Shown here: in pieces, positions 1 to 45,988 of the stretch
Layout of the letters: each line of letters opens with the position of its first letter
Numbering within the stretch: position 1 is the first letter of the stretch
Source: Calditrichota bacterium
GTDB lineage: Bacteria > Calditrichota > Calditrichia > RBG-13-44-9
NCBI GenBank assembly: GCA_016934605.1
Contig: JAFGSO010000075.1
Location: 1 to 45,988 of the forward strand
Direction: 5' to 3'
Length of the DNA: 45,988 nucleotides
Translations under genes and position numbers: made by a program
Notes under the pieces: model-generated
Database searches by the model: none
What the model saw: the letters and a program-made list of their open reading frames with translations, nothing else
Told to the model about the DNA's origin: nothing

Positions 1-63
1 TACCGAGGCCGGCATATTGGTAAAATGATTGTTTATTCAGATGGAAATGATTAAATTTAATTA

Positions 64-81
64 CGTTAAAATCAATTAACG
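64..81. promoter_or_regulatory. Inverted repeat CGTTAA-N6-TTAACG upstream of the nagB-like operon (candidate operator)
   Basis: Perfect 6-bp arms at 64-69 and 76-81, about 90 nt upstream of the ATG at 170. It shares the GTTAA/TTAAC half-site with palindromes at 26682-26710 and 30255-30264. The sequence is AT-rich, so a chance occurrence is possible. Confidence 0.25.
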
Positions 82-169
82 GAAAGAAAATCCTTCTTTC
101 TCTGCAGCCTGATCAGGTTGGACCGGAAAAGCAGTTTCGACATATCATTTAAACCGAGGAATTGTTACC

Positions 170-2524
170 ATGCCCGCTAAAAAATCACAATCCGTATCCA
201 GAGTTGAAGAGTATTTCGTTAAAAATTCACCTTATGATTATATTTATGCACCTGCTGAAAAAATCAAGACAGTCATCGTCGATAATTTTCCGGCTCTGGG
301 GAAGATGACCGCCCTGCGATTCATCGAATGGGTCCAGCACAATCCGGGCGGAAATATATCCTTACCAACCGGAAAAACTCCGGAACATTTTATTAAATGG
401 GTGCATCATTACCTCAAAAACTGGAATAAAAAGGAAATTACCCAGGAACTGGAAAATTATGGAATTGATCCTGGCGTGATTCCGGACATGAAGAGTCTTC
501 ATTTCATTCAGATCGATGAATTTTACCCCATAAACCCACAACAGCACAACAGCTTTTACTATTATGTGAATGAATTCTATATCGAGGGATTTGGTCTGGA
601 TCCCAAAAAATCCTTGCTGATTGACGGCTCGAAGATTGGATTGAAGGAAAACGAATCTCTGAAGTCCATCTGGCCGGATTTCATGGTCGATTTGAGTCTG
701 CGCTTCCGCAGTCCCAACAGCGAGCTGGAAGAGAGACAAAAACGTGTTGTGGAATCCATCGATCAATGGTGCCAGGAATTTGAGGAGAAGGTCCGGCGCA
801 TTGGGGGAATCGGATTCTTTCTGGGGGGAATCGGACCGGATGGCCATATCGGTTTCAATGTTCGGGGATCGGATCACCATTCTACCACCCGTCTAACCCC
901 GACGAATTACGAAACTCAGGCGGCCGCCGCCTCAGACCTGGGCGGGATTGAAGTGGCCCGTAAACGGCTTGTGATTACCATAGGGTTGGGAACTATCACC
1001 TATAATCCCGATTGTACGGCAATCATCATCGCAGCCGGTGAAGCCAAGGCCGACGTGGTATCCGATGCCATTCAGCAACCCAAAAATGTACTGTACCCGG
1101 CAACTGCCTTGCATACCCTGAAAAATGCCCGGTTTTTTCTGACCACCGGTGCGGCGAAAAAGCTGACTGAAAGACAATACATCCAGCTGACCAACACAAA
1201 AACCATGGATGATGAAATTACCGAAAAAATTATTATCGATCTGGCAGTATCCAGGAATAAAAAGATTCTCGATCTAACCAAAAAGGATTTTCAGTCAGAT
1301 CGTTCTGCATCCCTGCTTTTATCGCGCCGCGAGGAAAGTTTCGATAAACTCTGTCAGATGGTGCATAACAGCATTATCGCTAAAATCGAAAAGGGATCGG
1401 AGAGCATTTCCAATGCCCGTTTTTTTCATACCGAACCACACCACGACGATCTGATGCTGGGTTATCTCCCCTTTATTGTAAGGCTTATACGGAATCCCTC
1501 GAATACACATTATTTTGCATGCCTCACCAGCGGCTTCACATCCGTAACCAATCATTACATGAAAAACCAGCTGGAATCATTGATGGAATTTATTGACCAG
1601 CCTCATTTCAAGGAGATGCTTAAGGAAGGTTATTTCGATCCCGATAACGAGATTGGTCGGAATCGTGATATCTGGCAGTATCTGGATGGGGTAGCAGCCA
1701 AAAATGAAGAACTTAAAACCGAAGGAATAGCACGTCGCCTGCTCCGGAACCTGATTGAAATATTTGAAGAATCGGATCTCAGCAATATTAAAAACAGAGT
1801 ACTGGAACTCGAACACTATTTCAACACTCAGTATCCCGGCAAAAAAGATCCCCAGTATATCCAGCGCCTGAAAGGAATGGGACGTGAATGGGAAGCCGAA
1901 TGTCTCTGGGGATATTTTGGATGGAGCTGCTCAAATGTTAAAAATCTTCGACTTGGTTTCTATACCGGAGATATTTTTACCGAGGAGCCGACCATGGACC
2001 GGGATGTACTTCCGATTTATCGATTGATGGAAGATGTAAAGCCGGATATCGTCTCGCTGGCATTCGATCCCGAAGCCAGCGGTCCCGATACCCATTATAA
2101 GGTTCTCCAGGCACTGAATGAAGGGATTCAGATGTATGAGCGAAAAAACAAGGATGTGCAAATCCGAATCTGGGGATATCGAAATGTGTGGTATCGCTTT
2201 CATCCCAGTGAAGCGAATATCTTTGTTCCGGTATCACTGAATATGTTTTCCATCCTGCAGAATGCTTTCATGAATTCATTCATCTCCCAGAGAGATGCCT
2301 CTTTCCCCAGCTATGAACATGACGGACCTTTTTCAGAACTGGCTCAAAAGATACAGGTTGAACAGTATCAGAAAATCAAGGTCTGTCTGGGGCGGCAATG
2401 GTTCCATGAGCATCCCAGTGCCCTTATCCGGGCCACCAGGGGACTGGTATTTATGAAAGAGATGACCATGGAACACTTCTATCAGACCAGTCGCGAACTG
2501 AAGAAAGCTCTGGAAAACCGATAA
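170..2524 (+). CDS. Glucosamine-6-phosphate deaminase (NagB fold) fused to a C-terminal PIG-L/LmbE-type de-N-acetylase domain
   Basis: 784-aa ORF with GAGGA 9 nt upstream of the ATG. The N-terminal ~330 aa carry NagB hallmarks (LPTGKTP, IDEFY, GGIGPDGHIGFN). Residues ~415-700 carry LmbE/PIG-L-like motifs (HTEPHHDDLMLG, FDPEASGPDTHY). No signal peptide. Confidence 0.8.
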   Translation: MPAKKSQSVSRVEEYFVKNSPYDYIYAPAEKIKTVIVDNFPALGKMTALRFIEWVQHNPGGNISLPTGKTPEHFIKWVHHYLKNWNKKEITQELENYGIDPGVIPDMKSLHFIQIDEFYPINPQQHNSFYYYVNEFYIEGFGLDPKKSLLIDGSKIGLKENESLKSIWPDFMVDLSLRFRSPNSELEERQKRVVESIDQWCQEFEEKVRRIGGIGFFLGGIGPDGHIGFNVRGSDHHSTTRLTPTNYETQAAAASDLGGIEVARKRLVITIGLGTITYNPDCTAIIIAAGEAKADVVSDAIQQPKNVLYPATALHTLKNARFFLTTGAAKKLTERQYIQLTNTKTMDDEITEKIIIDLAVSRNKKILDLTKKDFQSDRSASLLLSRREESFDKLCQMVHNSIIAKIEKGSESISNARFFHTEPHHDDLMLGYLPFIVRLIRNPSNTHYFACLTSGFTSVTNHYMKNQLESLMEFIDQPHFKEMLKEGYFDPDNEIGRNRDIWQYLDGVAAKNEELKTEGIARRLLRNLIEIFEESDLSNIKNRVLELEHYFNTQYPGKKDPQYIQRLKGMGREWEAECLWGYFGWSCSNVKNLRLGFYTGDIFTEEPTMDRDVLPIYRLMEDVKPDIVSLAFDPEASGPDTHYKVLQALNEGIQMYERKNKDVQIRIWGYRNVWYRFHPSEANIFVPVSLNMFSILQNAFMNSFISQRDASFPSYEHDGPFSELAQKIQVEQYQKIKVCLGRQWFHEHPSALIRATRGLVFMKEMTMEHFYQTSRELKKALENR

Positions 2525-2542
2525 TGGGATTATGGATATACA

Positions 2543-4225
2543 ATGGACAGAAAATTTGCCTGGTTACTGATTCTCCTTTTTGAATTCGTCTTCCTTATTT
2601 TCGGTTGGAGCCAGGGAATCACCTGGACAGACCGGACTTCAACGGTTTCACTGCCCCAGGGAGTCAGTTTTTATAAGGGAGAAAGAAATAACCCCCTGCT
2701 CAAAGCATGGTACATCGACATAGATCTCAATAATGCCAATATAGCTGTTCGTCCCTATATTTCATCCAGTAAGAAAGGTATTGTGCAATTCACCCAGAGT
2801 GTGGGTGCATTTGCGGCTATAAACGGGGGTTATTTTGATATAAACAGCTCAACTTCCTACTCTGCAGTGGTTTATCCGGAAGAGGTAAAAGCACAAAATC
2901 TGGCAGCCATTTTACGCGACGGTCTCACCTATTATGTAACCCGGGGATTTTTCGGGATAACATACCAGCGGGAGCCAGCGGTTGACTGGATTTTCCATTT
3001 CGGAAATGAAGTAAGCCAGCTGTACAGATTTCCGCAACCCCTTCCCAACATCCAGGGGAATCCGGCTCCCTATCCGGATAGTTCAGACGGAGATCCCTAT
3101 TCAGGATTAATGGTTGGAATAGGTGGAGGCCCAGTGCTTGTAAAGGATAGCCTGGTAAATATTAGTTACGAAGAAGAAATATTTTTTGGGAATTCAGGTG
3201 TAGGCCTGAGCAATCAGGATCCGCGAAGCGCTGTGGGAGCAACCCCGGACAATCATGTCCTCTTCTTAGTTGCGGATGGGCGTGACGTAACCTGGAGCAA
3301 CGGCGTGAGTCTGATTGAACTGGCAGATATCATGCTCAGTCTGGGTTGTGTGGATGCCATGAATCTGGACGGAGGGGGTTCCACTCAGATGGCCATCGGA
3401 AACAGTCTGATCAACCGCCCGGAAGGAGGCACTTTTCAGCGACCCATTCCCACCATTCTGGCACTGGTCGATGCCGACTCCATTCCGTTACCACCCGCCA
3501 TTTATTACCAGGAAATTATCGATACAGATGATCCGGGTTGTACTTTGCAGGGTTCCGGGTGGTTTCCAACCGCCAATCCGGGATACTGGGGAACCAGTCC
3601 GGCACTGCTGAATCAGATAGGCACCGGTGCAGATTTTGCTGAATTCGGGCCGAATCTGCCCGATTCCGCTGAATATGAATTATTTGCCTGGTGGGTATCG
3701 TCTTCAAACCGTTGCGGTGACACACCTTTCATTGTCACACATGCAGCGGGCTCTGATACAGTTCGGGTTGATCAGAGAGACAATGGCTCCAAATGGTTTT
3801 TACTTGGGACTTACACATTTCGCGGAGATACCAGTGATAAGGTGATTTTATCCGATGCCGGAACCATCAGCAGTCTGGTGGTAGCCGATGCCATCCGGAT
3901 CGTCTCCTACGATAGCACTCTGGTGACAAAAATTGCAGCTGAGCCGATATCCGCACCTTCAGACTTCATTCTGCAGCAAAATCATCCAAATCCCTTCAAT
4001 CCCTCTACAAAAATCCGTTTTTTTCTCAATGAACCAGGCAGAATAAATCTGGCTATTTACAATATTCTCGGTGAAAAAAAAGGCTCTCTCATACAGAATC
4101 AGTATTTCAGCGCCGGCTGGCATGACATGGAGTTTCAGGCCGGAACTCTTCCAAGCGGAATATACATTTACCGCCTGGAGACTCCTTCCGGTAATCTTCA
4201 GAAGAAAATGGTTCTCCTCCGATAA
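2543..4225 (+). CDS. Secreted phosphodiester glycosidase family protein (NAGPA/DUF2233-like) with accessory module and T9SS C-terminal sorting domain
   Basis: 560-aa ORF with an N-terminal signal peptide. It has DUF2233-type motifs FAAINGGYFD and AMNLDGGGSTQM. The C-terminus reads QQNHPNPFNPSTKIRF...GIYIYRL...KKMVLLR, a Por-type sorting domain. Confidence 0.75.
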   Translation: MDRKFAWLLILLFEFVFLIFGWSQGITWTDRTSTVSLPQGVSFYKGERNNPLLKAWYIDIDLNNANIAVRPYISSSKKGIVQFTQSVGAFAAINGGYFDINSSTSYSAVVYPEEVKAQNLAAILRDGLTYYVTRGFFGITYQREPAVDWIFHFGNEVSQLYRFPQPLPNIQGNPAPYPDSSDGDPYSGLMVGIGGGPVLVKDSLVNISYEEEIFFGNSGVGLSNQDPRSAVGATPDNHVLFLVADGRDVTWSNGVSLIELADIMLSLGCVDAMNLDGGGSTQMAIGNSLINRPEGGTFQRPIPTILALVDADSIPLPPAIYYQEIIDTDDPGCTLQGSGWFPTANPGYWGTSPALLNQIGTGADFAEFGPNLPDSAEYELFAWWVSSSNRCGDTPFIVTHAAGSDTVRVDQRDNGSKWFLLGTYTFRGDTSDKVILSDAGTISSLVVADAIRIVSYDSTLVTKIAAEPISAPSDFILQQNHPNPFNPSTKIRFFLNEPGRINLAIYNILGEKKGSLIQNQYFSAGWHDMEFQAGTLPSGIYIYRLETPSGNLQKKMVLLR

Positions 4226-4258
4226 ATGACCGATATTCCCTAAAAAGCAGGAATTTAT

Positions 4259-5632
4259 ATGAAGAAATTCATAAACGGCCAGGGAGCTTCCCGAATCGTA
4301 GAGCGAATGGGAAAAGAATTTGTGGTTGTTAAAAATCCGGATTATGTGCATCCCAGCCATGACATCTACCCTCTCGCCCCGCGAATTACCAGACCGTTGA
4401 AGCGAATTGATGCGATCGTAATGGACATGGACGGAACCACTACAACCACTGAAGCCCTCTGTATTCATTCCCTGGAGCATATGGTAAGGCAGATTACAGA
4501 TCGGATGTCCCACAGGGTGTGGGGAGGACTGGAACCAGCGGAGGATTATCCTCATATCATCGGTAATAGCACCACTAAGCATGTAGAATACCTGATCAAA
4601 AAATATCAGCCGTACATAAAAATTGAAAATCTGCAAAAATCTTATCTGGAAGCAGTGGCCTGGACGCTTAAATTCGGCAGAGACCGTAAACGTCAGGAAG
4701 AAGTTATCGGTAATCTGCATTACTTTGGATTAAAATCGTTGCTGGAAGACAAAAGATTCAGACATTATTTGTCTCTCGAACGGATAGAATCTTTAGATTT
4801 CATTGAACTGACCAGATATGTTATCTCTGAATTTGCTGGCGCAATTAAACCAAGATCAGTAACAGATTTGGTTCGTTTCGGAATCGATATTTATTATCAT
4901 CGCTATCATGAAATTCTCAATGTACTTTTGTCGGGCCGCGGCGATGCTCTGTCGAAAGAATTATTCGGAAAAGCCGGAATCCGCCTGATTGAACCGATGA
5001 AGGGGGTAGCTGTATTTCTGGCGCTGATCAAGGGGTTGCTTGGAAAAGATGCTGAAAAATTGCTTCCGGTCCTTTTGGATAATGCAGCGGAAATGGACCC
5101 AGATTTTAGCCGAAAATTAATTCAGTTTTCCAAAAAACATCGTTTATCCCAGCTGGGAACTGCTTTTATGAAAAAACCGGTAAAAACAGCCGTGGTAACT
5201 TCGTCTATTTCATTCGAAGCCAGAGTGGTATTAACAGAAGTGTTCCGAATCCTGCGGGAACAGATCAGCAGGTGGCCTTTATCTGTCAGCAAAAAGAATA
5301 AAATTCTGAAAAAATTTGAAAGTTATGAGAATTATTACGACGCTGTTATTTCGGCATCGGATTCCAGTGAAATCCGCTTGAAACCTCACCGGGACCTATA
5401 CAGCATTGCACTCCACCGGCTGGGCATAGGCAGGGAGCATTTTCCCAACGTCATCGGATTTGAAGACAGCGAAAGCGGTACCATCGCCATTCGCGCTGCC
5501 GGAATCGGAATGTGTATTGCAGTCCCATTTTCAGAGACACAGCATCATGATTTCAGTGCCGCATCCTATGTGGTAAAAGGCGCACTACCTGAAACGCTAC
5601 TGCGATATCATCTTTTTCTGGATGTGAAATAA
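4259..5632 (+). CDS. HAD-superfamily hydrolase (phosphatase/beta-phosphoglucomutase-like) with large extensions
   Basis: 457-aa ORF with AGGAA upstream of the ATG. HAD motif I is DMDGTTTTTE, motif II VVTSS, motif IV-like GFEDSESGTIAIRAAG. No signal peptide. Confidence 0.65.
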   Translation: MKKFINGQGASRIVERMGKEFVVVKNPDYVHPSHDIYPLAPRITRPLKRIDAIVMDMDGTTTTTEALCIHSLEHMVRQITDRMSHRVWGGLEPAEDYPHIIGNSTTKHVEYLIKKYQPYIKIENLQKSYLEAVAWTLKFGRDRKRQEEVIGNLHYFGLKSLLEDKRFRHYLSLERIESLDFIELTRYVISEFAGAIKPRSVTDLVRFGIDIYYHRYHEILNVLLSGRGDALSKELFGKAGIRLIEPMKGVAVFLALIKGLLGKDAEKLLPVLLDNAAEMDPDFSRKLIQFSKKHRLSQLGTAFMKKPVKTAVVTSSISFEARVVLTEVFRILREQISRWPLSVSKKNKILKKFESYENYYDAVISASDSSEIRLKPHRDLYSIALHRLGIGREHFPNVIGFEDSESGTIAIRAAGIGMCIAVPFSETQHHDFSAASYVVKGALPETLLRYHLFLDVK

Positions 5633-5768
5633 ACCTTTCCTGCATAATGAAATCAGAGGCGCAGATTTTTCGCGGGAAATAGCGTGCACGGCTTCAGAAA
5701 ATGCAAATTGTTCGCGGCCATTCATAGAGAATCAACCTGTAAAATTTTTATTGAACGACTGAGATCAC

Positions 5769-8573
5769 ATGAAAAGAATTTATCACGTAATATCCAATAC
5801 CCACTGGGACAGAGAATGGCGCTTCAGCTTTCAGAGAAACCGGCAGATGCTGGTGGAAATGATCGATAAAGTTCTCCAAATTCTGGAAGATGATCCCGAT
5901 TACCGGGCTTTTCACCTGGATAGTCAGTCTGTGGTGATTGAGGATTACCTTGAGATACGCCCCGAAAAAAGGGATCTCATTGCACATTTCGTTCGACAGA
6001 AACGGCTGTTAATCGGTCCCTGGTTTATTTTGCCCGAAGAATTTCAGGTAGGAGGTGAATCGCTGATACGCAATCTGCTTTTTGGGCATTCCATCTGTAG
6101 CGAATATGGTCATGTAATGAAAGTAGGTTATTCTCCTTTTTCCTGGGGACAGATTTCGCAACTCCCCCAGATTTACCGGGGTTTTGGAATCGATGTTGTT
6201 ATGTTTTACCGGGGCATTAACAGTCTGGATAGTCCAAAGGCAGAATTCATCTGGGAAGGAGCAGACGGTACGCGGGCCTTATCCTCCCGCTTTTCTACCA
6301 TGCCGCGATACAATTTTTATTTTTACATTTATCGTCCGGTTGTTCACAACGAAAAAATAACTGATATCGAGTATTCCTGGCGGCGTAACGGTTTGCCATT
6401 CCACATTGCATCGCCTCCTCAGCATGATGAGGATTACTTCATTCTCAAACCTCCTGACAGTTATTATCCGGAAAATCTCAAGAGCAGTGTGGAAACCATT
6501 ATCCGAGATCAGGCAGATGATTTCACCACACCGCATGTTTTCTGGGCAGAAGGCCACGATTCCAGCGGGCCGCATGAAAAAACAGTGCAGATCATCCGGG
6601 ATATCAGCCGGTTTATTAAGGATGGGGAAGTGATCCATAGCACCCTGGAAATCTATGCACAGGGGCTTAAAAATTCGGTAGAAACAGAAAAGCTCAAAGT
6701 TGTGAGCGGAGAAAGGAGAAGCAGTCAGTATGACCGGCGCTCGGGAAATCTGTACGGATACACAACTTCTGCCAGGATGTACCTGAAACAGATCAATTTC
6801 GACTGTGAAAGATGGCTTCAATTCTATGCTGAACCATTCTACAATATAGCCAGGTTACTAGAAGCGGATATCCCGCAGCGTTATCTTGAAATAGCCTGGC
6901 ATCTGCTGCTGCAGAATTCAGCCCACGATTCCATCGGCGGCTGCAGTCTGGATGCGATTCATGAAGATATGATGAATCGTTATAAACAAAGCCGGGAAAT
7001 TACACGGGGTGTATTTGAAAGAGCCTGCAAACATCTGGCAAAACAGATTGATTTATCCGCTTACGATAAGAATGATATTTTTCTGGTGGCATTAAATCCT
7101 CTGACATTTCCAAATTCATCCTGTATCGAAGCATATATTGATATTCCGGCCAGTTTAGATCGGGGAGGTCTCCGGATAAAAAAGCTTGACGGCGAGGAGA
7201 TGCCTGTCCAGTTGCTGAAACGCTTTCCGGCAGAACCGGTGGTGGAGCAGATGATCGACCGTCCCATGTATCTGAAAATGATCCGTTATCATTGTCTGAT
7301 ACAAATCAAAGACTGTCCTTCCATGGGACTTACGACTCTGCAGGTTGTGCCTGTAAAAAAGACATTAATTCTTCCCGGAACCATTGCGCTAAACAAAGGC
7401 AATCAGGTTATCCTTGAAAACCGTTTCCTGAAAATTCTGATCAATAAAAACGGAACTTTTAATGTCATTGATAAACGGAACCGGCAGGAATTTCATCAGC
7501 TGGGTTATTTCCTGGATGAAGGAGAGGCCGGACATGCCTGGATTCATGAAGCAGTAGATCCGGTTCCGGATACAAAAAATTCCACTCCGGAAATCAAGAT
7601 TTTGCGAAATGGGCCATTGCAGGCAACCGCACTGATCCGCCATCATTTCAGGATTTCGAAAAATCTGACACGGAATGGTAAGCGTTCCGGACGGCAAACT
7701 GTTTTACCAATTGAAATGGAAATAGGATTGGACAAAGAATCGCCGCGGGTAAATCTGTATATCAGACTGGACAATACCGCTGAATCTCACCGATTGAGAA
7801 TAATGTTTCCCCTGGATATTCCCACCGAGTATTCCTTTGGGGAAGGACAATTTGATGTGGTGAAGCGTTACATCGAACGGGAAGATACCGGCAACTGGGT
7901 GGAACAGCCGATGCTGGATTACCCCATGCATCACTTCGTGGATGTTTCCGACGGAAATTGCGGAGCTGCTGTTCTGGTGGACGGTCTCAAAGAATATGAA
8001 GTCATAGATAATCCGCAACGGTTGCTGGCTATTACCCTGCTGCGCTGCTTCCGTTACATCATCCAGCCCAGTGCGTTGCAGGATTATTCCCATCAAAAAG
8101 GATCACAGTGTCCCGGAAAACATGAATTCCGGCTGGCTTTTTACCCCCACCCGGGATATTGGGATAAAGGTCAGGTTTTTACCGAGGCGTTGAAATTCAA
8201 TCTGCCCGTGAAAAGTTTTCAGATTGGTCATAACCGGGGAGTGATTCCACCCGATGTTTCTTTCTTCAGAATCGAACCGGAAACACTGATATTCAGTTGC
8301 CTCAAAAAGACGGAAAAAAATTCTGAAAGAACTATTATTATCCGCTTATATAATCCAACCAACCAGAAAATTTCCGGAAAATTGAAAACTTTTTTTTCAT
8401 TAGAAAAATGTGAAGAAGTGACTCTGGAAGAAGTGACTCTGGAAGAAGTGACTCTGGAAGAAGTGACTTTGAAACAAATGACTCCCCTCAATTCTAATGA
8501 GATAGTTTTAGATGTTTCCCCGAAAAAAATAGTGACACTGAGCCTGGAAATAAGGAAAAAACAGCCAGAATAG
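5769..8573 (+). CDS. Glycoside hydrolase family 38 alpha-mannosidase (cytoplasmic)
   Basis: 934-aa ORF. The N-terminus HVISNTHWDREWRFSF, then GPWFILPEEF..GESLIRNLL and NSAHDSIGGCS, are typical GH38 blocks. No signal peptide. Confidence 0.85.
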   Translation: MKRIYHVISNTHWDREWRFSFQRNRQMLVEMIDKVLQILEDDPDYRAFHLDSQSVVIEDYLEIRPEKRDLIAHFVRQKRLLIGPWFILPEEFQVGGESLIRNLLFGHSICSEYGHVMKVGYSPFSWGQISQLPQIYRGFGIDVVMFYRGINSLDSPKAEFIWEGADGTRALSSRFSTMPRYNFYFYIYRPVVHNEKITDIEYSWRRNGLPFHIASPPQHDEDYFILKPPDSYYPENLKSSVETIIRDQADDFTTPHVFWAEGHDSSGPHEKTVQIIRDISRFIKDGEVIHSTLEIYAQGLKNSVETEKLKVVSGERRSSQYDRRSGNLYGYTTSARMYLKQINFDCERWLQFYAEPFYNIARLLEADIPQRYLEIAWHLLLQNSAHDSIGGCSLDAIHEDMMNRYKQSREITRGVFERACKHLAKQIDLSAYDKNDIFLVALNPLTFPNSSCIEAYIDIPASLDRGGLRIKKLDGEEMPVQLLKRFPAEPVVEQMIDRPMYLKMIRYHCLIQIKDCPSMGLTTLQVVPVKKTLILPGTIALNKGNQVILENRFLKILINKNGTFNVIDKRNRQEFHQLGYFLDEGEAGHAWIHEAVDPVPDTKNSTPEIKILRNGPLQATALIRHHFRISKNLTRNGKRSGRQTVLPIEMEIGLDKESPRVNLYIRLDNTAESHRLRIMFPLDIPTEYSFGEGQFDVVKRYIEREDTGNWVEQPMLDYPMHHFVDVSDGNCGAAVLVDGLKEYEVIDNPQRLLAITLLRCFRYIIQPSALQDYSHQKGSQCPGKHEFRLAFYPHPGYWDKGQVFTEALKFNLPVKSFQIGHNRGVIPPDVSFFRIEPETLIFSCLKKTEKNSERTIIIRLYNPTNQKISGKLKTFFSLEKCEEVTLEEVTLEEVTLEEVTLKQMTPLNSNEIVLDVSPKKIVTLSLEIRKKQPE
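8412..8471 (+). repeat. In-frame 15-bp tandem repeat (GAAGAAGTGACTCTG x4) encoding (EEVTL)4 near the GH38 C-terminus
   Basis: Four consecutive 15-nt units read directly. The first three are identical and the fourth has one C-to-T change. Confidence 0.95.
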
Positions 8574-8576
8574 AGA

Positions 8577-8604
8577 AGGATTCAGGAGTCAGGAATCAGG
8601 ATTC
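8577..8604. repeat. Heptanucleotide tandem tract AGGATTC AGGAGTC AGGAATC AGGATTC
   Basis: Four 7-bp units immediately after the GH38 stop codon. The tract contains TCAGGAGTCAGG (8582-8593), whose reverse complement recurs at 45851-45862. Confidence 0.9.
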
Positions 8605-8631
8605 CCGACTCCCTGTCAACCTCCGGTTGAC
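8585..8631 (+). terminator. Two consecutive stem-loops downstream of GH38 (possible terminator; no U-tract)
   Basis: The first is GGAGTC...GACTCC, with inner GGAATC/GATTCC pairing, at 8585-8612. The second is GTCAACC-tcc-GGTTGAC at 8615-8631. No T-run follows either one, so termination is uncertain. Confidence 0.3.
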
Positions 8632-8781
8632 CCGTCGGGACTCAACCTTCCATGGTTTCGTCAAGGCTCGGGGATTTTGTCCACTGATTACACGCCTGTC
8701 CGGTGGCAGAGGGGCTTGTCCGGCGTCCAGACTGGCTGTTATATTTGCTATAGACGGGTATCCTGCAGTTAGATTCCATCC

Positions 8782-8817
8782 AAAAAAAGATGCCACCGCT
8801 TCCATAACGATGGCATC
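8782..8817 (-). terminator. Rho-independent terminator of the giant T9SS-cargo gene
   Basis: The minus strand reads GATGCCA-(15-nt loop)-TGGCATC followed by TTTTTTT. It lies 32 nt downstream of the TAA stop at 8849-8851. Confidence 0.7.
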
Positions 8818-8848
8818 TTAGATCAATTCTCATACTAGAATGACAGGC

Positions 8849-11800
8849 TTATTTCAGCAACATCATTCTTTTGACCGTGCGGTGCTGGTTGGCCTGTACG
8901 TGATAGAAGTACATGCCGCTGGCCAGCCTGGAGGCATTAAACTGAATCTTATGATAACCCGGATTCAGTTTTCCGTTAAAGATTTCAGTCACTTTCTGGC
9001 CAAGCACATTATATACGGTAATCTTCACATCAGCCAGCTCCGGAATGGACAGATTGATGGTCGTTGTCGGATTAAACGGATTGGGATAATTCTGACTGAC
9101 CTCAAACCTTTCCGGAATCTGAACAAGATCCGTTTCAATAGCCACAAGCGTATCGTTGGATACCACCTTTTCGAAGCTGTATGAAGAGACACCATTATTG
9201 GTAATCAGCTCGATCAGGGAATTATTCACCGGACTATAAACTGCTCCGCCGGTGGCATTTCCGTTAGTGTTGGTTGAATATGCCGGTGTACCGGCAGGAA
9301 GCACTTCCAGCTGAGTACAGAGGCTGTCTCCCGGTTCTCCGAGCAGTTCAACTACCTTCGTCCCCGGACCGGTATGCCATCCGTTAGTAACGGAAACGAA
9401 GCGTCTGGTAGTATCATCCGTGGTAGTCACCTCAAAATAATTTATAGCTGTTCCGGAAACCACCGCGGTGTCGAATACATGCACTTCGGTACCATCCCGC
9501 TTGATATACCGTGGGGCGGTAAACGGGCCATTGATGAAGAAGTAATCGCTGTCTCCAACCCGGCTGATGCCATAGCGGGCGGCATCGGCTGTTGCCAGCG
9601 GAATGGTATCCGTTGGTACGAAGCTGTTTCCATCGGTGGTACCGAATACGTATATCTTATCTCCACCGCTGCCCGTTGTGTAAACTTCCACATCCAGCCC
9701 GGTTCCGCTCACGGCAAGGATATCGCCATTCCGATCGGTTAGCGGAGCACTGTGAACCAGCTGCATGGTTGCATTTTCATCGGCCCAGCGGTACAGATTG
9801 AAATTGCCGCCGGGAGATGACAGGTTGGATGCAAAAATCTGACCGTCTTCCGTAGCGGCAATAGCACTAATTTTGATATATCCACCCGAGACCAGGGCAG
9901 AGAGATCCATATCCGTCACAAAATCACCCGTCTGAGCGTCAAACGCCTTCACGTAATCACCAACTCCCTGCGGATGAGCCACAAAATAAAGGTGGTTGGT
10001 TGCCAGACTGTACGCGATAGTACGCGGAGCGTTAGCCGAGGCACCCATCCAGGCGGCGGTATCGGCCATGAGCCTCCACTCCAGCGGCCACAGTTCATAA
10101 CTGGAACCGGTGAGATAGATTTCATACTCTCCGACATTGGAATAAATCCGCATGGTATCGGTTAGTGTATCGGGATATAATGGAGCGTACGTCACCGGGA
10201 CAATCAGTGTGGAATCCGGTTCGATCACCGTACCACTGTCCAGTGTGGCAGACGTACTGAAGTGAGGTGACTGGAAGGTTACACCGGTTACTACAAAATC
10301 GGCTGACCCGATATTCTGAATAGAGAGGTCAAACGACTCACTGCCATTCACCGGAACGACACCAAAATCGTAACTGGTTGTGGAAAAGAGCGGAATGGCA
10401 ACATTCACGGACATGGTATAAGCTCCGACTCCGTTGTTGGTACCCAGCACATACAGCGTATAAGTACCGTCTCCGTTATCCTTGAAATCCACATCACCGG
10501 CACCATTGCCGTTGGTATTGGTACCGAGAGTCGGAGTTTCGCCGATACTGACCGCTCCGGCTGCTCCGGCAGTGACATCCAGCACTCTGGCATTTTCCTT
10601 ATTGAACCACTGATAGGTAATTACATAGGGTGTTCCGCCGGCTTCAAAATAGCGGATGGCACTGCTGCCGGTGCCAACCAGATCACCACTGATGCTTCCC
10701 AGCGTATCACCGGTACTGGTTACTTCATAGGGATTAATACCGTTGCCGTTCACATAAAAGTCAACAGCACCGAAATCTTTGGGGCCAACTGACGGCATGG
10801 AGCCGAAGCTGGCAATATTGGTCACGGTAATTTCAGCAGGAGTAGCGTTGAATGTTCCGCCACTCATGGTCCATTTCAGAACAATATTGCTGTTAGCAGC
10901 TGCAGCGTACACCTCCGCCGTTCCGGCCGAATAATCTCCCACTACGGTCAGTTTATCTCCCAGACGATAGGCATTGGGATTGTTGAAAACAATCACCTCT
11001 TCCCGAACGGCCGTTTCACTATCCCACTTATATACCTTGAAGTCACCGGTGATAAACGGCGGCGCAATCAGGTTGCATCCGAAGATGATGCCATCATCGG
11101 AAACTTCCACGTCTTCCACCCGGGTGCCGCTCTGGTTCAGCACACCAACCGAATCTCCGGTGGCAGCATCCAGAATCACCACGCCGGAAGTACCATGATT
11201 TGCCACATAGATGCGCTCATTGCGGCCGACCATTCCATAGGCCAGTGCACGGCGGGAATCCCCGGTGTCAAACCAGCCGGGCAAATTTCCCTGAGCGGCG
11301 GACAGTTCCCACACCGTGTCAAATGCTGGCGGAGGCACCGTTACATCAATGACATCCAGTGAATCACGGGGCGCCAGTTTATAGTCATCGAAGGAAAAAT
11401 ATCCGCATCCGGTGACATCATAGGCATTCCCACTGTCCGGCACAAAAGCATACATCAGATCGTCAATTCGTATAGCCCCGGTACCGTCATCAATCTCCCA
11501 TTCGCCGTAACCAAGATCAGGATTGGTGCAGATGGCGTTAGACACTGACACCAGAACGCCTTCATATTTTTCCTGCGGATACTCACCGGTCGTGATAGCC
11601 TCGGCGGCCGGCAAGATATTCCCACTGGAATTAATATTCAGGGAGACAATATTTTTCAATTCGGTGAGATCATAATATTCATCCACTTCGGCAATAATAG
11701 TGATATCATCACCCCGCTGGACAGTGGGTACACTTCCGGTATAAACATAGACACCGTTCCATCCACCGGGAGCATCCTGTAAAAAGAATCCCTGAGAACC

Positions 11801-13840
11801 CACACCGGTAACAAGACCGGAAGTCCTCACCGTGTCCCCTTCCAGCGGAGACGGACCGGCAAGACTATCGGAAGTTAGCTGAATCTCAGCAATGGTAACG
11901 GTGGGAATCACCACACCCGGTACTTCCACATTCCAGGCAGCAATACCATTATTGGTGATCAGCTGGAACAGGGTGATAGTATTATCCGGATTGCTTTTAA
12001 TCGCAATTTCAGCTGCGGCATTGGCATTGGTATTATACACATTCGATAGTTGAGCCCGTGAATAAAAATCCGGATTCACCTCGTCTCCGGTGATGTCCCA
12101 CATCTGGACCTGTTTTCCCAGAGAAGTACTGTTGTTACCGGCAATGGCAACAAATTTACTGCCGGCACCGGTCTCAACATAACGGACATTGTACCAGGAT
12201 CCCGAAACAATACCGGTATTAATCTGGGCAATATTGTTTCCGCTGGCATCGATGTGAGTAACAGGTGTACCGGAGCCATTCACCCATAATTCCGCTGCCA
12301 AACCGCTGCCGATGGGCGAAATGCCACCACGGGCAAGTCCGGCTGCGGAAAGAGGAATGGGGGTGTCTTCGGTGAAATTAATGCCATCCGTTGTGGTATA
12401 GCGATAAATACTGGAATTGCCGGATCCGCTGGCATAAAGCACCGTATTTACTCCCGTTCCCGATACATTAATCACATCTCCGGCCCGACCCGGTACAGTG
12501 TCGAGCACAGCAACCGTGGGAACAGCAGTTTCATTTTCCCAGCGATAGATCTTGAAAACACCATTGGCCAGAGCCAGGTTACACAGGTAAATAACCCCAT
12601 CGTCATCTGCTTTAACAATATTGATGGGATAAGTTCCGCCACTCACGCCGGTCATATCCAGCTGACCCAGAGAATCACCGTTCGCGGGATCCAGGATATA
12701 GACGTTGGGTGCTCCGGTCCGGCTGGCCACCAGCACATGATCTGTTGCCAGATTGTAGGCCAGTCCTCTCATATTATTGTCATTGGCTATGAAGGAGAGA
12801 GACCCCACACTTTTTTCCCACAGTCTGTTGAAAAATGACGGTTCAACTGTCCAGCGGGCAATTCCGTTATTGGTTACCAGCTGATAGACCGTGAGTGTTC
12901 CATCAGTATTTTCCAGCAGCTGAACATCAGCTGTAGCATTGGTATTGGCGTTATAGACATTGGTCAGCTCCACTGTGGCATACCAGGTGGGATTGACTTC
13001 GTCATCGGTCACATCCCAGATCTGAACCTGGCGACCCAGACTGGTGCTGTTATTTCCAACTACGGCTACAAACTTTTTGCCGGCAGAAGTCTCAATATAA
13101 TCCACATTGAACCAGGAACCGGACACCACACCGGTATTAATCTGCGCAACATTCGTCCCCGCCGCGTCCACATGCGTTACGGGTGTGCCGGACCCATTGA
13201 CCCATACCCCGGACGATAATCCGGTGCTAATCGGGGAGATACCGCCACGGGCCAGACCGGCAGCAGAGAGCGGAATAGGGGTGTCCTCAGTAAAATTAAT
13301 ACCATCTGTTGTGGTATAGCGATAGATACTCGAATTTTGTGATCCGCTGGCATAAAGCACCGTATTTACTCCCGTTCCAGAAACATTCATGACATCACCT
13401 GCACGGGCAGTTACTGAATCTTCCACTGCAACTGTGGGCGTTGCCGTTTCATTCTCCCAGCGATAAATTTTCAATACATAGGAACCAATGGCTGGCACTG
13501 CCAAGTTACAGACATAGATCACTCCATCGTCATCTGTACGGACGATATTAATGGGATATGTTCCACCACCCACACCCGTCATATCCAGTTGGCCCAGAGA
13601 ATCACCGTTTGCAGCGTCCAGGATATAGACATTGGGAGCGCCGGTCCGGGTCGCTACCAGCAGGTGATCCGAGACGGGATTATAGGCCATGGCACGGGTG
13701 TTGTTATCTGCCACAAACCAGGTAAAGGAACTGTCGCTCTTTTCCCATTCCTTTGTTACGTAAGACTGCGGTAAAGCAATTGTGCTCATCATGCCAATCA
13801 GCACGATGATCAGGGTAACGTAAAAAAATTTTTGCTGCAT
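8849..13840 (-). CDS. Giant secreted T9SS cargo protein: four copies of a ~300-aa module, an OB-fold-like insert, an Ig-like domain and a C-terminal sorting domain
   Basis: The ORF is open to 13894. The ATG at 13840 is preceded by AGGAGG and begins a signal peptide (MQQKFFYVTLIIVLIGMMSTIALPQ). The C-terminus is SQNYPNPFNPTTTINL...GMYFYHV...KRMMLLK. Confidence 0.85.
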   Translation of the reverse strand: MQQKFFYVTLIIVLIGMMSTIALPQSYVTKEWEKSDSSFTWFVADNNTRAMAYNPVSDHLLVATRTGAPNVYILDAANGDSLGQLDMTGVGGGTYPINIVRTDDDGVIYVCNLAVPAIGSYVLKIYRWENETATPTVAVEDSVTARAGDVMNVSGTGVNTVLYASGSQNSSIYRYTTTDGINFTEDTPIPLSAAGLARGGISPISTGLSSGVWVNGSGTPVTHVDAAGTNVAQINTGVVSGSWFNVDYIETSAGKKFVAVVGNNSTSLGRQVQIWDVTDDEVNPTWYATVELTNVYNANTNATADVQLLENTDGTLTVYQLVTNNGIARWTVEPSFFNRLWEKSVGSLSFIANDNNMRGLAYNLATDHVLVASRTGAPNVYILDPANGDSLGQLDMTGVSGGTYPINIVKADDDGVIYLCNLALANGVFKIYRWENETAVPTVAVLDTVPGRAGDVINVSGTGVNTVLYASGSGNSSIYRYTTTDGINFTEDTPIPLSAAGLARGGISPIGSGLAAELWVNGSGTPVTHIDASGNNIAQINTGIVSGSWYNVRYVETGAGSKFVAIAGNNSTSLGKQVQMWDITGDEVNPDFYSRAQLSNVYNTNANAAAEIAIKSNPDNTITLFQLITNNGIAAWNVEVPGVVIPTVTIAEIQLTSDSLAGPSPLEGDTVRTSGLVTGVGSQGFFLQDAPGGWNGVYVYTGSVPTVQRGDDITIIAEVDEYYDLTELKNIVSLNINSSGNILPAAEAITTGEYPQEKYEGVLVSVSNAICTNPDLGYGEWEIDDGTGAIRIDDLMYAFVPDSGNAYDVTGCGYFSFDDYKLAPRDSLDVIDVTVPPPAFDTVWELSAAQGNLPGWFDTGDSRRALAYGMVGRNERIYVANHGTSGVVILDAATGDSVGVLNQSGTRVEDVEVSDDGIIFGCNLIAPPFITGDFKVYKWDSETAVREEVIVFNNPNAYRLGDKLTVVGDYSAGTAEVYAAAANSNIVLKWTMSGGTFNATPAEITVTNIASFGSMPSVGPKDFGAVDFYVNGNGINPYEVTSTGDTLGSISGDLVGTGSSAIRYFEAGGTPYVITYQWFNKENARVLDVTAGAAGAVSIGETPTLGTNTNGNGAGDVDFKDNGDGTYTLYVLGTNNGVGAYTMSVNVAIPLFSTTSYDFGVVPVNGSESFDLSIQNIGSADFVVTGVTFQSPHFSTSATLDSGTVIEPDSTLIVPVTYAPLYPDTLTDTMRIYSNVGEYEIYLTGSSYELWPLEWRLMADTAAWMGASANAPRTIAYSLATNHLYFVAHPQGVGDYVKAFDAQTGDFVTDMDLSALVSGGYIKISAIAATEDGQIFASNLSSPGGNFNLYRWADENATMQLVHSAPLTDRNGDILAVSGTGLDVEVYTTGSGGDKIYVFGTTDGNSFVPTDTIPLATADAARYGISRVGDSDYFFINGPFTAPRYIKRDGTEVHVFDTAVVSGTAINYFEVTTTDDTTRRFVSVTNGWHTGPGTKVVELLGEPGDSLCTQLEVLPAGTPAYSTNTNGNATGGAVYSPVNNSLIELITNNGVSSYSFEKVVSNDTLVAIETDLVQIPERFEVSQNYPNPFNPTTTINLSIPELADVKITVYNVLGQKVTEIFNGKLNPGYHKIQFNASRLASGMYFYHVQANQHRTVKRMMLLK
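11921..13753 (-). repeat. Intragenic tandem duplication (two ~920-nt copies) encoding repeat modules 1 and 2 of the giant protein
   Basis: Residues ~48-356 and ~357-658 are highly similar. The DNA copies retain a 38-nt identical run (12423-12460 and 13341-13378, offset 918 nt). Confidence 0.85.
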
Positions 13841-13921
13841 AATGTACCTCCTGCTTTTTGGATGAATTTTATATGCCTGAATGATGCCGGACAATTAAAT
13901 GAGAATATTATCAGATAAGTA

Positions 13922-15190
13922 TTAAACCTCCTCTGTTAGCTTTATTGTTTTTCGGGAGTGATTGAAATTTCGTTTTAAGGGGGGTTCAAATATCAAGCGT
14001 AATGCCATGTTCACAGCCCCGGTAATACAGGCAGAATTTCCCAGTTCCCCAATAACAATTGAGGTTTTCTGAAATGGAATATTCAGCATCTGCTGCTTGA
14101 CAAGTTGTCTTACTTTCTGTAGCAGATAGTCTGAGTTCTCTACAACATTGCCACTCAGGATCACCAGATTTGGATTCATGGTTTTCAGCAGATTGGTACA
14201 TATCACAGCAATCAGAAATGCATATTCGTCAAGAACTTCCTGAACAGCCGGATTTCCACGATCGCCTTCCTTTAACATCGATTTCAGATTGCCATTTTGC
14301 ATTTTTTTATCTGTATTACCGGAATTCCACTGCAGTTTCATCTTGAGGGTTTCGTAAAGATGCTCCTCGCGAAGAATCTCTCCGAAATAATGCTGATTGG
14401 CATACAGGTTTTTCAGGTATTCTCTATTGGCAAGACAATGTCCCAGTTCCAGGTAACCGATTTCTCCGGCACTCCCGCTATTACCACGGATCAGATGATT
14501 ATCTACAATGATTCCAGCACCGATTCCGGCACCGATCCAGATACAAATGAGGTTGGATTCATTACGCCCCGCTCCTGCCAGGTGTTCTCCCGTGGCCATC
14601 GCATTTACATCATTTTCCAGGATGGTTGTTATCCCGAAACGTTCAGTGAATCGGTCACTTATGGGTATATTTCCCCATCCAGTCAGCGTATCTGCAAAAT
14701 GGAGATAACCTTTTTGGTAATTCACTATTCCCGGAATTCCAATCCCGATTCCGGTGAGCCGGGAAACGTCGATATTCAGTTTAGTCAGTAAGCTGTCAAT
14801 CTCCCGGACAACCCGATCGAACCAGGTATCAAAAGAAATACCGGCATTATAATCAAAAATATGTTCCCCCAGAATGTGAGATTCAATATTCGCCAGAGCA
14901 AAATGAGTCATTTTTCGCTTAATATCAATTCCGATTACATAACTGCTTTCCGGATTCAGCCTTATCAGGGTGGGACGTTTCCCCCCTCTTTCAGTTGATT
15001 CCCCTTTTCCTATTTCCATCACATAACCGGCTTCCACCAATCTGTTCACAATATCGGATATGGCCACCTTGGAAATGGTTGTCTGATTTGCGAGTTCGAT
15101 CCGGGAAATCTGCTCATGTTCACGGATAAGATTCAGGATTCTAAATTCGTTTAGTTCTTTAATCAGTTTCGAATTCGCTTTTCTGTCCAT
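13922..15190 (-). CDS. ROK-family transcriptional regulator (NagC/XylR-like) lacking the canonical zinc motif
   Basis: 422-aa ORF. The N-terminal winged-HTH region reads ISRIELANQTTISKVAISDIVNRLVEAGYV. ROK glycine-rich blocks are GIGIGIPG and GIGAGIIVDNHLIRGNSGSAGEIGY. No CxCGxxGC motif follows. Confidence 0.75.
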   Translation of the reverse strand: MDRKANSKLIKELNEFRILNLIREHEQISRIELANQTTISKVAISDIVNRLVEAGYVMEIGKGESTERGGKRPTLIRLNPESSYVIGIDIKRKMTHFALANIESHILGEHIFDYNAGISFDTWFDRVVREIDSLLTKLNIDVSRLTGIGIGIPGIVNYQKGYLHFADTLTGWGNIPISDRFTERFGITTILENDVNAMATGEHLAGAGRNESNLICIWIGAGIGAGIIVDNHLIRGNSGSAGEIGYLELGHCLANREYLKNLYANQHYFGEILREEHLYETLKMKLQWNSGNTDKKMQNGNLKSMLKEGDRGNPAVQEVLDEYAFLIAVICTNLLKTMNPNLVILSGNVVENSDYLLQKVRQLVKQQMLNIPFQKTSIVIGELGNSACITGAVNMALRLIFEPPLKRNFNHSRKTIKLTEEV

Positions 15191-15227
15191 CTTTTTCCCT
15201 GCATATAACGATTAGTGAGCTTAAATT

Positions 15228-17081
15228 TTACTTCAGAATCATCATTTTTCTGGCAATGCTTTCCTGGTCACTTTTTAATACATAGTGGTAAATACCGCTG
15301 GTTAAATTGGTTGAGTTAACTGTGACGCTGTGTTCACCTGCCGAAATTTTTCCCTGAAAAACGTTCCTGACCAATCGCCCCAGGATATCATAAATCAGAA
15401 TACAAACCTCGTTTGAATGAGGAATCCGAAACCGAATGGTAGTGGATGAATTAAACGGATTGGGATAATTCTGAAGAAGCTGCCATCCTTCAACCGGATT
15501 TGTAATGGCGGATTTTTCCGGAATTCCGGTTATCATGGAAGCTCTGTTTGAATTTAAGAGCATTACCGCATCGGTGAACAGAATTTTGCTGCCGGTATTT
15601 TCATTATCCAGCCGTAAAAAGGTAGCCGAATCACCCTGTTCAAGATAATAATCCCCTATTTTGTGCCAGCGGGCATTGCCCTCCAGGCTCTGATCAACAT
15701 ATACCGTGTCAATCCCTGCGGAATGAAGCACTTGATAAGCGGCCTGTTGAGTGGCATTAAACTGGTAAATTAGATATGCATACAGCTCATACCAGCCAGA
15801 TCGTGGTATATCTGCTGAATATTCAATCCATTCGCCACCTCCGCCCAGGCTATAGAGACAACCATTCTCAAAACCGGGTAGAGTGGAATAAACCGTCCAT
15901 CCGGATGATCTTTGAATTCCCGGATCATCCTCATTTACGATGATCGCCGGCTGGCGCCAGTCTACAAGGCGATTCGGTATAGAAACCGGTGTTAGATAGA
16001 CACTGTCCCGTAATTCCGGCAGGTCGTCTGCCACGGTGTTATAATACCAGATTACATGGCCGGGAAGTCCGCGGTTCCGGATGGTCTCAATCATACCGAT
16101 AATTTCACCGGTCGGTACCAGATAAGAATTTGTTATGGAGGTGAGACCCGGATAGAAGCGGCTGGGATCGTTTACATAATTTAATTGCAGGTCAAGTTCG
16201 TAGGTAAAGGAGGCATTGCTTGAACGGTAGACCTGAGGCGTCACAAAGTCCAGATGACCTTCGTTTATCCAGGGTCTCCAGTCCTGACAGAAATTGTCAT
16301 AGCCATAGGGATAAACAATGGGTGCATTACTGATTTCCAGATCGGGACGGACCGCCTTGAGGCTATCATAAGCCCGGGCCATGAATTCGGTCAATTTCTC
16401 AGCTCGCCAGCGTCTCCATTCGGGATCGGAAATGTTCTGAGGTGGTGGATTCCCATTGTGATCGTTTTTATACAGTTGAATCGTCACGGAATCATATCCA
16501 CAGTCCAGCTCAGGATAACGAACCCGATCGAATTCAATACCATCCACATCATATCGTGTCACCACTTCCTGACAGAGGTCGATAAGGAACTGCTGAGCAT
16601 CGGGATTGGTATGGGCCAACCATTTGTATTCGTAGGCACCATTGAAAAGCACCGATCCGCTCCTGCTTCGGGAAAACCAGTCCGGATGCACCTGATACAG
16701 ATGATCCGAACTGCCCTGACATGCCACGAATCCATATTCAAACCAGGCCTCCACATGCAATCCCACACGATGTCCCTCAGCGATCATGTCTTCAAGCACA
16801 TCCCGGCCTTGAGGCAGGGCCGGATCTGTCCACAGACCGGTTTCATTATAAAAAACCTGACTTTTAAAATAAGGATAACTGAACCTCCAGACATCCACAT
16901 ACACGGTATTCAGATTATGTGCAGCCACATCTTCCATCCAGGCAGCTATCTGTTCTTTCGAGGGTATATTGGATCCCGCCCAGGCAATCCAGACACCGCG
17001 GAGTTCCGGATCCTGAGACCGTAGGTTTGCCTGAGAAAGCAACATCAATGAAAAAGAGAAAATGAAGAATTTCTGTAACAT
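15228..17081 (-). CDS. GHL10-family (PF02638/DUF187-like) putative glycosidase, paralogue 1, with accessory module and T9SS sorting domain
   Basis: The ORF is open to a TTG at 17099. The ATG at 17081 follows GAGGGG and starts a signal peptide. Blocks are LRGVWIAW, EAWFEYGF, DGIEFDRVRYP and PQVYR. The C-terminus is LQNYPNPFNSSTTIRF...GIYHYVL...KMMILK. Confidence 0.75.
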   Translation of the reverse strand: MLQKFFIFSFSLMLLSQANLRSQDPELRGVWIAWAGSNIPSKEQIAAWMEDVAAHNLNTVYVDVWRFSYPYFKSQVFYNETGLWTDPALPQGRDVLEDMIAEGHRVGLHVEAWFEYGFVACQGSSDHLYQVHPDWFSRSRSGSVLFNGAYEYKWLAHTNPDAQQFLIDLCQEVVTRYDVDGIEFDRVRYPELDCGYDSVTIQLYKNDHNGNPPPQNISDPEWRRWRAEKLTEFMARAYDSLKAVRPDLEISNAPIVYPYGYDNFCQDWRPWINEGHLDFVTPQVYRSSNASFTYELDLQLNYVNDPSRFYPGLTSITNSYLVPTGEIIGMIETIRNRGLPGHVIWYYNTVADDLPELRDSVYLTPVSIPNRLVDWRQPAIIVNEDDPGIQRSSGWTVYSTLPGFENGCLYSLGGGGEWIEYSADIPRSGWYELYAYLIYQFNATQQAAYQVLHSAGIDTVYVDQSLEGNARWHKIGDYYLEQGDSATFLRLDNENTGSKILFTDAVMLLNSNRASMITGIPEKSAITNPVEGWQLLQNYPNPFNSSTTIRFRIPHSNEVCILIYDILGRLVRNVFQGKISAGEHSVTVNSTNLTSGIYHYVLKSDQESIARKMMILK

Positions 17082-17107
17082 CAATATCAATCCCCTCAAA
17101 AGACTGA

Positions 17108-17134
17108 AACCGTCCCGAATGAATCAGGACGGTT
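17108..17134 (-). other. Intercistronic stem-loop between the 656-aa cargo gene and GHL10 paralogue 1
   Basis: AACCGTCC (17108-17115) pairs with GGACGGTT (17127-17134). An alternative pairing GAATGAA (17117-17123) with TTCATTC (17133-17139) overlaps it. Only a weak T-run follows on the minus strand. Confidence 0.35.
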
Positions 17135-17153
17135 CATTCATATCTCAGTAAAC

Positions 17154-19124
17154 TTACTTCATGAGAATCATCTTGCGGGTACCAACGATTTCCCTGTCTG
17201 CCAGCATCCGGTAAAAATAAACTCCGGAGCTTAATACTGCAGGTTTCCATGTTACGGAGTAGCTGCCTGATTGTAACCGCTTATCCAGAATTTTTTCAAC
17301 AAGGCGCCCGGTGATATCATAAACTTCAATAGCCACTTCTGCAGTTCCGGCCACACTGAATTTTATTTCCGTCTGTGGATTGAAGGGATTGGGATAGTTC
17401 TGAAGTAGCTCAAATTCCCGGACTATTTCTATTGGTTCGTGCTCAATCGATGTCACCTGGCCACGGATTTTGACATAGGTAGTATCGGTGGGAAAATATC
17501 CGCTTCCCAATTCAGCAGTATAATAATACTGTGTAAATGTTGCACCATTTCCAATGGGATTTCCCTCAGGAAATGAACACAGCACATTTCCGGAAACACT
17601 ATTCTCCGCTACATACATCATGATGCTGATATCATCGAAGCCGGTTCCGATTCCGGCCGCATTCCGGACAGCAGCCATCTCCACAATCTTTCGCGACCCT
17701 TCATCGCCATAAGCCAGAGCTCCCTGGGAAGCCAGATTGCCGTCAAAGAAAGTCTCGTCCCAGCTGGATCCATTCCACTTGAAGATGGATCCCAGCAGAT
17801 AATCTGCCTGATTATAAGGTTCAACCATGATAACGACATCGGCATTGAAGGAAAGCTGTGTTACACCACCGTAATCGAGGGGAGGTGTGGCAGTACCATT
17901 ACCACCTGCAGGATCCAGGTCGAAAGCTACAAACATATATTTGGTAAGCGTCGGATCGATCAGGGTTTGTCCCCTTACACCCACAAAGACCTTTCCTTCC
18001 GACCAGGTAAGATACATGTCTCTCTCGTTACTGGCCCCCACATGGTCCGTTGGGAAAAAGTCATTAATTCCATCCATGGAAATTTCCAGAGTATCCCGGC
18101 GCGGTGTGGATGCTTTCAGAAGAGTGTCCAGTGTACTGGAGGCAATACTGTTATATCCGAATAACGAAAGGATGGCATGCCTTCTGGAATCGTATGCCAG
18201 AACAGAGGTGGCGTTGATATTGGTGTTATTGACAGAACCGTTATAAATGAGCGGGAGGGAATCGCTGCTCATCCCATAATAATCGAAAGTAACTGTACCA
18301 ATCTGGTCTTCATAGTATTTGGCCGATTTAATACTGATGGCATATCCGTTAGTGACGGTAAGCAGTTTATATTCACCCAGGATCATATGCAGAATGGATG
18401 CCGATCCGCCTGCTGAAAAAATTGAATCGGGAACTGTCGCAATTTGGTCACCGGTATTACTTATCAATCGGGGTGGTGGATAACCGCTGTCCGCACCATT
18501 GATCCAGATATTACCACCCGGAGCTACCGGCGAAATCCCATGCCTGGCATTCCCCGGTTGCGGCAAGGTGATATAGGAATCGAATACCAGCGTTGATCCT
18601 CCCTCATCTCTAAGGACAACCATTTGATCATTTGTCTGACCGGAGGAATAAATATATTTCTGAGAACCAGAGGCAACAGCCGCCAGGGCATCCCCATACC
18701 GTCCATCCGCCAGGGCATCATCAAAAACCAGCTCGGGAGATGCGGTCTCATTCGCGTAACGATAAACTTTAAATGTAGAACCTGGTGTAAACTGAGGAGC
18801 TGAGAGGTTGCAGACGTATATAGTACCGTCATCAGCTATAGCCACCAGATTGATCGGATAAGTTCCTCCGCTGAGAATACCGGTATCCATTTTTCCCAGG
18901 GAGTCACCCGTGGCAGCGTCCAGTATGATAACATCATTTCCATACTTTCTGGTAGCAATCAGCACATGATCCGTGACCTTGTTATAAGCCAGTCCGCGCG
19001 TAACATCGTTTCCCGGATCCATGTAGCGGGATTCGGCCCATCTCACCGGATACTGATTTTGCTGGGCAGGAAGCAAACCGATGCCCAGGCAAAAAACAAT
19101 AAGAACAGTTACAAAGTATTTCAT
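17154..19124 (-). CDS. Secreted T9SS cargo protein carrying one copy of the repeat module found in the giant protein
   Basis: 656-aa ORF with GGAGGAGG upstream of the ATG and a signal peptide. The N-terminal half shares DHVLIATR, ILDAATGDSLG, GGTYPIN, DDGTIYVCNL and KVYRY with 8849-13840. The C-terminus is LQNYPNPFNPQTEIKF...GVYFYRM...RKMILMK. Confidence 0.8.
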   Translation of the reverse strand: MKYFVTVLIVFCLGIGLLPAQQNQYPVRWAESRYMDPGNDVTRGLAYNKVTDHVLIATRKYGNDVIILDAATGDSLGKMDTGILSGGTYPINLVAIADDGTIYVCNLSAPQFTPGSTFKVYRYANETASPELVFDDALADGRYGDALAAVASGSQKYIYSSGQTNDQMVVLRDEGGSTLVFDSYITLPQPGNARHGISPVAPGGNIWINGADSGYPPPRLISNTGDQIATVPDSIFSAGGSASILHMILGEYKLLTVTNGYAISIKSAKYYEDQIGTVTFDYYGMSSDSLPLIYNGSVNNTNINATSVLAYDSRRHAILSLFGYNSIASSTLDTLLKASTPRRDTLEISMDGINDFFPTDHVGASNERDMYLTWSEGKVFVGVRGQTLIDPTLTKYMFVAFDLDPAGGNGTATPPLDYGGVTQLSFNADVVIMVEPYNQADYLLGSIFKWNGSSWDETFFDGNLASQGALAYGDEGSRKIVEMAAVRNAAGIGTGFDDISIMMYVAENSVSGNVLCSFPEGNPIGNGATFTQYYYTAELGSGYFPTDTTYVKIRGQVTSIEHEPIEIVREFELLQNYPNPFNPQTEIKFSVAGTAEVAIEVYDITGRLVEKILDKRLQSGSYSVTWKPAVLSSGVYFYRMLADREIVGTRKMILMK

Positions 19125-19150
19125 GGAAATACCTCCTCCAGATTTATGTA

Positions 19151-19831
19151 TTAAAAATAGTATCGCAGAGCTACTGAAAGATTTACCGTCTGAAATCCGG
19201 AAACACCTTCCAGTTCAATATTGGGTTGCAGAGTCGGATACAGATCCCCCAGAACAAAACGATAACAGGCCAGTATATCCATGGCAATTGCAGAACTTAC
19301 CGGAATTTCAAATCCGATGCCGCTTCGGAAACCCCAGTTAGCCTCTTCCAGGGTTTTTTGATCAATGTGCGGTACAGCCGGTTGTACAGTAGTATCCGCC
19401 TGCACTTCTCCGCGGATGCCCTTCCAGTAAAAAACTCCTGCTGCCAGATTTATATAGGGCTTTATTATCGAGATTTGTCCCAGACTGTAACGGCCTGATA
19501 CCAGTAATCCAATATGCTCCAGCGAAAGTTCCAGTTTATCTTTCGGATAGCCTTCCAAATTTTCCCGGTCAAATTTTGTATATTCTATAAGTCCTTCAAT
19601 AAACCAGTTTTCATTATACTTTTGCCCCACCGAGATACCTGCATCCGGAGCCGGTTTAAACCAGTCAGCCAGACCTCCGATCGGACGTGAATAATTTCCG
19701 AAAATAGACATACCCCATTCACCTGTAGATTGGGCGGGAGATTGAATCGGAAATGCCACAAATAAAAGGAAAATGGAAACCAGGAGTTGCGGGCTTTTTT
19801 GAAGAAATACTTTCTTGAGTTCAGAGATCAT
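19151..19831 (-). CDS. Small outer-membrane beta-barrel protein
   Basis: 226-aa ORF with a signal peptide, an alternating amphipathic pattern rich in G/Y/F, and a terminal LRYYF (C-terminal aromatic residue typical of OMPs). Confidence 0.55.
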   Translation of the reverse strand: MISELKKVFLQKSPQLLVSIFLLFVAFPIQSPAQSTGEWGMSIFGNYSRPIGGLADWFKPAPDAGISVGQKYNENWFIEGLIEYTKFDRENLEGYPKDKLELSLEHIGLLVSGRYSLGQISIIKPYINLAAGVFYWKGIRGEVQADTTVQPAVPHIDQKTLEEANWGFRSGIGFEIPVSSAIAMDILACYRFVLGDLYPTLQPNIELEGVSGFQTVNLSVALRYYF

Positions 19832-19862
19832 TTTATCATTCCGTTTAACGGCGCCATTCCAT

Positions 19863-20690
19863 CTAATATTTAAAGTTTAAACCAATGGTGAACTTTGTTT
19901 TAGAGCGAAGAGGAAACCAGATCTCTCCACCGGCTGAGAGATGCAATAAATCTTCCAGCCAACCGACTTCATCCCGGTCAAAATAGTGCTGATAATGAAA
20001 AGCAAAGTGTAAATCCAGACCGGGGGTTAGAAAAAACCGGGTTCCCAGTACAGGCTCGGCAAAAATTTTCTGTCCCTCCCGGGATGGTGCAAAGTGAGTA
20101 AGTTCATATTTGTATTCATAATCAAACTTCTGTTCATTGTCCGGATCCAGATTGAATCGCTTGGTCCAGTTCTCAGTCATCTTCAGTTCACGGTAAAAGA
20201 GACTGATACCGGCATTCAAACCAATAAAAGGGTAAAATTTTCCAACTGCCGGCAACTTATATTCCAGACCGGTGGAAAACCTGACTTCCTTTAATTGTTG
20301 TGTGGGATGAAAAGTAGCCGAGTAGATACTGTCTCCGCTGGTATATTCCAGGGTAGCATTCAGTTCCTGGGGCGTAATTCCCGGGAGGAAATCCACATAA
20401 GTATCCTCCCAGTAATCCCAGTTCCACTCAAACAGTACGTCGTCCTGAGTGAGATTCATTTGCTCATAATCAAGTCGAAAATTCAGATCGAATCGGGATG
20501 AGATAGCATAGTTAAACTGTCCGCTCAGTCCAAAGCCGCTGGCCGACCTGGCTTTGTAGGACTCATTCTGGAATTCATAACCTCCGAAAAGCTTAATAGA
20601 TATGGGTTTATCCTGAGCAACTCCCCTGAATGGAATGCAAAACATACAAATGAGAAAGATTACAGATATATTAAAATGTGTTTTCATCAT
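19863..20690 (-). CDS. Outer-membrane beta-barrel protein
   Basis: 275-aa ORF with a signal peptide (MMKTHFNISVIFLICMFCIPFRGVAQ), beta-strand-like alternation and a terminal GLNFKY. Confidence 0.5.
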   Translation of the reverse strand: MMKTHFNISVIFLICMFCIPFRGVAQDKPISIKLFGGYEFQNESYKARSASGFGLSGQFNYAISSRFDLNFRLDYEQMNLTQDDVLFEWNWDYWEDTYVDFLPGITPQELNATLEYTSGDSIYSATFHPTQQLKEVRFSTGLEYKLPAVGKFYPFIGLNAGISLFYRELKMTENWTKRFNLDPDNEQKFDYEYKYELTHFAPSREGQKIFAEPVLGTRFFLTPGLDLHFAFHYQHYFDRDEVGWLEDLLHLSAGGEIWFPLRSKTKFTIGLNFKY

Positions 20691-20698
20691 CTTTTACA

Positions 20699-21667
20699 TT
20701 AAAAATCGATTGAAAACGAATACCGTAATGTGGTATCCAGATAATCGTGGTTCATATAGGCGACATCGATACCCGCGGTTTTATTCATGATATTGAGGCG
20801 AAGTCCGGCTCCAAGACTGAGGTTTTCGTCATCATAACCAAGCTTGTATCCGCCACGGAAGATAACCAGGTCCATAAGTATGGCTTCCATACCGAAATGC
20901 ACCCGTTCTGCCGCATCATTAGGATGAATTGCCTCTGCCAGAAAAGTCACATGTGTGGGAGATTCCAGACCACCCAGCAGGTCATAGGATAGCCCGAATT
21001 TGAGCTGTTGCGGCATCTTGAATTTTTCATTAACATATTTGGCTTCCAGCCCGAAATCCTTTAAAAAGGCACCGATGCGGAGAGAGCGGAAACCGGTATT
21101 GTAGTAGAAACCAATATCCATAATTATATTATCTGCATGTTCGATATCGATGGTTTCGCGGACATATTTAAAAGTTGTTCCGAAGGAGAATTTGTCGGTC
21201 AACCGGCGGGAATAGGTCAATCCGGTGGCAAAAGCACCGGCAGTGTAGGTACCCATATCAAAATATTCACCGAATTCACCACGATTCGGATATAAATTGC
21301 GTGTTTTCTGAATCTCACCAAAATCAAAATAAATGAACTGCAGCCCCAGAGTACCCACACCGGGGATCTGATAAGTGAGTCCTAGCGCTTGATGACTGGT
21401 TTCCACATACCATTCGGAGTAGGTCAGGTTTATGGAAAATTTTGACTGTGTATATGCAACCAGTGCCGGATTGAGGAAAAGACCTTCGGCCTGAGCGTCC
21501 GGAAGAGTAATTCCCGCCTCTCCCATTGCCATCGATCTCGCCGTCACCGGAATCTCCAGAAACACAAATCCCGTCGTTCCGGCTTTGTCAAAATCCTCAG
21601 CCTGAACCGGATTGATAATCAAAAAAACAAACAGGATAATCGAACAGATTATAATATATTTTATCAT
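20699..21667 (-). CDS. PorV/PorQ-family (FadL-like) outer-membrane protein
   Basis: 322-aa ORF with a signal peptide. The N-terminal block AGTTGFVFLEIPVTARSMAMGEAG...FLNPALVAY resembles the PorV/PorQ signature. The C-terminus is FSIDF. Confidence 0.6.
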   Translation of the reverse strand: MIKYIIICSIILFVFLIINPVQAEDFDKAGTTGFVFLEIPVTARSMAMGEAGITLPDAQAEGLFLNPALVAYTQSKFSINLTYSEWYVETSHQALGLTYQIPGVGTLGLQFIYFDFGEIQKTRNLYPNRGEFGEYFDMGTYTAGAFATGLTYSRRLTDKFSFGTTFKYVRETIDIEHADNIIMDIGFYYNTGFRSLRIGAFLKDFGLEAKYVNEKFKMPQQLKFGLSYDLLGGLESPTHVTFLAEAIHPNDAAERVHFGMEAILMDLVIFRGGYKLGYDDENLSLGAGLRLNIMNKTAGIDVAYMNHDYLDTTLRYSFSIDF

Positions 21668-21673
21668 AATATT

Positions 21674-23719
21674 TCAATTGATTATGGCAAATTTACCCTT
21701 AACAGTCTCCCCTTCAGAACTGGTTACCACATAGAAATACATCCCGCTTTTTACATAAAGACCATTTTCGCTGATCTGATTCCACGAAGCGATGCCGGAT
21801 TCGCTATCCTGATGTTCGATAGTTTTTATCAGATCTCCCCGGAGAGTATAGATACGGATGGTGCATCTGGCCGGAAGGCCTTCAAACTGAATTCTTTTTA
21901 AGTCTCCTGCCAGAGCAAAGCCGGAACTGCGGTAGAAGGGATTCGGCACAACCGTTACTTCATCCAGTTTATCTGTTGCCAGCAGCCTGGTATAAAAGGG
22001 TGCCGATTTACGATTAGCATAAATTGATGATTCCAGGGAGGGCACACTCACAGCAGAATTGATTGCCCAGGAATCCTGACCGGAATCGAAACTTGTCACC
22101 GAATAGTAATAACCGTATCCCAGGGCAACCCGGGCATCCAGGTAAACATATTTCTGTTCTTCCGGACTATAATAGCGTGAATCCCTTACCGGAAGTGTGG
22201 CAATTTTTTCCCACGGACCAAACGAATAACGACCGGATCGATAAATATGGTAACCGACAACATCCGGTGTTCCCTGATGTGGATCGTTGATCGACTCAAT
22301 CGAATTATCAAATTCGATGATATTACCTACCGAAGTTTCATTTGTCCGGATGGTAAATGAAGGGCCCGGAGGAGGCATCGGTACAGTATAATTATGATCG
22401 TAGTTAAAGCGAATCCTGTCGCTCAGATAAGCAACCGCAGAGTCTCCTCTCTGCTTTACCGTCTGCGCAGTTGCGCCTCCACCGAAAGCCTCTTCATACC
22501 TCATGCCACCAACAAATTCGGCCACCACCACTTTCACACTGTCCGCTTCCCTTCTGGCCAGATTGAAAGGTCCCAGGGAAAAATTAACATAGAGCCGGTT
22601 CTGTCCCATTCGCGGATCATCCGGATTCTGGAAAGCCTCGGATAGAAGAAGCGGATTTGCCATGGCATCATATTTATTATCAAGGCCCGCTACACCCAGA
22701 AACGGTCCGGAATGATCCTGGCTGGGAGATGCGGCAGACCAGGCAAAGCCATTAATGGTGTTTTCTCTTCCCAGAGAATCCGGCGATATATATAGAAATT
22801 TGATACCGGTATAACCGGGTGCCAGAAACTCCGGTCTGATAACATTGCGGTTTTCCACCGGATCGTATTCAAGATGTTCAAAATAATCAAACGATTCATT
22901 CACTCCCGGTGTATCTGTATAGTCACCTGCCCAGCAAACCACCTGTCGGTTTTGCGGATCGTAACTGCTGTGTGTATTTCGTGCTCCTGCCGGCAGATTG
23001 GGAAATGTCAGGTTCCAGCCCCGATGAGTTGGACCAACCGCCCAGGTAAACAGCAGATAAACACCTTTCAGATCGTTGCGTCTCTGGGTATTTTTGATGG
23101 AATATTCGGTAATGATATAATTTTCGTCAGCTTTTGAACCGGACCACTGGCGGGCCGTACGTCGCACTTTCACCGGAATATTCTGATTATCCCATGGCTG
23201 AAACCACTCACCGTTGATTTCCCACTGGGTCACAATCACATCTTCCGCTTCCCGGGGATCTGTCAGCAACCAGTAGTTCTCTCCGTTGGAAAATTTCCGC
23301 CGATGAATCAGCTCATCGTTTTCATCCCGGGAAATCAGATAGCGGAATTCTGCTCCGGCTGTCCCGACTGTGGTGCCGTGAGTTGCGAAATTATCACAGC
23401 CCCAGACACTTCCGGTATCGGTGAGTGCAGTAATGAAAAAACCACCGGCCACCAGGTAGCTGTAACTTCCTCCTATATCCTGTTTTACTTCATCGGTGCG
23501 GTATCCGGGCCAGTCGAGGCCATAGGTCTTGCGCTGCCAGTCCGCCATCGGTTCGCATTCCTGGGCCAGATTGAAAGCATGCCACAAGGCTCCGCGGGTA
23601 AAACTGATCGTATTGGCAAATTCCTGTGCTGCAATCTGATTCTGGCTCGATAAAAAAGCTGCCATTACGATGGGAAGAAATTCAGATCGTTTCAGAAGTG
23701 TTTTAAAAAATTCTATCAT
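21674..23719 (-). CDS. Secreted protein of unknown function with T9SS sorting-domain-like tail, encoded directly downstream of the TonB-dependent receptor
   Basis: 681-aa ORF with a signal peptide. The last ~95 aa (VVPNPFY...CTIRIYTLRGDLIKTI...GMYFYVV...KGKFAIIN) follow the sorting-domain motif order. I recognise no family for the body of the protein. Confidence 0.6.
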   Translation of the reverse strand: MIEFFKTLLKRSEFLPIVMAAFLSSQNQIAAQEFANTISFTRGALWHAFNLAQECEPMADWQRKTYGLDWPGYRTDEVKQDIGGSYSYLVAGGFFITALTDTGSVWGCDNFATHGTTVGTAGAEFRYLISRDENDELIHRRKFSNGENYWLLTDPREAEDVIVTQWEINGEWFQPWDNQNIPVKVRRTARQWSGSKADENYIITEYSIKNTQRRNDLKGVYLLFTWAVGPTHRGWNLTFPNLPAGARNTHSSYDPQNRQVVCWAGDYTDTPGVNESFDYFEHLEYDPVENRNVIRPEFLAPGYTGIKFLYISPDSLGRENTINGFAWSAASPSQDHSGPFLGVAGLDNKYDAMANPLLLSEAFQNPDDPRMGQNRLYVNFSLGPFNLARREADSVKVVVAEFVGGMRYEEAFGGGATAQTVKQRGDSAVAYLSDRIRFNYDHNYTVPMPPPGPSFTIRTNETSVGNIIEFDNSIESINDPHQGTPDVVGYHIYRSGRYSFGPWEKIATLPVRDSRYYSPEEQKYVYLDARVALGYGYYYSVTSFDSGQDSWAINSAVSVPSLESSIYANRKSAPFYTRLLATDKLDEVTVVPNPFYRSSGFALAGDLKRIQFEGLPARCTIRIYTLRGDLIKTIEHQDSESGIASWNQISENGLYVKSGMYFYVVTSSEGETVKGKFAIIN

Positions 23720-23757
23720 GACTTCAATACTTTACTTTATATGCTTTTTTTCTCACG

Positions 23758-26670
23758 TTAAAACAGGAATCCGACAGTAAAAAATACCTGACGGGGAATA
23801 TTTCTCCAGGTTTGATAATAGTTGTAAAGCCGGAGATCCCGGTTGGGATCGTTTCCGGGATCCGCATATGTGACGCTTCTCAGGACATAGCGATCCAGTT
23901 CTTCCTGCTCACTGATGGGCGTCAAATGCCGGTTATCGAACAGATTGTAGACCCGAATTCCCAGTTTAAGCTGAACATCCCCCAGCGGTTGAGTTTTTTC
24001 AATTCGCAGGTCGGTCTGGGATTCGGAGGGATATCGCCGGTTAGATTCCACATTGTATTCGTATTGATATTCAGGGGACCAGAAATAAGCCAGACCGCTG
24101 CGTATGGCCACGATGAGACTCACAGAAGTATTTTCCAGCGGCTGAATATTCAGCAAACGGAATCCGGCATCATCCGGAAAATTGTAAGTGAGAGAGGCGT
24201 TCAGACGATGAGTCCGATCCTCCGGAGCCAGGTAATCGCTGGCCGAATAAGTATATTTCTGTTCCAGTTCGGGTGGCAGATCAGGACGAATCAGATAAAC
24301 CCCATACTGACCATAGCTGGCCTGACTCAGAGTATAGGCAAATCGATAACGCCAGTTACCGGGAGTCCTGTTCGAAAAACTGATCTCAATCCCCCGGGTA
24401 TTTCCATATCCGTTATTCTCGTAACTGATATAGCTTTGTTTCAAATCGTCTGGCTTATTAACACTCCCGGTTGAACTGGCAATATAAACCAGAGAAATCT
24501 GATCGACCAGGTCGTTGTAATAGGTCACCACATCCAGTTGATGGGTTCCCCACAGGTTTTTTTGTACACCCACTTCATAATTTATGCTCAGTTTCGGTTT
24601 CAGATTCGGATTACCGTAACTGCCCCATCCGTTAAAAGTCTGATTATCCAGCGCCTGGTTAATTGTTGGCATAGATCGGAAATGCCCATACTGGACCCGG
24701 AATGCTGTGGTTTCGCCGATGGGGAAGGATAATCCCAGACGCGGAGATAACACTGTAAATGTTTTGGACGGTTCCCACTCCGGAATGCCCACACTATTGC
24801 TCCCCAGTGCCGGATAAAAGACATTATATTTATCCACTGGAACATCCGCACCAAAATTATAGGCATCGAACCGGACGCCAAGATTGGCCACCATTCCGGC
24901 AAATTCTAGCTTATCCTGTAAATAACCCGCCGTATACCAGGTATCGGCTTTATAGTTGGTAGCAAAACCGGTACGCCAGATAAATGCCGAAACACTGAGG
25001 GAGGAGGATGCGTTATAATTTTGATCCATCAGGGATGCTTCGAGACCAGCCTTTAAAAGATTGGTTTTGGTCAGCTGAACCGAATAATTGATCTTTCCTT
25101 CATAGAAATTAGTGATGGATGCCTGATTGTACAAACTTGACCAGGTATAATACTCACGATATTTTTCATTCCACGGTCCACGATCTTCCAGTACTCGGTC
25201 CTCCGGATCCGGATGAAGCTGAACATCCTTGTCCCACCCGGGAGTGGGCGTTTGATAAGCATACAATACTTCATTCTGCCAGGTGAAAGTAGTTTCCAAA
25301 AATGAAGTAGGCGAAAAAATAAGTTTATAATTAAGACTGGTAGCGAAAACAGTTTCATCGCGGGGAGAGTCGTACACCAGAGTGTACTTTCGTTTTGCTC
25401 CATACTGTCCCCATAAGCCTGCCCAGCGGACATCATCGGATCCTGAACCCATTCCGGAATAAAATTTCTGATACAGTCCGGTGACTTTCAGATTATGATT
25501 TGCATTTGGTTTCCAGGCAAGAACAAGGGAATAATTCTGTTTTTTCTGAACCTGCTCATTGGTTGGCAGTCGAGTGGGTTTAAAAAGCAGTTCACCCGAT
25601 ATAAAGAATGTCATGTCCTGGCTCAATTTGCCCAGAGGACCACCCAGGCTGAACAGATAGCGGTGATAGGGATTTTGACGGTAATCATAAACGCCCAGCG
25701 GGTTGTCATCAGACGGTGTATGATTCTGCACCCACAGGTTGTAATTTCGCCATGCTTCGGCGGTATCTATTGTTGCCACGCCACCAGTGGTATCCTGAAA
25801 TTGCGGCTGCTGAAGCCACACATTAAAATCGCCCCATTTTCGCCATTCAAACTGATTTTTCGAATACAGGTAATCTCCCCAGTGATACTGACCGGAAGGC
25901 CTGTATTCTACAGACAGCCCGCCGAAAAATCTGGTATCCCCTTCTTTCATCACCACATTTACCACCCCGGACTGGGCATTGCCGTATTCGGCATTAAAAC
26001 CGCCGGTAATCACCTCCATTTGAGAAACCGCCAGCGGGTTAACGTCATATTTCCAGCTGTTTTCCGACTTCGTGCCGGTACCGTAAGCCGGCACTCCCGA
26101 ATTGGTTGTAACGCTCTTAATTCCGTTTATACTGTAATTGATCTCATAGGCCCCTCCCCCACGAATACTCATTGTTCCGTCCGCGTTTTTGGAAACACCC
26201 GGAGTCAGTTCAAGTACATTTCGCAGGTTTTCCACCGGCAGATTCGCAACCTCCTTTGCTTCAAAATTCAGTGACGAAGAGGTTTTGTCAGCTTCCACAA
26301 TGGGTCGTTCGGCGGTAACCGTTACTGTTTCACCAAATTCCAGAGCAGCTGCCGCCATGGTAATATTTATATTTGTGGTACGATCCAACCTCACCATTAC
26401 ATTTTCGACCGTAACATTCTGATATCCGATATAAGTAAACAGGAGTTGATTGTTCCCAGGCGGGACATTCAGGATAATATACCAACCATCCGCATCGGTT
26501 GCAGCGCCCAGATGAGTTCCCACCACTGTGACATTCACTCCGATAAGAGGTTCACCGGATTCCTTATCGGTCACCTGTCCGGCAATTTTCCCGGTTCCCT
26601 GAGATAAAACTATTGAAAAAAGAAAGAATATGAGAAAAATAGAGGAAAGCGTTAAGCGGAAAAAGGTCAC
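23758..26670 (-). CDS. TonB-dependent outer-membrane receptor with N-terminal carboxypeptidase-regulatory-like domain
   Basis: 970-aa ORF with a GTG start preceded by AAGGTG, and a signal peptide. The N-terminal region GKIAGQVTDKESGEPLIGVNVTVVGT...DADGWYIILNVPPG is CarboxypepD_reg-like. A plug-like region follows (TVTAERPIVEADKTSS). The barrel ends in VGFLF. Confidence 0.85.
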   Translation of the reverse strand: MTFFRLTLSSIFLIFFLFSIVLSQGTGKIAGQVTDKESGEPLIGVNVTVVGTHLGAATDADGWYIILNVPPGNNQLLFTYIGYQNVTVENVMVRLDRTTNINITMAAAALEFGETVTVTAERPIVEADKTSSSLNFEAKEVANLPVENLRNVLELTPGVSKNADGTMSIRGGGAYEINYSINGIKSVTTNSGVPAYGTGTKSENSWKYDVNPLAVSQMEVITGGFNAEYGNAQSGVVNVVMKEGDTRFFGGLSVEYRPSGQYHWGDYLYSKNQFEWRKWGDFNVWLQQPQFQDTTGGVATIDTAEAWRNYNLWVQNHTPSDDNPLGVYDYRQNPYHRYLFSLGGPLGKLSQDMTFFISGELLFKPTRLPTNEQVQKKQNYSLVLAWKPNANHNLKVTGLYQKFYSGMGSGSDDVRWAGLWGQYGAKRKYTLVYDSPRDETVFATSLNYKLIFSPTSFLETTFTWQNEVLYAYQTPTPGWDKDVQLHPDPEDRVLEDRGPWNEKYREYYTWSSLYNQASITNFYEGKINYSVQLTKTNLLKAGLEASLMDQNYNASSSLSVSAFIWRTGFATNYKADTWYTAGYLQDKLEFAGMVANLGVRFDAYNFGADVPVDKYNVFYPALGSNSVGIPEWEPSKTFTVLSPRLGLSFPIGETTAFRVQYGHFRSMPTINQALDNQTFNGWGSYGNPNLKPKLSINYEVGVQKNLWGTHQLDVVTYYNDLVDQISLVYIASSTGSVNKPDDLKQSYISYENNGYGNTRGIEISFSNRTPGNWRYRFAYTLSQASYGQYGVYLIRPDLPPELEQKYTYSASDYLAPEDRTHRLNASLTYNFPDDAGFRLLNIQPLENTSVSLIVAIRSGLAYFWSPEYQYEYNVESNRRYPSESQTDLRIEKTQPLGDVQLKLGIRVYNLFDNRHLTPISEQEELDRYVLRSVTYADPGNDPNRDLRLYNYYQTWRNIPRQVFFTVGFLF

Positions 26671-26681
26671 GGAGGCACCTT

Positions 26682-26710
26682 TTAGTTAGTATAGTTAACT
26701 TAATAACTAA
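26682..26710. promoter_or_regulatory. Nested palindrome TTAGTTA-N15-TAACTAA enclosing AGTTAACT (candidate operator in the receptor-operon leader)
   Basis: The outer 7-bp arms are at 26682-26688 and 26704-26710, and the inner perfect palindrome AGTTAACT is at 26693-26700. It lies between the predicted -10 box and the GTG start. Confidence 0.35.
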
Positions 26711-26713
26711 CAA

Positions 26714-26742
26714 AGTTTATTGATTCACAAACAAAAAGTCAA
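26714..26742 (-). promoter_or_regulatory. Predicted sigma70-type promoter of the receptor/T9SS operon
   Basis: The minus strand reads TTGACT (26742-26737), a 17-nt spacer, then TAAACT (26719-26714). The -10 box lies about 45 nt upstream of the GTG start. This is a consensus match only, with no transcript data. Confidence 0.4.
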
Positions 26743-26984
26743 TAATAATTTTATTTTTATGAAGAAATTTTTTATCCCGGAGAACGATCCTCAATAATTC
26801 ACCTACTCCCTGATAACCGGGTACAAAATCAGCAGAATTTAGGGCTGAAAGCATAATTTATGCGAGACAACTTCACAGTGATCCGGTCACATCCCGTCCA
26901 TAGAATGCCTTATTTTATATATTCTCTTCATTTTTTTCTTAGAAGGGTGTCCTTCTCACTGTCCTCCGGGTGCTCAGCGGCACC

Positions 26985-27006
26985 TAAAAAAGCCACAGAT
27001 GGCTCA
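26985..27006 (-). terminator. Weak rho-independent terminator downstream of GHL10 paralogue 2
   Basis: The minus strand reads GAGCCA-tctg-TGGCTT followed by a T-run (TTTTTT). The stem is short (5-6 bp) and lies about 180 nt after the stop at 27182. Confidence 0.35.
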
Positions 27007-27181
27007 AAAGGCAGGGAGATCTAAACCATGGCATTGTCTAATGAAGGTAGAGTTTGTGAATTTACCGGGATAGGTCCAAAACAGACAAACCGATAAGGTA
27101 AATCGTTTCTAAGGTACTGAATTTCCCGGATTTGATTTTTTGTATTGTGTCAGCACCCATAATTGGGGAGGCTGGAATATG

Positions 27182-28348
27182 CTACCTCTTCCACTCAAAC
27201 GGTAGGCGGGCCGGTTCCCGGTACCAGGTAGCCTTCAGGCTATCTGCCAGCTGATCTCCGTTCTTCCGCAACCCCTCGTAAAAAAAGAATACCTCACCTC
27301 GATACCCTTTCTCCCGGTTATAGGCAACTGCCTGCAGAAGAAATTCCGGTGAAATCACATAATCCCCTACATTCATCAGAACCCCCGGGTAGATCAGACT
27401 GTCCGGAGATCTTCCCAGAAGCGTTTTTCCGGGAATGGAATCCAGTGAACTCCGATATTCCTGAATGCTGTACCGGTAAACCTGAGGATGTATGATATCT
27501 CCGTTCCCCTGCAGAACCCAGGCCGGCCAGTCCTGAAGATATTCATCATAAGACCAGGGATATATGCTTGGTGCCCAGGAAACATACATATCGGGTTTTA
27601 TCTTCTTGACCTCACGGTATACTTTTCCCGCAAATTCATTCAGGATATCTGCCCGCCAAAGCATCCAGTCCGAGTCCTGCTCATAAGCCGGCGGATATTT
27701 CTCATTCTGCTCTTTCATATACCGGTCTATGGTATAACTGGAATAACCTCCTTCTACCGGCTGTGCCGGAAGCCGGTCATCACCCTGAATCCCTTGAACA
27801 TCATAATTTCTCACCACTTCCAGGATCAACGACAGCAGGAAATTCTGAACTTCAGGATGATATCCATTCATCCATTCAAAACCGTTTTTGGTCAAGAGAC
27901 CGCCATTGATATCGCGGGCTGACCATTCCGGCTTTTTCTGCAAAATCATTCCGCCGTTCTTCTGAAAAGAAGCGGCAAATCCATACTCAAACCAGGGAAT
28001 CACTGCAATATCTCTGCTGTGTGCCTCCTCAATCACTTCCTGCAGAGGATCCCGCCCGGCAAACCTGGGATCGATGGGAAAACCAAACAGCTCTTCCATC
28101 ACCTGACTGGGATAAAGTGTTTTGGCATCATTCCAGACGACCGGAAAGACAATATTAAAATGATGTTCCGCCAGAAATTGCATGGCTTCGCTGATACTTT
28201 CACGACTGTCCAGAACCCGACTGTCTACATTGGTCAACCACACACCGCGCAACTCGGTCAATTTGGGAAAATCTTTTCCCTCGCGACTGCACAGCATCAA
28301 AAAAATACATACAGGCACAACTATGAATATTGATCTGAAAAATCTCAT
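27182..28348 (-). CDS. GHL10-family (PF02638/DUF187-like) putative glycosidase, paralogue 2 (catalytic domain only; periplasmic or lipoprotein)
   Basis: 388-aa ORF. The signal peptide has a Cys at residue 20 (FLMLCS). Blocks are LRGVWLTNVDS, IPWFEYGF, WRADILNEF and PQVYR. Its start overlaps the upstream stop as ATGA (28348-28345). Confidence 0.75.
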   Translation of the reverse strand: MRFFRSIFIVVPVCIFLMLCSREGKDFPKLTELRGVWLTNVDSRVLDSRESISEAMQFLAEHHFNIVFPVVWNDAKTLYPSQVMEELFGFPIDPRFAGRDPLQEVIEEAHSRDIAVIPWFEYGFAASFQKNGGMILQKKPEWSARDINGGLLTKNGFEWMNGYHPEVQNFLLSLILEVVRNYDVQGIQGDDRLPAQPVEGGYSSYTIDRYMKEQNEKYPPAYEQDSDWMLWRADILNEFAGKVYREVKKIKPDMYVSWAPSIYPWSYDEYLQDWPAWVLQGNGDIIHPQVYRYSIQEYRSSLDSIPGKTLLGRSPDSLIYPGVLMNVGDYVISPEFLLQAVAYNREKGYRGEVFFFYEGLRKNGDQLADSLKATWYREPARLPFEWKR

Positions 28349-30246
28349 AGTTTTCCCTTCCGATCGCTAACTTCCTGAGGTTCTATAAATCCCGGATAAA
28401 TACTGAACAGATCCCATATCCCGTCCAGCATCGAAGCCAGTTCCAGGCGGACCAGTGTTCTTTCTTTATGAAAATTATGATCGTCAGCCCAGTGCTCAGT
28501 CCATTTCATTTCATGGAAATACTGTATAGACAGAAAAGATTCATCATCAGGTTGAACGTCTTTATAGTACGATTTAATACTCCCGGGTTTCGGTTCGGCT
28601 ATCACCCTCCACAGCGTTTCTAACGCTTCGCCGCGGCTGATTACCTTTTTCTGATTCATTTTCTCGATATCCACAAAATCCGATACGGCTTTAGGTATCA
28701 GTGCGGCGAGGCAAGTTAAGAATTCTTTACCTGATAAATTTTTTAAAGGATAGAACCGCATTTCATTTGCCCAGCCTTTGGGAATTCCCCTGCCCTTCAG
28801 CAGTCCACATACTGCCACCTTCTGTACCGCTTGGAAGAACCAGTCCCCAGGTGACACATCCCGGAACGGCATCAGCCAGCATCCGGCATTCAGAAGATTC
28901 TGCTGCAGTACCCTCAGCGGGATTTCCCGGGGTTCAACTCCTCCTTCCACACAGACGGCTGCTGCTGCGCCTGCCGCCTGACCGATCAGCATCACAGTTG
29001 GCTGTAATCGTGTGGTCCCATTTACCAGGTGAGTAACCGAGATACTTTTTTCGGCTACAAGAAGCCCGTCAATTCTTTCCGGGACCAGGCATCCGTAAGG
29101 CACTGTGAAAGCCGGAATCCGGGGAAATTTTTCCTCAATCTGTTTCGGTGCTTTCTGATGATGATGATCCAGGGGATAATCTCCCACGGCTATGCCACTT
29201 TGATAAAGGGGGCGGTTTCGATACCTGTACGGATATTTTAAATCAGGAACTGTGAGTTGCACTATCCCTTTCAGGCGCCTGCTTTCACGGTTGTAGGGAA
29301 TAAATGGGAGATTGTCCCTTGTCTCAAATTCGTCTTCAGCCAGGCCAAAATTGCGAAATCCGCCTCTCGTCTGAATGAAATAAATCCAGCCAAGAGTGAA
29401 ATTTTTTGCTTTTTGTAATTCCCGTTTTCGTTCATCCCTGCTTTGAGAAATGACATTCAGATAATAATCGTTTCCATTGACCGGCCAGTTCACCATGAAC
29501 TTATTATTGGGCAAACGCCCATAATTCAGCATGGTCTGAGCATCCACTACATCCCGCCCGGGATCATCGCACAATTCTCTGCAGGTACAGTTATAGGCGT
29601 GCTGATGGTAATCCGGCGGCTGCCTGATAGTCTTATCCGCTCCCGCGCCATAATCTTTCAGAATTGCCACATAGGTAATATCCTGGATAATATCGTCTGC
29701 CTCACGCGGTGCACCTTCCTCTCCGGTATCACAGATGGAATCACGTCCTATGTGGTAATCACATCCGGCCATGGCCAGTATATCACCATATTCCGTGGCA
29801 TCGATAGTGATGGTAGCCGTAATCTGAATTATTTCATTTTTTTCATTTTCAAATACAACATCTGTTACTCTTTTTTTATTTTTCAAAATCTTGACCGGCC
29901 AGTAACCGTGAATCACATCAATATTCTTTTCCGCATCCACCATTTCACGAAAAATCCGTTCACCCACATGTGGTTCAAAACTGGTATTACTTACCCATCC
30001 GGTTGCCACTGCATCTGCTCCGCCATAGTAGTCATATAATTTTTTTCTGAATTCTCCCCAGAGACCGGAGGGGAGATTATGATTGCCATCGGTGCAACTC
30101 ACGCCTGCCGCAGTCAACATACCTCCCAGCCAGGGCGTCTCTTCCACCAGTATACAGTGTACTCCGCTTCTGGCTGCCTGTATAGCTGCGCAGACTCCGC
30201 CCGTTCCACCTCCTGCTACTAAAACAGATGTTTTCAATTTTTTCAT
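28345..30246 (-). CDS. FAD-dependent oxidoreductase (PF12831-like) with ~180-aa C-terminal extension
   Basis: 633-aa ORF. The N-terminus has a dinucleotide-binding motif, VLVAGGGTGGVCAAIQAARSG. No signal peptide. Confidence 0.65.
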   Translation of the reverse strand: MKKLKTSVLVAGGGTGGVCAAIQAARSGVHCILVEETPWLGGMLTAAGVSCTDGNHNLPSGLWGEFRKKLYDYYGGADAVATGWVSNTSFEPHVGERIFREMVDAEKNIDVIHGYWPVKILKNKKRVTDVVFENEKNEIIQITATITIDATEYGDILAMAGCDYHIGRDSICDTGEEGAPREADDIIQDITYVAILKDYGAGADKTIRQPPDYHQHAYNCTCRELCDDPGRDVVDAQTMLNYGRLPNNKFMVNWPVNGNDYYLNVISQSRDERKRELQKAKNFTLGWIYFIQTRGGFRNFGLAEDEFETRDNLPFIPYNRESRRLKGIVQLTVPDLKYPYRYRNRPLYQSGIAVGDYPLDHHHQKAPKQIEEKFPRIPAFTVPYGCLVPERIDGLLVAEKSISVTHLVNGTTRLQPTVMLIGQAAGAAAAVCVEGGVEPREIPLRVLQQNLLNAGCWLMPFRDVSPGDWFFQAVQKVAVCGLLKGRGIPKGWANEMRFYPLKNLSGKEFLTCLAALIPKAVSDFVDIEKMNQKKVISRGEALETLWRVIAEPKPGSIKSYYKDVQPDDESFLSIQYFHEMKWTEHWADDHNFHKERTLVRLELASMLDGIWDLFSIYPGFIEPQEVSDRKGKL

Positions 30247-30254
30247 GGAAAAAA

Positions 30255-30264
30255 GTTAATTAAC
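30255..30264. promoter_or_regulatory. Perfect palindrome GTTAATTAAC in the divergent control region (candidate operator)
   Basis: Read directly 9-18 nt upstream of the FAD-oxidoreductase ATG (30246) and about 105 nt upstream of the permease start. A TAACT half-site follows at 30273-30277. Confidence 0.25.
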
Positions 30265-30369
30265 CTCTCTTACTAACTCTTTTTCAGCTTGATAAACCAA
30301 TCCATCATGTTTTATATTCATGAAGTTTTGTGATATTATTACCAATTCCACATAAAATATACGACTTTG

Positions 30370-31845
30370 ATGGAAATTTTTCAAATCATTCTATTCATCA
30401 CCGTATTTTTAGTCATTGCGCTGGCCATGTTCTTCCGGAAAATCCCGGCGGTGATTGCTCTTCCGCTGATGGCTTTTATAATTCCTCTTATTGGTGGAGT
30501 ATCCCTTACCGATACGATTCAGCTGGTGGTGGGCGAAGGTTCTCTAAAGCTGCACAACGCCTATACGGTGGCTCTTTTTGGAAGCATGCTCAGTATCCTT
30601 CTTCAGAAAACCGGCGTGGCTGAAAATTTTATCAAAATCGGGGCAGAACTGGCCGGTGATAATCCCTGGATCATTGCCGTGATCATGCTTTCACTTATTA
30701 CCATGCTGTTTACTACGCTGGGCGGACTGGGGGCAATTATCATGGTAGCCACCATCGTACTCCCCATCATGTCCTCCGTGGGTATAGGCCCTATGACGGT
30801 TGTGGGAGTTTTTCTTTTTGGTCTCAGTATGGGCGGCATACTCAATGCCGGAAACTGGGCGGTATATGTAGACGTGATGGGTTTAACACTGGATCAGATT
30901 CGTCCGTTTGCCCTAATCATGTTCGGGCTCACATTTATCACCTCACTGGTTTACCTGACAGTTCAGATTTACCGGGACGGTCATGAGCTCAATTTCACAC
31001 GCATCATCATCGTCAGCTCAATTGTCTTCACCATACTGCTGGTATTGTATATCATGTATTCACTCTTACCCATAGAAACACAGCAGATGCTAAAATCATG
31101 GATCAATTTTACCGGACTTATCCTAAAATATATGATCGGTACGGGAATTTCTCTGTTATTCATCATCAATATCATCCGCATTTTTATCAGGAAGAAACAG
31201 GAACTTGCGGCAATTCACTGGACTGCTTATTTCACGCCGCTTATTCCTCTTTTTCTGATTCTGATATTCAGCATGAATTTTATCGCGGCATTTATCTGCG
31301 GGCTGGTATATGGCTTCATGTCCACTTACCGCAAGGGAAGCCTGAACATGTTCATTCAATCTGTTTTTGAAGGAGGAGCCGTGGTTATGCCGGCAGTTGT
31401 CCTGATGCTGGGAATCGGCATGCTGCTGAATGCCATTATCGGACCCGGTGAGAGCTGGAGCCGCTTTCATGCTGAGGGCTGGCCGGTATTGAATCTGCTG
31501 AGACCTGTGATGATGGAAATTGTACCGGAACACGCTATCTCCTATGTGGTTATTTTCGGCCTGGCAGCTCCTCTGGCACTTTACCGCGGCCCGCTAAATG
31601 TCTGGGGAATGGGCTATGGCCTGGCGGCCGTTTTCCTGGCCAGCGGAATGAATGCCGGTGCCATCATGGGCCTGCTCCTGGCCGTGGGACAGGTTCAGGG
31701 AATCAGTGATCCCACCAATACTCATAATGTATGGCTGGCCAACGAAATGCAGCAGAATGTTCAGAAGATTTTGTGGAACACTATTCCTTATACCTGGTCT
31801 CTGGCATTTCTGGGTTTATTCTTTTCGGCGCTCATTTTCATGTAG
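30370..31845 (+). CDS. Polytopic membrane permease, ion-transporter superfamily-like (GntP/CitMHS/DcuC-type)
   Basis: About 491 aa from the ATG at 30370 (the ORF opens at a TTG at 30367). It has at least 10 hydrophobic segments and Gly-rich stretches (LGGLGAIIMVATIVLPIM). The family assignment is tentative. Confidence 0.45.
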   Translation: MEIFQIILFITVFLVIALAMFFRKIPAVIALPLMAFIIPLIGGVSLTDTIQLVVGEGSLKLHNAYTVALFGSMLSILLQKTGVAENFIKIGAELAGDNPWIIAVIMLSLITMLFTTLGGLGAIIMVATIVLPIMSSVGIGPMTVVGVFLFGLSMGGILNAGNWAVYVDVMGLTLDQIRPFALIMFGLTFITSLVYLTVQIYRDGHELNFTRIIIVSSIVFTILLVLYIMYSLLPIETQQMLKSWINFTGLILKYMIGTGISLLFIINIIRIFIRKKQELAAIHWTAYFTPLIPLFLILIFSMNFIAAFICGLVYGFMSTYRKGSLNMFIQSVFEGGAVVMPAVVLMLGIGMLLNAIIGPGESWSRFHAEGWPVLNLLRPVMMEIVPEHAISYVVIFGLAAPLALYRGPLNVWGMGYGLAAVFLASGMNAGAIMGLLLAVGQVQGISDPTNTHNVWLANEMQQNVQKILWNTIPYTWSLAFLGLFFSALIFM

Positions 31846-31873
31846 AGACTACTAATCTTTATGCAATCAATCA

Positions 31874-34033
31874 ATGAAGCGAAAAATTAAAATCGGTATT
31901 GATGTCGGCGGCACATTTACTCATGCGGTTGCGGTGGATATTGCAGATTATGAGATTGTGGGAAAGGAATGTGTTCCCACAACTCATACGGCCGAAGAAG
32001 GGGTAGCACGGGGAGTAGTCGATTCCCTCCAACTGCTGCTGAAAAATTCGCAAATAGATCCCTCTGAGATCATTCTGATTGCCCATTCGACCACTCAGGC
32101 AACCAATGCCCTGCTGGAGGGTGATGTGGCTCATGTAGGCATCATCGGCATGGGAAAAGGATTGCAGGGCAAAATTGCCCGCCGGGAGAGCAATCCGGGC
32201 AATATTGAACTTTCTCCGGGAAAATTTCTGAAAACCAGTCACCGGTTTCTGGACAGCAGTGAATCAATTTCTCGCGCTCAGGTAGAATCGGCAATCCGGG
32301 AAATGGCTGAAGAGGGAGCCACCGTGATTGTAGCTTCCGAAGCCTTTGGAGTAGATGATCCTGCCAACGAAGAAAAGGTGGTTCGAATAGCAGCTGATAT
32401 GAAATTTCTGACCACCACTGCCAGTCACATATCAAAGCTGTATGGATTGAGGGTTCGTACTCGCACCGCAGTGATCAATGCCAGCATGATGCCCCGTATG
32501 TTGGAGACCGCCAATATGACGGAGGAATCCGTACGTAAAAGCGGCATCGAGGCGCCTTTGATGATCATGCGCTCGGACGGTGGCATCATGGATATCAATG
32601 AAATGCGAAAACGGCCGATACTTACCATGTTGTCCGGTCCGGCTGCCGGAATTGCTGCCGCTCTGATGTATGCTAAAATCTCAGATGGTATTTTCCTGGA
32701 AGTGGGAGGAACTTCAACCGACATCTCCGTAATCAGAAATGGTAAACCTCAGGTGAAAAGCGCCCAGATAGGAGGTCACCGGCTCTATCTACGTACTCTG
32801 GATGTCCGTACAGTGGGTATCGCCGGTGGATCCATGCCCAGGATGAATGGAGATGAAATCGTCGATGTCGGACCACGGAGTGCTCATATTGCCAATCTGG
32901 GCTATATCAGTTTCAGCGGTGAGCAAGACTTTGATGATATGGAGCTGAAAACCATTCAACCGCTCCAGAACGACCCGGATGACTATCTGGCTGTCTGTCA
33001 CAAAGGAGATTCCACGCCCCGTTACACCATCACGCCGACGGGTGCGGCTAATTTTCTGGGATATGTAAAGGAAAAAGGACACGGACTGGCCAATATGACC
33101 GCCCTGAAGAATTTTTTCAGAATTCTATCGGTTAAATTGAATCAGACGGAAGAGGAAATCGCCCGGCGTATTCTGATAATCTCAGCCGAAAAAATTGAAC
33201 CGACTCTCAAACAATTGATCAGGGAATACAAACTCGATCCGGAACTGGTTCAACTGGTAGGAGGTGGCGGTGGAGCACCCGCACTAGTTCCCTTCACCGG
33301 TGAATACCTGGGTTTTAATTCCCGCATTGCTCAGAATGCGGAAGTTATTTCAGCCATCGGAGCAGCTCTTGGCATTATTCGCGATTCTGTGGAAAGAAGT
33401 ATCGTAAATCCCACTGATTCCGATCTTATTTCCATCCGGCAGGAAGCTATTGAGTCAGTACAAACCATGGGAGCAGTACCGGAAAGTATTGAAGTGAGTA
33501 TTGAGGTGGATACTCGTAACAAACGAGTGATAGCGGTGGCAACCGGTTCCAGCGAAATGCGTTCGAAAGAGCCAGGCATCAGGAAGCTATCTGAATCCGA
33601 AATCAGGGAAATTGCCGCTGCATCACTCAAAGTGGATCCAGATGCAGTTGAAATGAAGCAAAAGACTAGCTTCCTTTATGCGATCACCCTGTTGCAGACT
33701 GAAAAAAAGCTGTTCGGACTGATTCGTAATGAAATTCAGAAGGTGCGGGTGGTAGATCAGGAAGGAGTTATCCGGTTGCAGATCAACGACTGCGTGGTGA
33801 AGCAGGGAGAAGCCGGTACCGTAAAACAGACCATTACAGATGTTATAAATGAGCTGACAACCTACGGTGATGCCGGAGCGCTGGTTCCGGATATTTTTTT
33901 GCTGGTTTCCGCCAAAATTGTGGATATGAGCGGGCTGGTGCAGGAAAAGCAGATTGTGACCATGGCCGACATTGAGCTGAAAAAAGCTCCGCCATCTGAG
34001 CCGGTGATCCTGATCGGTGCCCAGAAAAAATAG
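31874..34033 (+). CDS. Hydantoinase/oxoprolinase family protein (HyuA-like, ASKHA fold)
   Basis: 719-aa ORF with [16 protein letters not shown] at the N-terminus, then [11 protein letters not shown] and [10 protein letters not shown] blocks typical of hydantoinase A. No HyuB partner is present in the window. Confidence 0.7.
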
Positions 34034-34066
34034 AAATATCGGCGGATAAAAAAAGAGGGTGTAGAA

Positions 34067-34304
34067 CATAGAGCTAAAAGAAAGAAAAAAGGATAAAGGA
34101 AAATGGATAATGGATAATGGGTAATGGGTAAAGACAAGAGATTCACGAATTTTCCTGAAGACCATTTTGTTGCGGGGAGAATGACATTCAGAATTTGCTG
34201 ATATCATTCTGGTCGTAAAATTTTTCTCGCATTAAAAATACCTATCTTCTAACTTTTAACCCTTTATCCTTTCGCCCTTATCCTTTTAGCCTCACATCTC
34301 TATG
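34067..34304. repeat. ~240-bp imperfect palindromic intergenic element built from heptamer tracts
   Basis: The arms are mirror-ordered. CATAGAG (34067) pairs with CTCTATG (34298). GCTAAAAG (34073) pairs with CTTTTAGC (34283). GGATAAAGG (34091) pairs with CCTTTATCC (34261). The left arm carries six 7-bp units (GGATAAA GGAAAAT GGATAAT GGATAAT GGGTAAT GGGTAAA) at 34091-34132. Confidence 0.8.
34141..34153 (+). promoter_or_regulatory. Motif ATTCACGAATTTT upstream of the HGSNAT-like operon
   Basis: This exact 13-mer recurs upstream of the symporter, in the same orientation relative to the gene (45896-45884 on the minus strand). Its core ATTC-N2-GAAT is an inverted repeat. Confidence 0.3.
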
Positions 34305-34355
34305 CTCTTTGCACCAACTTTCATCAAATCCGGAAACAAAAAAATTATTTGCTCC

Positions 34356-35789
34356 ATGAATAGATCTGATAATCAGTCACTCACAGCGCCGACCGCCCGA
34401 AGGGCCCTCAGTCTGGATGCCTTGCGAGGTTTTGCCATCCTGACCATGGTTCTTTCAGGCGTCATTCCCTATGGCATCCTGCCCTCCTGGATGTATCACG
34501 CTCAGCTTCCGCCCCCGGATCATCACTTCAATCCCGGTCTTCCGGGGCTTACCTGGGTAGATTTAGTTTTTCCGCTTTTTCTCTTTGCTCTGGGTGCTGC
34601 CATTCCTTTGGCTCTCTCCAGAAGACTCGAAAAAGGACAATCCTATCTGTCTATCCTGAAGTACATTCTGGAACGGGGATTTCTTCTGGGATTTTTTGCC
34701 ATTTTTCTTCGCCACGTCCGTCCGCATGTGCTGGATAATACACCCGAATCCGCAGACTGGCTCATTGCACTGGCAGGATTCATGATCATGTTTGCCATAT
34801 TTACCCGCCTGCCGCATTCCTGGAAAAACTGGATCCGCTGGACTGTGAAAGGCCTTGGCTGGAGTGGTGCCATCATACTGCTGGTAACTCTCACCTATCC
34901 TGATGGAACCGGTTTTTCCCTTTACAGAAGCGATATCATTATCATAGTACTGACCAATGTTGCCGTGTTTGGTTCACTGATCTGGTTGTTAACAAGTCAC
35001 AGCATCTTGCTTCGGATGGGGATCCTGGGAATTCTGCTGGGTTTTCGCCTGGCCAGTCAACATGCTGGCTGGGTGCAATCGGTATGGGAATTTTCACCGG
35101 TTCCCTGGATTTATAAACTGTATTATCTTCAATACCTGTTCATCGTATTGCCCGGTACTGTGGCGGGCGAATTCTTTTTGAAATGGATGCAGTCCAACCA
35201 TAAAAAAAACTCCAGCTGGTCACCTGGCCGCTTCTCGGCTCTGGCCGTCCTGACGCTTCTCTGCATTATCATGCTTCTCGTCCTATTACAGGCCAGACTA
35301 TCGTGGCAGACTGCGGTTTTGACTATAATTCTATGTGTGGTGATTCGCTGGCTGGTCAGAAATCCGGTCAATGAAATGGAACAATTATTGAAATCTCTCT
35401 CAGAATGGGGGATTTATTTTCTGATCGCGGGATTGATTTTTGAACCATATGAAGGAGGAATTAAAAAGGATAAATCCACAGTGAGCTACTACCTGGTGAC
35501 TACCGGCATGTCTTTCTTTCTGCTGACTTTTTTTTCGGTGATTCTCGATCACTTCTCAGGGAAAAAATATCTGAAATTGCTGATTGATAATGGTCAGAAT
35601 CCCATGATCGCCTATGTGGGAATCGCCAACTTTATCTGGCCGGTACTGGGCTTACTGTCCCTCGATTCCTTCATTCTGCAGATCACTCCCGGCCCTTGGC
35701 TGGGTTTTCTGCGCGGTGTTTTCTATACTTTGCTACTGGCATTTATGGTTAGCATCATTACCCGGAATAAAATATACTGGAAAACATGA
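34356..35789 (+). CDS. Heparan-alpha-glucosaminide N-acetyltransferase-like membrane protein (DUF1624/DUF5009 family)
   Basis: The ORF is open from 34302, but that ATG lies inside the palindromic repeat arm, so the ATG at 34356 (MNRSDNQ...) is preferred. It has the signature LSLDALRGFAILTMVLSG and is polytopic throughout. Its stop overlaps the next start (ATGA at 35786-35789). Confidence 0.6.
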   Translation: MNRSDNQSLTAPTARRALSLDALRGFAILTMVLSGVIPYGILPSWMYHAQLPPPDHHFNPGLPGLTWVDLVFPLFLFALGAAIPLALSRRLEKGQSYLSILKYILERGFLLGFFAIFLRHVRPHVLDNTPESADWLIALAGFMIMFAIFTRLPHSWKNWIRWTVKGLGWSGAIILLVTLTYPDGTGFSLYRSDIIIIVLTNVAVFGSLIWLLTSHSILLRMGILGILLGFRLASQHAGWVQSVWEFSPVPWIYKLYYLQYLFIVLPGTVAGEFFLKWMQSNHKKNSSWSPGRFSALAVLTLLCIIMLLVLLQARLSWQTAVLTIILCVVIRWLVRNPVNEMEQLLKSLSEWGIYFLIAGLIFEPYEGGIKKDKSTVSYYLVTTGMSFFLLTFFSVILDHFSGKKYLKLLIDNGQNPMIAYVGIANFIWPVLGLLSLDSFILQITPGPWLGFLRGVFYTLLLAFMVSIITRNKIYWKT

Positions 35790-37438
35790 AAAAACTAGCT
35801 CTTACACTTTTACTTTTTTCAATTCTACTACTACCAAATGCTCTCTATCAGCAACAATCCGCCGAACTTCGCGCGGTAAAACTGACCAATGTGGACAGTA
35901 ATGTGCTTTTTTCCGATGAGGCCATCGCACGGGCCATGGATTACCTGGCCTCTATCGGCATCAATACCGTGATTACTGTTGTCTGGAACGGGCATAAAGC
36001 GGATGGGGTCTATACCATTTACCCCAGCTCGCTTATGGACAGTATTTTCGGACAGGCTATGATTCCAACTTTTGACCAGAATCGCGATCCTCTGCAGCGG
36101 GTAACCATTGAAGCACACCGTAACGGCATAGAAGTGCTTCCCTGGTTTGAGATGGGGTTTTCTTCCTCCTATTCCCAGAACGGAGGACATATTATCAGCC
36201 GATTTCCGCACTGGGCATTGAAAAATAACGCCGGCAATCTGGTCGTTAAAAACGGATTCGACTGGATGTCCGGTATCAATCCCGAGGTACAGAACCTGAT
36301 AACATCGCTGGTATTGGAAATCGCTGATAATTATGACATTGACGGAATTGAGTTTTCCGACCGAATTCCCGCCATGCCGGTTCAGGGAGGTTACGACTCC
36401 GTTACCATTGCTGTTTATCGCAATGAACATAACGGTAGTTATCCCCCGCAGGATTCAACCGATGCTGCCTGGATGCGCTGGCGAGCGGATAAATTAAGCG
36501 AATATAACCGATCAGTAAGGGATTCTCTGAGAATGTGCTCACCTCACCTGCTTTTTTCATCAAGTCCCAGTGTTTATCCCTGGTCCTACGGTGAATATCT
36601 TCAGGATTCCAAAACCTGGGTTGACTCCGGCCTGGTGGACAATATTATTCCGCAGCTGTACAGGGACAATATTTCCGAATATATCAATGAGCTGAATAGA
36701 TCTCTCAGTTACGTACCGGCCGGTAAACGAGACATATTTTTTGCCGAAGTTCTAATGAACAAAGGAAGTTATACCATCAGTCCCCAGTTTCTGCTACAGA
36801 CCCTTGAAGCCAATCGTCAGCGGAATGTGATGGGTGAGGCTTTTTTCTTCTACGAAGGATTGCGCAGGAATAACAATCTTCTGGGAGATACTCTCAAGGC
36901 TACTTACTATTCACAGCCTGCACTCTTGCCACACCGGAACAGTCAGGTCTGGCGCCCCAGAGCGATTATCGTGAATGAAGATGAAGCCGGAGCTGAAATT
37001 ACCGGTAACTGGACTGTCTCCGGCATTAACGGATTCAAGCCCAATATCCTGCTAATACAGGATACAACCTATGCATCTGTTACTTATAATATGACAGTTC
37101 CGGCCAGCGGCTGGTATGATGTATTTCCTTATGTGGTGACCGGCCCGCTTACCACAAAACAGGCAAAATATACCATTTATTCTTCCCGGGATTCAACTTC
37201 TGTTCTGTATGATCAGACGGATTTCTATAAGCGGGGGTGGCAACCTCTGCAAACGGTTTATCTGGAGGCTGGTTTGCAGAAAATTGTAAAAATTGATAAC
37301 TCGGCAATTCTCCCCGGAGATATTCTCACCGCCGATGCGGCTATGATTATGATTAACCGTAAATTATCACCTGACGTTATTTTTACCTCAGTGAATATGC
37401 CGGAGGAAAGGAGAACACCTGTTACAGCGACTTTTTAA
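35786..37438 (+). CDS. GHL10-family putative glycosidase, paralogue 3, with accessory module; ends at an in-frame TAA just before its sorting domain
   Basis: 550-aa ORF with a signal peptide. Blocks are LRAVKLTNVDS, LPWFEMGF, DGIEFSDRIP, WRADKLSEY and PQLYR. The TAA at 37436-37438 is followed in the same frame by an intact sorting domain. Confidence 0.8.
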   Translation: MKKLALTLLLFSILLLPNALYQQQSAELRAVKLTNVDSNVLFSDEAIARAMDYLASIGINTVITVVWNGHKADGVYTIYPSSLMDSIFGQAMIPTFDQNRDPLQRVTIEAHRNGIEVLPWFEMGFSSSYSQNGGHIISRFPHWALKNNAGNLVVKNGFDWMSGINPEVQNLITSLVLEIADNYDIDGIEFSDRIPAMPVQGGYDSVTIAVYRNEHNGSYPPQDSTDAAWMRWRADKLSEYNRSVRDSLRMCSPHLLFSSSPSVYPWSYGEYLQDSKTWVDSGLVDNIIPQLYRDNISEYINELNRSLSYVPAGKRDIFFAEVLMNKGSYTISPQFLLQTLEANRQRNVMGEAFFFYEGLRRNNNLLGDTLKATYYSQPALLPHRNSQVWRPRAIIVNEDEAGAEITGNWTVSGINGFKPNILLIQDTTYASVTYNMTVPASGWYDVFPYVVTGPLTTKQAKYTIYSSRDSTSVLYDQTDFYKRGWQPLQTVYLEAGLQKIVKIDNSAILPGDILTADAAMIMINRKLSPDVIFTSVNMPEERRTPVTATF

Positions 37439-37705
37439 CTTTATCAGAACTACCCCAATCCGTTTAACTCTTCAACTACTATTACATTCGAAATTCGAAC
37501 AAGCGGATCAGTAAAATTGGAAATATTCGACATCATCGGCCGAAAAATCCGTACGCTGCCCGATGAATACAAGGCAGTTGGTGTTTACAAAATCGACTGG
37601 GCCGGTCTCAACGGATCGGGACAGCCTGCTGCATCCGGGGTATACATTTACCGAATGCAGGCAGAAAGGCTGATTCAGTCGAAGAAAATGCTGATGGTGA
37701 AATGA
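37439..37705 (+). pseudogene. Orphaned T9SS C-terminal sorting domain, in frame with the upstream GHL10 gene
   Basis: In the frame of 35786-37438 it reads [40 protein letters not shown]...GVYIYRMQAERLIQSKKMLMVK then TGA. There is no plausible independent start apart from a TTG at 37517. Confidence 0.8.
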
Positions 37706-37710
37706 ATGAA

Positions 37711-37773
37711 GGGATAAGGGATAAGGGATAAGGGTAAAGGAAAATGGATAAGGGTAAAGGAAAATGGATTCGG
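37711..37773 (+). repeat. Heptanucleotide tract (GGGATAA x3, GGGTAAA, GGAAAAT, GGATAAG ...), including a 20-bp internal duplication and a G-quadruplex-type motif
   Basis: Nine consecutive 7-bp units start 6 nt after the TGA at 37703-37705. GGG-ATAA-GGG-ATAA-GGG-ATAA-GGG lies at 37711-37734. GGGTAAAGGAAAATGGATAA (37732-37751) is repeated at 37752-37771 with two mismatches, both at its 3' end. Confidence 0.9.
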
Positions 37774-37813
37774 GAACCGGACGTTAGTTTACATTCGGCA
37801 AAAAAGAAAGAAA

Positions 37814-37862
37814 ATAAGATACAAGAAAACAAGAAAGTGATACAAAGTACAAAATACAAAAT
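37814..37862. repeat. A-rich heptanucleotide tract (ACAAGAA AACAAGA AAGTGAT ACAAAGT ACAAAAT ACAAAAT)
   Basis: 7-bp periodicity read directly. It shares GATACAAGAAA and AAGAAAGAAAA words with the 43.78-43.85 kb spacer. Confidence 0.7.
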
Positions 37863-37889
37863 ATTATGATATTCCGTCCACCTAAAATC

Positions 37890-37904
37890 TGTCCCGTAGG
37901 GACA
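37890..37904. terminator. Short bidirectional stem-loop between convergent GHL10 paralogue 3 and nanE
   Basis: TGTCCC-gta-GGGACA is flanked by T-rich sequence on both strands (ATTAATTTTA on plus, GATTTTAGG on minus). It lies 25 nt after the nanE stop. The stem is only 6 bp. Confidence 0.35.
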
Positions 37905-37928
37905 ATTAATTTTAGCCAGTGACATTTG

Positions 37929-38681
37929 TCACTTGAACCCTTGGAATCCTGAATCCCTTTTTCGCCAGGTAGCGAGGGCTTCAGTAAAACGTGCAGTAAT
38001 CAGGTGAGGACGGGTGATGGCACTGCCGACGACCACGGCAAAGGCACCACATCGAAATGCAGTGACAGCATCCTCCGGGGACCAGATACGTCCCTCGGCG
38101 ATAACCGGAAATTCGTTACCCAGCTCTCTCCTGAGCTCAGAAATCAGAGCGAAGTCGGGGACATAATTCGAAGCGGTATGTCGTGAGTATGAAGTATATC
38201 CGCTGAGCGTAGTACCTATCATATTAAAACCCATAGCTGCAGCCTGAACACCTTCTTCCAGCGTGGATACATCCGCCATCAGCAACAAAGCGGGATCATT
38301 CTTCAGTTCATGGACAATATCTTCCAGTTTTTCGGACAAAGGCCGGGGTCGTTGAGTTGCATCCAGTGCCAAAACTGGTACTCCCGTTCTTTTCACAGTG
38401 AGCGCCTCGGCAAGAGTGGGAGTGATTATGACTTCGGATGAGGCATATATTCTTTTATAAATCCCGATAACCGGTACCGGTACGGCATCCTGGACAGCCC
38501 TGATACTTTCAGGACCACTGGTTCTGATGGCTACAGCTCCTCCCTGGACTACTGCCCTGGCCATAGCGGCCAGTATATCAGGTTTTCCAAGAGGTTCGTT
38601 TTCCTCTGCCTGAACGGAGACGATTATTCCACCCTGCAGACGCTCAAGGATTTCTTTTTTACTCAGATCGCCGATTTTCAT
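37929..38681 (-). CDS. nanE: N-acetylmannosamine-6-phosphate 2-epimerase
   Basis: 250-aa ORF with blocks matching NanE throughout: GGIIVSVQA, AAMARAVVQGGAVAIR, PVIGIYKR, DATQRPRP, IGTTLSGYT, VIAEGR, VGSAITRP. Confidence 0.85.
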   Translation of the reverse strand: MKIGDLSKKEILERLQGGIIVSVQAEENEPLGKPDILAAMARAVVQGGAVAIRTSGPESIRAVQDAVPVPVIGIYKRIYASSEVIITPTLAEALTVKRTGVPVLALDATQRPRPLSEKLEDIVHELKNDPALLLMADVSTLEEGVQAAAMGFNMIGTTLSGYTSYSRHTASNYVPDFALISELRRELGNEFPVIAEGRIWSPEDAVTAFRCGAFAVVVGSAITRPHLITARFTEALATWRKRDSGFQGFK

Positions 38682-38699
38682 ACCAATACTGGTTTTTTC

Positions 38700-41114
38700 C
38701 TACCCTAATATAACTTTGATGATAACTATTTCTTTCCCCTTAATTATCTTCTGAATGAGCGGATTTTCCGGATCGATGACGTTTCCGGAAATTTCCTTTC
38801 CTTCTATCTCCAGTTTCCGGATACCACGATTTACTCCCGATGGATTTTCCACATTTATCTGATAGTATCTTCCCCTGAATTTTCTCCTGATCCGAAAGTT
38901 TTTCCAATCGTGGGGAATGCAGGGATCAATTATCAGTCCTTTATATTCCGGCCTTACGCCCAGAATGTAGTCAATCCCATCACGCAGCATCCAGGTGGAA
39001 GAACCCGTAAGCCAGGAGTGGCTTGCCTGGCCGAAGGTTGGATGATCAGGACTGGTCACATACTCCGCGTAAACATAGGGTTCCACCTTATAACGGTCTA
39101 TATCGACCACCGGATTCATGGGGAAAGCCTTCCTGTAAATCTCAAAGGCACGGTCTCCTCTTCCCAGCAGGCATTCAGCCAGAACAGCCCAGCTGACTGT
39201 ATGATTGAAAATTGCTCCGTTCTCCTTCTTACCCGCCACGCAACGGGTAGCCAGACCAATGTTGGGATCGATACGGGTGTAGGGCGGATGCAGAATTTTG
39301 GGTCCTTTTGGAGTTTCCAGATATTTTTTTACTGCGTCCATACACTGAAATGCACGAGACTTATTCGCCACACCGCTTATCACTGCCCAGGTCTGCGTAT
39401 TCAAAAATATTTTCCCCTGTTCATTTTTCCGGGAACCAATGATATCACCCCGGTCATTAGTGCCGCGAATATACCATTCACCATCCCAGCACAGCTCATT
39501 GATAGCAAATTTAACCGTTTCATAGGCTCGTTGGTACCGTTTCCTGCCGGATTCATCACCGATAAAATTGCAGAGACCGATAGTTTCCTTCAGAATGAAA
39601 GCCAGAAACATAGACACCCAGATACTCTCTCCCCGTCCCTCCCGGCCAAGGTAATCCAGAGTGTCGTTCCAGTCACCCGGACCGAATTTAGCCAGCTTTC
39701 GATCTGTGAGATTATTCAGCGTATAATCGATGGCACGGTAGATATGCTCAAGAACCGTACCATTTCCTTCATCATAATAGGTAACCGTATGTTCAAGAAT
39801 TGCTCTTTCACCGGTTTCTTTTAAATAACTAATTACAGCTAAAGGTAGCCACAATGGGGTATCCGAATGACCGGTTTTTTCACCGCCGCCGGTCAGGGGA
39901 TAGTAGAGGTGAAATGTACTTCCATCTCTAAACTGGTATTTGCACATTTCCAGAATACGGTTTCTGGCCCAATCGGGACGGGGAATAACAGGCCCCAGCA
40001 GATCCTGGCAGGAATCCCGGTATCCCCGGCCGAAAAGCAGACCGCCATGATAATAGGAGGCGTCCCGCGAAAAACGGAAGGTCACTGATGTCTGATACTG
40101 ATTCCACACATTCAGCATGATATTCATATCAGGATCCGGTGTTTCTATATTTACAGCCGAAAGATAATCTTTCCACTCTTCTTTCAGCTGTCGCAATTCC
40201 ATTTCCACATTATTCTGTTGACGGTATTTTTCTGCCAATTTTATGGACGTTTTCAGATAGTCTTCAATCGGGACAACTCCCAGAAATACGCTAAACTCTT
40301 TTTCTTCGCCCGGTTCCAGAGTCACTTCCACCTGCAGTGCGCCCGCAGCATCACCGGCGGCGATCTCCAAATTCCGGCATCGACCTTCCTCAACCGCCAG
40401 TGGATTCGCTTCCGAACGCCATCGTCCAATAAACAGATCCTTACTTCCATCCCAGCCTTTAACAGGTAGTGAAGAACCGAAAAACACATATTTATCCCAG
40501 GATTCATTGGCCTGTTTCACGGTTGCGGTGTTGAATTTTACCCAGTAACGTTTCGTGGCAAAAAGGAGATGGGCATCCGGATGAAAATAGACCTGATTGA
40601 AATGCTGGTCGTTGGGCTGGTTGATCAAATCCACCAGCGCATGCCCCAGGCACAGTTCTACATATGCGAAGATATCCATCCATCGTTTTTCATTCCCTTC
40701 ATTTTTAAGTCTAATTTTCCAGACCTCCAGATCGTCAGAGGGGACAAAATAGGTAATTCCAGCGGAAATATTTTTATAACGGGATGAAATGCGGGTATAA
40801 TACAGACCATGACAGCATTGGTAATTTTCCAGTGGTGTTTCAGTAGGCTGCCAGGTTGGTGACCAGTATTCTCCGTTTTTCTGATCCCGCAGATAGAGAT
40901 AACGTCCCGGCCGGTCCCACGGCAGTGAATTATAACGCCAGCGGGTAATCCGGCTGTCCCTGGGGCTCATATAAAAACTGTATCCTCCACCGGTATGGCT
41001 TATCAGTCCGCTGTATCTTCCATTAGAGATATAATTCACCCAGGGTGCCGGGGTGTCCGGTCTGGTGATGATAAATTCCGTTCCGTCTTCACAGAAGGTC
41101 CCATATTTCTGCAC
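38700..41114 (-). CDS. GH94 disaccharide phosphorylase (cellobiose/N,N'-diacetylchitobiose phosphorylase family)
   Basis: 804-aa ORF with a GTG start after GGAAAGGAAAAGG. The N-terminus reads GTEFIITRPDTPAPWVNY...GGGYSF, and the catalytic-region block is GRGYRDSCQDLLG. Length is typical of the family. Substrate cannot be decided from sequence. Confidence 0.8.
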   Translation of the reverse strand: MQKYGTFCEDGTEFIITRPDTPAPWVNYISNGRYSGLISHTGGGYSFYMSPRDSRITRWRYNSLPWDRPGRYLYLRDQKNGEYWSPTWQPTETPLENYQCCHGLYYTRISSRYKNISAGITYFVPSDDLEVWKIRLKNEGNEKRWMDIFAYVELCLGHALVDLINQPNDQHFNQVYFHPDAHLLFATKRYWVKFNTATVKQANESWDKYVFFGSSLPVKGWDGSKDLFIGRWRSEANPLAVEEGRCRNLEIAAGDAAGALQVEVTLEPGEEKEFSVFLGVVPIEDYLKTSIKLAEKYRQQNNVEMELRQLKEEWKDYLSAVNIETPDPDMNIMLNVWNQYQTSVTFRFSRDASYYHGGLLFGRGYRDSCQDLLGPVIPRPDWARNRILEMCKYQFRDGSTFHLYYPLTGGGEKTGHSDTPLWLPLAVISYLKETGERAILEHTVTYYDEGNGTVLEHIYRAIDYTLNNLTDRKLAKFGPGDWNDTLDYLGREGRGESIWVSMFLAFILKETIGLCNFIGDESGRKRYQRAYETVKFAINELCWDGEWYIRGTNDRGDIIGSRKNEQGKIFLNTQTWAVISGVANKSRAFQCMDAVKKYLETPKGPKILHPPYTRIDPNIGLATRCVAGKKENGAIFNHTVSWAVLAECLLGRGDRAFEIYRKAFPMNPVVDIDRYKVEPYVYAEYVTSPDHPTFGQASHSWLTGSSTWMLRDGIDYILGVRPEYKGLIIDPCIPHDWKNFRIRRKFRGRYYQINVENPSGVNRGIRKLEIEGKEISGNVIDPENPLIQKIIKGKEIVIIKVILG

Positions 41115-41140
41115 GTGTCCTTTTCCTTTCCGTCTTGATT

Positions 41141-42547
41141 CTATTTCTTTCCTGTCATCAATTTCAAACCGGAGTGAAGTATTTTTTTCACCAGATTCCT
41201 GTCGGGAGCAGCTACGTAAATTCGTACCAGCGGTTCAGTTTGAGAAACCCTTATCAACATCCAGGTATTTTCTCCAAAATAGAGCTTCAGGCCGTCAATT
41301 AAATTAACCTTCGATACAGTTACACCGGCTATCTGATCCGGTGGATTTTTGCGAAGTTGCTGCAATCTGCGATGCAAATCTTCGATATCGTGATACCGAT
41401 CGATTCGTTCATAACTGAAAGGTCCATATTTTTCTCGGAGGTGTGCCACCAATTCACGAATATCGGTCTGTTGTTCTCCAAGGAGCTCCAGCAGCAGAAG
41501 AACGGATAATATTCCATCTCGTTCAGGGAGGTGACCTTTATATCCGAATCCACCGCTTTCCTCCCCACCTATCAGTACATCATCGCCGATCATTCTTTCG
41601 GTAACATTTTTAAAGCCAACCGGTACTTCCAACACTTCACATTTCAATTCCCGCGCAAGCATATCCACTGTTGTTGCCAGGGAAGTTGTCCGGACTACTT
41701 TTCCACTCAATTTTTTAGATTTTATCAGATGTTCCAGAAATAACGGCATCACATCATGAAGTTCAACGAATTCACCGCTGCCATCCACCGCCCCGAACCG
41801 GTCTGCATCACCGTCCAGGGCCAGTCCCAGAGACGCTTTTTTATTACGCACGGTCCTGGAAAGTACTTCCAGATTCTTCGGAATGGGCTCCGGTAGACGG
41901 TTTCCAAAGTATGGATCAGGATATGAAAAAATGCTCTCGAAATGCAATCCGGATGTCTGTAGTAATTTATCTATGAAACCACACCCGGCACCAGCCATGG
42001 GATCGACAATCAAGCCTTCCCTGAATTCCGCAAGAGATTCAAATTTTATAAACTTTTCTATCTGTTGCTGATATTCCGGGAAAAAATCGATGTGTTGTAT
42101 GTTGCGTTGAATCAGTTCAGGATGGGAAGCAGATTTATGGAATCCAAGCAATGATTCAATCTGAGAGGTTACATCGTTCATAACAGGACCACCATAGGGT
42201 CCTTTAAATTTAATACCGTTGTAAAAATAAGGATTATGACTTGCCGTTACCATAATTCCAGCTGATAATCCATAGTTTTTTACGGCAAAGGAAAGCACCG
42301 GAGTTGGTGTATAATTAGCAGAAAGAAGAACCGGAATATCATTACTGGCAACCACTTCGGCAAAGTGACGGGCAAAAGTGGAAGACAGAAAACGGGTATC
42401 GTAAGATACCGCAATGCCGGCAGATGTCTGATTTTTTGCGATTAAATATTCACTGACAGCCTGGGCAATCTGGCGGACATTGTCGAATGTAAACTGGTCT
42501 GCTAAAATGGCCCGCCAGCCATCCGTACCGAATCGAATCTCTTCCAT
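41141..42547 (-). CDS. Alpha-D-phosphohexomutase (phosphoglucomutase/phosphomannomutase family)
   Basis: 468-aa ORF. The active-site loop is VTASHNPYFYNGIKF, the metal loop ALDGDADRFGAVD and the sugar loop GGEESGGFGY. Confidence 0.85.
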   Translation of the reverse strand: MEEIRFGTDGWRAILADQFTFDNVRQIAQAVSEYLIAKNQTSAGIAVSYDTRFLSSTFARHFAEVVASNDIPVLLSANYTPTPVLSFAVKNYGLSAGIMVTASHNPYFYNGIKFKGPYGGPVMNDVTSQIESLLGFHKSASHPELIQRNIQHIDFFPEYQQQIEKFIKFESLAEFREGLIVDPMAGAGCGFIDKLLQTSGLHFESIFSYPDPYFGNRLPEPIPKNLEVLSRTVRNKKASLGLALDGDADRFGAVDGSGEFVELHDVMPLFLEHLIKSKKLSGKVVRTTSLATTVDMLARELKCEVLEVPVGFKNVTERMIGDDVLIGGEESGGFGYKGHLPERDGILSVLLLLELLGEQQTDIRELVAHLREKYGPFSYERIDRYHDIEDLHRRLQQLRKNPPDQIAGVTVSKVNLIDGLKLYFGENTWMLIRVSQTEPLVRIYVAAPDRNLVKKILHSGLKLMTGKK

Positions 42548-42678
42548 CTGTTATACCGAAACTGAAGACGAATTTCATTAATATGACCAATTTTAAATTT
42601 ATAAAAGCTGAGAGTCTTTTCATAGAACAAAAAAATTAGATAGTTAAGTAGCCTTACTAATGGGGGAAGAGGAATAGA

Positions 42679-42737
42679 GGTATGAAGGTATAGGGTATAC
42701 GGTATAGGGTATAGGGTATAGGGTATAAGGTATAGGG
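42679..42737. repeat. Heptanucleotide tract RGGTATA x8-9
   Basis: GGTATGA AGGTATA GGGTATA CGGTATA GGGTATA GGGTATA GGGTATA AGGTATA read directly. It lies 130-190 nt upstream (gene sense) of the phosphohexomutase start. Confidence 0.95.
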
Positions 42738-42857
42738 AAAAATGAAAGAGTGCATAAATAAAAAATGCGGAAGTCATCATATGTCAGATATCAATCATTA
42801 GAGTTCTCTGAAGACTGCTTTCTGATCGGCTGCATTCTATTAACTGCATTTCAGTCT

Positions 42858-43682
42858 TTATTTTTTGATCTTGTTCTGTCTTCGAGAATCGCAGGCGGAG
42901 CACTGATTTTTCGGACAGAGCAGTTCAAGCGGTCTTGAACGGAAAAAAGAAAGGCCGTGTTCCAGCAACAAACCAACATGAATAAAATACCCGAAGAGGC
43001 TATGGTAACGGAAAGGATGTATAATTTTCCGATTCAGCAAATAGTTTTCAAAATTCACAAAAGACTTGCTGCAACCGGGTACTTCATGGAGCTCCTGTTC
43101 ACCTTTGATGGAAACACCGGCCGGACGAATGCCCAGGTAAGCCCATGGAAAGGTATCGTGCCAGGGAACTGGGGCCATTGTTTCCAGATAATGACAGAAT
43201 GAAAGCGAAAGGAAATCCGTACCGAGCATCAAAATGAAAGCATCCTGCTGACGGCTCAGCCATTCCAGAACGCTTCCCTCTCCCAGCGGACTCTCAGGAG
43301 CATTATCTGGCTGTATTTCTCCTGACGCACGTCCCCACAGCGCAAACGAATGAGTGGCTGAGGCAGTCCGAATCACCTCCGGCATTTTTCTGAAAACCTC
43401 CGACACGGCGCCTACTTTACTCGGCGTTTCATCCGGATTATATATTTTTGATGGTTCATTGACCTTTGCGAAACAATAAGAAAATGTTGCCAGAATCACC
43501 GATCCTTCTGGCGTAATAATGTCCTGGATTATTCTGAGGAAATCCTCTATATTCAGTCCTGGAAATTCCCTCCGGATTTTTCTGTAAGCAGCATGAATCA
43601 TCACATGTTGATTTTGCTTCAGTCCAATATCTCGGAGAAATTTTTCCATCTCTGAAAATGTCATATTTTTTTTAGTTTTCAT
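42858..43682 (-). CDS. AAC(3)-family N-acetyltransferase-like protein
   Basis: 274-aa ORF. The layout resembles aminoglycoside 3-N-acetyltransferases (PF02522): LRDIGLKQNQHVMIHAAY, PEGSVILATFSY, GAVSEVFRKMPEVIRTASATHSFALWG. The substrate is unknown. Confidence 0.5.
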   Translation of the reverse strand: MKTKKNMTFSEMEKFLRDIGLKQNQHVMIHAAYRKIRREFPGLNIEDFLRIIQDIITPEGSVILATFSYCFAKVNEPSKIYNPDETPSKVGAVSEVFRKMPEVIRTASATHSFALWGRASGEIQPDNAPESPLGEGSVLEWLSRQQDAFILMLGTDFLSLSFCHYLETMAPVPWHDTFPWAYLGIRPAGVSIKGEQELHEVPGCSKSFVNFENYLLNRKIIHPFRYHSLFGYFIHVGLLLEHGLSFFRSRPLELLCPKNQCSACDSRRQNKIKK

Positions 43683-43702
43683 AAATCAATATCTGAAAAT
43701 TT

Positions 43703-43744
43703 AAAGCATAGAGCACAGAGCATAGAGCACAGAGCATAGAGAAA
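43703..43744. repeat. Heptanucleotide tract AGAGCAY x6
   Basis: AAAGCAT AGAGCAC AGAGCAT AGAGCAC AGAGCAT AGAGAAA read directly. AGAGCATAGAGA (43731-43742) recurs inverted at 34297-34308. Confidence 0.95.
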
Positions 43745-43810
43745 AAGACAGTAGCCAGAAGCCAGCCGGCAATTCAAGAAAGAAAACAAGATACAAATCT
43801 GACCGAAGGA

Positions 43811-43845
43811 CAGGATACAAGAAACAAGATACAAGATACAAGACA
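43811..43845. repeat. Heptanucleotide tract CAAGAYA x5
   Basis: CAGGATA CAAGAAA CAAGATA CAAGATA CAAGACA read directly. Confidence 0.9.
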
Positions 43846-43937
43846 TAGAAAGCAGCCCCGAAGCCAGAAAAATAAATTCCAAATCCTAAGCACTAAATTC
43901 CAATGAAATCTTAAATCACAAATGACAAATTTAAAAA

Positions 43938-43975
43938 CCAGTATCCAGTATCCAGCATCCCCTTAATCCTTCATC
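43938..43975. repeat. CCAGYAT x3 tract followed by the left copy of a 15-bp inverted repeat (CCTTAATCCTTCATC)
   Basis: CCAGTAT CCAGTAT CCAGCAT lies at 43938-43958. The segment 43961-43975 is the exact reverse complement of 45818-45832. Confidence 0.9.
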
Positions 43976-43976
43976 T

Positions 43977-44828
43977 TTAATCCTGTATTTCCACTTCATC
44001 CGAAAGATGTCGAAACCACAGGAAATAGAGACCTGTCGAGAGAAGAATCAATAAACCCAGCAGGGAAAAAAATACCTGCCAGTTCTTAAAAAGCACGACC
44101 ATCACCGTCAGAAACAGGGTCATCTGCCAGGGCACAGCCAGAAATGTCGCCCAGATATCACGCCGGTTTTCTTTCTTAATATTTCCTTTCGATGAAGAGG
44201 ACAAGGTTTTTCGTACCGGTCTCCAGAAACCAAACGGCCGGGTAGTCGTATAGAATTTTCGAAGAATAGTAAAATCCGGGGGTTGGGAGAAAATAGTTCC
44301 AAGCAGTGTCGCCGCAAGAGAGAGACTGCTCACCAGGAGAAAAGCCAGGTATTCAGCAAGTCCGGGCAGAAATATCCTTTGAACAATAGCACTGATCATT
44401 CCAACTGCAATACCGGCTGCAAAACCATATCCATTCATTCGCCACCAGTACCAGCGTAACAGCTGGGGAATCAGCATACCGGCACCAATACTCATGGTTA
44501 GCCAGCCCCATATCTCGTTAATACTCTGGATATTTAAGGTGAGCAGGAGACCGATGACCACGATTATCAGAGAAGACCAGCGGCTATGTCGCATTAATTG
44601 TCTGTCCGAAGCATCAGAATTGATAAATCCCTGATAAATATCTTTTACCCAGTAGGAAGCTCCGGCATTTACCAGTGAATCGAAGGTGGACATTCCAGCC
44701 GCCATCAAACCGGCAACCAGAAGTCCTTTAAGTCCGATGGGAAGAAGCTGATTAATGACTACAGGCAGAACTCTTTCAGGATCCCGCAGAATTTCCGGAT
44801 TGGTTTGTCCAAAAACGATTCCCATCAC
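43977..44828 (-). pseudogene. Sodium:solute symporter (SSS family), C-terminal part, downstream of an in-frame TGA
   Basis: 283-aa ORF in the same frame as 44874-45794. Reading through the TGA (44874-44876) gives a continuous ...ETGLLSLF*TFLLSFRWPFIASIAVMGIVFG... and a ~604-aa polytopic protein. Confidence 0.7.
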
Positions 44829-44873
44829 GGCAATGGAAGCAATAAACGGCCAGCGGAAAGAAAGCAGAAAAGT

Positions 44874-45794
44874 TCAAAACAGGGAGAGCAGACCGGTTTC
44901 ACGATCACTACGGGAAGCAAAAAAGCGTTGAATCATATATCCGCTCGTACCCGAGCTTCCTTCAATAATAGTCTTGATCATGAAAAAAATGACAGCAATG
45001 CCAAACATATTGTAGATAGAATAAACCGAGTTTTCCGGAAAACCCAGTTTCCAGACCGGTATAATTCCGGTCCACTGCTCCCGGGTGGTTTCAATGAGAG
45101 TATACCCACCGTCCTTCAGCGGTATGGACAGATGGAAAACTTCCGGTAGATCGAATCGTGCAAAACTGATAATACAGGTAATCACGATGGCCAGAAAGAT
45201 TAGTCCACCCTGGAAAAAATCAGTCCATACAACGCCATACAGTCCGCTGGTAATTGTATAAATAGTCGCCAGCACAATCATGAGGCTGGCAGCCCAGAAT
45301 TCTGGAGACAGACCCAAATAGTATTTGAATTGAAGAAATTCTCCAATAAATTTTCCTGCGCCGACAGAAAAATAGGTAATGATCCAGATGGTACTGATCA
45401 GGATCGCCAGAGCCGCAAAAAGCCTGGCCAACTTCCCATCCCGACCTTTTCCGAAGCGGAATTCCATCCATTCCGCCATGGTCATTACGCTGGCACGACG
45501 ATTCCATTTTCCCATAAAAATCATGAGAAATGCCATGATAAGTACCAAACCGCCGCGGATTTCGATGAAAAATCCCATCGTTCCGAAAGCATAAATCAGT
45601 GCGGTATTGATCATGGTCCCGCTGATATCCAGATTGGAGGACATTCCGGAAGCACCCAATACCCACCAGGGAAGCTGCCGGTCTCCCAGGAAATAGGAAT
45701 CGATTCCTGCCGATGCTTTCTTCCTGAAATAAATTCCAACACCCACCATGGCTGAGAGATAGAAAAATACAATGATATAATCCGGAAGTGACAT
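44874..45794 (-). pseudogene. Sodium:solute symporter (SSS family), N-terminal part, ending at an in-frame TGA
   Basis: 306-aa ORF. The N-terminus is typical of SSS carriers: DYIIVFFYLSAMVGVGIYFRKKASAGIDSYFLGDRQLPWWVLGASGMSS. Confidence 0.75.
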
Positions 45795-45816
45795 ACGGGC
45801 TCGGTATTATTGATTA

Positions 45817-45871
45817 GGATGAAGGATTAAGGAAGACTCGCTTCCTGAAGCCTGACTCCTGATTCCTCTCC
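45817..45871. repeat. Heptanucleotide tracts GGATGAA GGATTAA GGAAGAC and CCTGAAG CCTGACT CCTGATT CCTCTCC in the symporter upstream region
   Basis: Read directly. It contains the right copy of the 15-bp inverted repeat (45818-45832) and the complement of the 8582-8593 12-mer (45851-45862). Confidence 0.9.
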
Positions 45872-45883
45872 TATTTAGTTGGT

Positions 45884-45896
45884 AAAATTCGTGAAT
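45884..45896 (-). promoter_or_regulatory. Motif ATTCACGAATTTT upstream of the symporter gene
   Basis: The minus strand reads ATTCACGAATTTT, 90-102 nt upstream of the ATG at 45794. It is identical to 34141-34153. Confidence 0.3.
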
Positions 45897-45988
45897 AAAA
45901 AAGAGCCACCGAGGAGACTCGAATCACGCCGAAAGGCGGATCCGCTTATCAGCGGACTCCTGACATTCAGTTTACTTTTCATTAATCA

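Follow-up and report, generated by a model that had tools for sequence, protein, structure and literature searches.

A conserved gene module joining a TonB-dependent receptor to a protein with a T9SS-type C-terminal domain and a PorV/PorQ-family barrel in Calditrichota and related phyla

In a 45,988-nucleotide stretch of a Calditrichota metagenome-assembled genome (contig JAFGSO010000075.1, hereafter the window), we found that a TonB-dependent receptor (TBDR) gene is followed by genes for a 681-aa protein, here called X, and a PorV/PorQ-family outer-membrane barrel. The same triplet recurs in related genomes, at least 60 of them, which represent about ten phyla. Based on its gene order, predicted structure, and pattern of conservation, we propose, with a probability of about 0.5, that X is exported by the T9SS, held on the barrel via an uncleaved C-terminal domain (CTD), and acts as the lid or binding partner of the TonB transporter. 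The triplet looks like a T9SS-based counterpart of the SusC/SusD nutrient-capture pair.

Results

Nine co-directional ORFs occupy the minus strand from 26670 to 8849. Rechecking of their coordinates bore out the first-pass annotation, including its range of 6 to 81 nt for the gaps: with the longest ORFs, the gaps are 38, 6, 8, 31, 26, 54, 37, and 27 nt, and starting the final gene at its first ATG (13840; 1663 aa) would widen the last gap from 27 to 81 nt. Profile searches also reproduced the domain assignments of the nine products. The features of the locus, in order of transcription and then upstream and downstream of it, are as follows.

23758..26670, minus strand: TBDR, 970 aa, with signal peptide, CarboxypepD_reg-like N-terminal domain, plug, and 22-strand-type barrel
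21674..23719, minus strand: X, 681 aa, with Sec signal peptide, beta-sandwich, FN3-like domain, and atypical long T9SS CTD
20699..21667, minus strand: PorV/PorQ-family (FadL-superfamily) outer-membrane barrel, 322 aa (NF033709, 188.4 bits; cutoff 90)
19863..20690, minus strand: omp275, small outer-membrane beta-barrel, 275 aa (weak PF13505 match)
19151..19831, minus strand: omp226, small 8-stranded outer-membrane beta-barrel, 226 aa (PF13505, 31.8 bits)
17154..19124, minus strand: 656-aa T9SS type A cargo protein (PF18962, 36 bits; TIGR04183, 34 bits; weak DUF5018)
17107..17135, minus strand: hairpin with 12-bp stem and T-run, in the gap that separates the 656-aa gene from the GHL10 gene
15228..17099, minus strand: GHL10 (DUF187-type) glycosidase-like protein with Golvesin_C and type A CTD, surface or secreted (PF02638, 205 bits; PF25275; PF18962)
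13922..15190, minus strand: ROK-family regulator with N-terminal wHTH, NagC/Mlc-like (PF00480, 144 bits; HTH_24/MarR)
8849..13894, minus strand: 1681-aa ORF (1663 aa from the ATG at 13840) with three DUF5018 domains, Ig-like/choice-of-anchor-D domains, and type A CTD
8787..8819, minus strand: strong terminator-like hairpin with 14-bp stem and T-run, 3' of the last gene
26682..26710, no strand assigned: candidate operator, a perfect palindrome (TTAGTTA-N15-TAACTAA) lying 12 nt ahead of the TBDR start codon
27182-28348, minus strand: GHL10 protein without CTD, upstream on the same strand, recurring with the module
28345-30246, minus strand: FAD-dependent oxidoreductase, upstream on the same strand, recurring with the module
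30367..37438, plus strand: divergent unit of four genes, recurring with the module in many loci

The first-pass annotation placed all nine genes behind one predicted sigma70 promoter (26742-26714). Its 9/12 match is no better than chance, and we rejected it as support for one operon, since promoter-like sites in the region (36) are not above the shuffled background (31.6 ± 5.5). The hairpin and T-run at 17135-17107, possibly an internal terminator or attenuator, place a single transcription unit for the nine genes in doubt. The palindrome is the only one of its kind in the window, and 15% of shuffled sequences yield one; it is missing from all 83 related loci, and we rejected it as a conserved operator. 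Rfam and tRNA scans of the whole window were empty.

The nine-gene architecture proposed as the unit in the first-pass annotation gave way to a smaller conserved core of three genes (TBDR-X-PorV-like), or five with the small barrels. At loci with room for the comparison, X is immediately preceded by the TBDR gene in 54/54 orthologous and 12/12 distantly paralogous cases and immediately followed by a PorV/PorQ-family barrel gene in 58/60 orthologous and 16/16 paralogous loci. An exception is locus L025, which carries TBDR-X without a PorV-like gene. Both small barrels come next in 40 of 45 orthologous loci (the omp275 position is kept in 41 of the 45) and are missing from Kryptonia loci and from the distant paralogues. 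The order receptor, 681-aa homologue, PorV-like barrel, which the first-pass annotation had suggested checking, is near-exceptionless across about ten FCB-group lineages, with record labels that include Calditrichota, KSB1, Ignavibacteria, Kryptonia, Neomarinimicrobiota, Rhodothermales, Latescibacterota, Zixibacteria, Gemmatimonadota, and Delongbacteria. TBDR, X, and barrel co-diversify (Mantel r, 0.88-0.95), and their nearest neighbors agree. Several copies occur per genome, and these within-genome paralogues are diverged in all three core genes. We verified one carrier in culture, Roseithermus sacchariphilus (locus L080). Rhodothermus marinus (Rmar_1070-1073) is a literature lead for another.

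The receptor matches PF13715, PF07715, and PF00593. On the SusC/RagA model TIGR04056 it scores 72.9 bits, where the curated cutoff is 368.25; judged by this profile, it lies outside the SusC/RagA family, though related to it. X occupies what had been called the SusD slot, an analogy and not an expectation because the organism is a member of the Calditrichota, not of the Bacteroidia. The reported absence of SusD- and TPR-like proteins was confirmed, with no match among the 25 large ORFs scanned in the window.

The 322-aa barrel falls below the cutoffs of the PorQ (98.7 bits; cutoff 220) and PorV (89.8 bits; cutoff 250) models, so that by profile score it is a PorV/PorQ-family protein, yet neither a PorV nor a PorQ equivalog. 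It matched PorV from the PDB (6h3i_F) with an E value of 1.2e-8, and its BamG score was only 26 bits (cutoff 250). Its NCBIfam matches comprised only PorV/PorQ-related families and BamG, with no PorP/SprF among them. We propose that this barrel is a dedicated carrier or anchor for X. The AlphaFold2 (AF2) model of omp226 (pLDDT, 86) has eight strands, and Foldseek aligned it to OmpA (9fzd; E value, 6e-10; TMt, 0.72) as well as to OmpW, OmpX, and NspA. For omp275, assignment as a barrel is by homology only: it and the omp226 family are distant paralogues (hhalign probability, 96.9%; E value, 1.7e-10). Profile searches of the PDB returned no match for either small barrel.

The AF2 model of X (pLDDT, 90; pTM, 0.87) is predominantly beta, with a large beta-sandwich of ∼410 aa (residues ∼37-445), an FN3-like domain (∼455-545), and a seven-stranded CTD (∼589-681). 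A SusD-like fold was rejected by both the model and Foldseek. A lipobox was found in 0/43 and 0/13 X proteins, and a Sec signal is present; X is not the SusD-like TPR lipoprotein that the first-pass annotation had named as fatal to its proposal. We found no Pfam family for X, with only subthreshold matches in its CTD, and a PDB profile search gave only an insignificant FN3 match. The best Foldseek matches were PorU (6za2) and PorZ (5m11). However, only the C-terminal ∼100 residues match the PorZ (cutoff, 260) and PorU (cutoff, 420) models, locally and far below cutoff, and the body has a different fold; X is identified neither as PorU (a sortase) nor as PorZ (an A-LPS carrier).

The CTD of X differs from those of ordinary cargo. 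It scores 35.8 bits on the PorZ model NF052228, 24.1 on PorU, and 20.4 on the generic type A model TIGR04183 (cutoff, 23), with no PF18962 match, whereas the three cargo CTDs of the operon (656-aa, GHL10, and 1681-aa proteins) score 34 to 42 bits, above cutoff, on the generic model. On the type B model CHU_C (PF13585), X reaches 21.2 bits, below the cutoff of 27, a match that we regard as cross-noise because the 1681-aa type A cargo scores equally; no NCBIfam type B model (TIGR04131) matched. Membership of X and its barrel in the type B CTD/PorP-SprF systems was rejected on these profile scores. Within the X family (n = 63), the CTD is the most conserved domain (51.5% identity versus 38.9% for the N-domain), whereas in the cargo it is the least conserved part (35.6 versus 44.9 for the GHL10 enzyme; 42.8 versus 51.3 for the 656-aa protein). 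All X-family CTDs share VVPNPF, an insertion, and LPxxCTIxIY...GKFxII (in X itself, VVPNPF, an insertion, and GKFAIIN), where cargo instead has QNYPNPFNP. Counted from the NPF motif, the CTD of X is about 91 aa long versus 79-80 aa in the cargo. Uncleaved PorU and PorZ CTDs measure 96-108 aa and cleaved ones 67-88 aa (PMC11285876). Length alone is no proof of retention, because the insertion in X comes after strand 1, whereas the extra hairpin of PorU and PorZ comes after strand 5 and is reported to be functionally irrelevant (PMC11285876).

These features are consistent with a CTD that stays on the barrel. An alternative is that the barrel is a dedicated shuttle and not an anchor. It would then be a locus-specific T9SS carrier that takes X, and perhaps the other CTD proteins of the locus, from the translocon, and the CTD of X would afterwards be removed; X, released or otherwise attached, would bind or process glycan in soluble or loosely attached form and not as a partner bound to the transporter. 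PorV is a shuttle, PorP/SprF-like barrels, whose genes are linked to those of their cargo, have been called "specialized shuttles" (PMC12618676, PMC10202324), and in the AF2 model, the CTD of X is type-A-like in overall fold. We nevertheless consider this alternative unlikely. One would not expect a mere secretion signal to exceed every other domain of its protein in conservation, or to co-diversify with barrel and TBDR, and the barrel is unlikely to serve the generic cargo CTDs of the locus, given that they differ from that of X. In addition, the invariant adjacency of X and TBDR, paralogous families included, suggests that X and the transporter are physical partners.

For the N-domain of X, neither structure nor sequence gave a confident relative. 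Foldseek suggested GH94-type supersandwiches at a TM score of ∼0.25, and we rejected homology after a null hhalign comparison with the GH94 protein of the window. Many acidic and aromatic residues in this domain are invariant (W61, D69, N148, E159, W192, D198, R233, and W235, among others). X could be primarily a surface enzyme, i.e., a new glycoside hydrolase, lyase, or other depolymerase whose catalytic beta-sandwich, perhaps barrel-anchored, feeds oligosaccharides to the transporter, and the weak fold likeness to the supersandwich at the N terminus of three enzymes (GH94, GH116, and dextran dextrinase) points the same way. However, supersandwich domains are noncatalytic in the matched enzymes, the TM scores are low, sequence homology to the GH94 of the window was not found, and dedicated enzymes (GHL10) are already present in the locus. 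Across the X superfamily (381 cluster representatives at E<1e-30; about 4000 at E<1e-10), the N-domain varies widely and the C-terminal module is constant, as expected of a specificity or binding domain. We judge a primarily enzymatic role improbable.

The genes around the core point to amino-sugar catabolism as the context of the window. The 656-aa protein is probably a surface glycan-binding protein, and its orthologues come after the outer-membrane barrel pair in Calditrichota, KSB1, and Marinimicrobia loci; the 1681-aa protein is probably a large surface binder. GHL10 genes adjoin the core in most orthologous loci and, like the 656-aa protein, are frequent neighbors, whereas the ROK regulator (NagC, 148 bits; Mlc, 135 bits; both below equivalog cutoffs) and the 1681-aa protein are variable. 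Orthologues of the upstream CTD-less GHL10 protein and oxidoreductase adjoin the core in loci L001, L007, L008, L012, L014, and others. The divergent unit encodes a 492-aa protein of unknown function, a hydantoinase/oxoprolinase-like ATPase, a NagX-like DUF5009 membrane N-acetyltransferase, and a GHL10 protein with Golvesin_C. Co-localized enzymes, binders, and a regulator, as seen in polysaccharide utilization loci (PULs), are all present (three GHL10 proteins, GH38, GH94, NAGPA, DUF5018-type CTD proteins, and ROK), and the region is most likely a PUL-type locus, with an amino-sugar-rich glycan as its presumed substrate. The term "self-contained," used in the first-pass annotation, does not fit, as the module presupposes a T9SS encoded elsewhere (no T9SS core genes were found within the window) and catabolic genes flank it on both sides.

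This context bears on the very improbable reading that the module is not an importer accessory. The CarboxypepD_reg-type TBDR would then serve in the export or assembly of surface proteins, or a hydrophobic or amphiphilic compound would pass through the FadL-type barrel, and the "CTD" of X would be just an Ig-like domain. An Oar-type TonB-dependent transporter (TBDT) is reportedly needed for PopC secretion in Myxococcus (PMC6434023), PorV belongs to the FadL superfamily, and Latescibacterota homologues weakly match Toluene_X. However, most genomes have the module inside glycan-catabolic loci with regulators and CAZyme-like genes, the barrel scores well over the PorV/PorQ family cutoff, and the C terminus of X has the T9SS CTD features NPF...GKFxII(R/K/N) and co-occurs with bona fide type A cargo. 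A chance neighborhood of a SusD-less CUT-type TBDR locus and T9SS-related genes, conceivable given that SusD-less TBDR sugar loci are well known outside Bacteroidota (PMC1790865), is effectively refuted by near-perfect synteny and co-diversification, with order, strand, and adjacency kept in about ten phylum-level lineages and in deep paralogues.

Discussion

In the lid-or-partner mechanism that we favor, the CTD of X, unlike that of ordinary cargo, would be uncleaved and would stay on the neighboring PorV/PorQ-like barrel, bound as PorZ is on PorQ and PorU on PorV, which would tether X at the surface without a lipid anchor. The beta-sandwich, placed beside the TonB transporter, would serve as its extracellular partner, either a substrate-binding lid or a feeder, in a role functionally analogous to that of SusD with unrelated fold and anchoring. 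Capture and cutting of the polymer would fall to conventional T9SS cargo, namely the two DUF5018-type binders (656 and 1681 aa) and the GHL10 enzyme, and the ROK/NagC-like protein would regulate the unit. Catabolism would be completed by products of the flanking genes (NagB-like, NagX-like, NanE, GH94, phosphohexomutase, GH38, and NAGPA). The core idea of the first-pass annotation, a distinct capture, display, and import architecture, stands with respect to fold and gene order; several of its premises do not, and mechanism and substrate are what we infer.

SusC/SusD pairs are the accepted glycan-capture signature in Bacteroidota, and PUL-finding tools rely on them. As in those pairs, the gene for a TBDT with an N-terminal CarboxypepD_reg-like domain directly precedes that of an invariant extracellular partner, the surrounding genes encode surface binders, enzymes that degrade glycans, and a regulator, and the partner family is large with variable specificity regions. 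Unlike SusC/SusD, the module has a TBDR outside SusC/RagA, a partner with beta-sandwich, FN3, and CTD in place of the alpha-helical TPR lipoprotein SusD, and a third obligatory gene for the PorV-like barrel, and display would be by the T9SS and not by lipoprotein export.

In PorU-PorV and PorZ-PorQ, an uncleaved CTD holds the protein on a 14-strand barrel of the PorV/PorQ family (PMC10202324). The CTD of X matches those of PorZ and PorU best and is likewise longer than cargo CTDs. The X pair differs in that its barrel is neither equivalog, the body of X bears no relation to the beta-propellers of PorZ or the peptidase of PorU, CTD retention is presumed, and the pair goes together with a TonB transporter, in catabolic loci and in several paralogous copies per genome. 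For type B CTD cargo, an adjoining cognate PorP/SprF barrel carries out secretion and surface anchorage, e.g., SprB-SprF and PG1035-PorP (PMC9143113, PMC12618676). There, too, a cargo-specific outer-membrane barrel is encoded beside its cargo, but the CTD of X is not type B, its barrel is of the PorV/PorQ family, and the known pairs lack a TonB transporter. Given this linkage and the PorU/PorZ precedents, the first-pass statement that T9SS cargo is not normally co-transcribed with a PorV homologue was overstated.

Non-SusC TBDTs of Bacteroides have non-SusD lids, including BtuG, XusB, HmuY, and DUF4876, that are proposed to cap or feed the transporter (Price et al. 2023; bioRxiv 10.1101/2023.03.17.533168). 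These resemble X as conserved non-SusD extracellular partners adjoining a non-SusC TBDT. Unlike X, which shares the conserved adjacency and lacks a lipobox, all are lipid-anchored lipoproteins without a T9SS CTD or companion barrel, and none is homologous to X. In BamG-BamH, a barrel of the FadL/PorV superfamily, docked to a larger one, holds the surface protein as a canopy over BamA (PMC12611786, PMC12578637). By analogy, this may offer a structural precedent for barrel-mediated placing of X over the TBDR, although BamH is a lipoprotein and the system functions in outer-membrane protein biogenesis.

Our literature search found no description of a module of TBDR, CTD protein, and PorV-like barrel; coverage of subscription journals was partial, and absence from it is not proof. 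Pairs of cargo and dedicated barrel are already known (type B CTD/PorP-SprF), and the TBDR-coupled module looks undescribed. We tentatively suggest, with somewhat less confidence than for the placement of X itself, that TBDR-X-PorV-like could be a general, phylum-spanning third way of giving TonB transporters a surface partner, with the barrel docked to the transporter, as BamG is to BamA, and X as a substrate-specific lid. If so, thousands of X-family proteins with variable N-domains would replace or complement SusD in much of the FCB superphylum outside Bacteroidia, and PorV-family barrels would have a new, nonsecretory role.

Because cultured carriers exist, the hypothesis is directly testable. 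In FCB phyla other than Bacteroidota, including Calditrichota, KSB1, Ignavibacteriota, Marinimicrobia, Latescibacterota, Gemmatimonadota, and Rhodothermota, such loci are annotated as TonB receptors beside "hypothetical proteins," and these phyla are important in sediment, soil, hot-spring, and ocean settings. If the triplet works as a unit, it would provide a searchable marker for their nutrient-uptake loci and a role for the large, unannotated X superfamily. It would also extend the PorZ/PorQ-type arrangement of a retained CTD on a barrel from the secretion machine to nutrient acquisition, with surface complexes that are built independently of lipid.

Gene Content and Putative Transcription Signals

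The window is a complete contig (45,988 bp) from a Calditrichota metagenome-assembled genome. Its minus strand carries a run of nine ORFs between 26670 and 8849, separated by 38, 6, 8, 31, 26, 54, 37, and 27 nt, and their shared strand and tight spacing are real. The final gap becomes 81 nt when the last gene begins at its first ATG, which gives the 1663 aa of the first-pass annotation; otherwise the product has 1681 aa. Profile searches of the nine products reproduced the domain content previously assigned to them.

Products of the nine-gene run, in order (all minus strand)
23758..26670, TonB-dependent receptor (TBDR): CarboxypepD_reg-like domain, plug, and barrel; SusC/RagA model 72.9 bits versus a cutoff of 368
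21674..23719, 681-aa secreted protein (here X): no Pfam family; sorting-domain matches all subthreshold
20699..21667, PorV/PorQ-family barrel (PorV-like): NF033709, 188 bits (cutoff 90); distinct from both the PorV and PorQ equivalogs
19863..20690 (omp275) and 19151..19831 (omp226), two small outer membrane proteins (OMPs): OMP_b-brl
656-aa protein: type A T9SS C-terminal sorting domain (CTD) and a weak DUF5018 match
GHL10 enzyme: GHL10, Golvesin_C, and CTD
ROK/NagC-like regulator, with winged helix
1681-aa protein: three DUF5018 domains, Ig-like domain, and CTD

The reported absence of SusD- or TPR-like proteins also held, with zero profile matches among the 25 large window ORFs scanned. The two small OMPs are distant paralogs (hhalign 96.9%), and omp226 is modeled as an eight-stranded barrel (pLDDT 86) nearest to OmpA-TM, OmpW, OmpX, and NspA. 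They could act in complex stabilization, in anchoring, or as a small-solute channel.

Transcription from a single sigma70-type promoter, as proposed earlier, was not supported: the site at 26742-26714 is a 9/12 match, and the region holds 36 promoter-like sites versus 31.6 ± 5.5 after shuffling. Three other elements were located.

Putative transcription signals
26682-26710, perfect palindrome TTAGTTA-N15-TAACTAA, whose end lies 12 nt before the GTG start of the TBDR gene
17135-17107 (minus strand), hairpin with a 12-bp stem and T-run, between the 656-aa and GHL10 genes
8819-8787 (minus strand), strong terminator-like hairpin 3' of the last gene

Judging from sequence, the hairpin at 17135-17107 may serve as an attenuator or may separate the nine-gene run into two transcription units. 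The palindrome is a possible operator for the coencoded ROK/NagC-like regulator; it occurs once in the window, at least one such match arose in 15 of 100 shuffles, and none of 83 related loci carries a counterpart.

Conservation of the Triplet

Homologs of X were found in metagenome-assembled genomes labeled Calditrichota, KSB1, Zhuqueibacterota, and Marinimicrobia. Searching 1.84 billion cluster representatives with an X profile returned 381 matches at E<1e-30, 4031 at E<1e-10, and 10,771 at E<1e-3; in many of these the common part is limited to the final ∼300 residues (helix, FN3, and CTD), and the N-terminal regions differ. Pfam domains were wholly absent from 8 of 10 sampled superfamily members. 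We assembled related loci from three context look-ups and a genome scan (79 loci), scored them with HMMs built from the window proteins, and grouped them by the relation of their X.

Neighbors of X in related loci (orthologous; distant paralogous)
TBDR as the gene immediately upstream, counting loci with room: 54/54; 12/12
PorV/PorQ-family barrel as the gene immediately downstream: 58/60; 16/16
Both small OMPs following: 40/45; 2/13

Based on these neighbor counts, the conserved unit is the triplet TBDR-X-PorV-like, or in the orthologous group the quintet that includes both small OMPs, and not the whole nine-gene set. One of the two orthologous loci without an adjacent barrel has an inserted 150-aa ORF (L024), and the other is genuine: in a Calditrichaceae genome (L025, 5687-7816 and downstream), TBDR-X is followed by opposite-strand genes, with no PorV-like barrel within 10 kb. 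Four Kryptonia-type loci (L016, L017, L019, and L028) have orthologous triplets without small barrels, indicating that the module does not require the small OMPs.

Lineages named in the locus titles include Calditrichales, KSB1, Ignavibacteria/Melioribacteraceae, Kryptonia, Neomarinimicrobiota, and Rhodothermales, as well as Delongbacteria, WOR-3, Latescibacterota, Zixibacteria, and Gemmatimonadota. A cultured carrier is Roseithermus sacchariphilus (CP030158; L080, 11811-15772), in which Pfam confirmed TBDR (1148 aa), X (1048 aa), and PorV-like barrel (413 aa). There the genes after the triplet encode a TPR protein, a DUF4292 protein, and an M23 peptidase, not CAZymes, suggesting that the role of the module may extend beyond glycan uptake.

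The three proteins codiversified over a set of 61 complete triplets (Mantel r, 0.88 to 0.95), their nearest neighbors agree in the distant classes, and in same-genome paralogous triplets all three genes have diverged (24 to 39% identity). One Latescibacterota locus (L074, OZ244960.1, 4044644-4065675) has two tandem, deeply diverged triplets (30 to 39% identity) under a LacI-type regulator, and a second locus of that genome (L073, 543745-564776) shares with it a small-OMP/TBDR/X/PorV-like copy that is 98 to 100% identical, which indicates that the whole unit was duplicated both recently and anciently. At these two loci a small OMP lies ahead of the TBDR rather than after the barrel. Coincidental adjacency of the three genes is a very unlikely rival account of such an arrangement; given the neighbor counts and the codiversification, we conclude that the triplet is a real, widely conserved, unannotated outer membrane module.

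Predicted Structure of X and Its C-Terminal Domain

X, which is identical to EH225_02170, was modeled with AlphaFold2 from a 43-sequence alignment (pLDDT, 90; pTM, 0.87). The predicted fold comprises an N-terminal signal helix, a ∼410-residue beta-sandwich, an FN3-like domain, and a seven-strand C-terminal beta-sandwich. This non-TPR model and the lack of any SusD or TPR profile match bear out the earlier view that X is not SusD-like. Foldseek found no full-length structural relative in the PDB; its best E-values, for PorU (6za2) and PorZ (5m11), came via the C-terminal part. Less probably, X is an enzyme. Its N-domain bears a weak resemblance (TMq, ∼0.25) to the supersandwich domains that GH94, GH116, and dextran dextrinase carry, and those domains are noncatalytic. 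Sequence-level relation was found neither between the N-domain and the GH94 of the window nor between X and PDB chains. The signal peptide of X is of type I, and a lipobox was present in 0 of 43 family members and 0 of 13 distant relatives.

In NCBIfam searches the last ∼100 residues of X scored 35.8 bits for the PorZ CTD, 24.1 for the PorU CTD, and 20.4 for the generic type A model (cutoff, 23), while the CTDs of the three cargo proteins (the 656-aa, GHL10, and 1681-aa products) scored 34 to 42 on the generic model with no PorZ match. The X-family motif (VVPNPF, a 7- to 15-residue insertion, LPxxCTIxIY, and terminal GKFxII(R/K/N)) is kept even in distant paralogs and is unlike the cargo motif, QNYPNPFNPxT. 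Measured from the NPF motif, the CTD has ∼91 residues in X versus 79 to 80 in the cargo; for Porphyromonas gingivalis, published lengths are 96 residues for the PorZ CTD and 108 for that of PorU, both uncleaved, and 67 to 88 for processed CTDs (PMC11285876). The CTD is the most conserved domain of X (51.5% identity versus 38.9% for the N-domain; n = 63) and the least conserved in orthologous cargo (GHL10 enzyme, 35.6 versus 44.9; 656-aa protein, 42.8 versus 51.3). Based on profile scores, motif, length, and conservation, the tail of X appears anchor-like and not a disposable signal.

Proposed Mechanism

We propose that X would be exported via Sec followed by the T9SS, and that its uncleaved CTD would keep it on the dedicated PorV/PorQ-type barrel. 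There are precedents for such retention: the PorU CTD remains on PorV and that of PorZ on PorQ, and cognate PorV-like barrels have been proposed to shield CTDs from cleavage (PMC10202324). As a precedent for positioning by a barrel, FadL-type BamG keeps the surface protein BamH above BamA (PMC12611786). Less probably, the barrel serves as a shuttle only. If X is retained, its beta-sandwich/FN3 body would be positioned beside the TonB transporter to serve as its feeder or substrate-binding lid. Conventional CTD cargo, with the 656-aa and 1681-aa proteins as putative binders and the GHL10 enzyme, would capture and cut polymer, the transporter would take in oligosaccharides for the flanking enzymes, and the ROK protein would regulate the unit. 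A TBDR with an Oar-like export role (PMC6434023) is an improbable rival to this import scheme.

Flanking genes
170-2524 (plus strand), NagB-like deaminase fusion, 784 aa: no Pfam match; subthreshold NF002557 match, 204 bits (cutoff 384)
NAGPA phosphodiester glycosidase with CTD
HAD-family hydrolase
GH38
Second GHL10 and FAD oxidoreductase, same strand, upstream
30367-34033 (plus strand), 492-aa protein (no Pfam/NCBIfam family) and hydantoinase/oxoprolinase-like ASKHA ATPase
NagX-like DUF5009 glucosamine N-acetyltransferase
Third GHL10
NanE
GH94
Phosphohexomutase
Aminoglycoside-N-acetyltransferase-like protein
43977-44828 and 44874-45794 (minus strand), split Na+/solute symporter (PF00474)

The neighborhood is amino-sugar catabolic. 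GHL10 genes adjoin the orthologous core in most loci by HMM scoring, and the hydantoinase-like/492-aa pair, FAD oxidoreductase, DUF5009, NAGPA, GH38, and ROK genes also recur near it. The 492-aa/hydantoinase-like pair lies beside the TBDR module, mostly divergently, in many Calditrichota and Ignavibacteria loci. The 784-aa protein is an enlarged NagB-like fusion, NF002557 being named “glucosamine-6-phosphate deaminase-like protein.” The symporter ORFs, 45 nt apart, match the N- and C-terminal halves of PF00474, possibly reflecting a frameshift, pseudogene, or assembly error. Among GHL10 proteins, Escherichia coli DigH is active on denuded peptidoglycan. Characterized GHL10 members include peptidoglycan-cleaving Cwp19 (PMC6016235, PMC5765458) and starch-active DogH (PMC9967864). 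Our best guess for the substrate is a HexNAc/HexN-containing glycan, possibly cell wall material.

Relation to Known Systems

The module is functionally similar to SusC/SusD but has neither a SusC-family TBDR nor SusD. It likewise resembles the alternative lids, of lipoprotein type, that have been proposed for non-SusC transporters (bioRxiv 10.1101/2023.03.17.533168), although X is no lipoprotein. The proposed anchoring is like that of PorZ-PorQ and PorU-PorV, but the barrel is not a PorV/PorQ ortholog; type B CTD/PorP-SprF pairs share the anchoring principle, yet the CTD of X falls outside both type B and standard type A. Coupling to a TonB transporter distinguishes the module from all three of these pairings. 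Our full-text literature search, whose coverage was incomplete, found no description of the triplet, and an earlier one is possible.

In the xylan locus of Rhodothermus marinus, Rmar_1070 is annotated as a TBDR and the next three genes as encoding hypothetical proteins, of which Rmar_1071 has a signal peptide and a Por sorting domain and Rmar_1073 a sorting domain, with Rmar_1072 between them; a canonical SusC/D pair adjoins these genes (PMC6987092). Judged from published annotation, Rmar_1070-1073 probably represent this module, in a species that is in culture and has genetic tools and a defined xylan phenotype. The module combines two known principles and, since SusC/D pairs are present in Melioribacter and Rhodothermus (PMC3534657, PMC6987092), may coexist with Sus-like systems.

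Follow-up and report, generated by a model that had tools for sequence, protein, structure and literature searches.

Heptanucleotide tandem repeats in modular, partly palindromic intergenic elements of a Calditrichota-labelled contig

Genomic context and compared material

The stretch of DNA analysed here, referred to as the window (45,988 nt), is a whole contig of a metagenome-assembled genome labelled Calditrichota; the bin was derived from a short-read metagenome, and one 46-kb contig of the genome was examined. Among others, it carries a GH38 gene, a hydantoinase and a DUF5009 gene, an ORF with a T9SS tail, a symporter gene and, on the minus strand, an AAC(3) gene. Pfam analysis revealed surrounding genes of a metabolic rather than a surface-variation type, and no transposase, RAYT or Y1-transposase domain among the window proteins. 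These proteins bear the NCBI label Calditrichota and have their nearest homologues in candidate division KSB1/Zhuqueibacterota, which bears out the FCB-group host assumed in an earlier note on this DNA.

Two sets of sequence served for comparison: Logan contigs of run SRR13394437, a second assembly that spans 10 of the 12 main arrays, and syntenic loci from relatives with 64–71% amino-acid identity (L048, L055–L058), about 50 kb in all. A scan of genome and metagenome contigs with the phosphoglucomutase protein yielded relatives of at most 43% identity, two short partial matches and none of the orthologous spacers, and its loci were used as controls only. An ORF-overlap test of the arrays in control loci was left out, being crude and unreliable in GC-rich DNA.

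Tandem heptanucleotide arrays in the spacers

Tandem Repeats Finder (TRF) run on the whole window revealed 10 period-7 arrays of at least three copies (3.3–9 copies), namely 8577-8604, 34081-34131, 34261-34286, 37709-37769, 37840-37863, 42674-42737, 43705-43741, 43810-43843, 43938-43960, and 43961-43984, while a register map added 45816-45836, 45844-45867, 43745-43766, and 43906-43930 (Table 1). In a lag scan, seven tracts appeared at lag 7, whereas lags 4–6 and 8–12 yielded none. Spacers of 100 bp or more total 2.5 kb, and in them 878 lag-7 matches were counted versus 666 ± 21 in 300 dinucleotide-preserving shuffles (z = 10.0); lags 14 and 21 followed with z = 10.2 and 5.8, respectively, and every other lag stayed below z = 4. 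Thus, the tandem 7-bp tracts described in the earlier note are real, and a similar density, which it had named as an argument against itself, was found neither in shuffles nor in the coding DNA of the window, where no lag-7 signal was detected. We also rejected the view that spacers in their entirety represent decayed heptamer arrays, as the spacer remainder with the arrays masked revealed no residual period-7 signal (z = 0.1).

All 10 TRF arrays lie in the non-coding 6.2% of the window (binomial p ~1e-12). The earlier claim that none lies in a confident coding sequence stands in that respect and fails at 43961-43984, which reaches into the final codons and the stop of the symporter gene, whose sense strand reads GGATTAAAGATGAAGGATTAAGGGGATGCTGGATACTGG there. 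Matches within arrays amounted to 68–93%, with a longest perfect run of 3.9 copies, and the period is less strict than had been stated: for the longest two, TRF reported 4–9% indels, and 37730-37769 is built of a 20-bp higher-order unit (7+7+6). Since at least eight different unit sequences occur within 12 kb, it is the period that is conserved rather than the sequence; the 7-nt period is the sole property common to all tracts. In 543 kb of control sequence from unrelated phyla scanned for periods 4–12, period 7 was also the commonest (18 arrays), followed by period 6 (10 arrays), with at most five arrays for each remaining period. The local density of about 22 arrays per 100 kb is 6–7 times that of this control sample, a figure that refers to one contig only.

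Table 1. Heptanucleotide arrays and associated elements of the window
Feature	Coordinates	Strand	Position and detection
(AGGAWTC/AGGAGTC)x4	8576..8612	+	begins 3 nt past GH38 stop codon; TRF, register map
imperfect palindromic element, ~260 bp	34057..34315	+	most of hydantoinase/DUF5009 spacer (34034-34355)
purine arm: AAGAAAG/AAAAAAG, then (GGATAAN/GGGTAAN)x6	34078..34135	+	TRF, register map
pyrimidine arm, complement type: (CCTTTAT/CCCTTAT)x5	34257..34291	+	TRF
head ATGAAGG, (GGGATAA)x3, 20-bp higher-order unit x2	37706..37773	+	TRF, register map
AAAAAAGAAAGAAAATAAGATACAAGAAAACAAG, then (RTACAAA)x3	37800..37866	+	TRF, register map
head ATGAAGG, (TATAGGG/TATACGG)x8	42684..42739	+	longest array; TRF, register map
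(AGAGCAY)x6, perfect at period 14	43701..43745	+	TRF, register map
AAGAAAGAAAACAAGATACAA module, then (CAAGATA)x5	43776..43848	+	TRF, register map
weak arrays AAATTCC/AAATCCT and AAATCAC/AAATGAC	43874..43930	+	register map, sequence
(CCAGTAT)x3.3, then (CCTTAAT/CCTTCAT)x3.4	43933..43984	+	TRF, register map
(AGGATKA)x3, head ATGAAGG	45816..45836	+	22 nt upstream of symporter start codon; register map
(CCTGANT)x3.5, pyrimidine arm	45844..45871	+	opposite 45816-45836 across AGGAAG/CTTCCT hairpin centre; register map

Shared words, heads and modules

The exact words that the tracts had been said to share were all recovered in place. Words of at least 12 bases are common to five spacer pairs versus 0.6 expected (maximum of three in 500 shuffles), and 15-mers are common to two spacer pairs versus 0.01 expected. 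The proposed family of related tracts stands. The majority of units differ by a single step from a GG(A/G)T(A/T) core; several families, such as AGAGCAY, CAAGATA, and AAATCAC, possess neither GGA nor G-runs. The heptamer ATGAAGG occurs 17 times in the window, five times in the non-coding 6%, and four of these five lie at array heads. Non-periodic heads recur at several arrays, and some modules keep the same order across different spacers. Spacers sharing such heads and collinear modules are separated by 3.6 to 37 kb, and the sharing occurs in either orientation; none of the element words was found in about 700 kb of other loci. Because arrays have non-periodic heads in common, copying between spacers seems to have taken place.

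Several of these relations could be traced array by array. A short complementary arm, TTCCCGACTCC, comes after the array at 8576..8612 (centroid hairpin). This array aligns over 34 nt with the reverse complement of 45840-45880, including the non-periodic head AATAG(G)AGA; correspondingly, 45844..45871 shows homology with 8576-8605 read as the reverse complement. The purine arm at 34078..34135 shares the 22-mer AAGGRTAAAGGAAAATGGATAA with 37730-37751, and the AGAGCAY unit also appears 1.7 times at each outer end of the 34057-34315 palindrome. Region 37800..37866 is collinear with 43766-43848, the homology including CGGCAA-N3-AAGAAAGAAAAYAAGATACAA. The 15-mer GATGAAGGATTAAGG of 45816..45836 recurs inverted at 43961, and perfect inverted repeats thus flank the symporter gene.

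Palindromes, folding and quadruplex motifs

In four spacers, the arrays are laid out as imperfect palindromes with the purine arm 5' and the pyrimidine arm 3'. This polarity was found in 29 of 30 inverted pairs from viral loci, in 3 of 4 from controls, and in 4 of 4 in the window. In phage contigs with the same AGGANTC units, as many as 22 arrays lay between structural genes within 14.7 kb; a search by capsid and tape-measure similarity found no host for the heptamer-rich phage contig L077. In the ~260-bp element, the arms align as GGTG..AGARCATAGAG..GCTAAAAG..AAAGGATAAAGG, and the pyrimidine arm at 34257..34291 pairs with 34078-34135 in the predicted RNA fold. For the element of spacer 34034-34355, this fold reached −59.3 kcal/mol versus −47.5 ± 4.5 in shuffles (z = −2.6). 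As to the structured untranslated regions suggested earlier, two spacers showed a moderate excess of folding (z = −2.6 and −2.9) and the other four none: 37695-37930, 42548-42857, 43683-43990, and 45795-45925 folded no better than shuffles. These four include both longest arrays, which have no inverted partner. As a general explanation, structured untranslated regions were rejected on these four of six spacers.

The only canonical G3N1-7 quadruplex motif of the window is located at 37711-37734, and a relaxed one with one 11-nt loop at 42693-42723. Since no other array revealed at least four G3 tracts with short loops, a quadruplex is plausible for these two arrays only, judging from their sequence.

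Relatives and second assembly

No period-7 arrays were found in the roughly 50 kb of the syntenic relatives, and on this sequence comparison the arrays are lineage-specific. Spacer 8574-8848 measures 275 bp versus 84 bp in a relative, where it holds a plain terminator hairpin, and spacer 34034-34355 measures 322 bp versus a 4-bp gene overlap (L055) or 34 bp (L057). An ATG at 34302 inside the word TCTCTATGCTCT is probably not a true start, and the word was taken as non-coding because the gene call on the second assembly begins at 34356.

The second assembly showed the same unit numbers for each of the 10 (of 12) main arrays that it spans. Both arms of 34078-34291 as well as 42684-42739 (contig L001), 43701-43984 (43933..43984 in contig L089), and 45816-45871 agreed in length and sequence, while contigs broke inside the other two arrays, at 37740 and 37840. 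These contig ends were considered as copy-number branch points; their positions do not match simple one-unit variants.

Gene borders and regulatory signals

The arrays adjoin gene borders, lying 1–3 nt past three stop codons and 19–22 nt before two start codons, and half of them are located 3' of genes. The array at 37706..37773, for instance, begins 1 nt past the stop of the T9SS-tail ORF, and 43701..43745 precedes the AAC(3) start codon by 19 nt. A Bacteroidetes-type promoter motif, TTTG-N17-23-TANNTTTG, had no match in the window, and TANNTTTG alone was not enriched. Pattern scans for sigma-70 promoters and terminators revealed nothing specific to arrays except hairpins at 37889-37905 and 43754-43770. 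Rfam gave no match in the whole window at gathering thresholds and no relevant one at E ≤ 1 in 33900-38000 and 42500-45988, and a tRNA search of the window also remained without a match. That no Rfam family, tRNA or promoter-type motif accounts for the arrays favours their reading as simple sequence repeats (SSRs).

Comparison with known repeats

STRR1–3 of heterocystous cyanobacteria, reportedly described by Mazel et al. in 1990, have the units CCCCAGT, TTGGTCA, and CAACAGT and about 100 copies per genome. The earlier note had likened the tracts to them, fittingly in that both are dispersed, tandem heptanucleotides confined to intergenic DNA, with several unit families per genome. In contrast, the present host is not a heterocystous cyanobacterium but labelled Calditrichota, and no STRR unit occurred twice in tandem in the window, in any rotation or on either strand. 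STRR repeats are also mentioned in PMC4692102. Enterobacterial BIME/REP and pneumococcal BOX are mosaic, modular intergenic repeats, the internal BOX module varying in copy number; REP/BIME are defined by palindromic units of 20–40 nt, a conserved head, and a RAYT transposase in the genome. The window elements resemble them in short modules joined in changing order and orientation and in imperfect palindromes at gene 3' ends and between operon genes. They differ in consisting of 7-nt arrays instead of 35–60-nt modules, without a REP consensus and without a RAYT or transposase gene nearby, and with a unit of 7 nt and no Y1-transposase domain among the window proteins they fall outside REP/BIME.

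Closer counterparts are the long SSRs with units of 5–11 bp (LSSR5-11) surveyed by Mrazek, Guo and Shah in 2007, which, as cited in PMC4679880 and PMC4692102, occur in free-living bacteria and mostly in non-coding DNA, heptanucleotides being the most abundant long class in most prokaryotic genomes; as cited there, a slippage preference was proposed for them and not a physiological role. The window arrays consist of head-to-tail units of this size running longer than chance, with units that are not a multiple of three restricted to non-coding DNA, as in that class. As in the survey so cited, period 7 was commonest in our controls as well, while the survey is older than any Calditrichota or KSB1 genome.

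Rehm et al. (2015) described GGGAATC in Xanthomonas and GGGGAYT in Nostoc PCC 7120, whose G-rich strand coincides with the coding strand where the repeat lies downstream of an ORF and with the non-coding strand where it lies upstream; some form inverted pairs, runs with four G-tracts are preferred, length and sequence differ among related species, and no regulatory role was found and no function established (PMC4692102). The window arrays share the 7-nt unit with a G-run followed by A/T (AGGAATC and GGGATAA are 1–2 bases away), the strong intergenic bias, the placement at ORF ends, the inverted pairs, the turnover between species, and the orientation rule, to which nine arrays conform, with three ambiguous and none clearly opposed. 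Unlike those repeats, they belong to another phylum, are shorter (3–9 units) and more degenerate, often have units with GG only or without a G-run, and combine several unrelated units per spacer.

MacGregor (2015) reported TAACTGA and further heptamers as direct repeats in Beggiatoaceae, cyanobacteria and five Bacteroidetes, including Flexibacter litoralis, Gramella forsetii, Aequorivita sublithincola, and Paludibacter, in intergenic sets of 2–43, often a few nt from start codons, with shorter, repeat-free spacers in close relatives (PMC4679880). The window likewise holds intergenic sets near start codons and has relatives with short, array-free spacers, but it lacks TAACTGA and has many units instead of the one dominant unit of Beggiatoaceae. 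Since the array features agree with these published heptamers, found also in Bacteroidetes, the earlier remark that no description was known from the FCB group is wrong.

Discussion

Altogether, we favour, with about even confidence, the reading that the tracts are heptanucleotide SSRs of the LSSR5-11/STRR class, born by slippage and embedded in short, modular, partly palindromic, lineage-specific intergenic elements. Slipped-strand mispairing would create the arrays and alter their length 7 nt at a time; a published idea relates this step to the roughly 7 nt of DNA that the replicative polymerase holds. Since indels of 7 nt are frameshifts, arrays would persist only outside ORFs. Template switching or gene conversion would copy modules between nearby spacers and between palindrome arms, after which each module would diverge and be locally homogenised. 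Probably transcribed as 3' UTR, intercistronic stretch or 5' leader, the arrays may make spacers longer and separate genes that once overlapped, besides contributing a moderate hairpin (34057-34315) or a G-rich tract (37711-37734, 42693-42723). We take any regulatory effect to be incidental and not the reason for their existence. Certain observations sit less well with this slippage-born origin. The identical copy numbers in contig and second assembly count against it, the near-universal purine/pyrimidine polarity is not what purely neutral change would give and may point to selection or to a specific origin, and up to 22 arrays in 14.7 kb of phage DNA are hard to square with useless DNA in a size-limited genome.

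Functional cis-elements on transcript or DNA, setting mRNA stability, termination or translational coupling in the glycan-utilisation locus, are a possible though doubtful alternative. Candidates would be multivalent platforms for a protein that binds single strands, covers about 7 nt and recognises the GGA/GGAT core (cold-shock-domain, S1 or CsrA-type), G-quadruplexes or intercistronic hairpins. The conserved GGAT/GGA core and ATGAAGG heads, for which a binding site is conceivable in place of common descent, argue for this, together with the position at ORF ends, the palindrome polarity, the excess fold of spacer 34034-34355, the density between phage structural genes, and the sole canonical quadruplex motif of the 46 kb, found in an array whose G-tracts number exactly four, the arrangement favoured in Xanthomonas; CspB, as cited in PMC4679880, binds heptamer repeats with one protein per unit. 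It is difficult to reconcile with degenerate arrays, unit families devoid of GGA or G-runs, array-free orthologous spacers next to the same genes, four spacers folding like shuffles (both longest arrays among them), and the lack of a regulatory role in the Xanthomonas/Nostoc study (PMC4692102). Going further, a new class of intergenic element rather than passive slippage products, consisting of palindromes of two heptamer-array arms with fixed purine-then-pyrimidine polarity, spread across distant phyla and phages and controlling mRNA fate, appears quite unlikely. Such elements, which in phages would fill nearly every gap between structural genes, would be copied between spacers and act as intercistronic RNA hairpins or protein-binding platforms, and the window would represent a decaying set with the heads ATGAAGG, AATAGRAGA, and CGGCAA-N3-AAGAAAGAAAA.

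Non-autonomous mobile or mosaic elements (MITE-, BIME- or BOX-like), whose heptamer-array arms later vary by slippage and whose words are copies of one family, are an unlikely origin. They would account for the 260-bp palindromic insertion 34057-34315 between genes contiguous in relatives, the heads and collinear modules in distant spacers, the 15-bp perfect inverted repeats around the symporter gene, and words absent from other loci. A MITE would show terminal inverted repeats, a target-site duplication and multiple full-length copies. Inverted arms were seen at 34057-34315; by eye, no target-site duplication borders spacer 34034-34355 or this element, partial modules of 15–35 nt in varying order and orientation take the place of two full-length copies in the contig, no transposase or RAYT gene was detected, and the two longest arrays are single, without flanking inverted repeats. 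Contingency loci, in which unit-number changes switch neighbouring genes via promoter spacing or leader structure, are exemplified by the heptanucleotide repeats in Haemophilus influenzae hmw promoters. Here (AGAGCAY)x6 occupies about −19 to −64 relative to the AAC(3) start, between a terminator-like hairpin and the gene, so that any promoter in that gap must overlap the array; the contig ends inside two arrays might also be read this way. The slipped-strand promoter spacing put forward earlier is nevertheless very improbable, as every array covered by the second assembly is the same in it, the longest perfect run of 3.9 units is well under known phase-variable tracts, half of the arrays lie 3' of genes, and the flanking genes are metabolic. 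Chance or an assembly artefact might be suspected in a short-read metagenome bin, where repeats are error-prone, but z = 10 against shuffles and the Logan assembly, which reproduces the covered arrays base for base, effectively refute it and leave it a negligible probability.

The repeat class is already known in many bacteria, and the window is a fresh example of it and not exceptional in itself. The contig extends heptamer repeats to a Calditrichota/KSB1-like lineage and cleanly shows the states with and without arrays: in relatives, these genes overlap or have short, array-free spacers. Heptamers are the commonest long simple repeat of prokaryotes, and the near-universal purine-arm-first polarity of inverted pairs and the shared non-periodic heads provide handles on the reason for period 7 and on any role of the arrays. 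This polarity would by itself yield the orientation rule of Xanthomonas and Nostoc.

Genomic setting of the arrays

The window comprises a full contig (45,988 bp) of a metagenome-assembled genome (MAG), whose proteins are labelled Calditrichaeota/Calditrichota by NCBI (RQW07268-88), while the nearest homologues of one glycoside-hydrolase-like (GHL10) protein belong to candidate division KSB1/Zhuqueibacterota (59-64% identity); both agree with the FCB-group host assumed in the earlier note. Searches of genome and metagenome contig collections with phosphoglucomutase revealed no species-level relative. The genes form a glycan-utilisation cluster comprising a TonB-dependent receptor, several proteins with type IX secretion tails, the enzymes GH38, GH94, and GHL10, a ROK regulator, NanE, phosphoglucomutase, an AAC(3)-like acetyltransferase, and a sodium:solute symporter.

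Two of these genes harbored internal stop codons, and heptamer arrays adjoin both. In the GHL10/Golvesin_C gene, the frame past an in-frame TAA, also found in the second assembly (Logan contig L054), encodes a type IX secretion C-terminal sorting domain (37442-37702). As the 630-aa orthologue of the syntenic relative L055 has a glutamate at the position of this stop, the stop is a GAA-to-TAA change, and the gene is either a pseudogene or codes for a shortened form that is not secreted. The symporter gene is split by a TGA that recurs in Logan contig L089, and a single SSF/TIGR00813 domain runs across it. The GH38 ORF contains, in its C-terminal part, a 15-bp tandem repeat encoding EEVTL repeats, within which Logan contig L047 terminates (8441). 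The spacer between the TonB-dependent receptor gene and a GHL10 gene (26671-27181) spans 511 bp vs. 122 bp in the orthologous spacer of L055 and contained neither heptamer arrays nor Rfam hits.

Period-7 signal

TRF reported period-7 arrays at every site named in the earlier note, and in a simple lag scan of the window, all seven tracts detected fell on lag 7, with lags 4-6 and 8-12 remaining empty. Taking long ORFs with Pfam support as genes left 2,850 non-coding bases (6.2% of the window), and all 10 arrays of at least three copies were located there. Exclusion from confident coding sequence, as earlier claimed, thus holds for these arrays, apart from 43961-43984 overlapping the symporter stop codon. 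When spacers of 100 bp or more were taken together (2.5 kb), 878 positions matched at lag 7, compared to 666 ± 21 in 300 dinucleotide-preserving shuffles (z = 10.0), with z = 10.2 at lag 14 and z = 5.8 at lag 21; no other lag exceeded z = 4. The spacer remainder after masking the arrays (1.8 kb; z = 0.1) and the coding DNA, proposed earlier as a control along with shuffles, revealed no lag-7 signal. The "strict" period claimed before does not hold throughout, given 4-9% indels and a 20-bp higher-order unit. The shared exact words were confirmed at their positions, and spacers share words beyond dinucleotide shuffles: a 12-mer was common to five spacer pairs (0.6 expected) and a 15-mer to two (0.01 expected). 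The observation is real and statistically solid, and an artefact can practically be dismissed.

Array organization and shared modules

A register map displayed about 14 arrays across six spacers, each with 3-9 units matching at 68-93%, and no array exceeded 3.9 perfect copies. When read on their purine-rich strand, most units differ from each other by one step (GGATAAT, GGGTAAT, GGGATAA, GGATGAA, GGATTAA, GGATTCA, GGAATCA, GGAGTCA, GGATACT, GGAATTT, GGGTATA, and AAGATAC), with AGAGCAY and AAATCAC as outliers. In four spacers, facing arrays form imperfect palindromes, the 5' arm of which is rich in purines and the 3' arm in pyrimidines; the two longest arrays are unpaired. Several arrays share non-periodic heads, among them ATGAAGG, of which 5 of 17 occurrences in the window lie within the 6% non-coding DNA. 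Given these heads and the recurring module order, the spacers hold copies of common modules with differing local expansions. A word common to terminator-like hairpins in distant spacers and an inverted 13-mer were also found, so that the non-periodic spacer sequence is partly repeated, too.

Positions of arrays and associated features in the window
Feature	Position	Remarks
Facing-array palindrome	8576-8612	
Facing-array palindrome	34078-34135 vs. 34257-34291	
Facing-array palindrome	43701-43848 vs. 43874-43984	
Facing-array palindrome	45816-45836 vs. 45844-45871	
Unpaired array	37706-37773	
Unpaired array	42684-42739	
Higher-order unit	37730-37769	20 bp
Head ATGAAGG	37706, 42682, 45819; inverted at 43968	at arrays
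Head AATAG(G)AGA	8569; inverted at 45876	before AGGANTC arrays; alignment of 34 nt
CGGCAA-N3-AAGAAAGAAAAYAAGATACAA	37796, 43766	upstream of CAAGATA-type arrays
AGAGCAY, then AAGAAAGAAAA, then RAGATA arrays	34063-34135, 43701-43848	same module order
Quadruplex motif (GGGATAA)3GGG	37711-37734	
Terminator-like hairpins past arrays	37889-37905, 43754-43770	
Terminator-like hairpins with shared word	8783-8818, 45897-45922	AAAAAAGA(T)GCCACCG
13-mer ATTCACGAATTTT	34141; inverted at 45884	
Tandem repeat in GH38 ORF	8412-8484	GAAGAAGTGACTCTG, 4.9 copies
In-frame TAA	37436-37438	GHL10/Golvesin_C gene (35786-37705, + strand)
In-frame TGA	44874-44876	symporter gene (43977-45794), minus strand

RNA folding and signals

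RNA folding of 34060-34301 paired the two arrays (-59.3 kcal/mol vs. -47.5 ± 4.5 for shuffles, z = -2.6), and 8560-8850, a stretch including ordinary terminators, reached z = -2.9; the remaining four spacers folded no better than shuffles. The only canonical G3N1-7 quadruplex motif of the window lies in an array, as do two of the three motifs obtained with loops of up to 12 nt. Neither Rfam hits nor tRNAs were detected, and Bacteroidetes-type promoter motifs were not enriched. As terminator-like hairpins are located past arrays that come after stop codons, these arrays are probably transcribed as 3' UTR.

Comparison with relatives and a second assembly

No period-7 array of three or more copies was found in relatives with the same gene order, namely L048 and L055/L056 (64-69% amino-acid identity), L057 (71%), and L058, nor did the words of the window elements occur in about 700 kb of other loci. 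Spacer 8574-8848 has 275 bp, compared to 84 bp in L048, where it consists solely of a bidirectional terminator hairpin. For the DUF5009 gene, 34356 is the most likely start rather than 34302 (gene call on L054), which places the gene 322 bp from that of hydantoinase; the two genes have a 4-bp overlap in L055, and 34 bp separate them in L057. Given the missing arrays and shorter spacers of these relatives, the arrays are recent additions in the lineage of the window. Logan contigs (run SRR13394437) were 100% identical to the window over both arrays of 34078-34291, 42684-42739, 43701-43984, and 45816-45871, and ended at 37740 and 37840, within the arrays of spacer 37706-37928.

Heptamer arrays in other phyla and phage-like contigs

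Across the control loci L002-L046, which cover 543 kb from other phyla, period 7 was the most frequent among arrays of at least three copies (18, followed by 10 for period 6 and at most five for any other), at a density of 3.3 per 100 kb vs. 21.7 in the window. Clean inverted heptamer-array pairs around a short core adjoin a phosphoglucomutase gene in unrelated metagenomic contigs, namely L038, (GTTGCCG)9/(AACCGGC)9, L037, (GAGTGAT)4/(CTCATCA)4, and L012.

Scanning IMG/VR for exact copies of AGGAWTCAGGAGTCAGG yielded 23 stretches. Most have a G+C content of 57-67%, and several are saturated with inverted pairs. Within 14.7 kb, L077 encodes capsid, connector, and tail proteins and harbors 22 arrays, typically arranged as stop codon, (AGGAGTC)n, loop, (GACTCCT)m, and start codon. 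Phage-like contigs of 57-67% G+C (L077:1-14682, L085:1-9510, L060, L066, L068, L080, L084, and L088) displayed arrays in nearly every structural-gene gap, mostly inverted pairs of the type (AGGAGTC/AGGAATC)n-loop-(CCTGACT)m starting directly after stop codons, with the same unit family as window positions 8576-8605 and 45844-45871. Literature searches found no description of such heptamer-rich phage contigs.

The purine arm came first in 29 of 30 pairs of viral loci, a sample picked by one word (AGGAWTCAGGAGTCAGG) and hence not independent, in 3 of 4 control pairs, and in all four of the window; overall, about 36 of 38 inverted pairs (L058-L088, L011, L012, L037, L038, and the window) combined a purine-rich 5' arm with a pyrimidine-rich 3' arm. 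Because an array palindrome reads the same on both strands, this polarity is independent of gene orientation. Conceivably, the two arms go back to the A-tract/stem and stem/T-tract of bidirectional terminators.

Origin and significance of the arrays

The arrays conserve only their period, are excluded from ORFs, are degenerate and absent in relatives, and share heads and modules. We consider a slippage-born heptanucleotide repeat family in modular intergenic elements the most likely explanation, with about even confidence. Arrays would arise and change by 7-nt slippage, modules would be copied via template switching or gene conversion, arrays would be transcribed into UTRs, and effects on coupling, hairpins, and G-tracts would be incidental. 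Functional cis-elements, to which the purine-first polarity, placement at ORF ends, conserved unit core, and dense arrays of phage-like contigs point, are possible but rather doubtful, as the units are diverse, the arrays are not conserved, and folding is weak. The palindromic insertion 34057-34315 and the dispersed modules would fit mosaic or mobile elements, which appear unlikely given that the window has neither full copies nor a transposase and that no target duplications were seen by eye. Length variation, suggested earlier as a check, was not seen: copy numbers did not differ between the window and the Logan contigs for the arrays spanned by the latter, a separate assembly of a run possibly not independent of the MAG sample. 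That the arrays are phase variation loci is highly improbable.

Comparable heptamer repeats have been published. According to the summary in PMC4679880, the survey by Mrazek (2007) found heptanucleotides to outnumber the other long simple repeats in most prokaryotic genomes, proposed a slippage preference linked to the polymerase footprint, and reported that coding DNA is avoided by repeats with unit lengths not divisible by three. In five Bacteroidetes, TAACTGA and other heptamer direct repeats occur in spacers that are shorter and repeat-free in close relatives (PMC4679880). Xanthomonas GGGAATC and Nostoc GGGGAYT repeats are intergenic and ORF-adjoining, with the G-rich strand coding downstream and non-coding upstream of ORFs; inverted pairs occur among them, runs of four units are favored, length and sequence differ between sister species, and the repeats are transcribed, with no function found (PMC4692102). 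Purine-first polarity alone would generate this orientation rule. These published features (PMC4679880, PMC4692102) largely recur in the window, where arrays past stop codons are probably transcribed; canonical cyanobacterial STRR units and TAACTGA are missing from it. The STRR-like interpretation in the earlier note was right, but its claim of novelty for the FCB group fails with the Bacteroidetes repeats. Altogether, the arrays belong to a known, still unexplained kind of repeat, the significance of which would grow if purine-first polarity and shared modules prove general.

Follow-up and report, generated by a model that had tools for sequence, protein, structure and literature searches.

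One of three GHL10 paralogue genes on the contig analysed here is interrupted by a single in-frame TAA, which puts its sorting domain outside the passenger-domain polypeptide, and a fresh nonsense allele is the explanation of this truncation that we favour, at a probability of roughly 70%. The window analysed is the entire 45,988-bp contig (C543) of a MAG of 3.27 Mb, which consists of 555 contigs with a completeness of 84% and a GC content of 42.9%. The interrupted gene and its parts are as follows:

35786..37438, plus strand: truncated ORF of 550 codons plus the TAA at 37436-37438
35786..35851, plus strand: probable Sec signal peptide (MKKLALTLLLFSILLLPNALYQ), without a lipobox Cys, judged by eye from the translation
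35864..36703, plus strand: GHL10 catalytic domain (glycosyl hydrolase-like 10, YddW/DigH-type), PF02638, residues 27-306
36965..37348, plus strand: complete Golvesin_C domain, PF25275, 50.8 bits, residues 394-521, profile positions 2-130 of 132
37436..37438, plus strand: in-frame stop TAA in the context TTT TAA C, at a variable linker position
37439..37702, plus strand: detached, intact T9SS type-A C-terminal sorting domain of 88 sense codons, followed by TGA at 37703-37705

The codons around the stop read ...ACG ACT TTT TAA CTT TAT CAG AAC TAC CCC AAT CCG TTT AAC..., and the translation through the full frame ends in KKMLMVK followed by the stop. Sequence and translation agree here with the initial annotation, which had placed an in-frame TAA ahead of the QNYPNPFN segment; the comparison motif that it had taken from another cargo protein is likewise present, at 17396 on the minus strand. 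The catalytic domain was matched by PF02638 well above threshold (185 bits, cut-off 27.9, E 2.4e-54, profile positions 1-275 of 311). All enzymatic parts of the protein are spared by the stop and the sorting domain alone is lost. The 88-codon segment is open up to its TGA and scored above the cut-offs of both PF18962 (Por_Secre_tail; 32.5 bits, cut-off 27) and TIGR04183 (40 bits, cut-off 23), so that the earlier statement that this domain carries no further lesion holds. From base composition, the chance of an 88-codon open frame is about 0.009, and the sorting-domain HMM E-values range from 1e-7 to 3e-10. Thus, the frame of the tail is not a product of chance.

The evidence on the origin of the stop comes from the relatives of the gene. 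A protein search that covered 5.8 billion proteins yielded 760 relatives, the best 119 of which were used for the alignment. These best 119 homologues are 51-70% identical to the window's protein and 606-661 aa long, and for nearly all of them a precomputed PF18962 match is available; the sole 550-aa entry among the relatives is the window's own product. In the MAFFT alignment, the stop column is occupied by an ordinary residue in 119 of the 119 best homologues. The residue in this column varies between homologues (S, I, Q, N, R, T, E, K and others), whereas the flanking positions are conserved, with Phe at -1 in 84 and Leu at +1 in 114 of the 119 sequences, all of which read on through NYPNPFN. 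In addition, 40 related genomes were searched, six of which had a match at E <= 1e-50. Five of these six, with a match at 53-66% identity, were taken as orthologue-bearing, and their orthologues are stop-free open frames of 628-697 aa. The orthologue from G004, which is the only same-genus genome having the locus, is intact at 66% identity. The best database match (P0002) shows 70% identity and lies in a syntenic locus (L007), in which the gene order is that of the window, namely FAD oxidoreductase, 492-aa gene, hydantoinase-like gene, DUF5009 and GHL10. At the site of the stop, both nearest relatives, i.e., P0002 in locus L007 and the same-genus locus L009 of G004, have a GAA codon (Glu), and the surrounding sequence reads ACTTT(T/C) GAA CTC in these two compared with ACTTTT TAA CTT in the window. 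A single G-to-T change therefore accounts for the TAA, and from this comparison of codons we infer an ancestral GAA that was altered by a G-to-T substitution. With the nearest relative being 70% identical, the ancestral codon and the age of the event are only imprecisely placed.

The tail contains neither a second stop nor a frameshift. The ratio of CTD identity to GHL10 identity, calculated against the 119 homologues, is 0.61 for the window, compared to a family mean of 0.66 (sd 0.08), which corresponds to the 25th percentile of the family spread. Since there is no measurable decay of the tail, the event is recent within the resolution of these data. Overall, the intact homologues and orthologues, the GAA in the nearest relatives and the undecayed tail bear out a recent nonsense mutation, which had been one of three explanations proposed for the stop. 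Orthologues that also end at this point had been named as the observation that would speak against it; the orthologues run on into the tail.

The interrupted gene is part of a locus that seems to serve the utilisation of amino-sugar polymers and of which the following members were recorded:

TonB-dependent receptor
FAD oxidoreductase
hydantoinase-like ATPase
DUF5009/NagX-like acetyltransferase
NanE
GH94 phosphorylase
phosphohexomutase (PGM)
N-acetyltransferase
Na+/solute symporter (SSF)
three GHL10 paralogues: 15228-17099 (minus strand), 27182-28348 (minus strand) and 35786-37705 (plus strand)

In the co-oriented operon to which it belongs, the interrupted GHL10 gene comes last, and its start codon ATG shares bases with the stop codon of the DUF5009 gene (ATGA, 35786-35789). 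Because it is operon-terminal and the next gene, NanE, is located on the opposite strand, a polar effect is not expected. The first gene of the operon (492 aa, 30367-31845, plus strand) had no Pfam or NCBIfam match and is kept in the syntenic locus L007 with unchanged length and position. Directly behind the GHL10 gene, GGGATAA-like heptamers are arranged in tandem (37711-37773), and the 20-mer GGATAAGGGTAAAGGAAAAT occurs twice in this array. Two of the three GHL10 paralogues of the locus have a Golvesin_C domain and a tail, and the third is a tail-less protein of 388 aa. The trio co-occurs in five related genomes (loci L010, L011, L012 and L013 among them) and is made up of one protein of ~630 aa with tail, one of ~380-400 aa without tail or Golvesin_C, and one of ~625 aa with tail. 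Its distribution is patchy, with one of the five same-genus genomes searched containing it. Paralogue 2 had been considered as a second truncated gene and was rejected, as the "1 TAG" in its match was an alignment overrun and the relatives are equally tail-less (379-401 aa).

A second lesion was found within the same locus. The Na+/solute symporter gene is cut by a TGA in mid-gene, where the complete same-genus genome G001 has Trp. The orthologous symporter copies of 21 relatives, at 58-69% identity, are uninterrupted except for one TGA in G012. The distance between the symporter gene and the three GHL10 paralogues is 6-20 kb in G020 and G022, and the symporter is thus a member of the same conserved locus. 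Two split genes of one pathway are present on this 46-kb contig, which accounts for 1.4% of the assembly. The damage to two genes of the amino-sugar locus, small numbers as these are, gives a hint of relaxed selection. For the genome-wide view, 5,416 same-frame junction peptides served as tblastn queries; the subject was the initial 2.0 Mb (49%) of G001, and matches that spanned the stop without a stop in the subject were kept. Off-frame and antisense shadows as well as natural gene junctions (DinB, HK/RR, E1 alpha/beta) were removed manually. This left four split genes, including the symporter. Two further damaged genes were found among the 88 sorting-domain matches of the genome. The lesions are as follows:

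C543:43977..45794, minus strand: Na+/solute symporter (SSF), 605 codons, TGA at 44874-44876 after codon 306
C213:5594, plus strand: split gene, kinase-like, TAA; continuous in G001
C518:18802, minus strand: split gene, TPR/CHAT-like, ~1100 aa, TAA; continuous in G001
C490:706, minus strand: split gene, methyltransferase-like, TAA; continuous in G001
C532:7039-7266, minus strand: T9SS cargo of ~389 aa, TAA at 7171-7173 inside the sorting domain (...RIYNTAGE-stop-VVTLL...); Glu in the G001 paralogue
C257:2355-2609, minus strand: orphan sorting domain of 84 codons with a stop before it; upstream unrelated ORFs in other frames

The orphan tail on C257 is probably the remnant of a deletion or rearrangement. 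Of the six nonsense lesions observed in the MAG, all but one are TAA. Overall, the MAG holds roughly 6-10 nonsense-split genes, which is an ordinary pseudogene load. A scan for split genes by codon-usage log-odds was also tried and discarded as too noisy, as the GHL10 case failed its thresholds and shadow frames passed them.

Alternatively, the TAA might stem from an error in assembly or consensus calling, or belong to a single strain of a mixed population, in which case most cells would carry a sense codon and produce the full 639-aa secreted enzyme. A MAG that is fragmented into 555 contigs and 84% complete gives some room for such a reading, and several single-codon nonsense lesions, most of them TAA, could reflect segregating variants. 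However, a Logan contig of run SRR13394437 (SRR13394437_1132388; 11,751 bp) matches the window without a difference across the 4,955 bp compared (32786-37740), including the TAA, and a 550-aa product with 100% identity was called on it. Thus, two assemblers agree on the base, and the TGA of the symporter is likewise present on a Logan contig of that run. The GHL10-bearing contig ends at 37740, inside the heptamer array. The reads behind it are probably those of the MAG, so that it represents a separate assembler rather than separate data. Substitution errors are rare in a short-read consensus, which also counts against an artefact, and the rate of ~6-10 split genes per 3.3 Mb lies within the normal bacterial pseudogene range and is not inflated. 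Furthermore, no intact conspecific allele was found among the 5.8 billion proteins, where the full-length query reached at most 70% identity and a 189-aa C-terminal query spanning the stop gave no match above 46% identity; exact-match DNA searches in which NNN took the place of the stop codon gave no hit in two DNA collections, of genomes and of metagenome contigs. A literature search on run SRR13394437 retrieved no paper. Taken together, we consider an artefact or a minor strain allele unlikely, and equally unlikely that most cells carry a sense codon at this position and secrete the full-length enzyme.

The third explanation in the initial annotation was leaky read-through giving two localisations from one gene, i.e., programmed leaky termination, in which occasional UAA read-through would supply periplasmic and T9SS-exported forms of the same enzyme. 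As the tail lies in the 0 frame, only read-through could join it to the enzyme. A bypass by frameshifting was dismissed for this reason, and ACU UUU UAA does not correspond to a canonical slippery heptamer. Expression of the tail on its own was discarded as well, as it has no ATG and no signal peptide and its sole start, TTG 37517, lies within the domain and would yield a headless fragment of 62 aa. Read-through is compatible with a tail that is intact and in frame, and the C at position +4 counts in its favour, as E. coli terminates least efficiently in this context. On the other hand, TAA is the tightest bacterial stop and the commonest terminator of this genome, in which 1276 long ORFs end in 588 TAA, 468 TGA and 220 TAG. 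TAA-C is the rarest of the four contexts (57 of 588), so the context seen here is as expected for a stop that was not shaped by selection. The stop is present in none of the 119 best homologues and in none of the orthologues of the five relatives. No stop-reading anticodon was found in the 20 tRNAs recovered, which form an incomplete set, and the 121-nt stretch that surrounds and follows the stop is no more stably folded than shuffled sequences (z +0.96), which gives no indication of a stimulatory RNA structure. Other nonsense lesions in the locus and the genome lie mid-domain, where read-through would make no sense. A known case of programmed read-through, the Q-beta A1 protein, resembles the window in that an in-frame stop is followed by an intact functional extension; stops of the Q-beta type, however, are conserved and UGA, whereas that of the window is an unconserved UAA for which no stimulatory features were found. 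Thus, an unconserved stop that is the main terminator TAA, together with the lack of a suppressor tRNA or structure among those searched, makes programmed read-through very unlikely, and the two-localisation proposal is not upheld.

For the fresh nonsense allele that we prefer, the consequence for the enzyme depends on the secretion machinery. The genome encodes PorU (663 bits, cut-off 420) and SprA_N (110 bits); the GldM_4th profile had no match in the MAG and none in any control genome either. With PorU, SprA and the 88 sorting-domain (CTD) matches mentioned above, a working secretion system was available to the tail. In a review on this secretion system, P. gingivalis RgpB without its 72-residue CTD is described as not secreted and as accumulating in the periplasm, and the loss of even two C-terminal residues as blocking export (PMC5445135). 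Because of this analogy with the Porphyromonas protein, the 550-aa product should cross the inner membrane via Sec and be retained in the periplasm, folded but neither displayed nor released. The engineered RgpB (Seers et al., 2006, as covered in PMC5445135) is like the present protein in being a T9SS cargo without its C-terminal Ig-like signal. It is a laboratory construct in Bacteroidota, whereas the window holds a natural allele in an uncultured MAG, reportedly of the Calditrichota, and the localisation of its product is assigned by analogy.

A periplasmic location could also have been favoured by selection. In such an adaptive relocalisation, the loss of the tail would have been selected since a periplasmic enzyme privatises its products. 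It would fit that the catalytic and Golvesin_C domains are wholly kept, and that both the window and relatives (379-401 aa) keep a conserved tail-less GHL10 paralogue of ~380-400 aa in this locus, which implies that periplasmic GHL10 enzymes are viable. However, the allele is known from one population only, a parallel truncation occurs in no relative (119 homologues, five orthologues), and the symporter of the locus is destroyed in mid-gene, which fits decay better than optimisation. We therefore regard selected relocalisation as highly improbable. Slightly broader is the notion that the truncation is the first step by which a T9SS glycosidase that is secreted or located at the surface becomes a periplasmic one, be it via selection or via low-level UAA read-through, and to this we would give a slim chance. 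If true, such a step would illustrate the origin of tail-less paralogues, among them the conserved GHL10 protein of ~388 aa, from cargo genes.

Compared with known systems, the case is most simply described as an instance of well-known nonsense truncation that involves no new mechanism. It shares with the nonsense pseudogenes of bacterial surface and secreted proteins a stop that arose by a single base, is limited to one lineage with intact relatives, and has a recognisable frame downstream. In contrast to nonsense pseudogenes in general, the stop of the window falls exactly into the linker before the sorting domain. With regard to the enzyme itself, E. coli DigH (YddW) is of the GHL10 type and degrades denuded peptidoglycan glycans (PMC12288456), and homologues of the window's protein carry the JGI name "uncharacterized lipoprotein YddW". 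Both DigH and the window's enzyme are GHL10 proteins (PF02638), but the latter, unlike DigH, has a Golvesin_C domain and an ancestral T9SS tail. The window's enzyme is probably nutritional and not divisome-linked, because it is encoded in an amino-sugar utilisation locus together with a GH94 phosphorylase, NanE, PGM, DUF5009 and a TonB receptor.

On the fresh nonsense allele, the course of events may be pictured as follows. A single G-to-T substitution (GAA Glu to TAA) would recently have introduced a premature stop into the linker that precedes the sorting domain, and the TAA allele would be dominant in the sampled population. The resulting 550-aa product would keep its signal peptide, the GHL10 domain and Golvesin_C and would be devoid of the outer-membrane export signal. 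After Sec export, the enzyme would stay in the periplasm, with neither passage through SprA nor processing by PorU. The 264-nt tail would now be untranslated, its decay having presumably not yet begun, and the whole locus might be under relaxed selection, as the cut symporter suggests.

For the annotation of this genome, this means that the gene should be recorded as a truncated T9SS cargo or a pseudogene, and that the tail of 62 to 88 codons should not be called as a gene of its own. In metabolic reconstruction, a locus with a broken symporter should not be read as a fully functional amino-sugar pathway. If the allele is real, it would be a natural equivalent of the T9SS tail-deletion constructs, found outside Bacteroidota.
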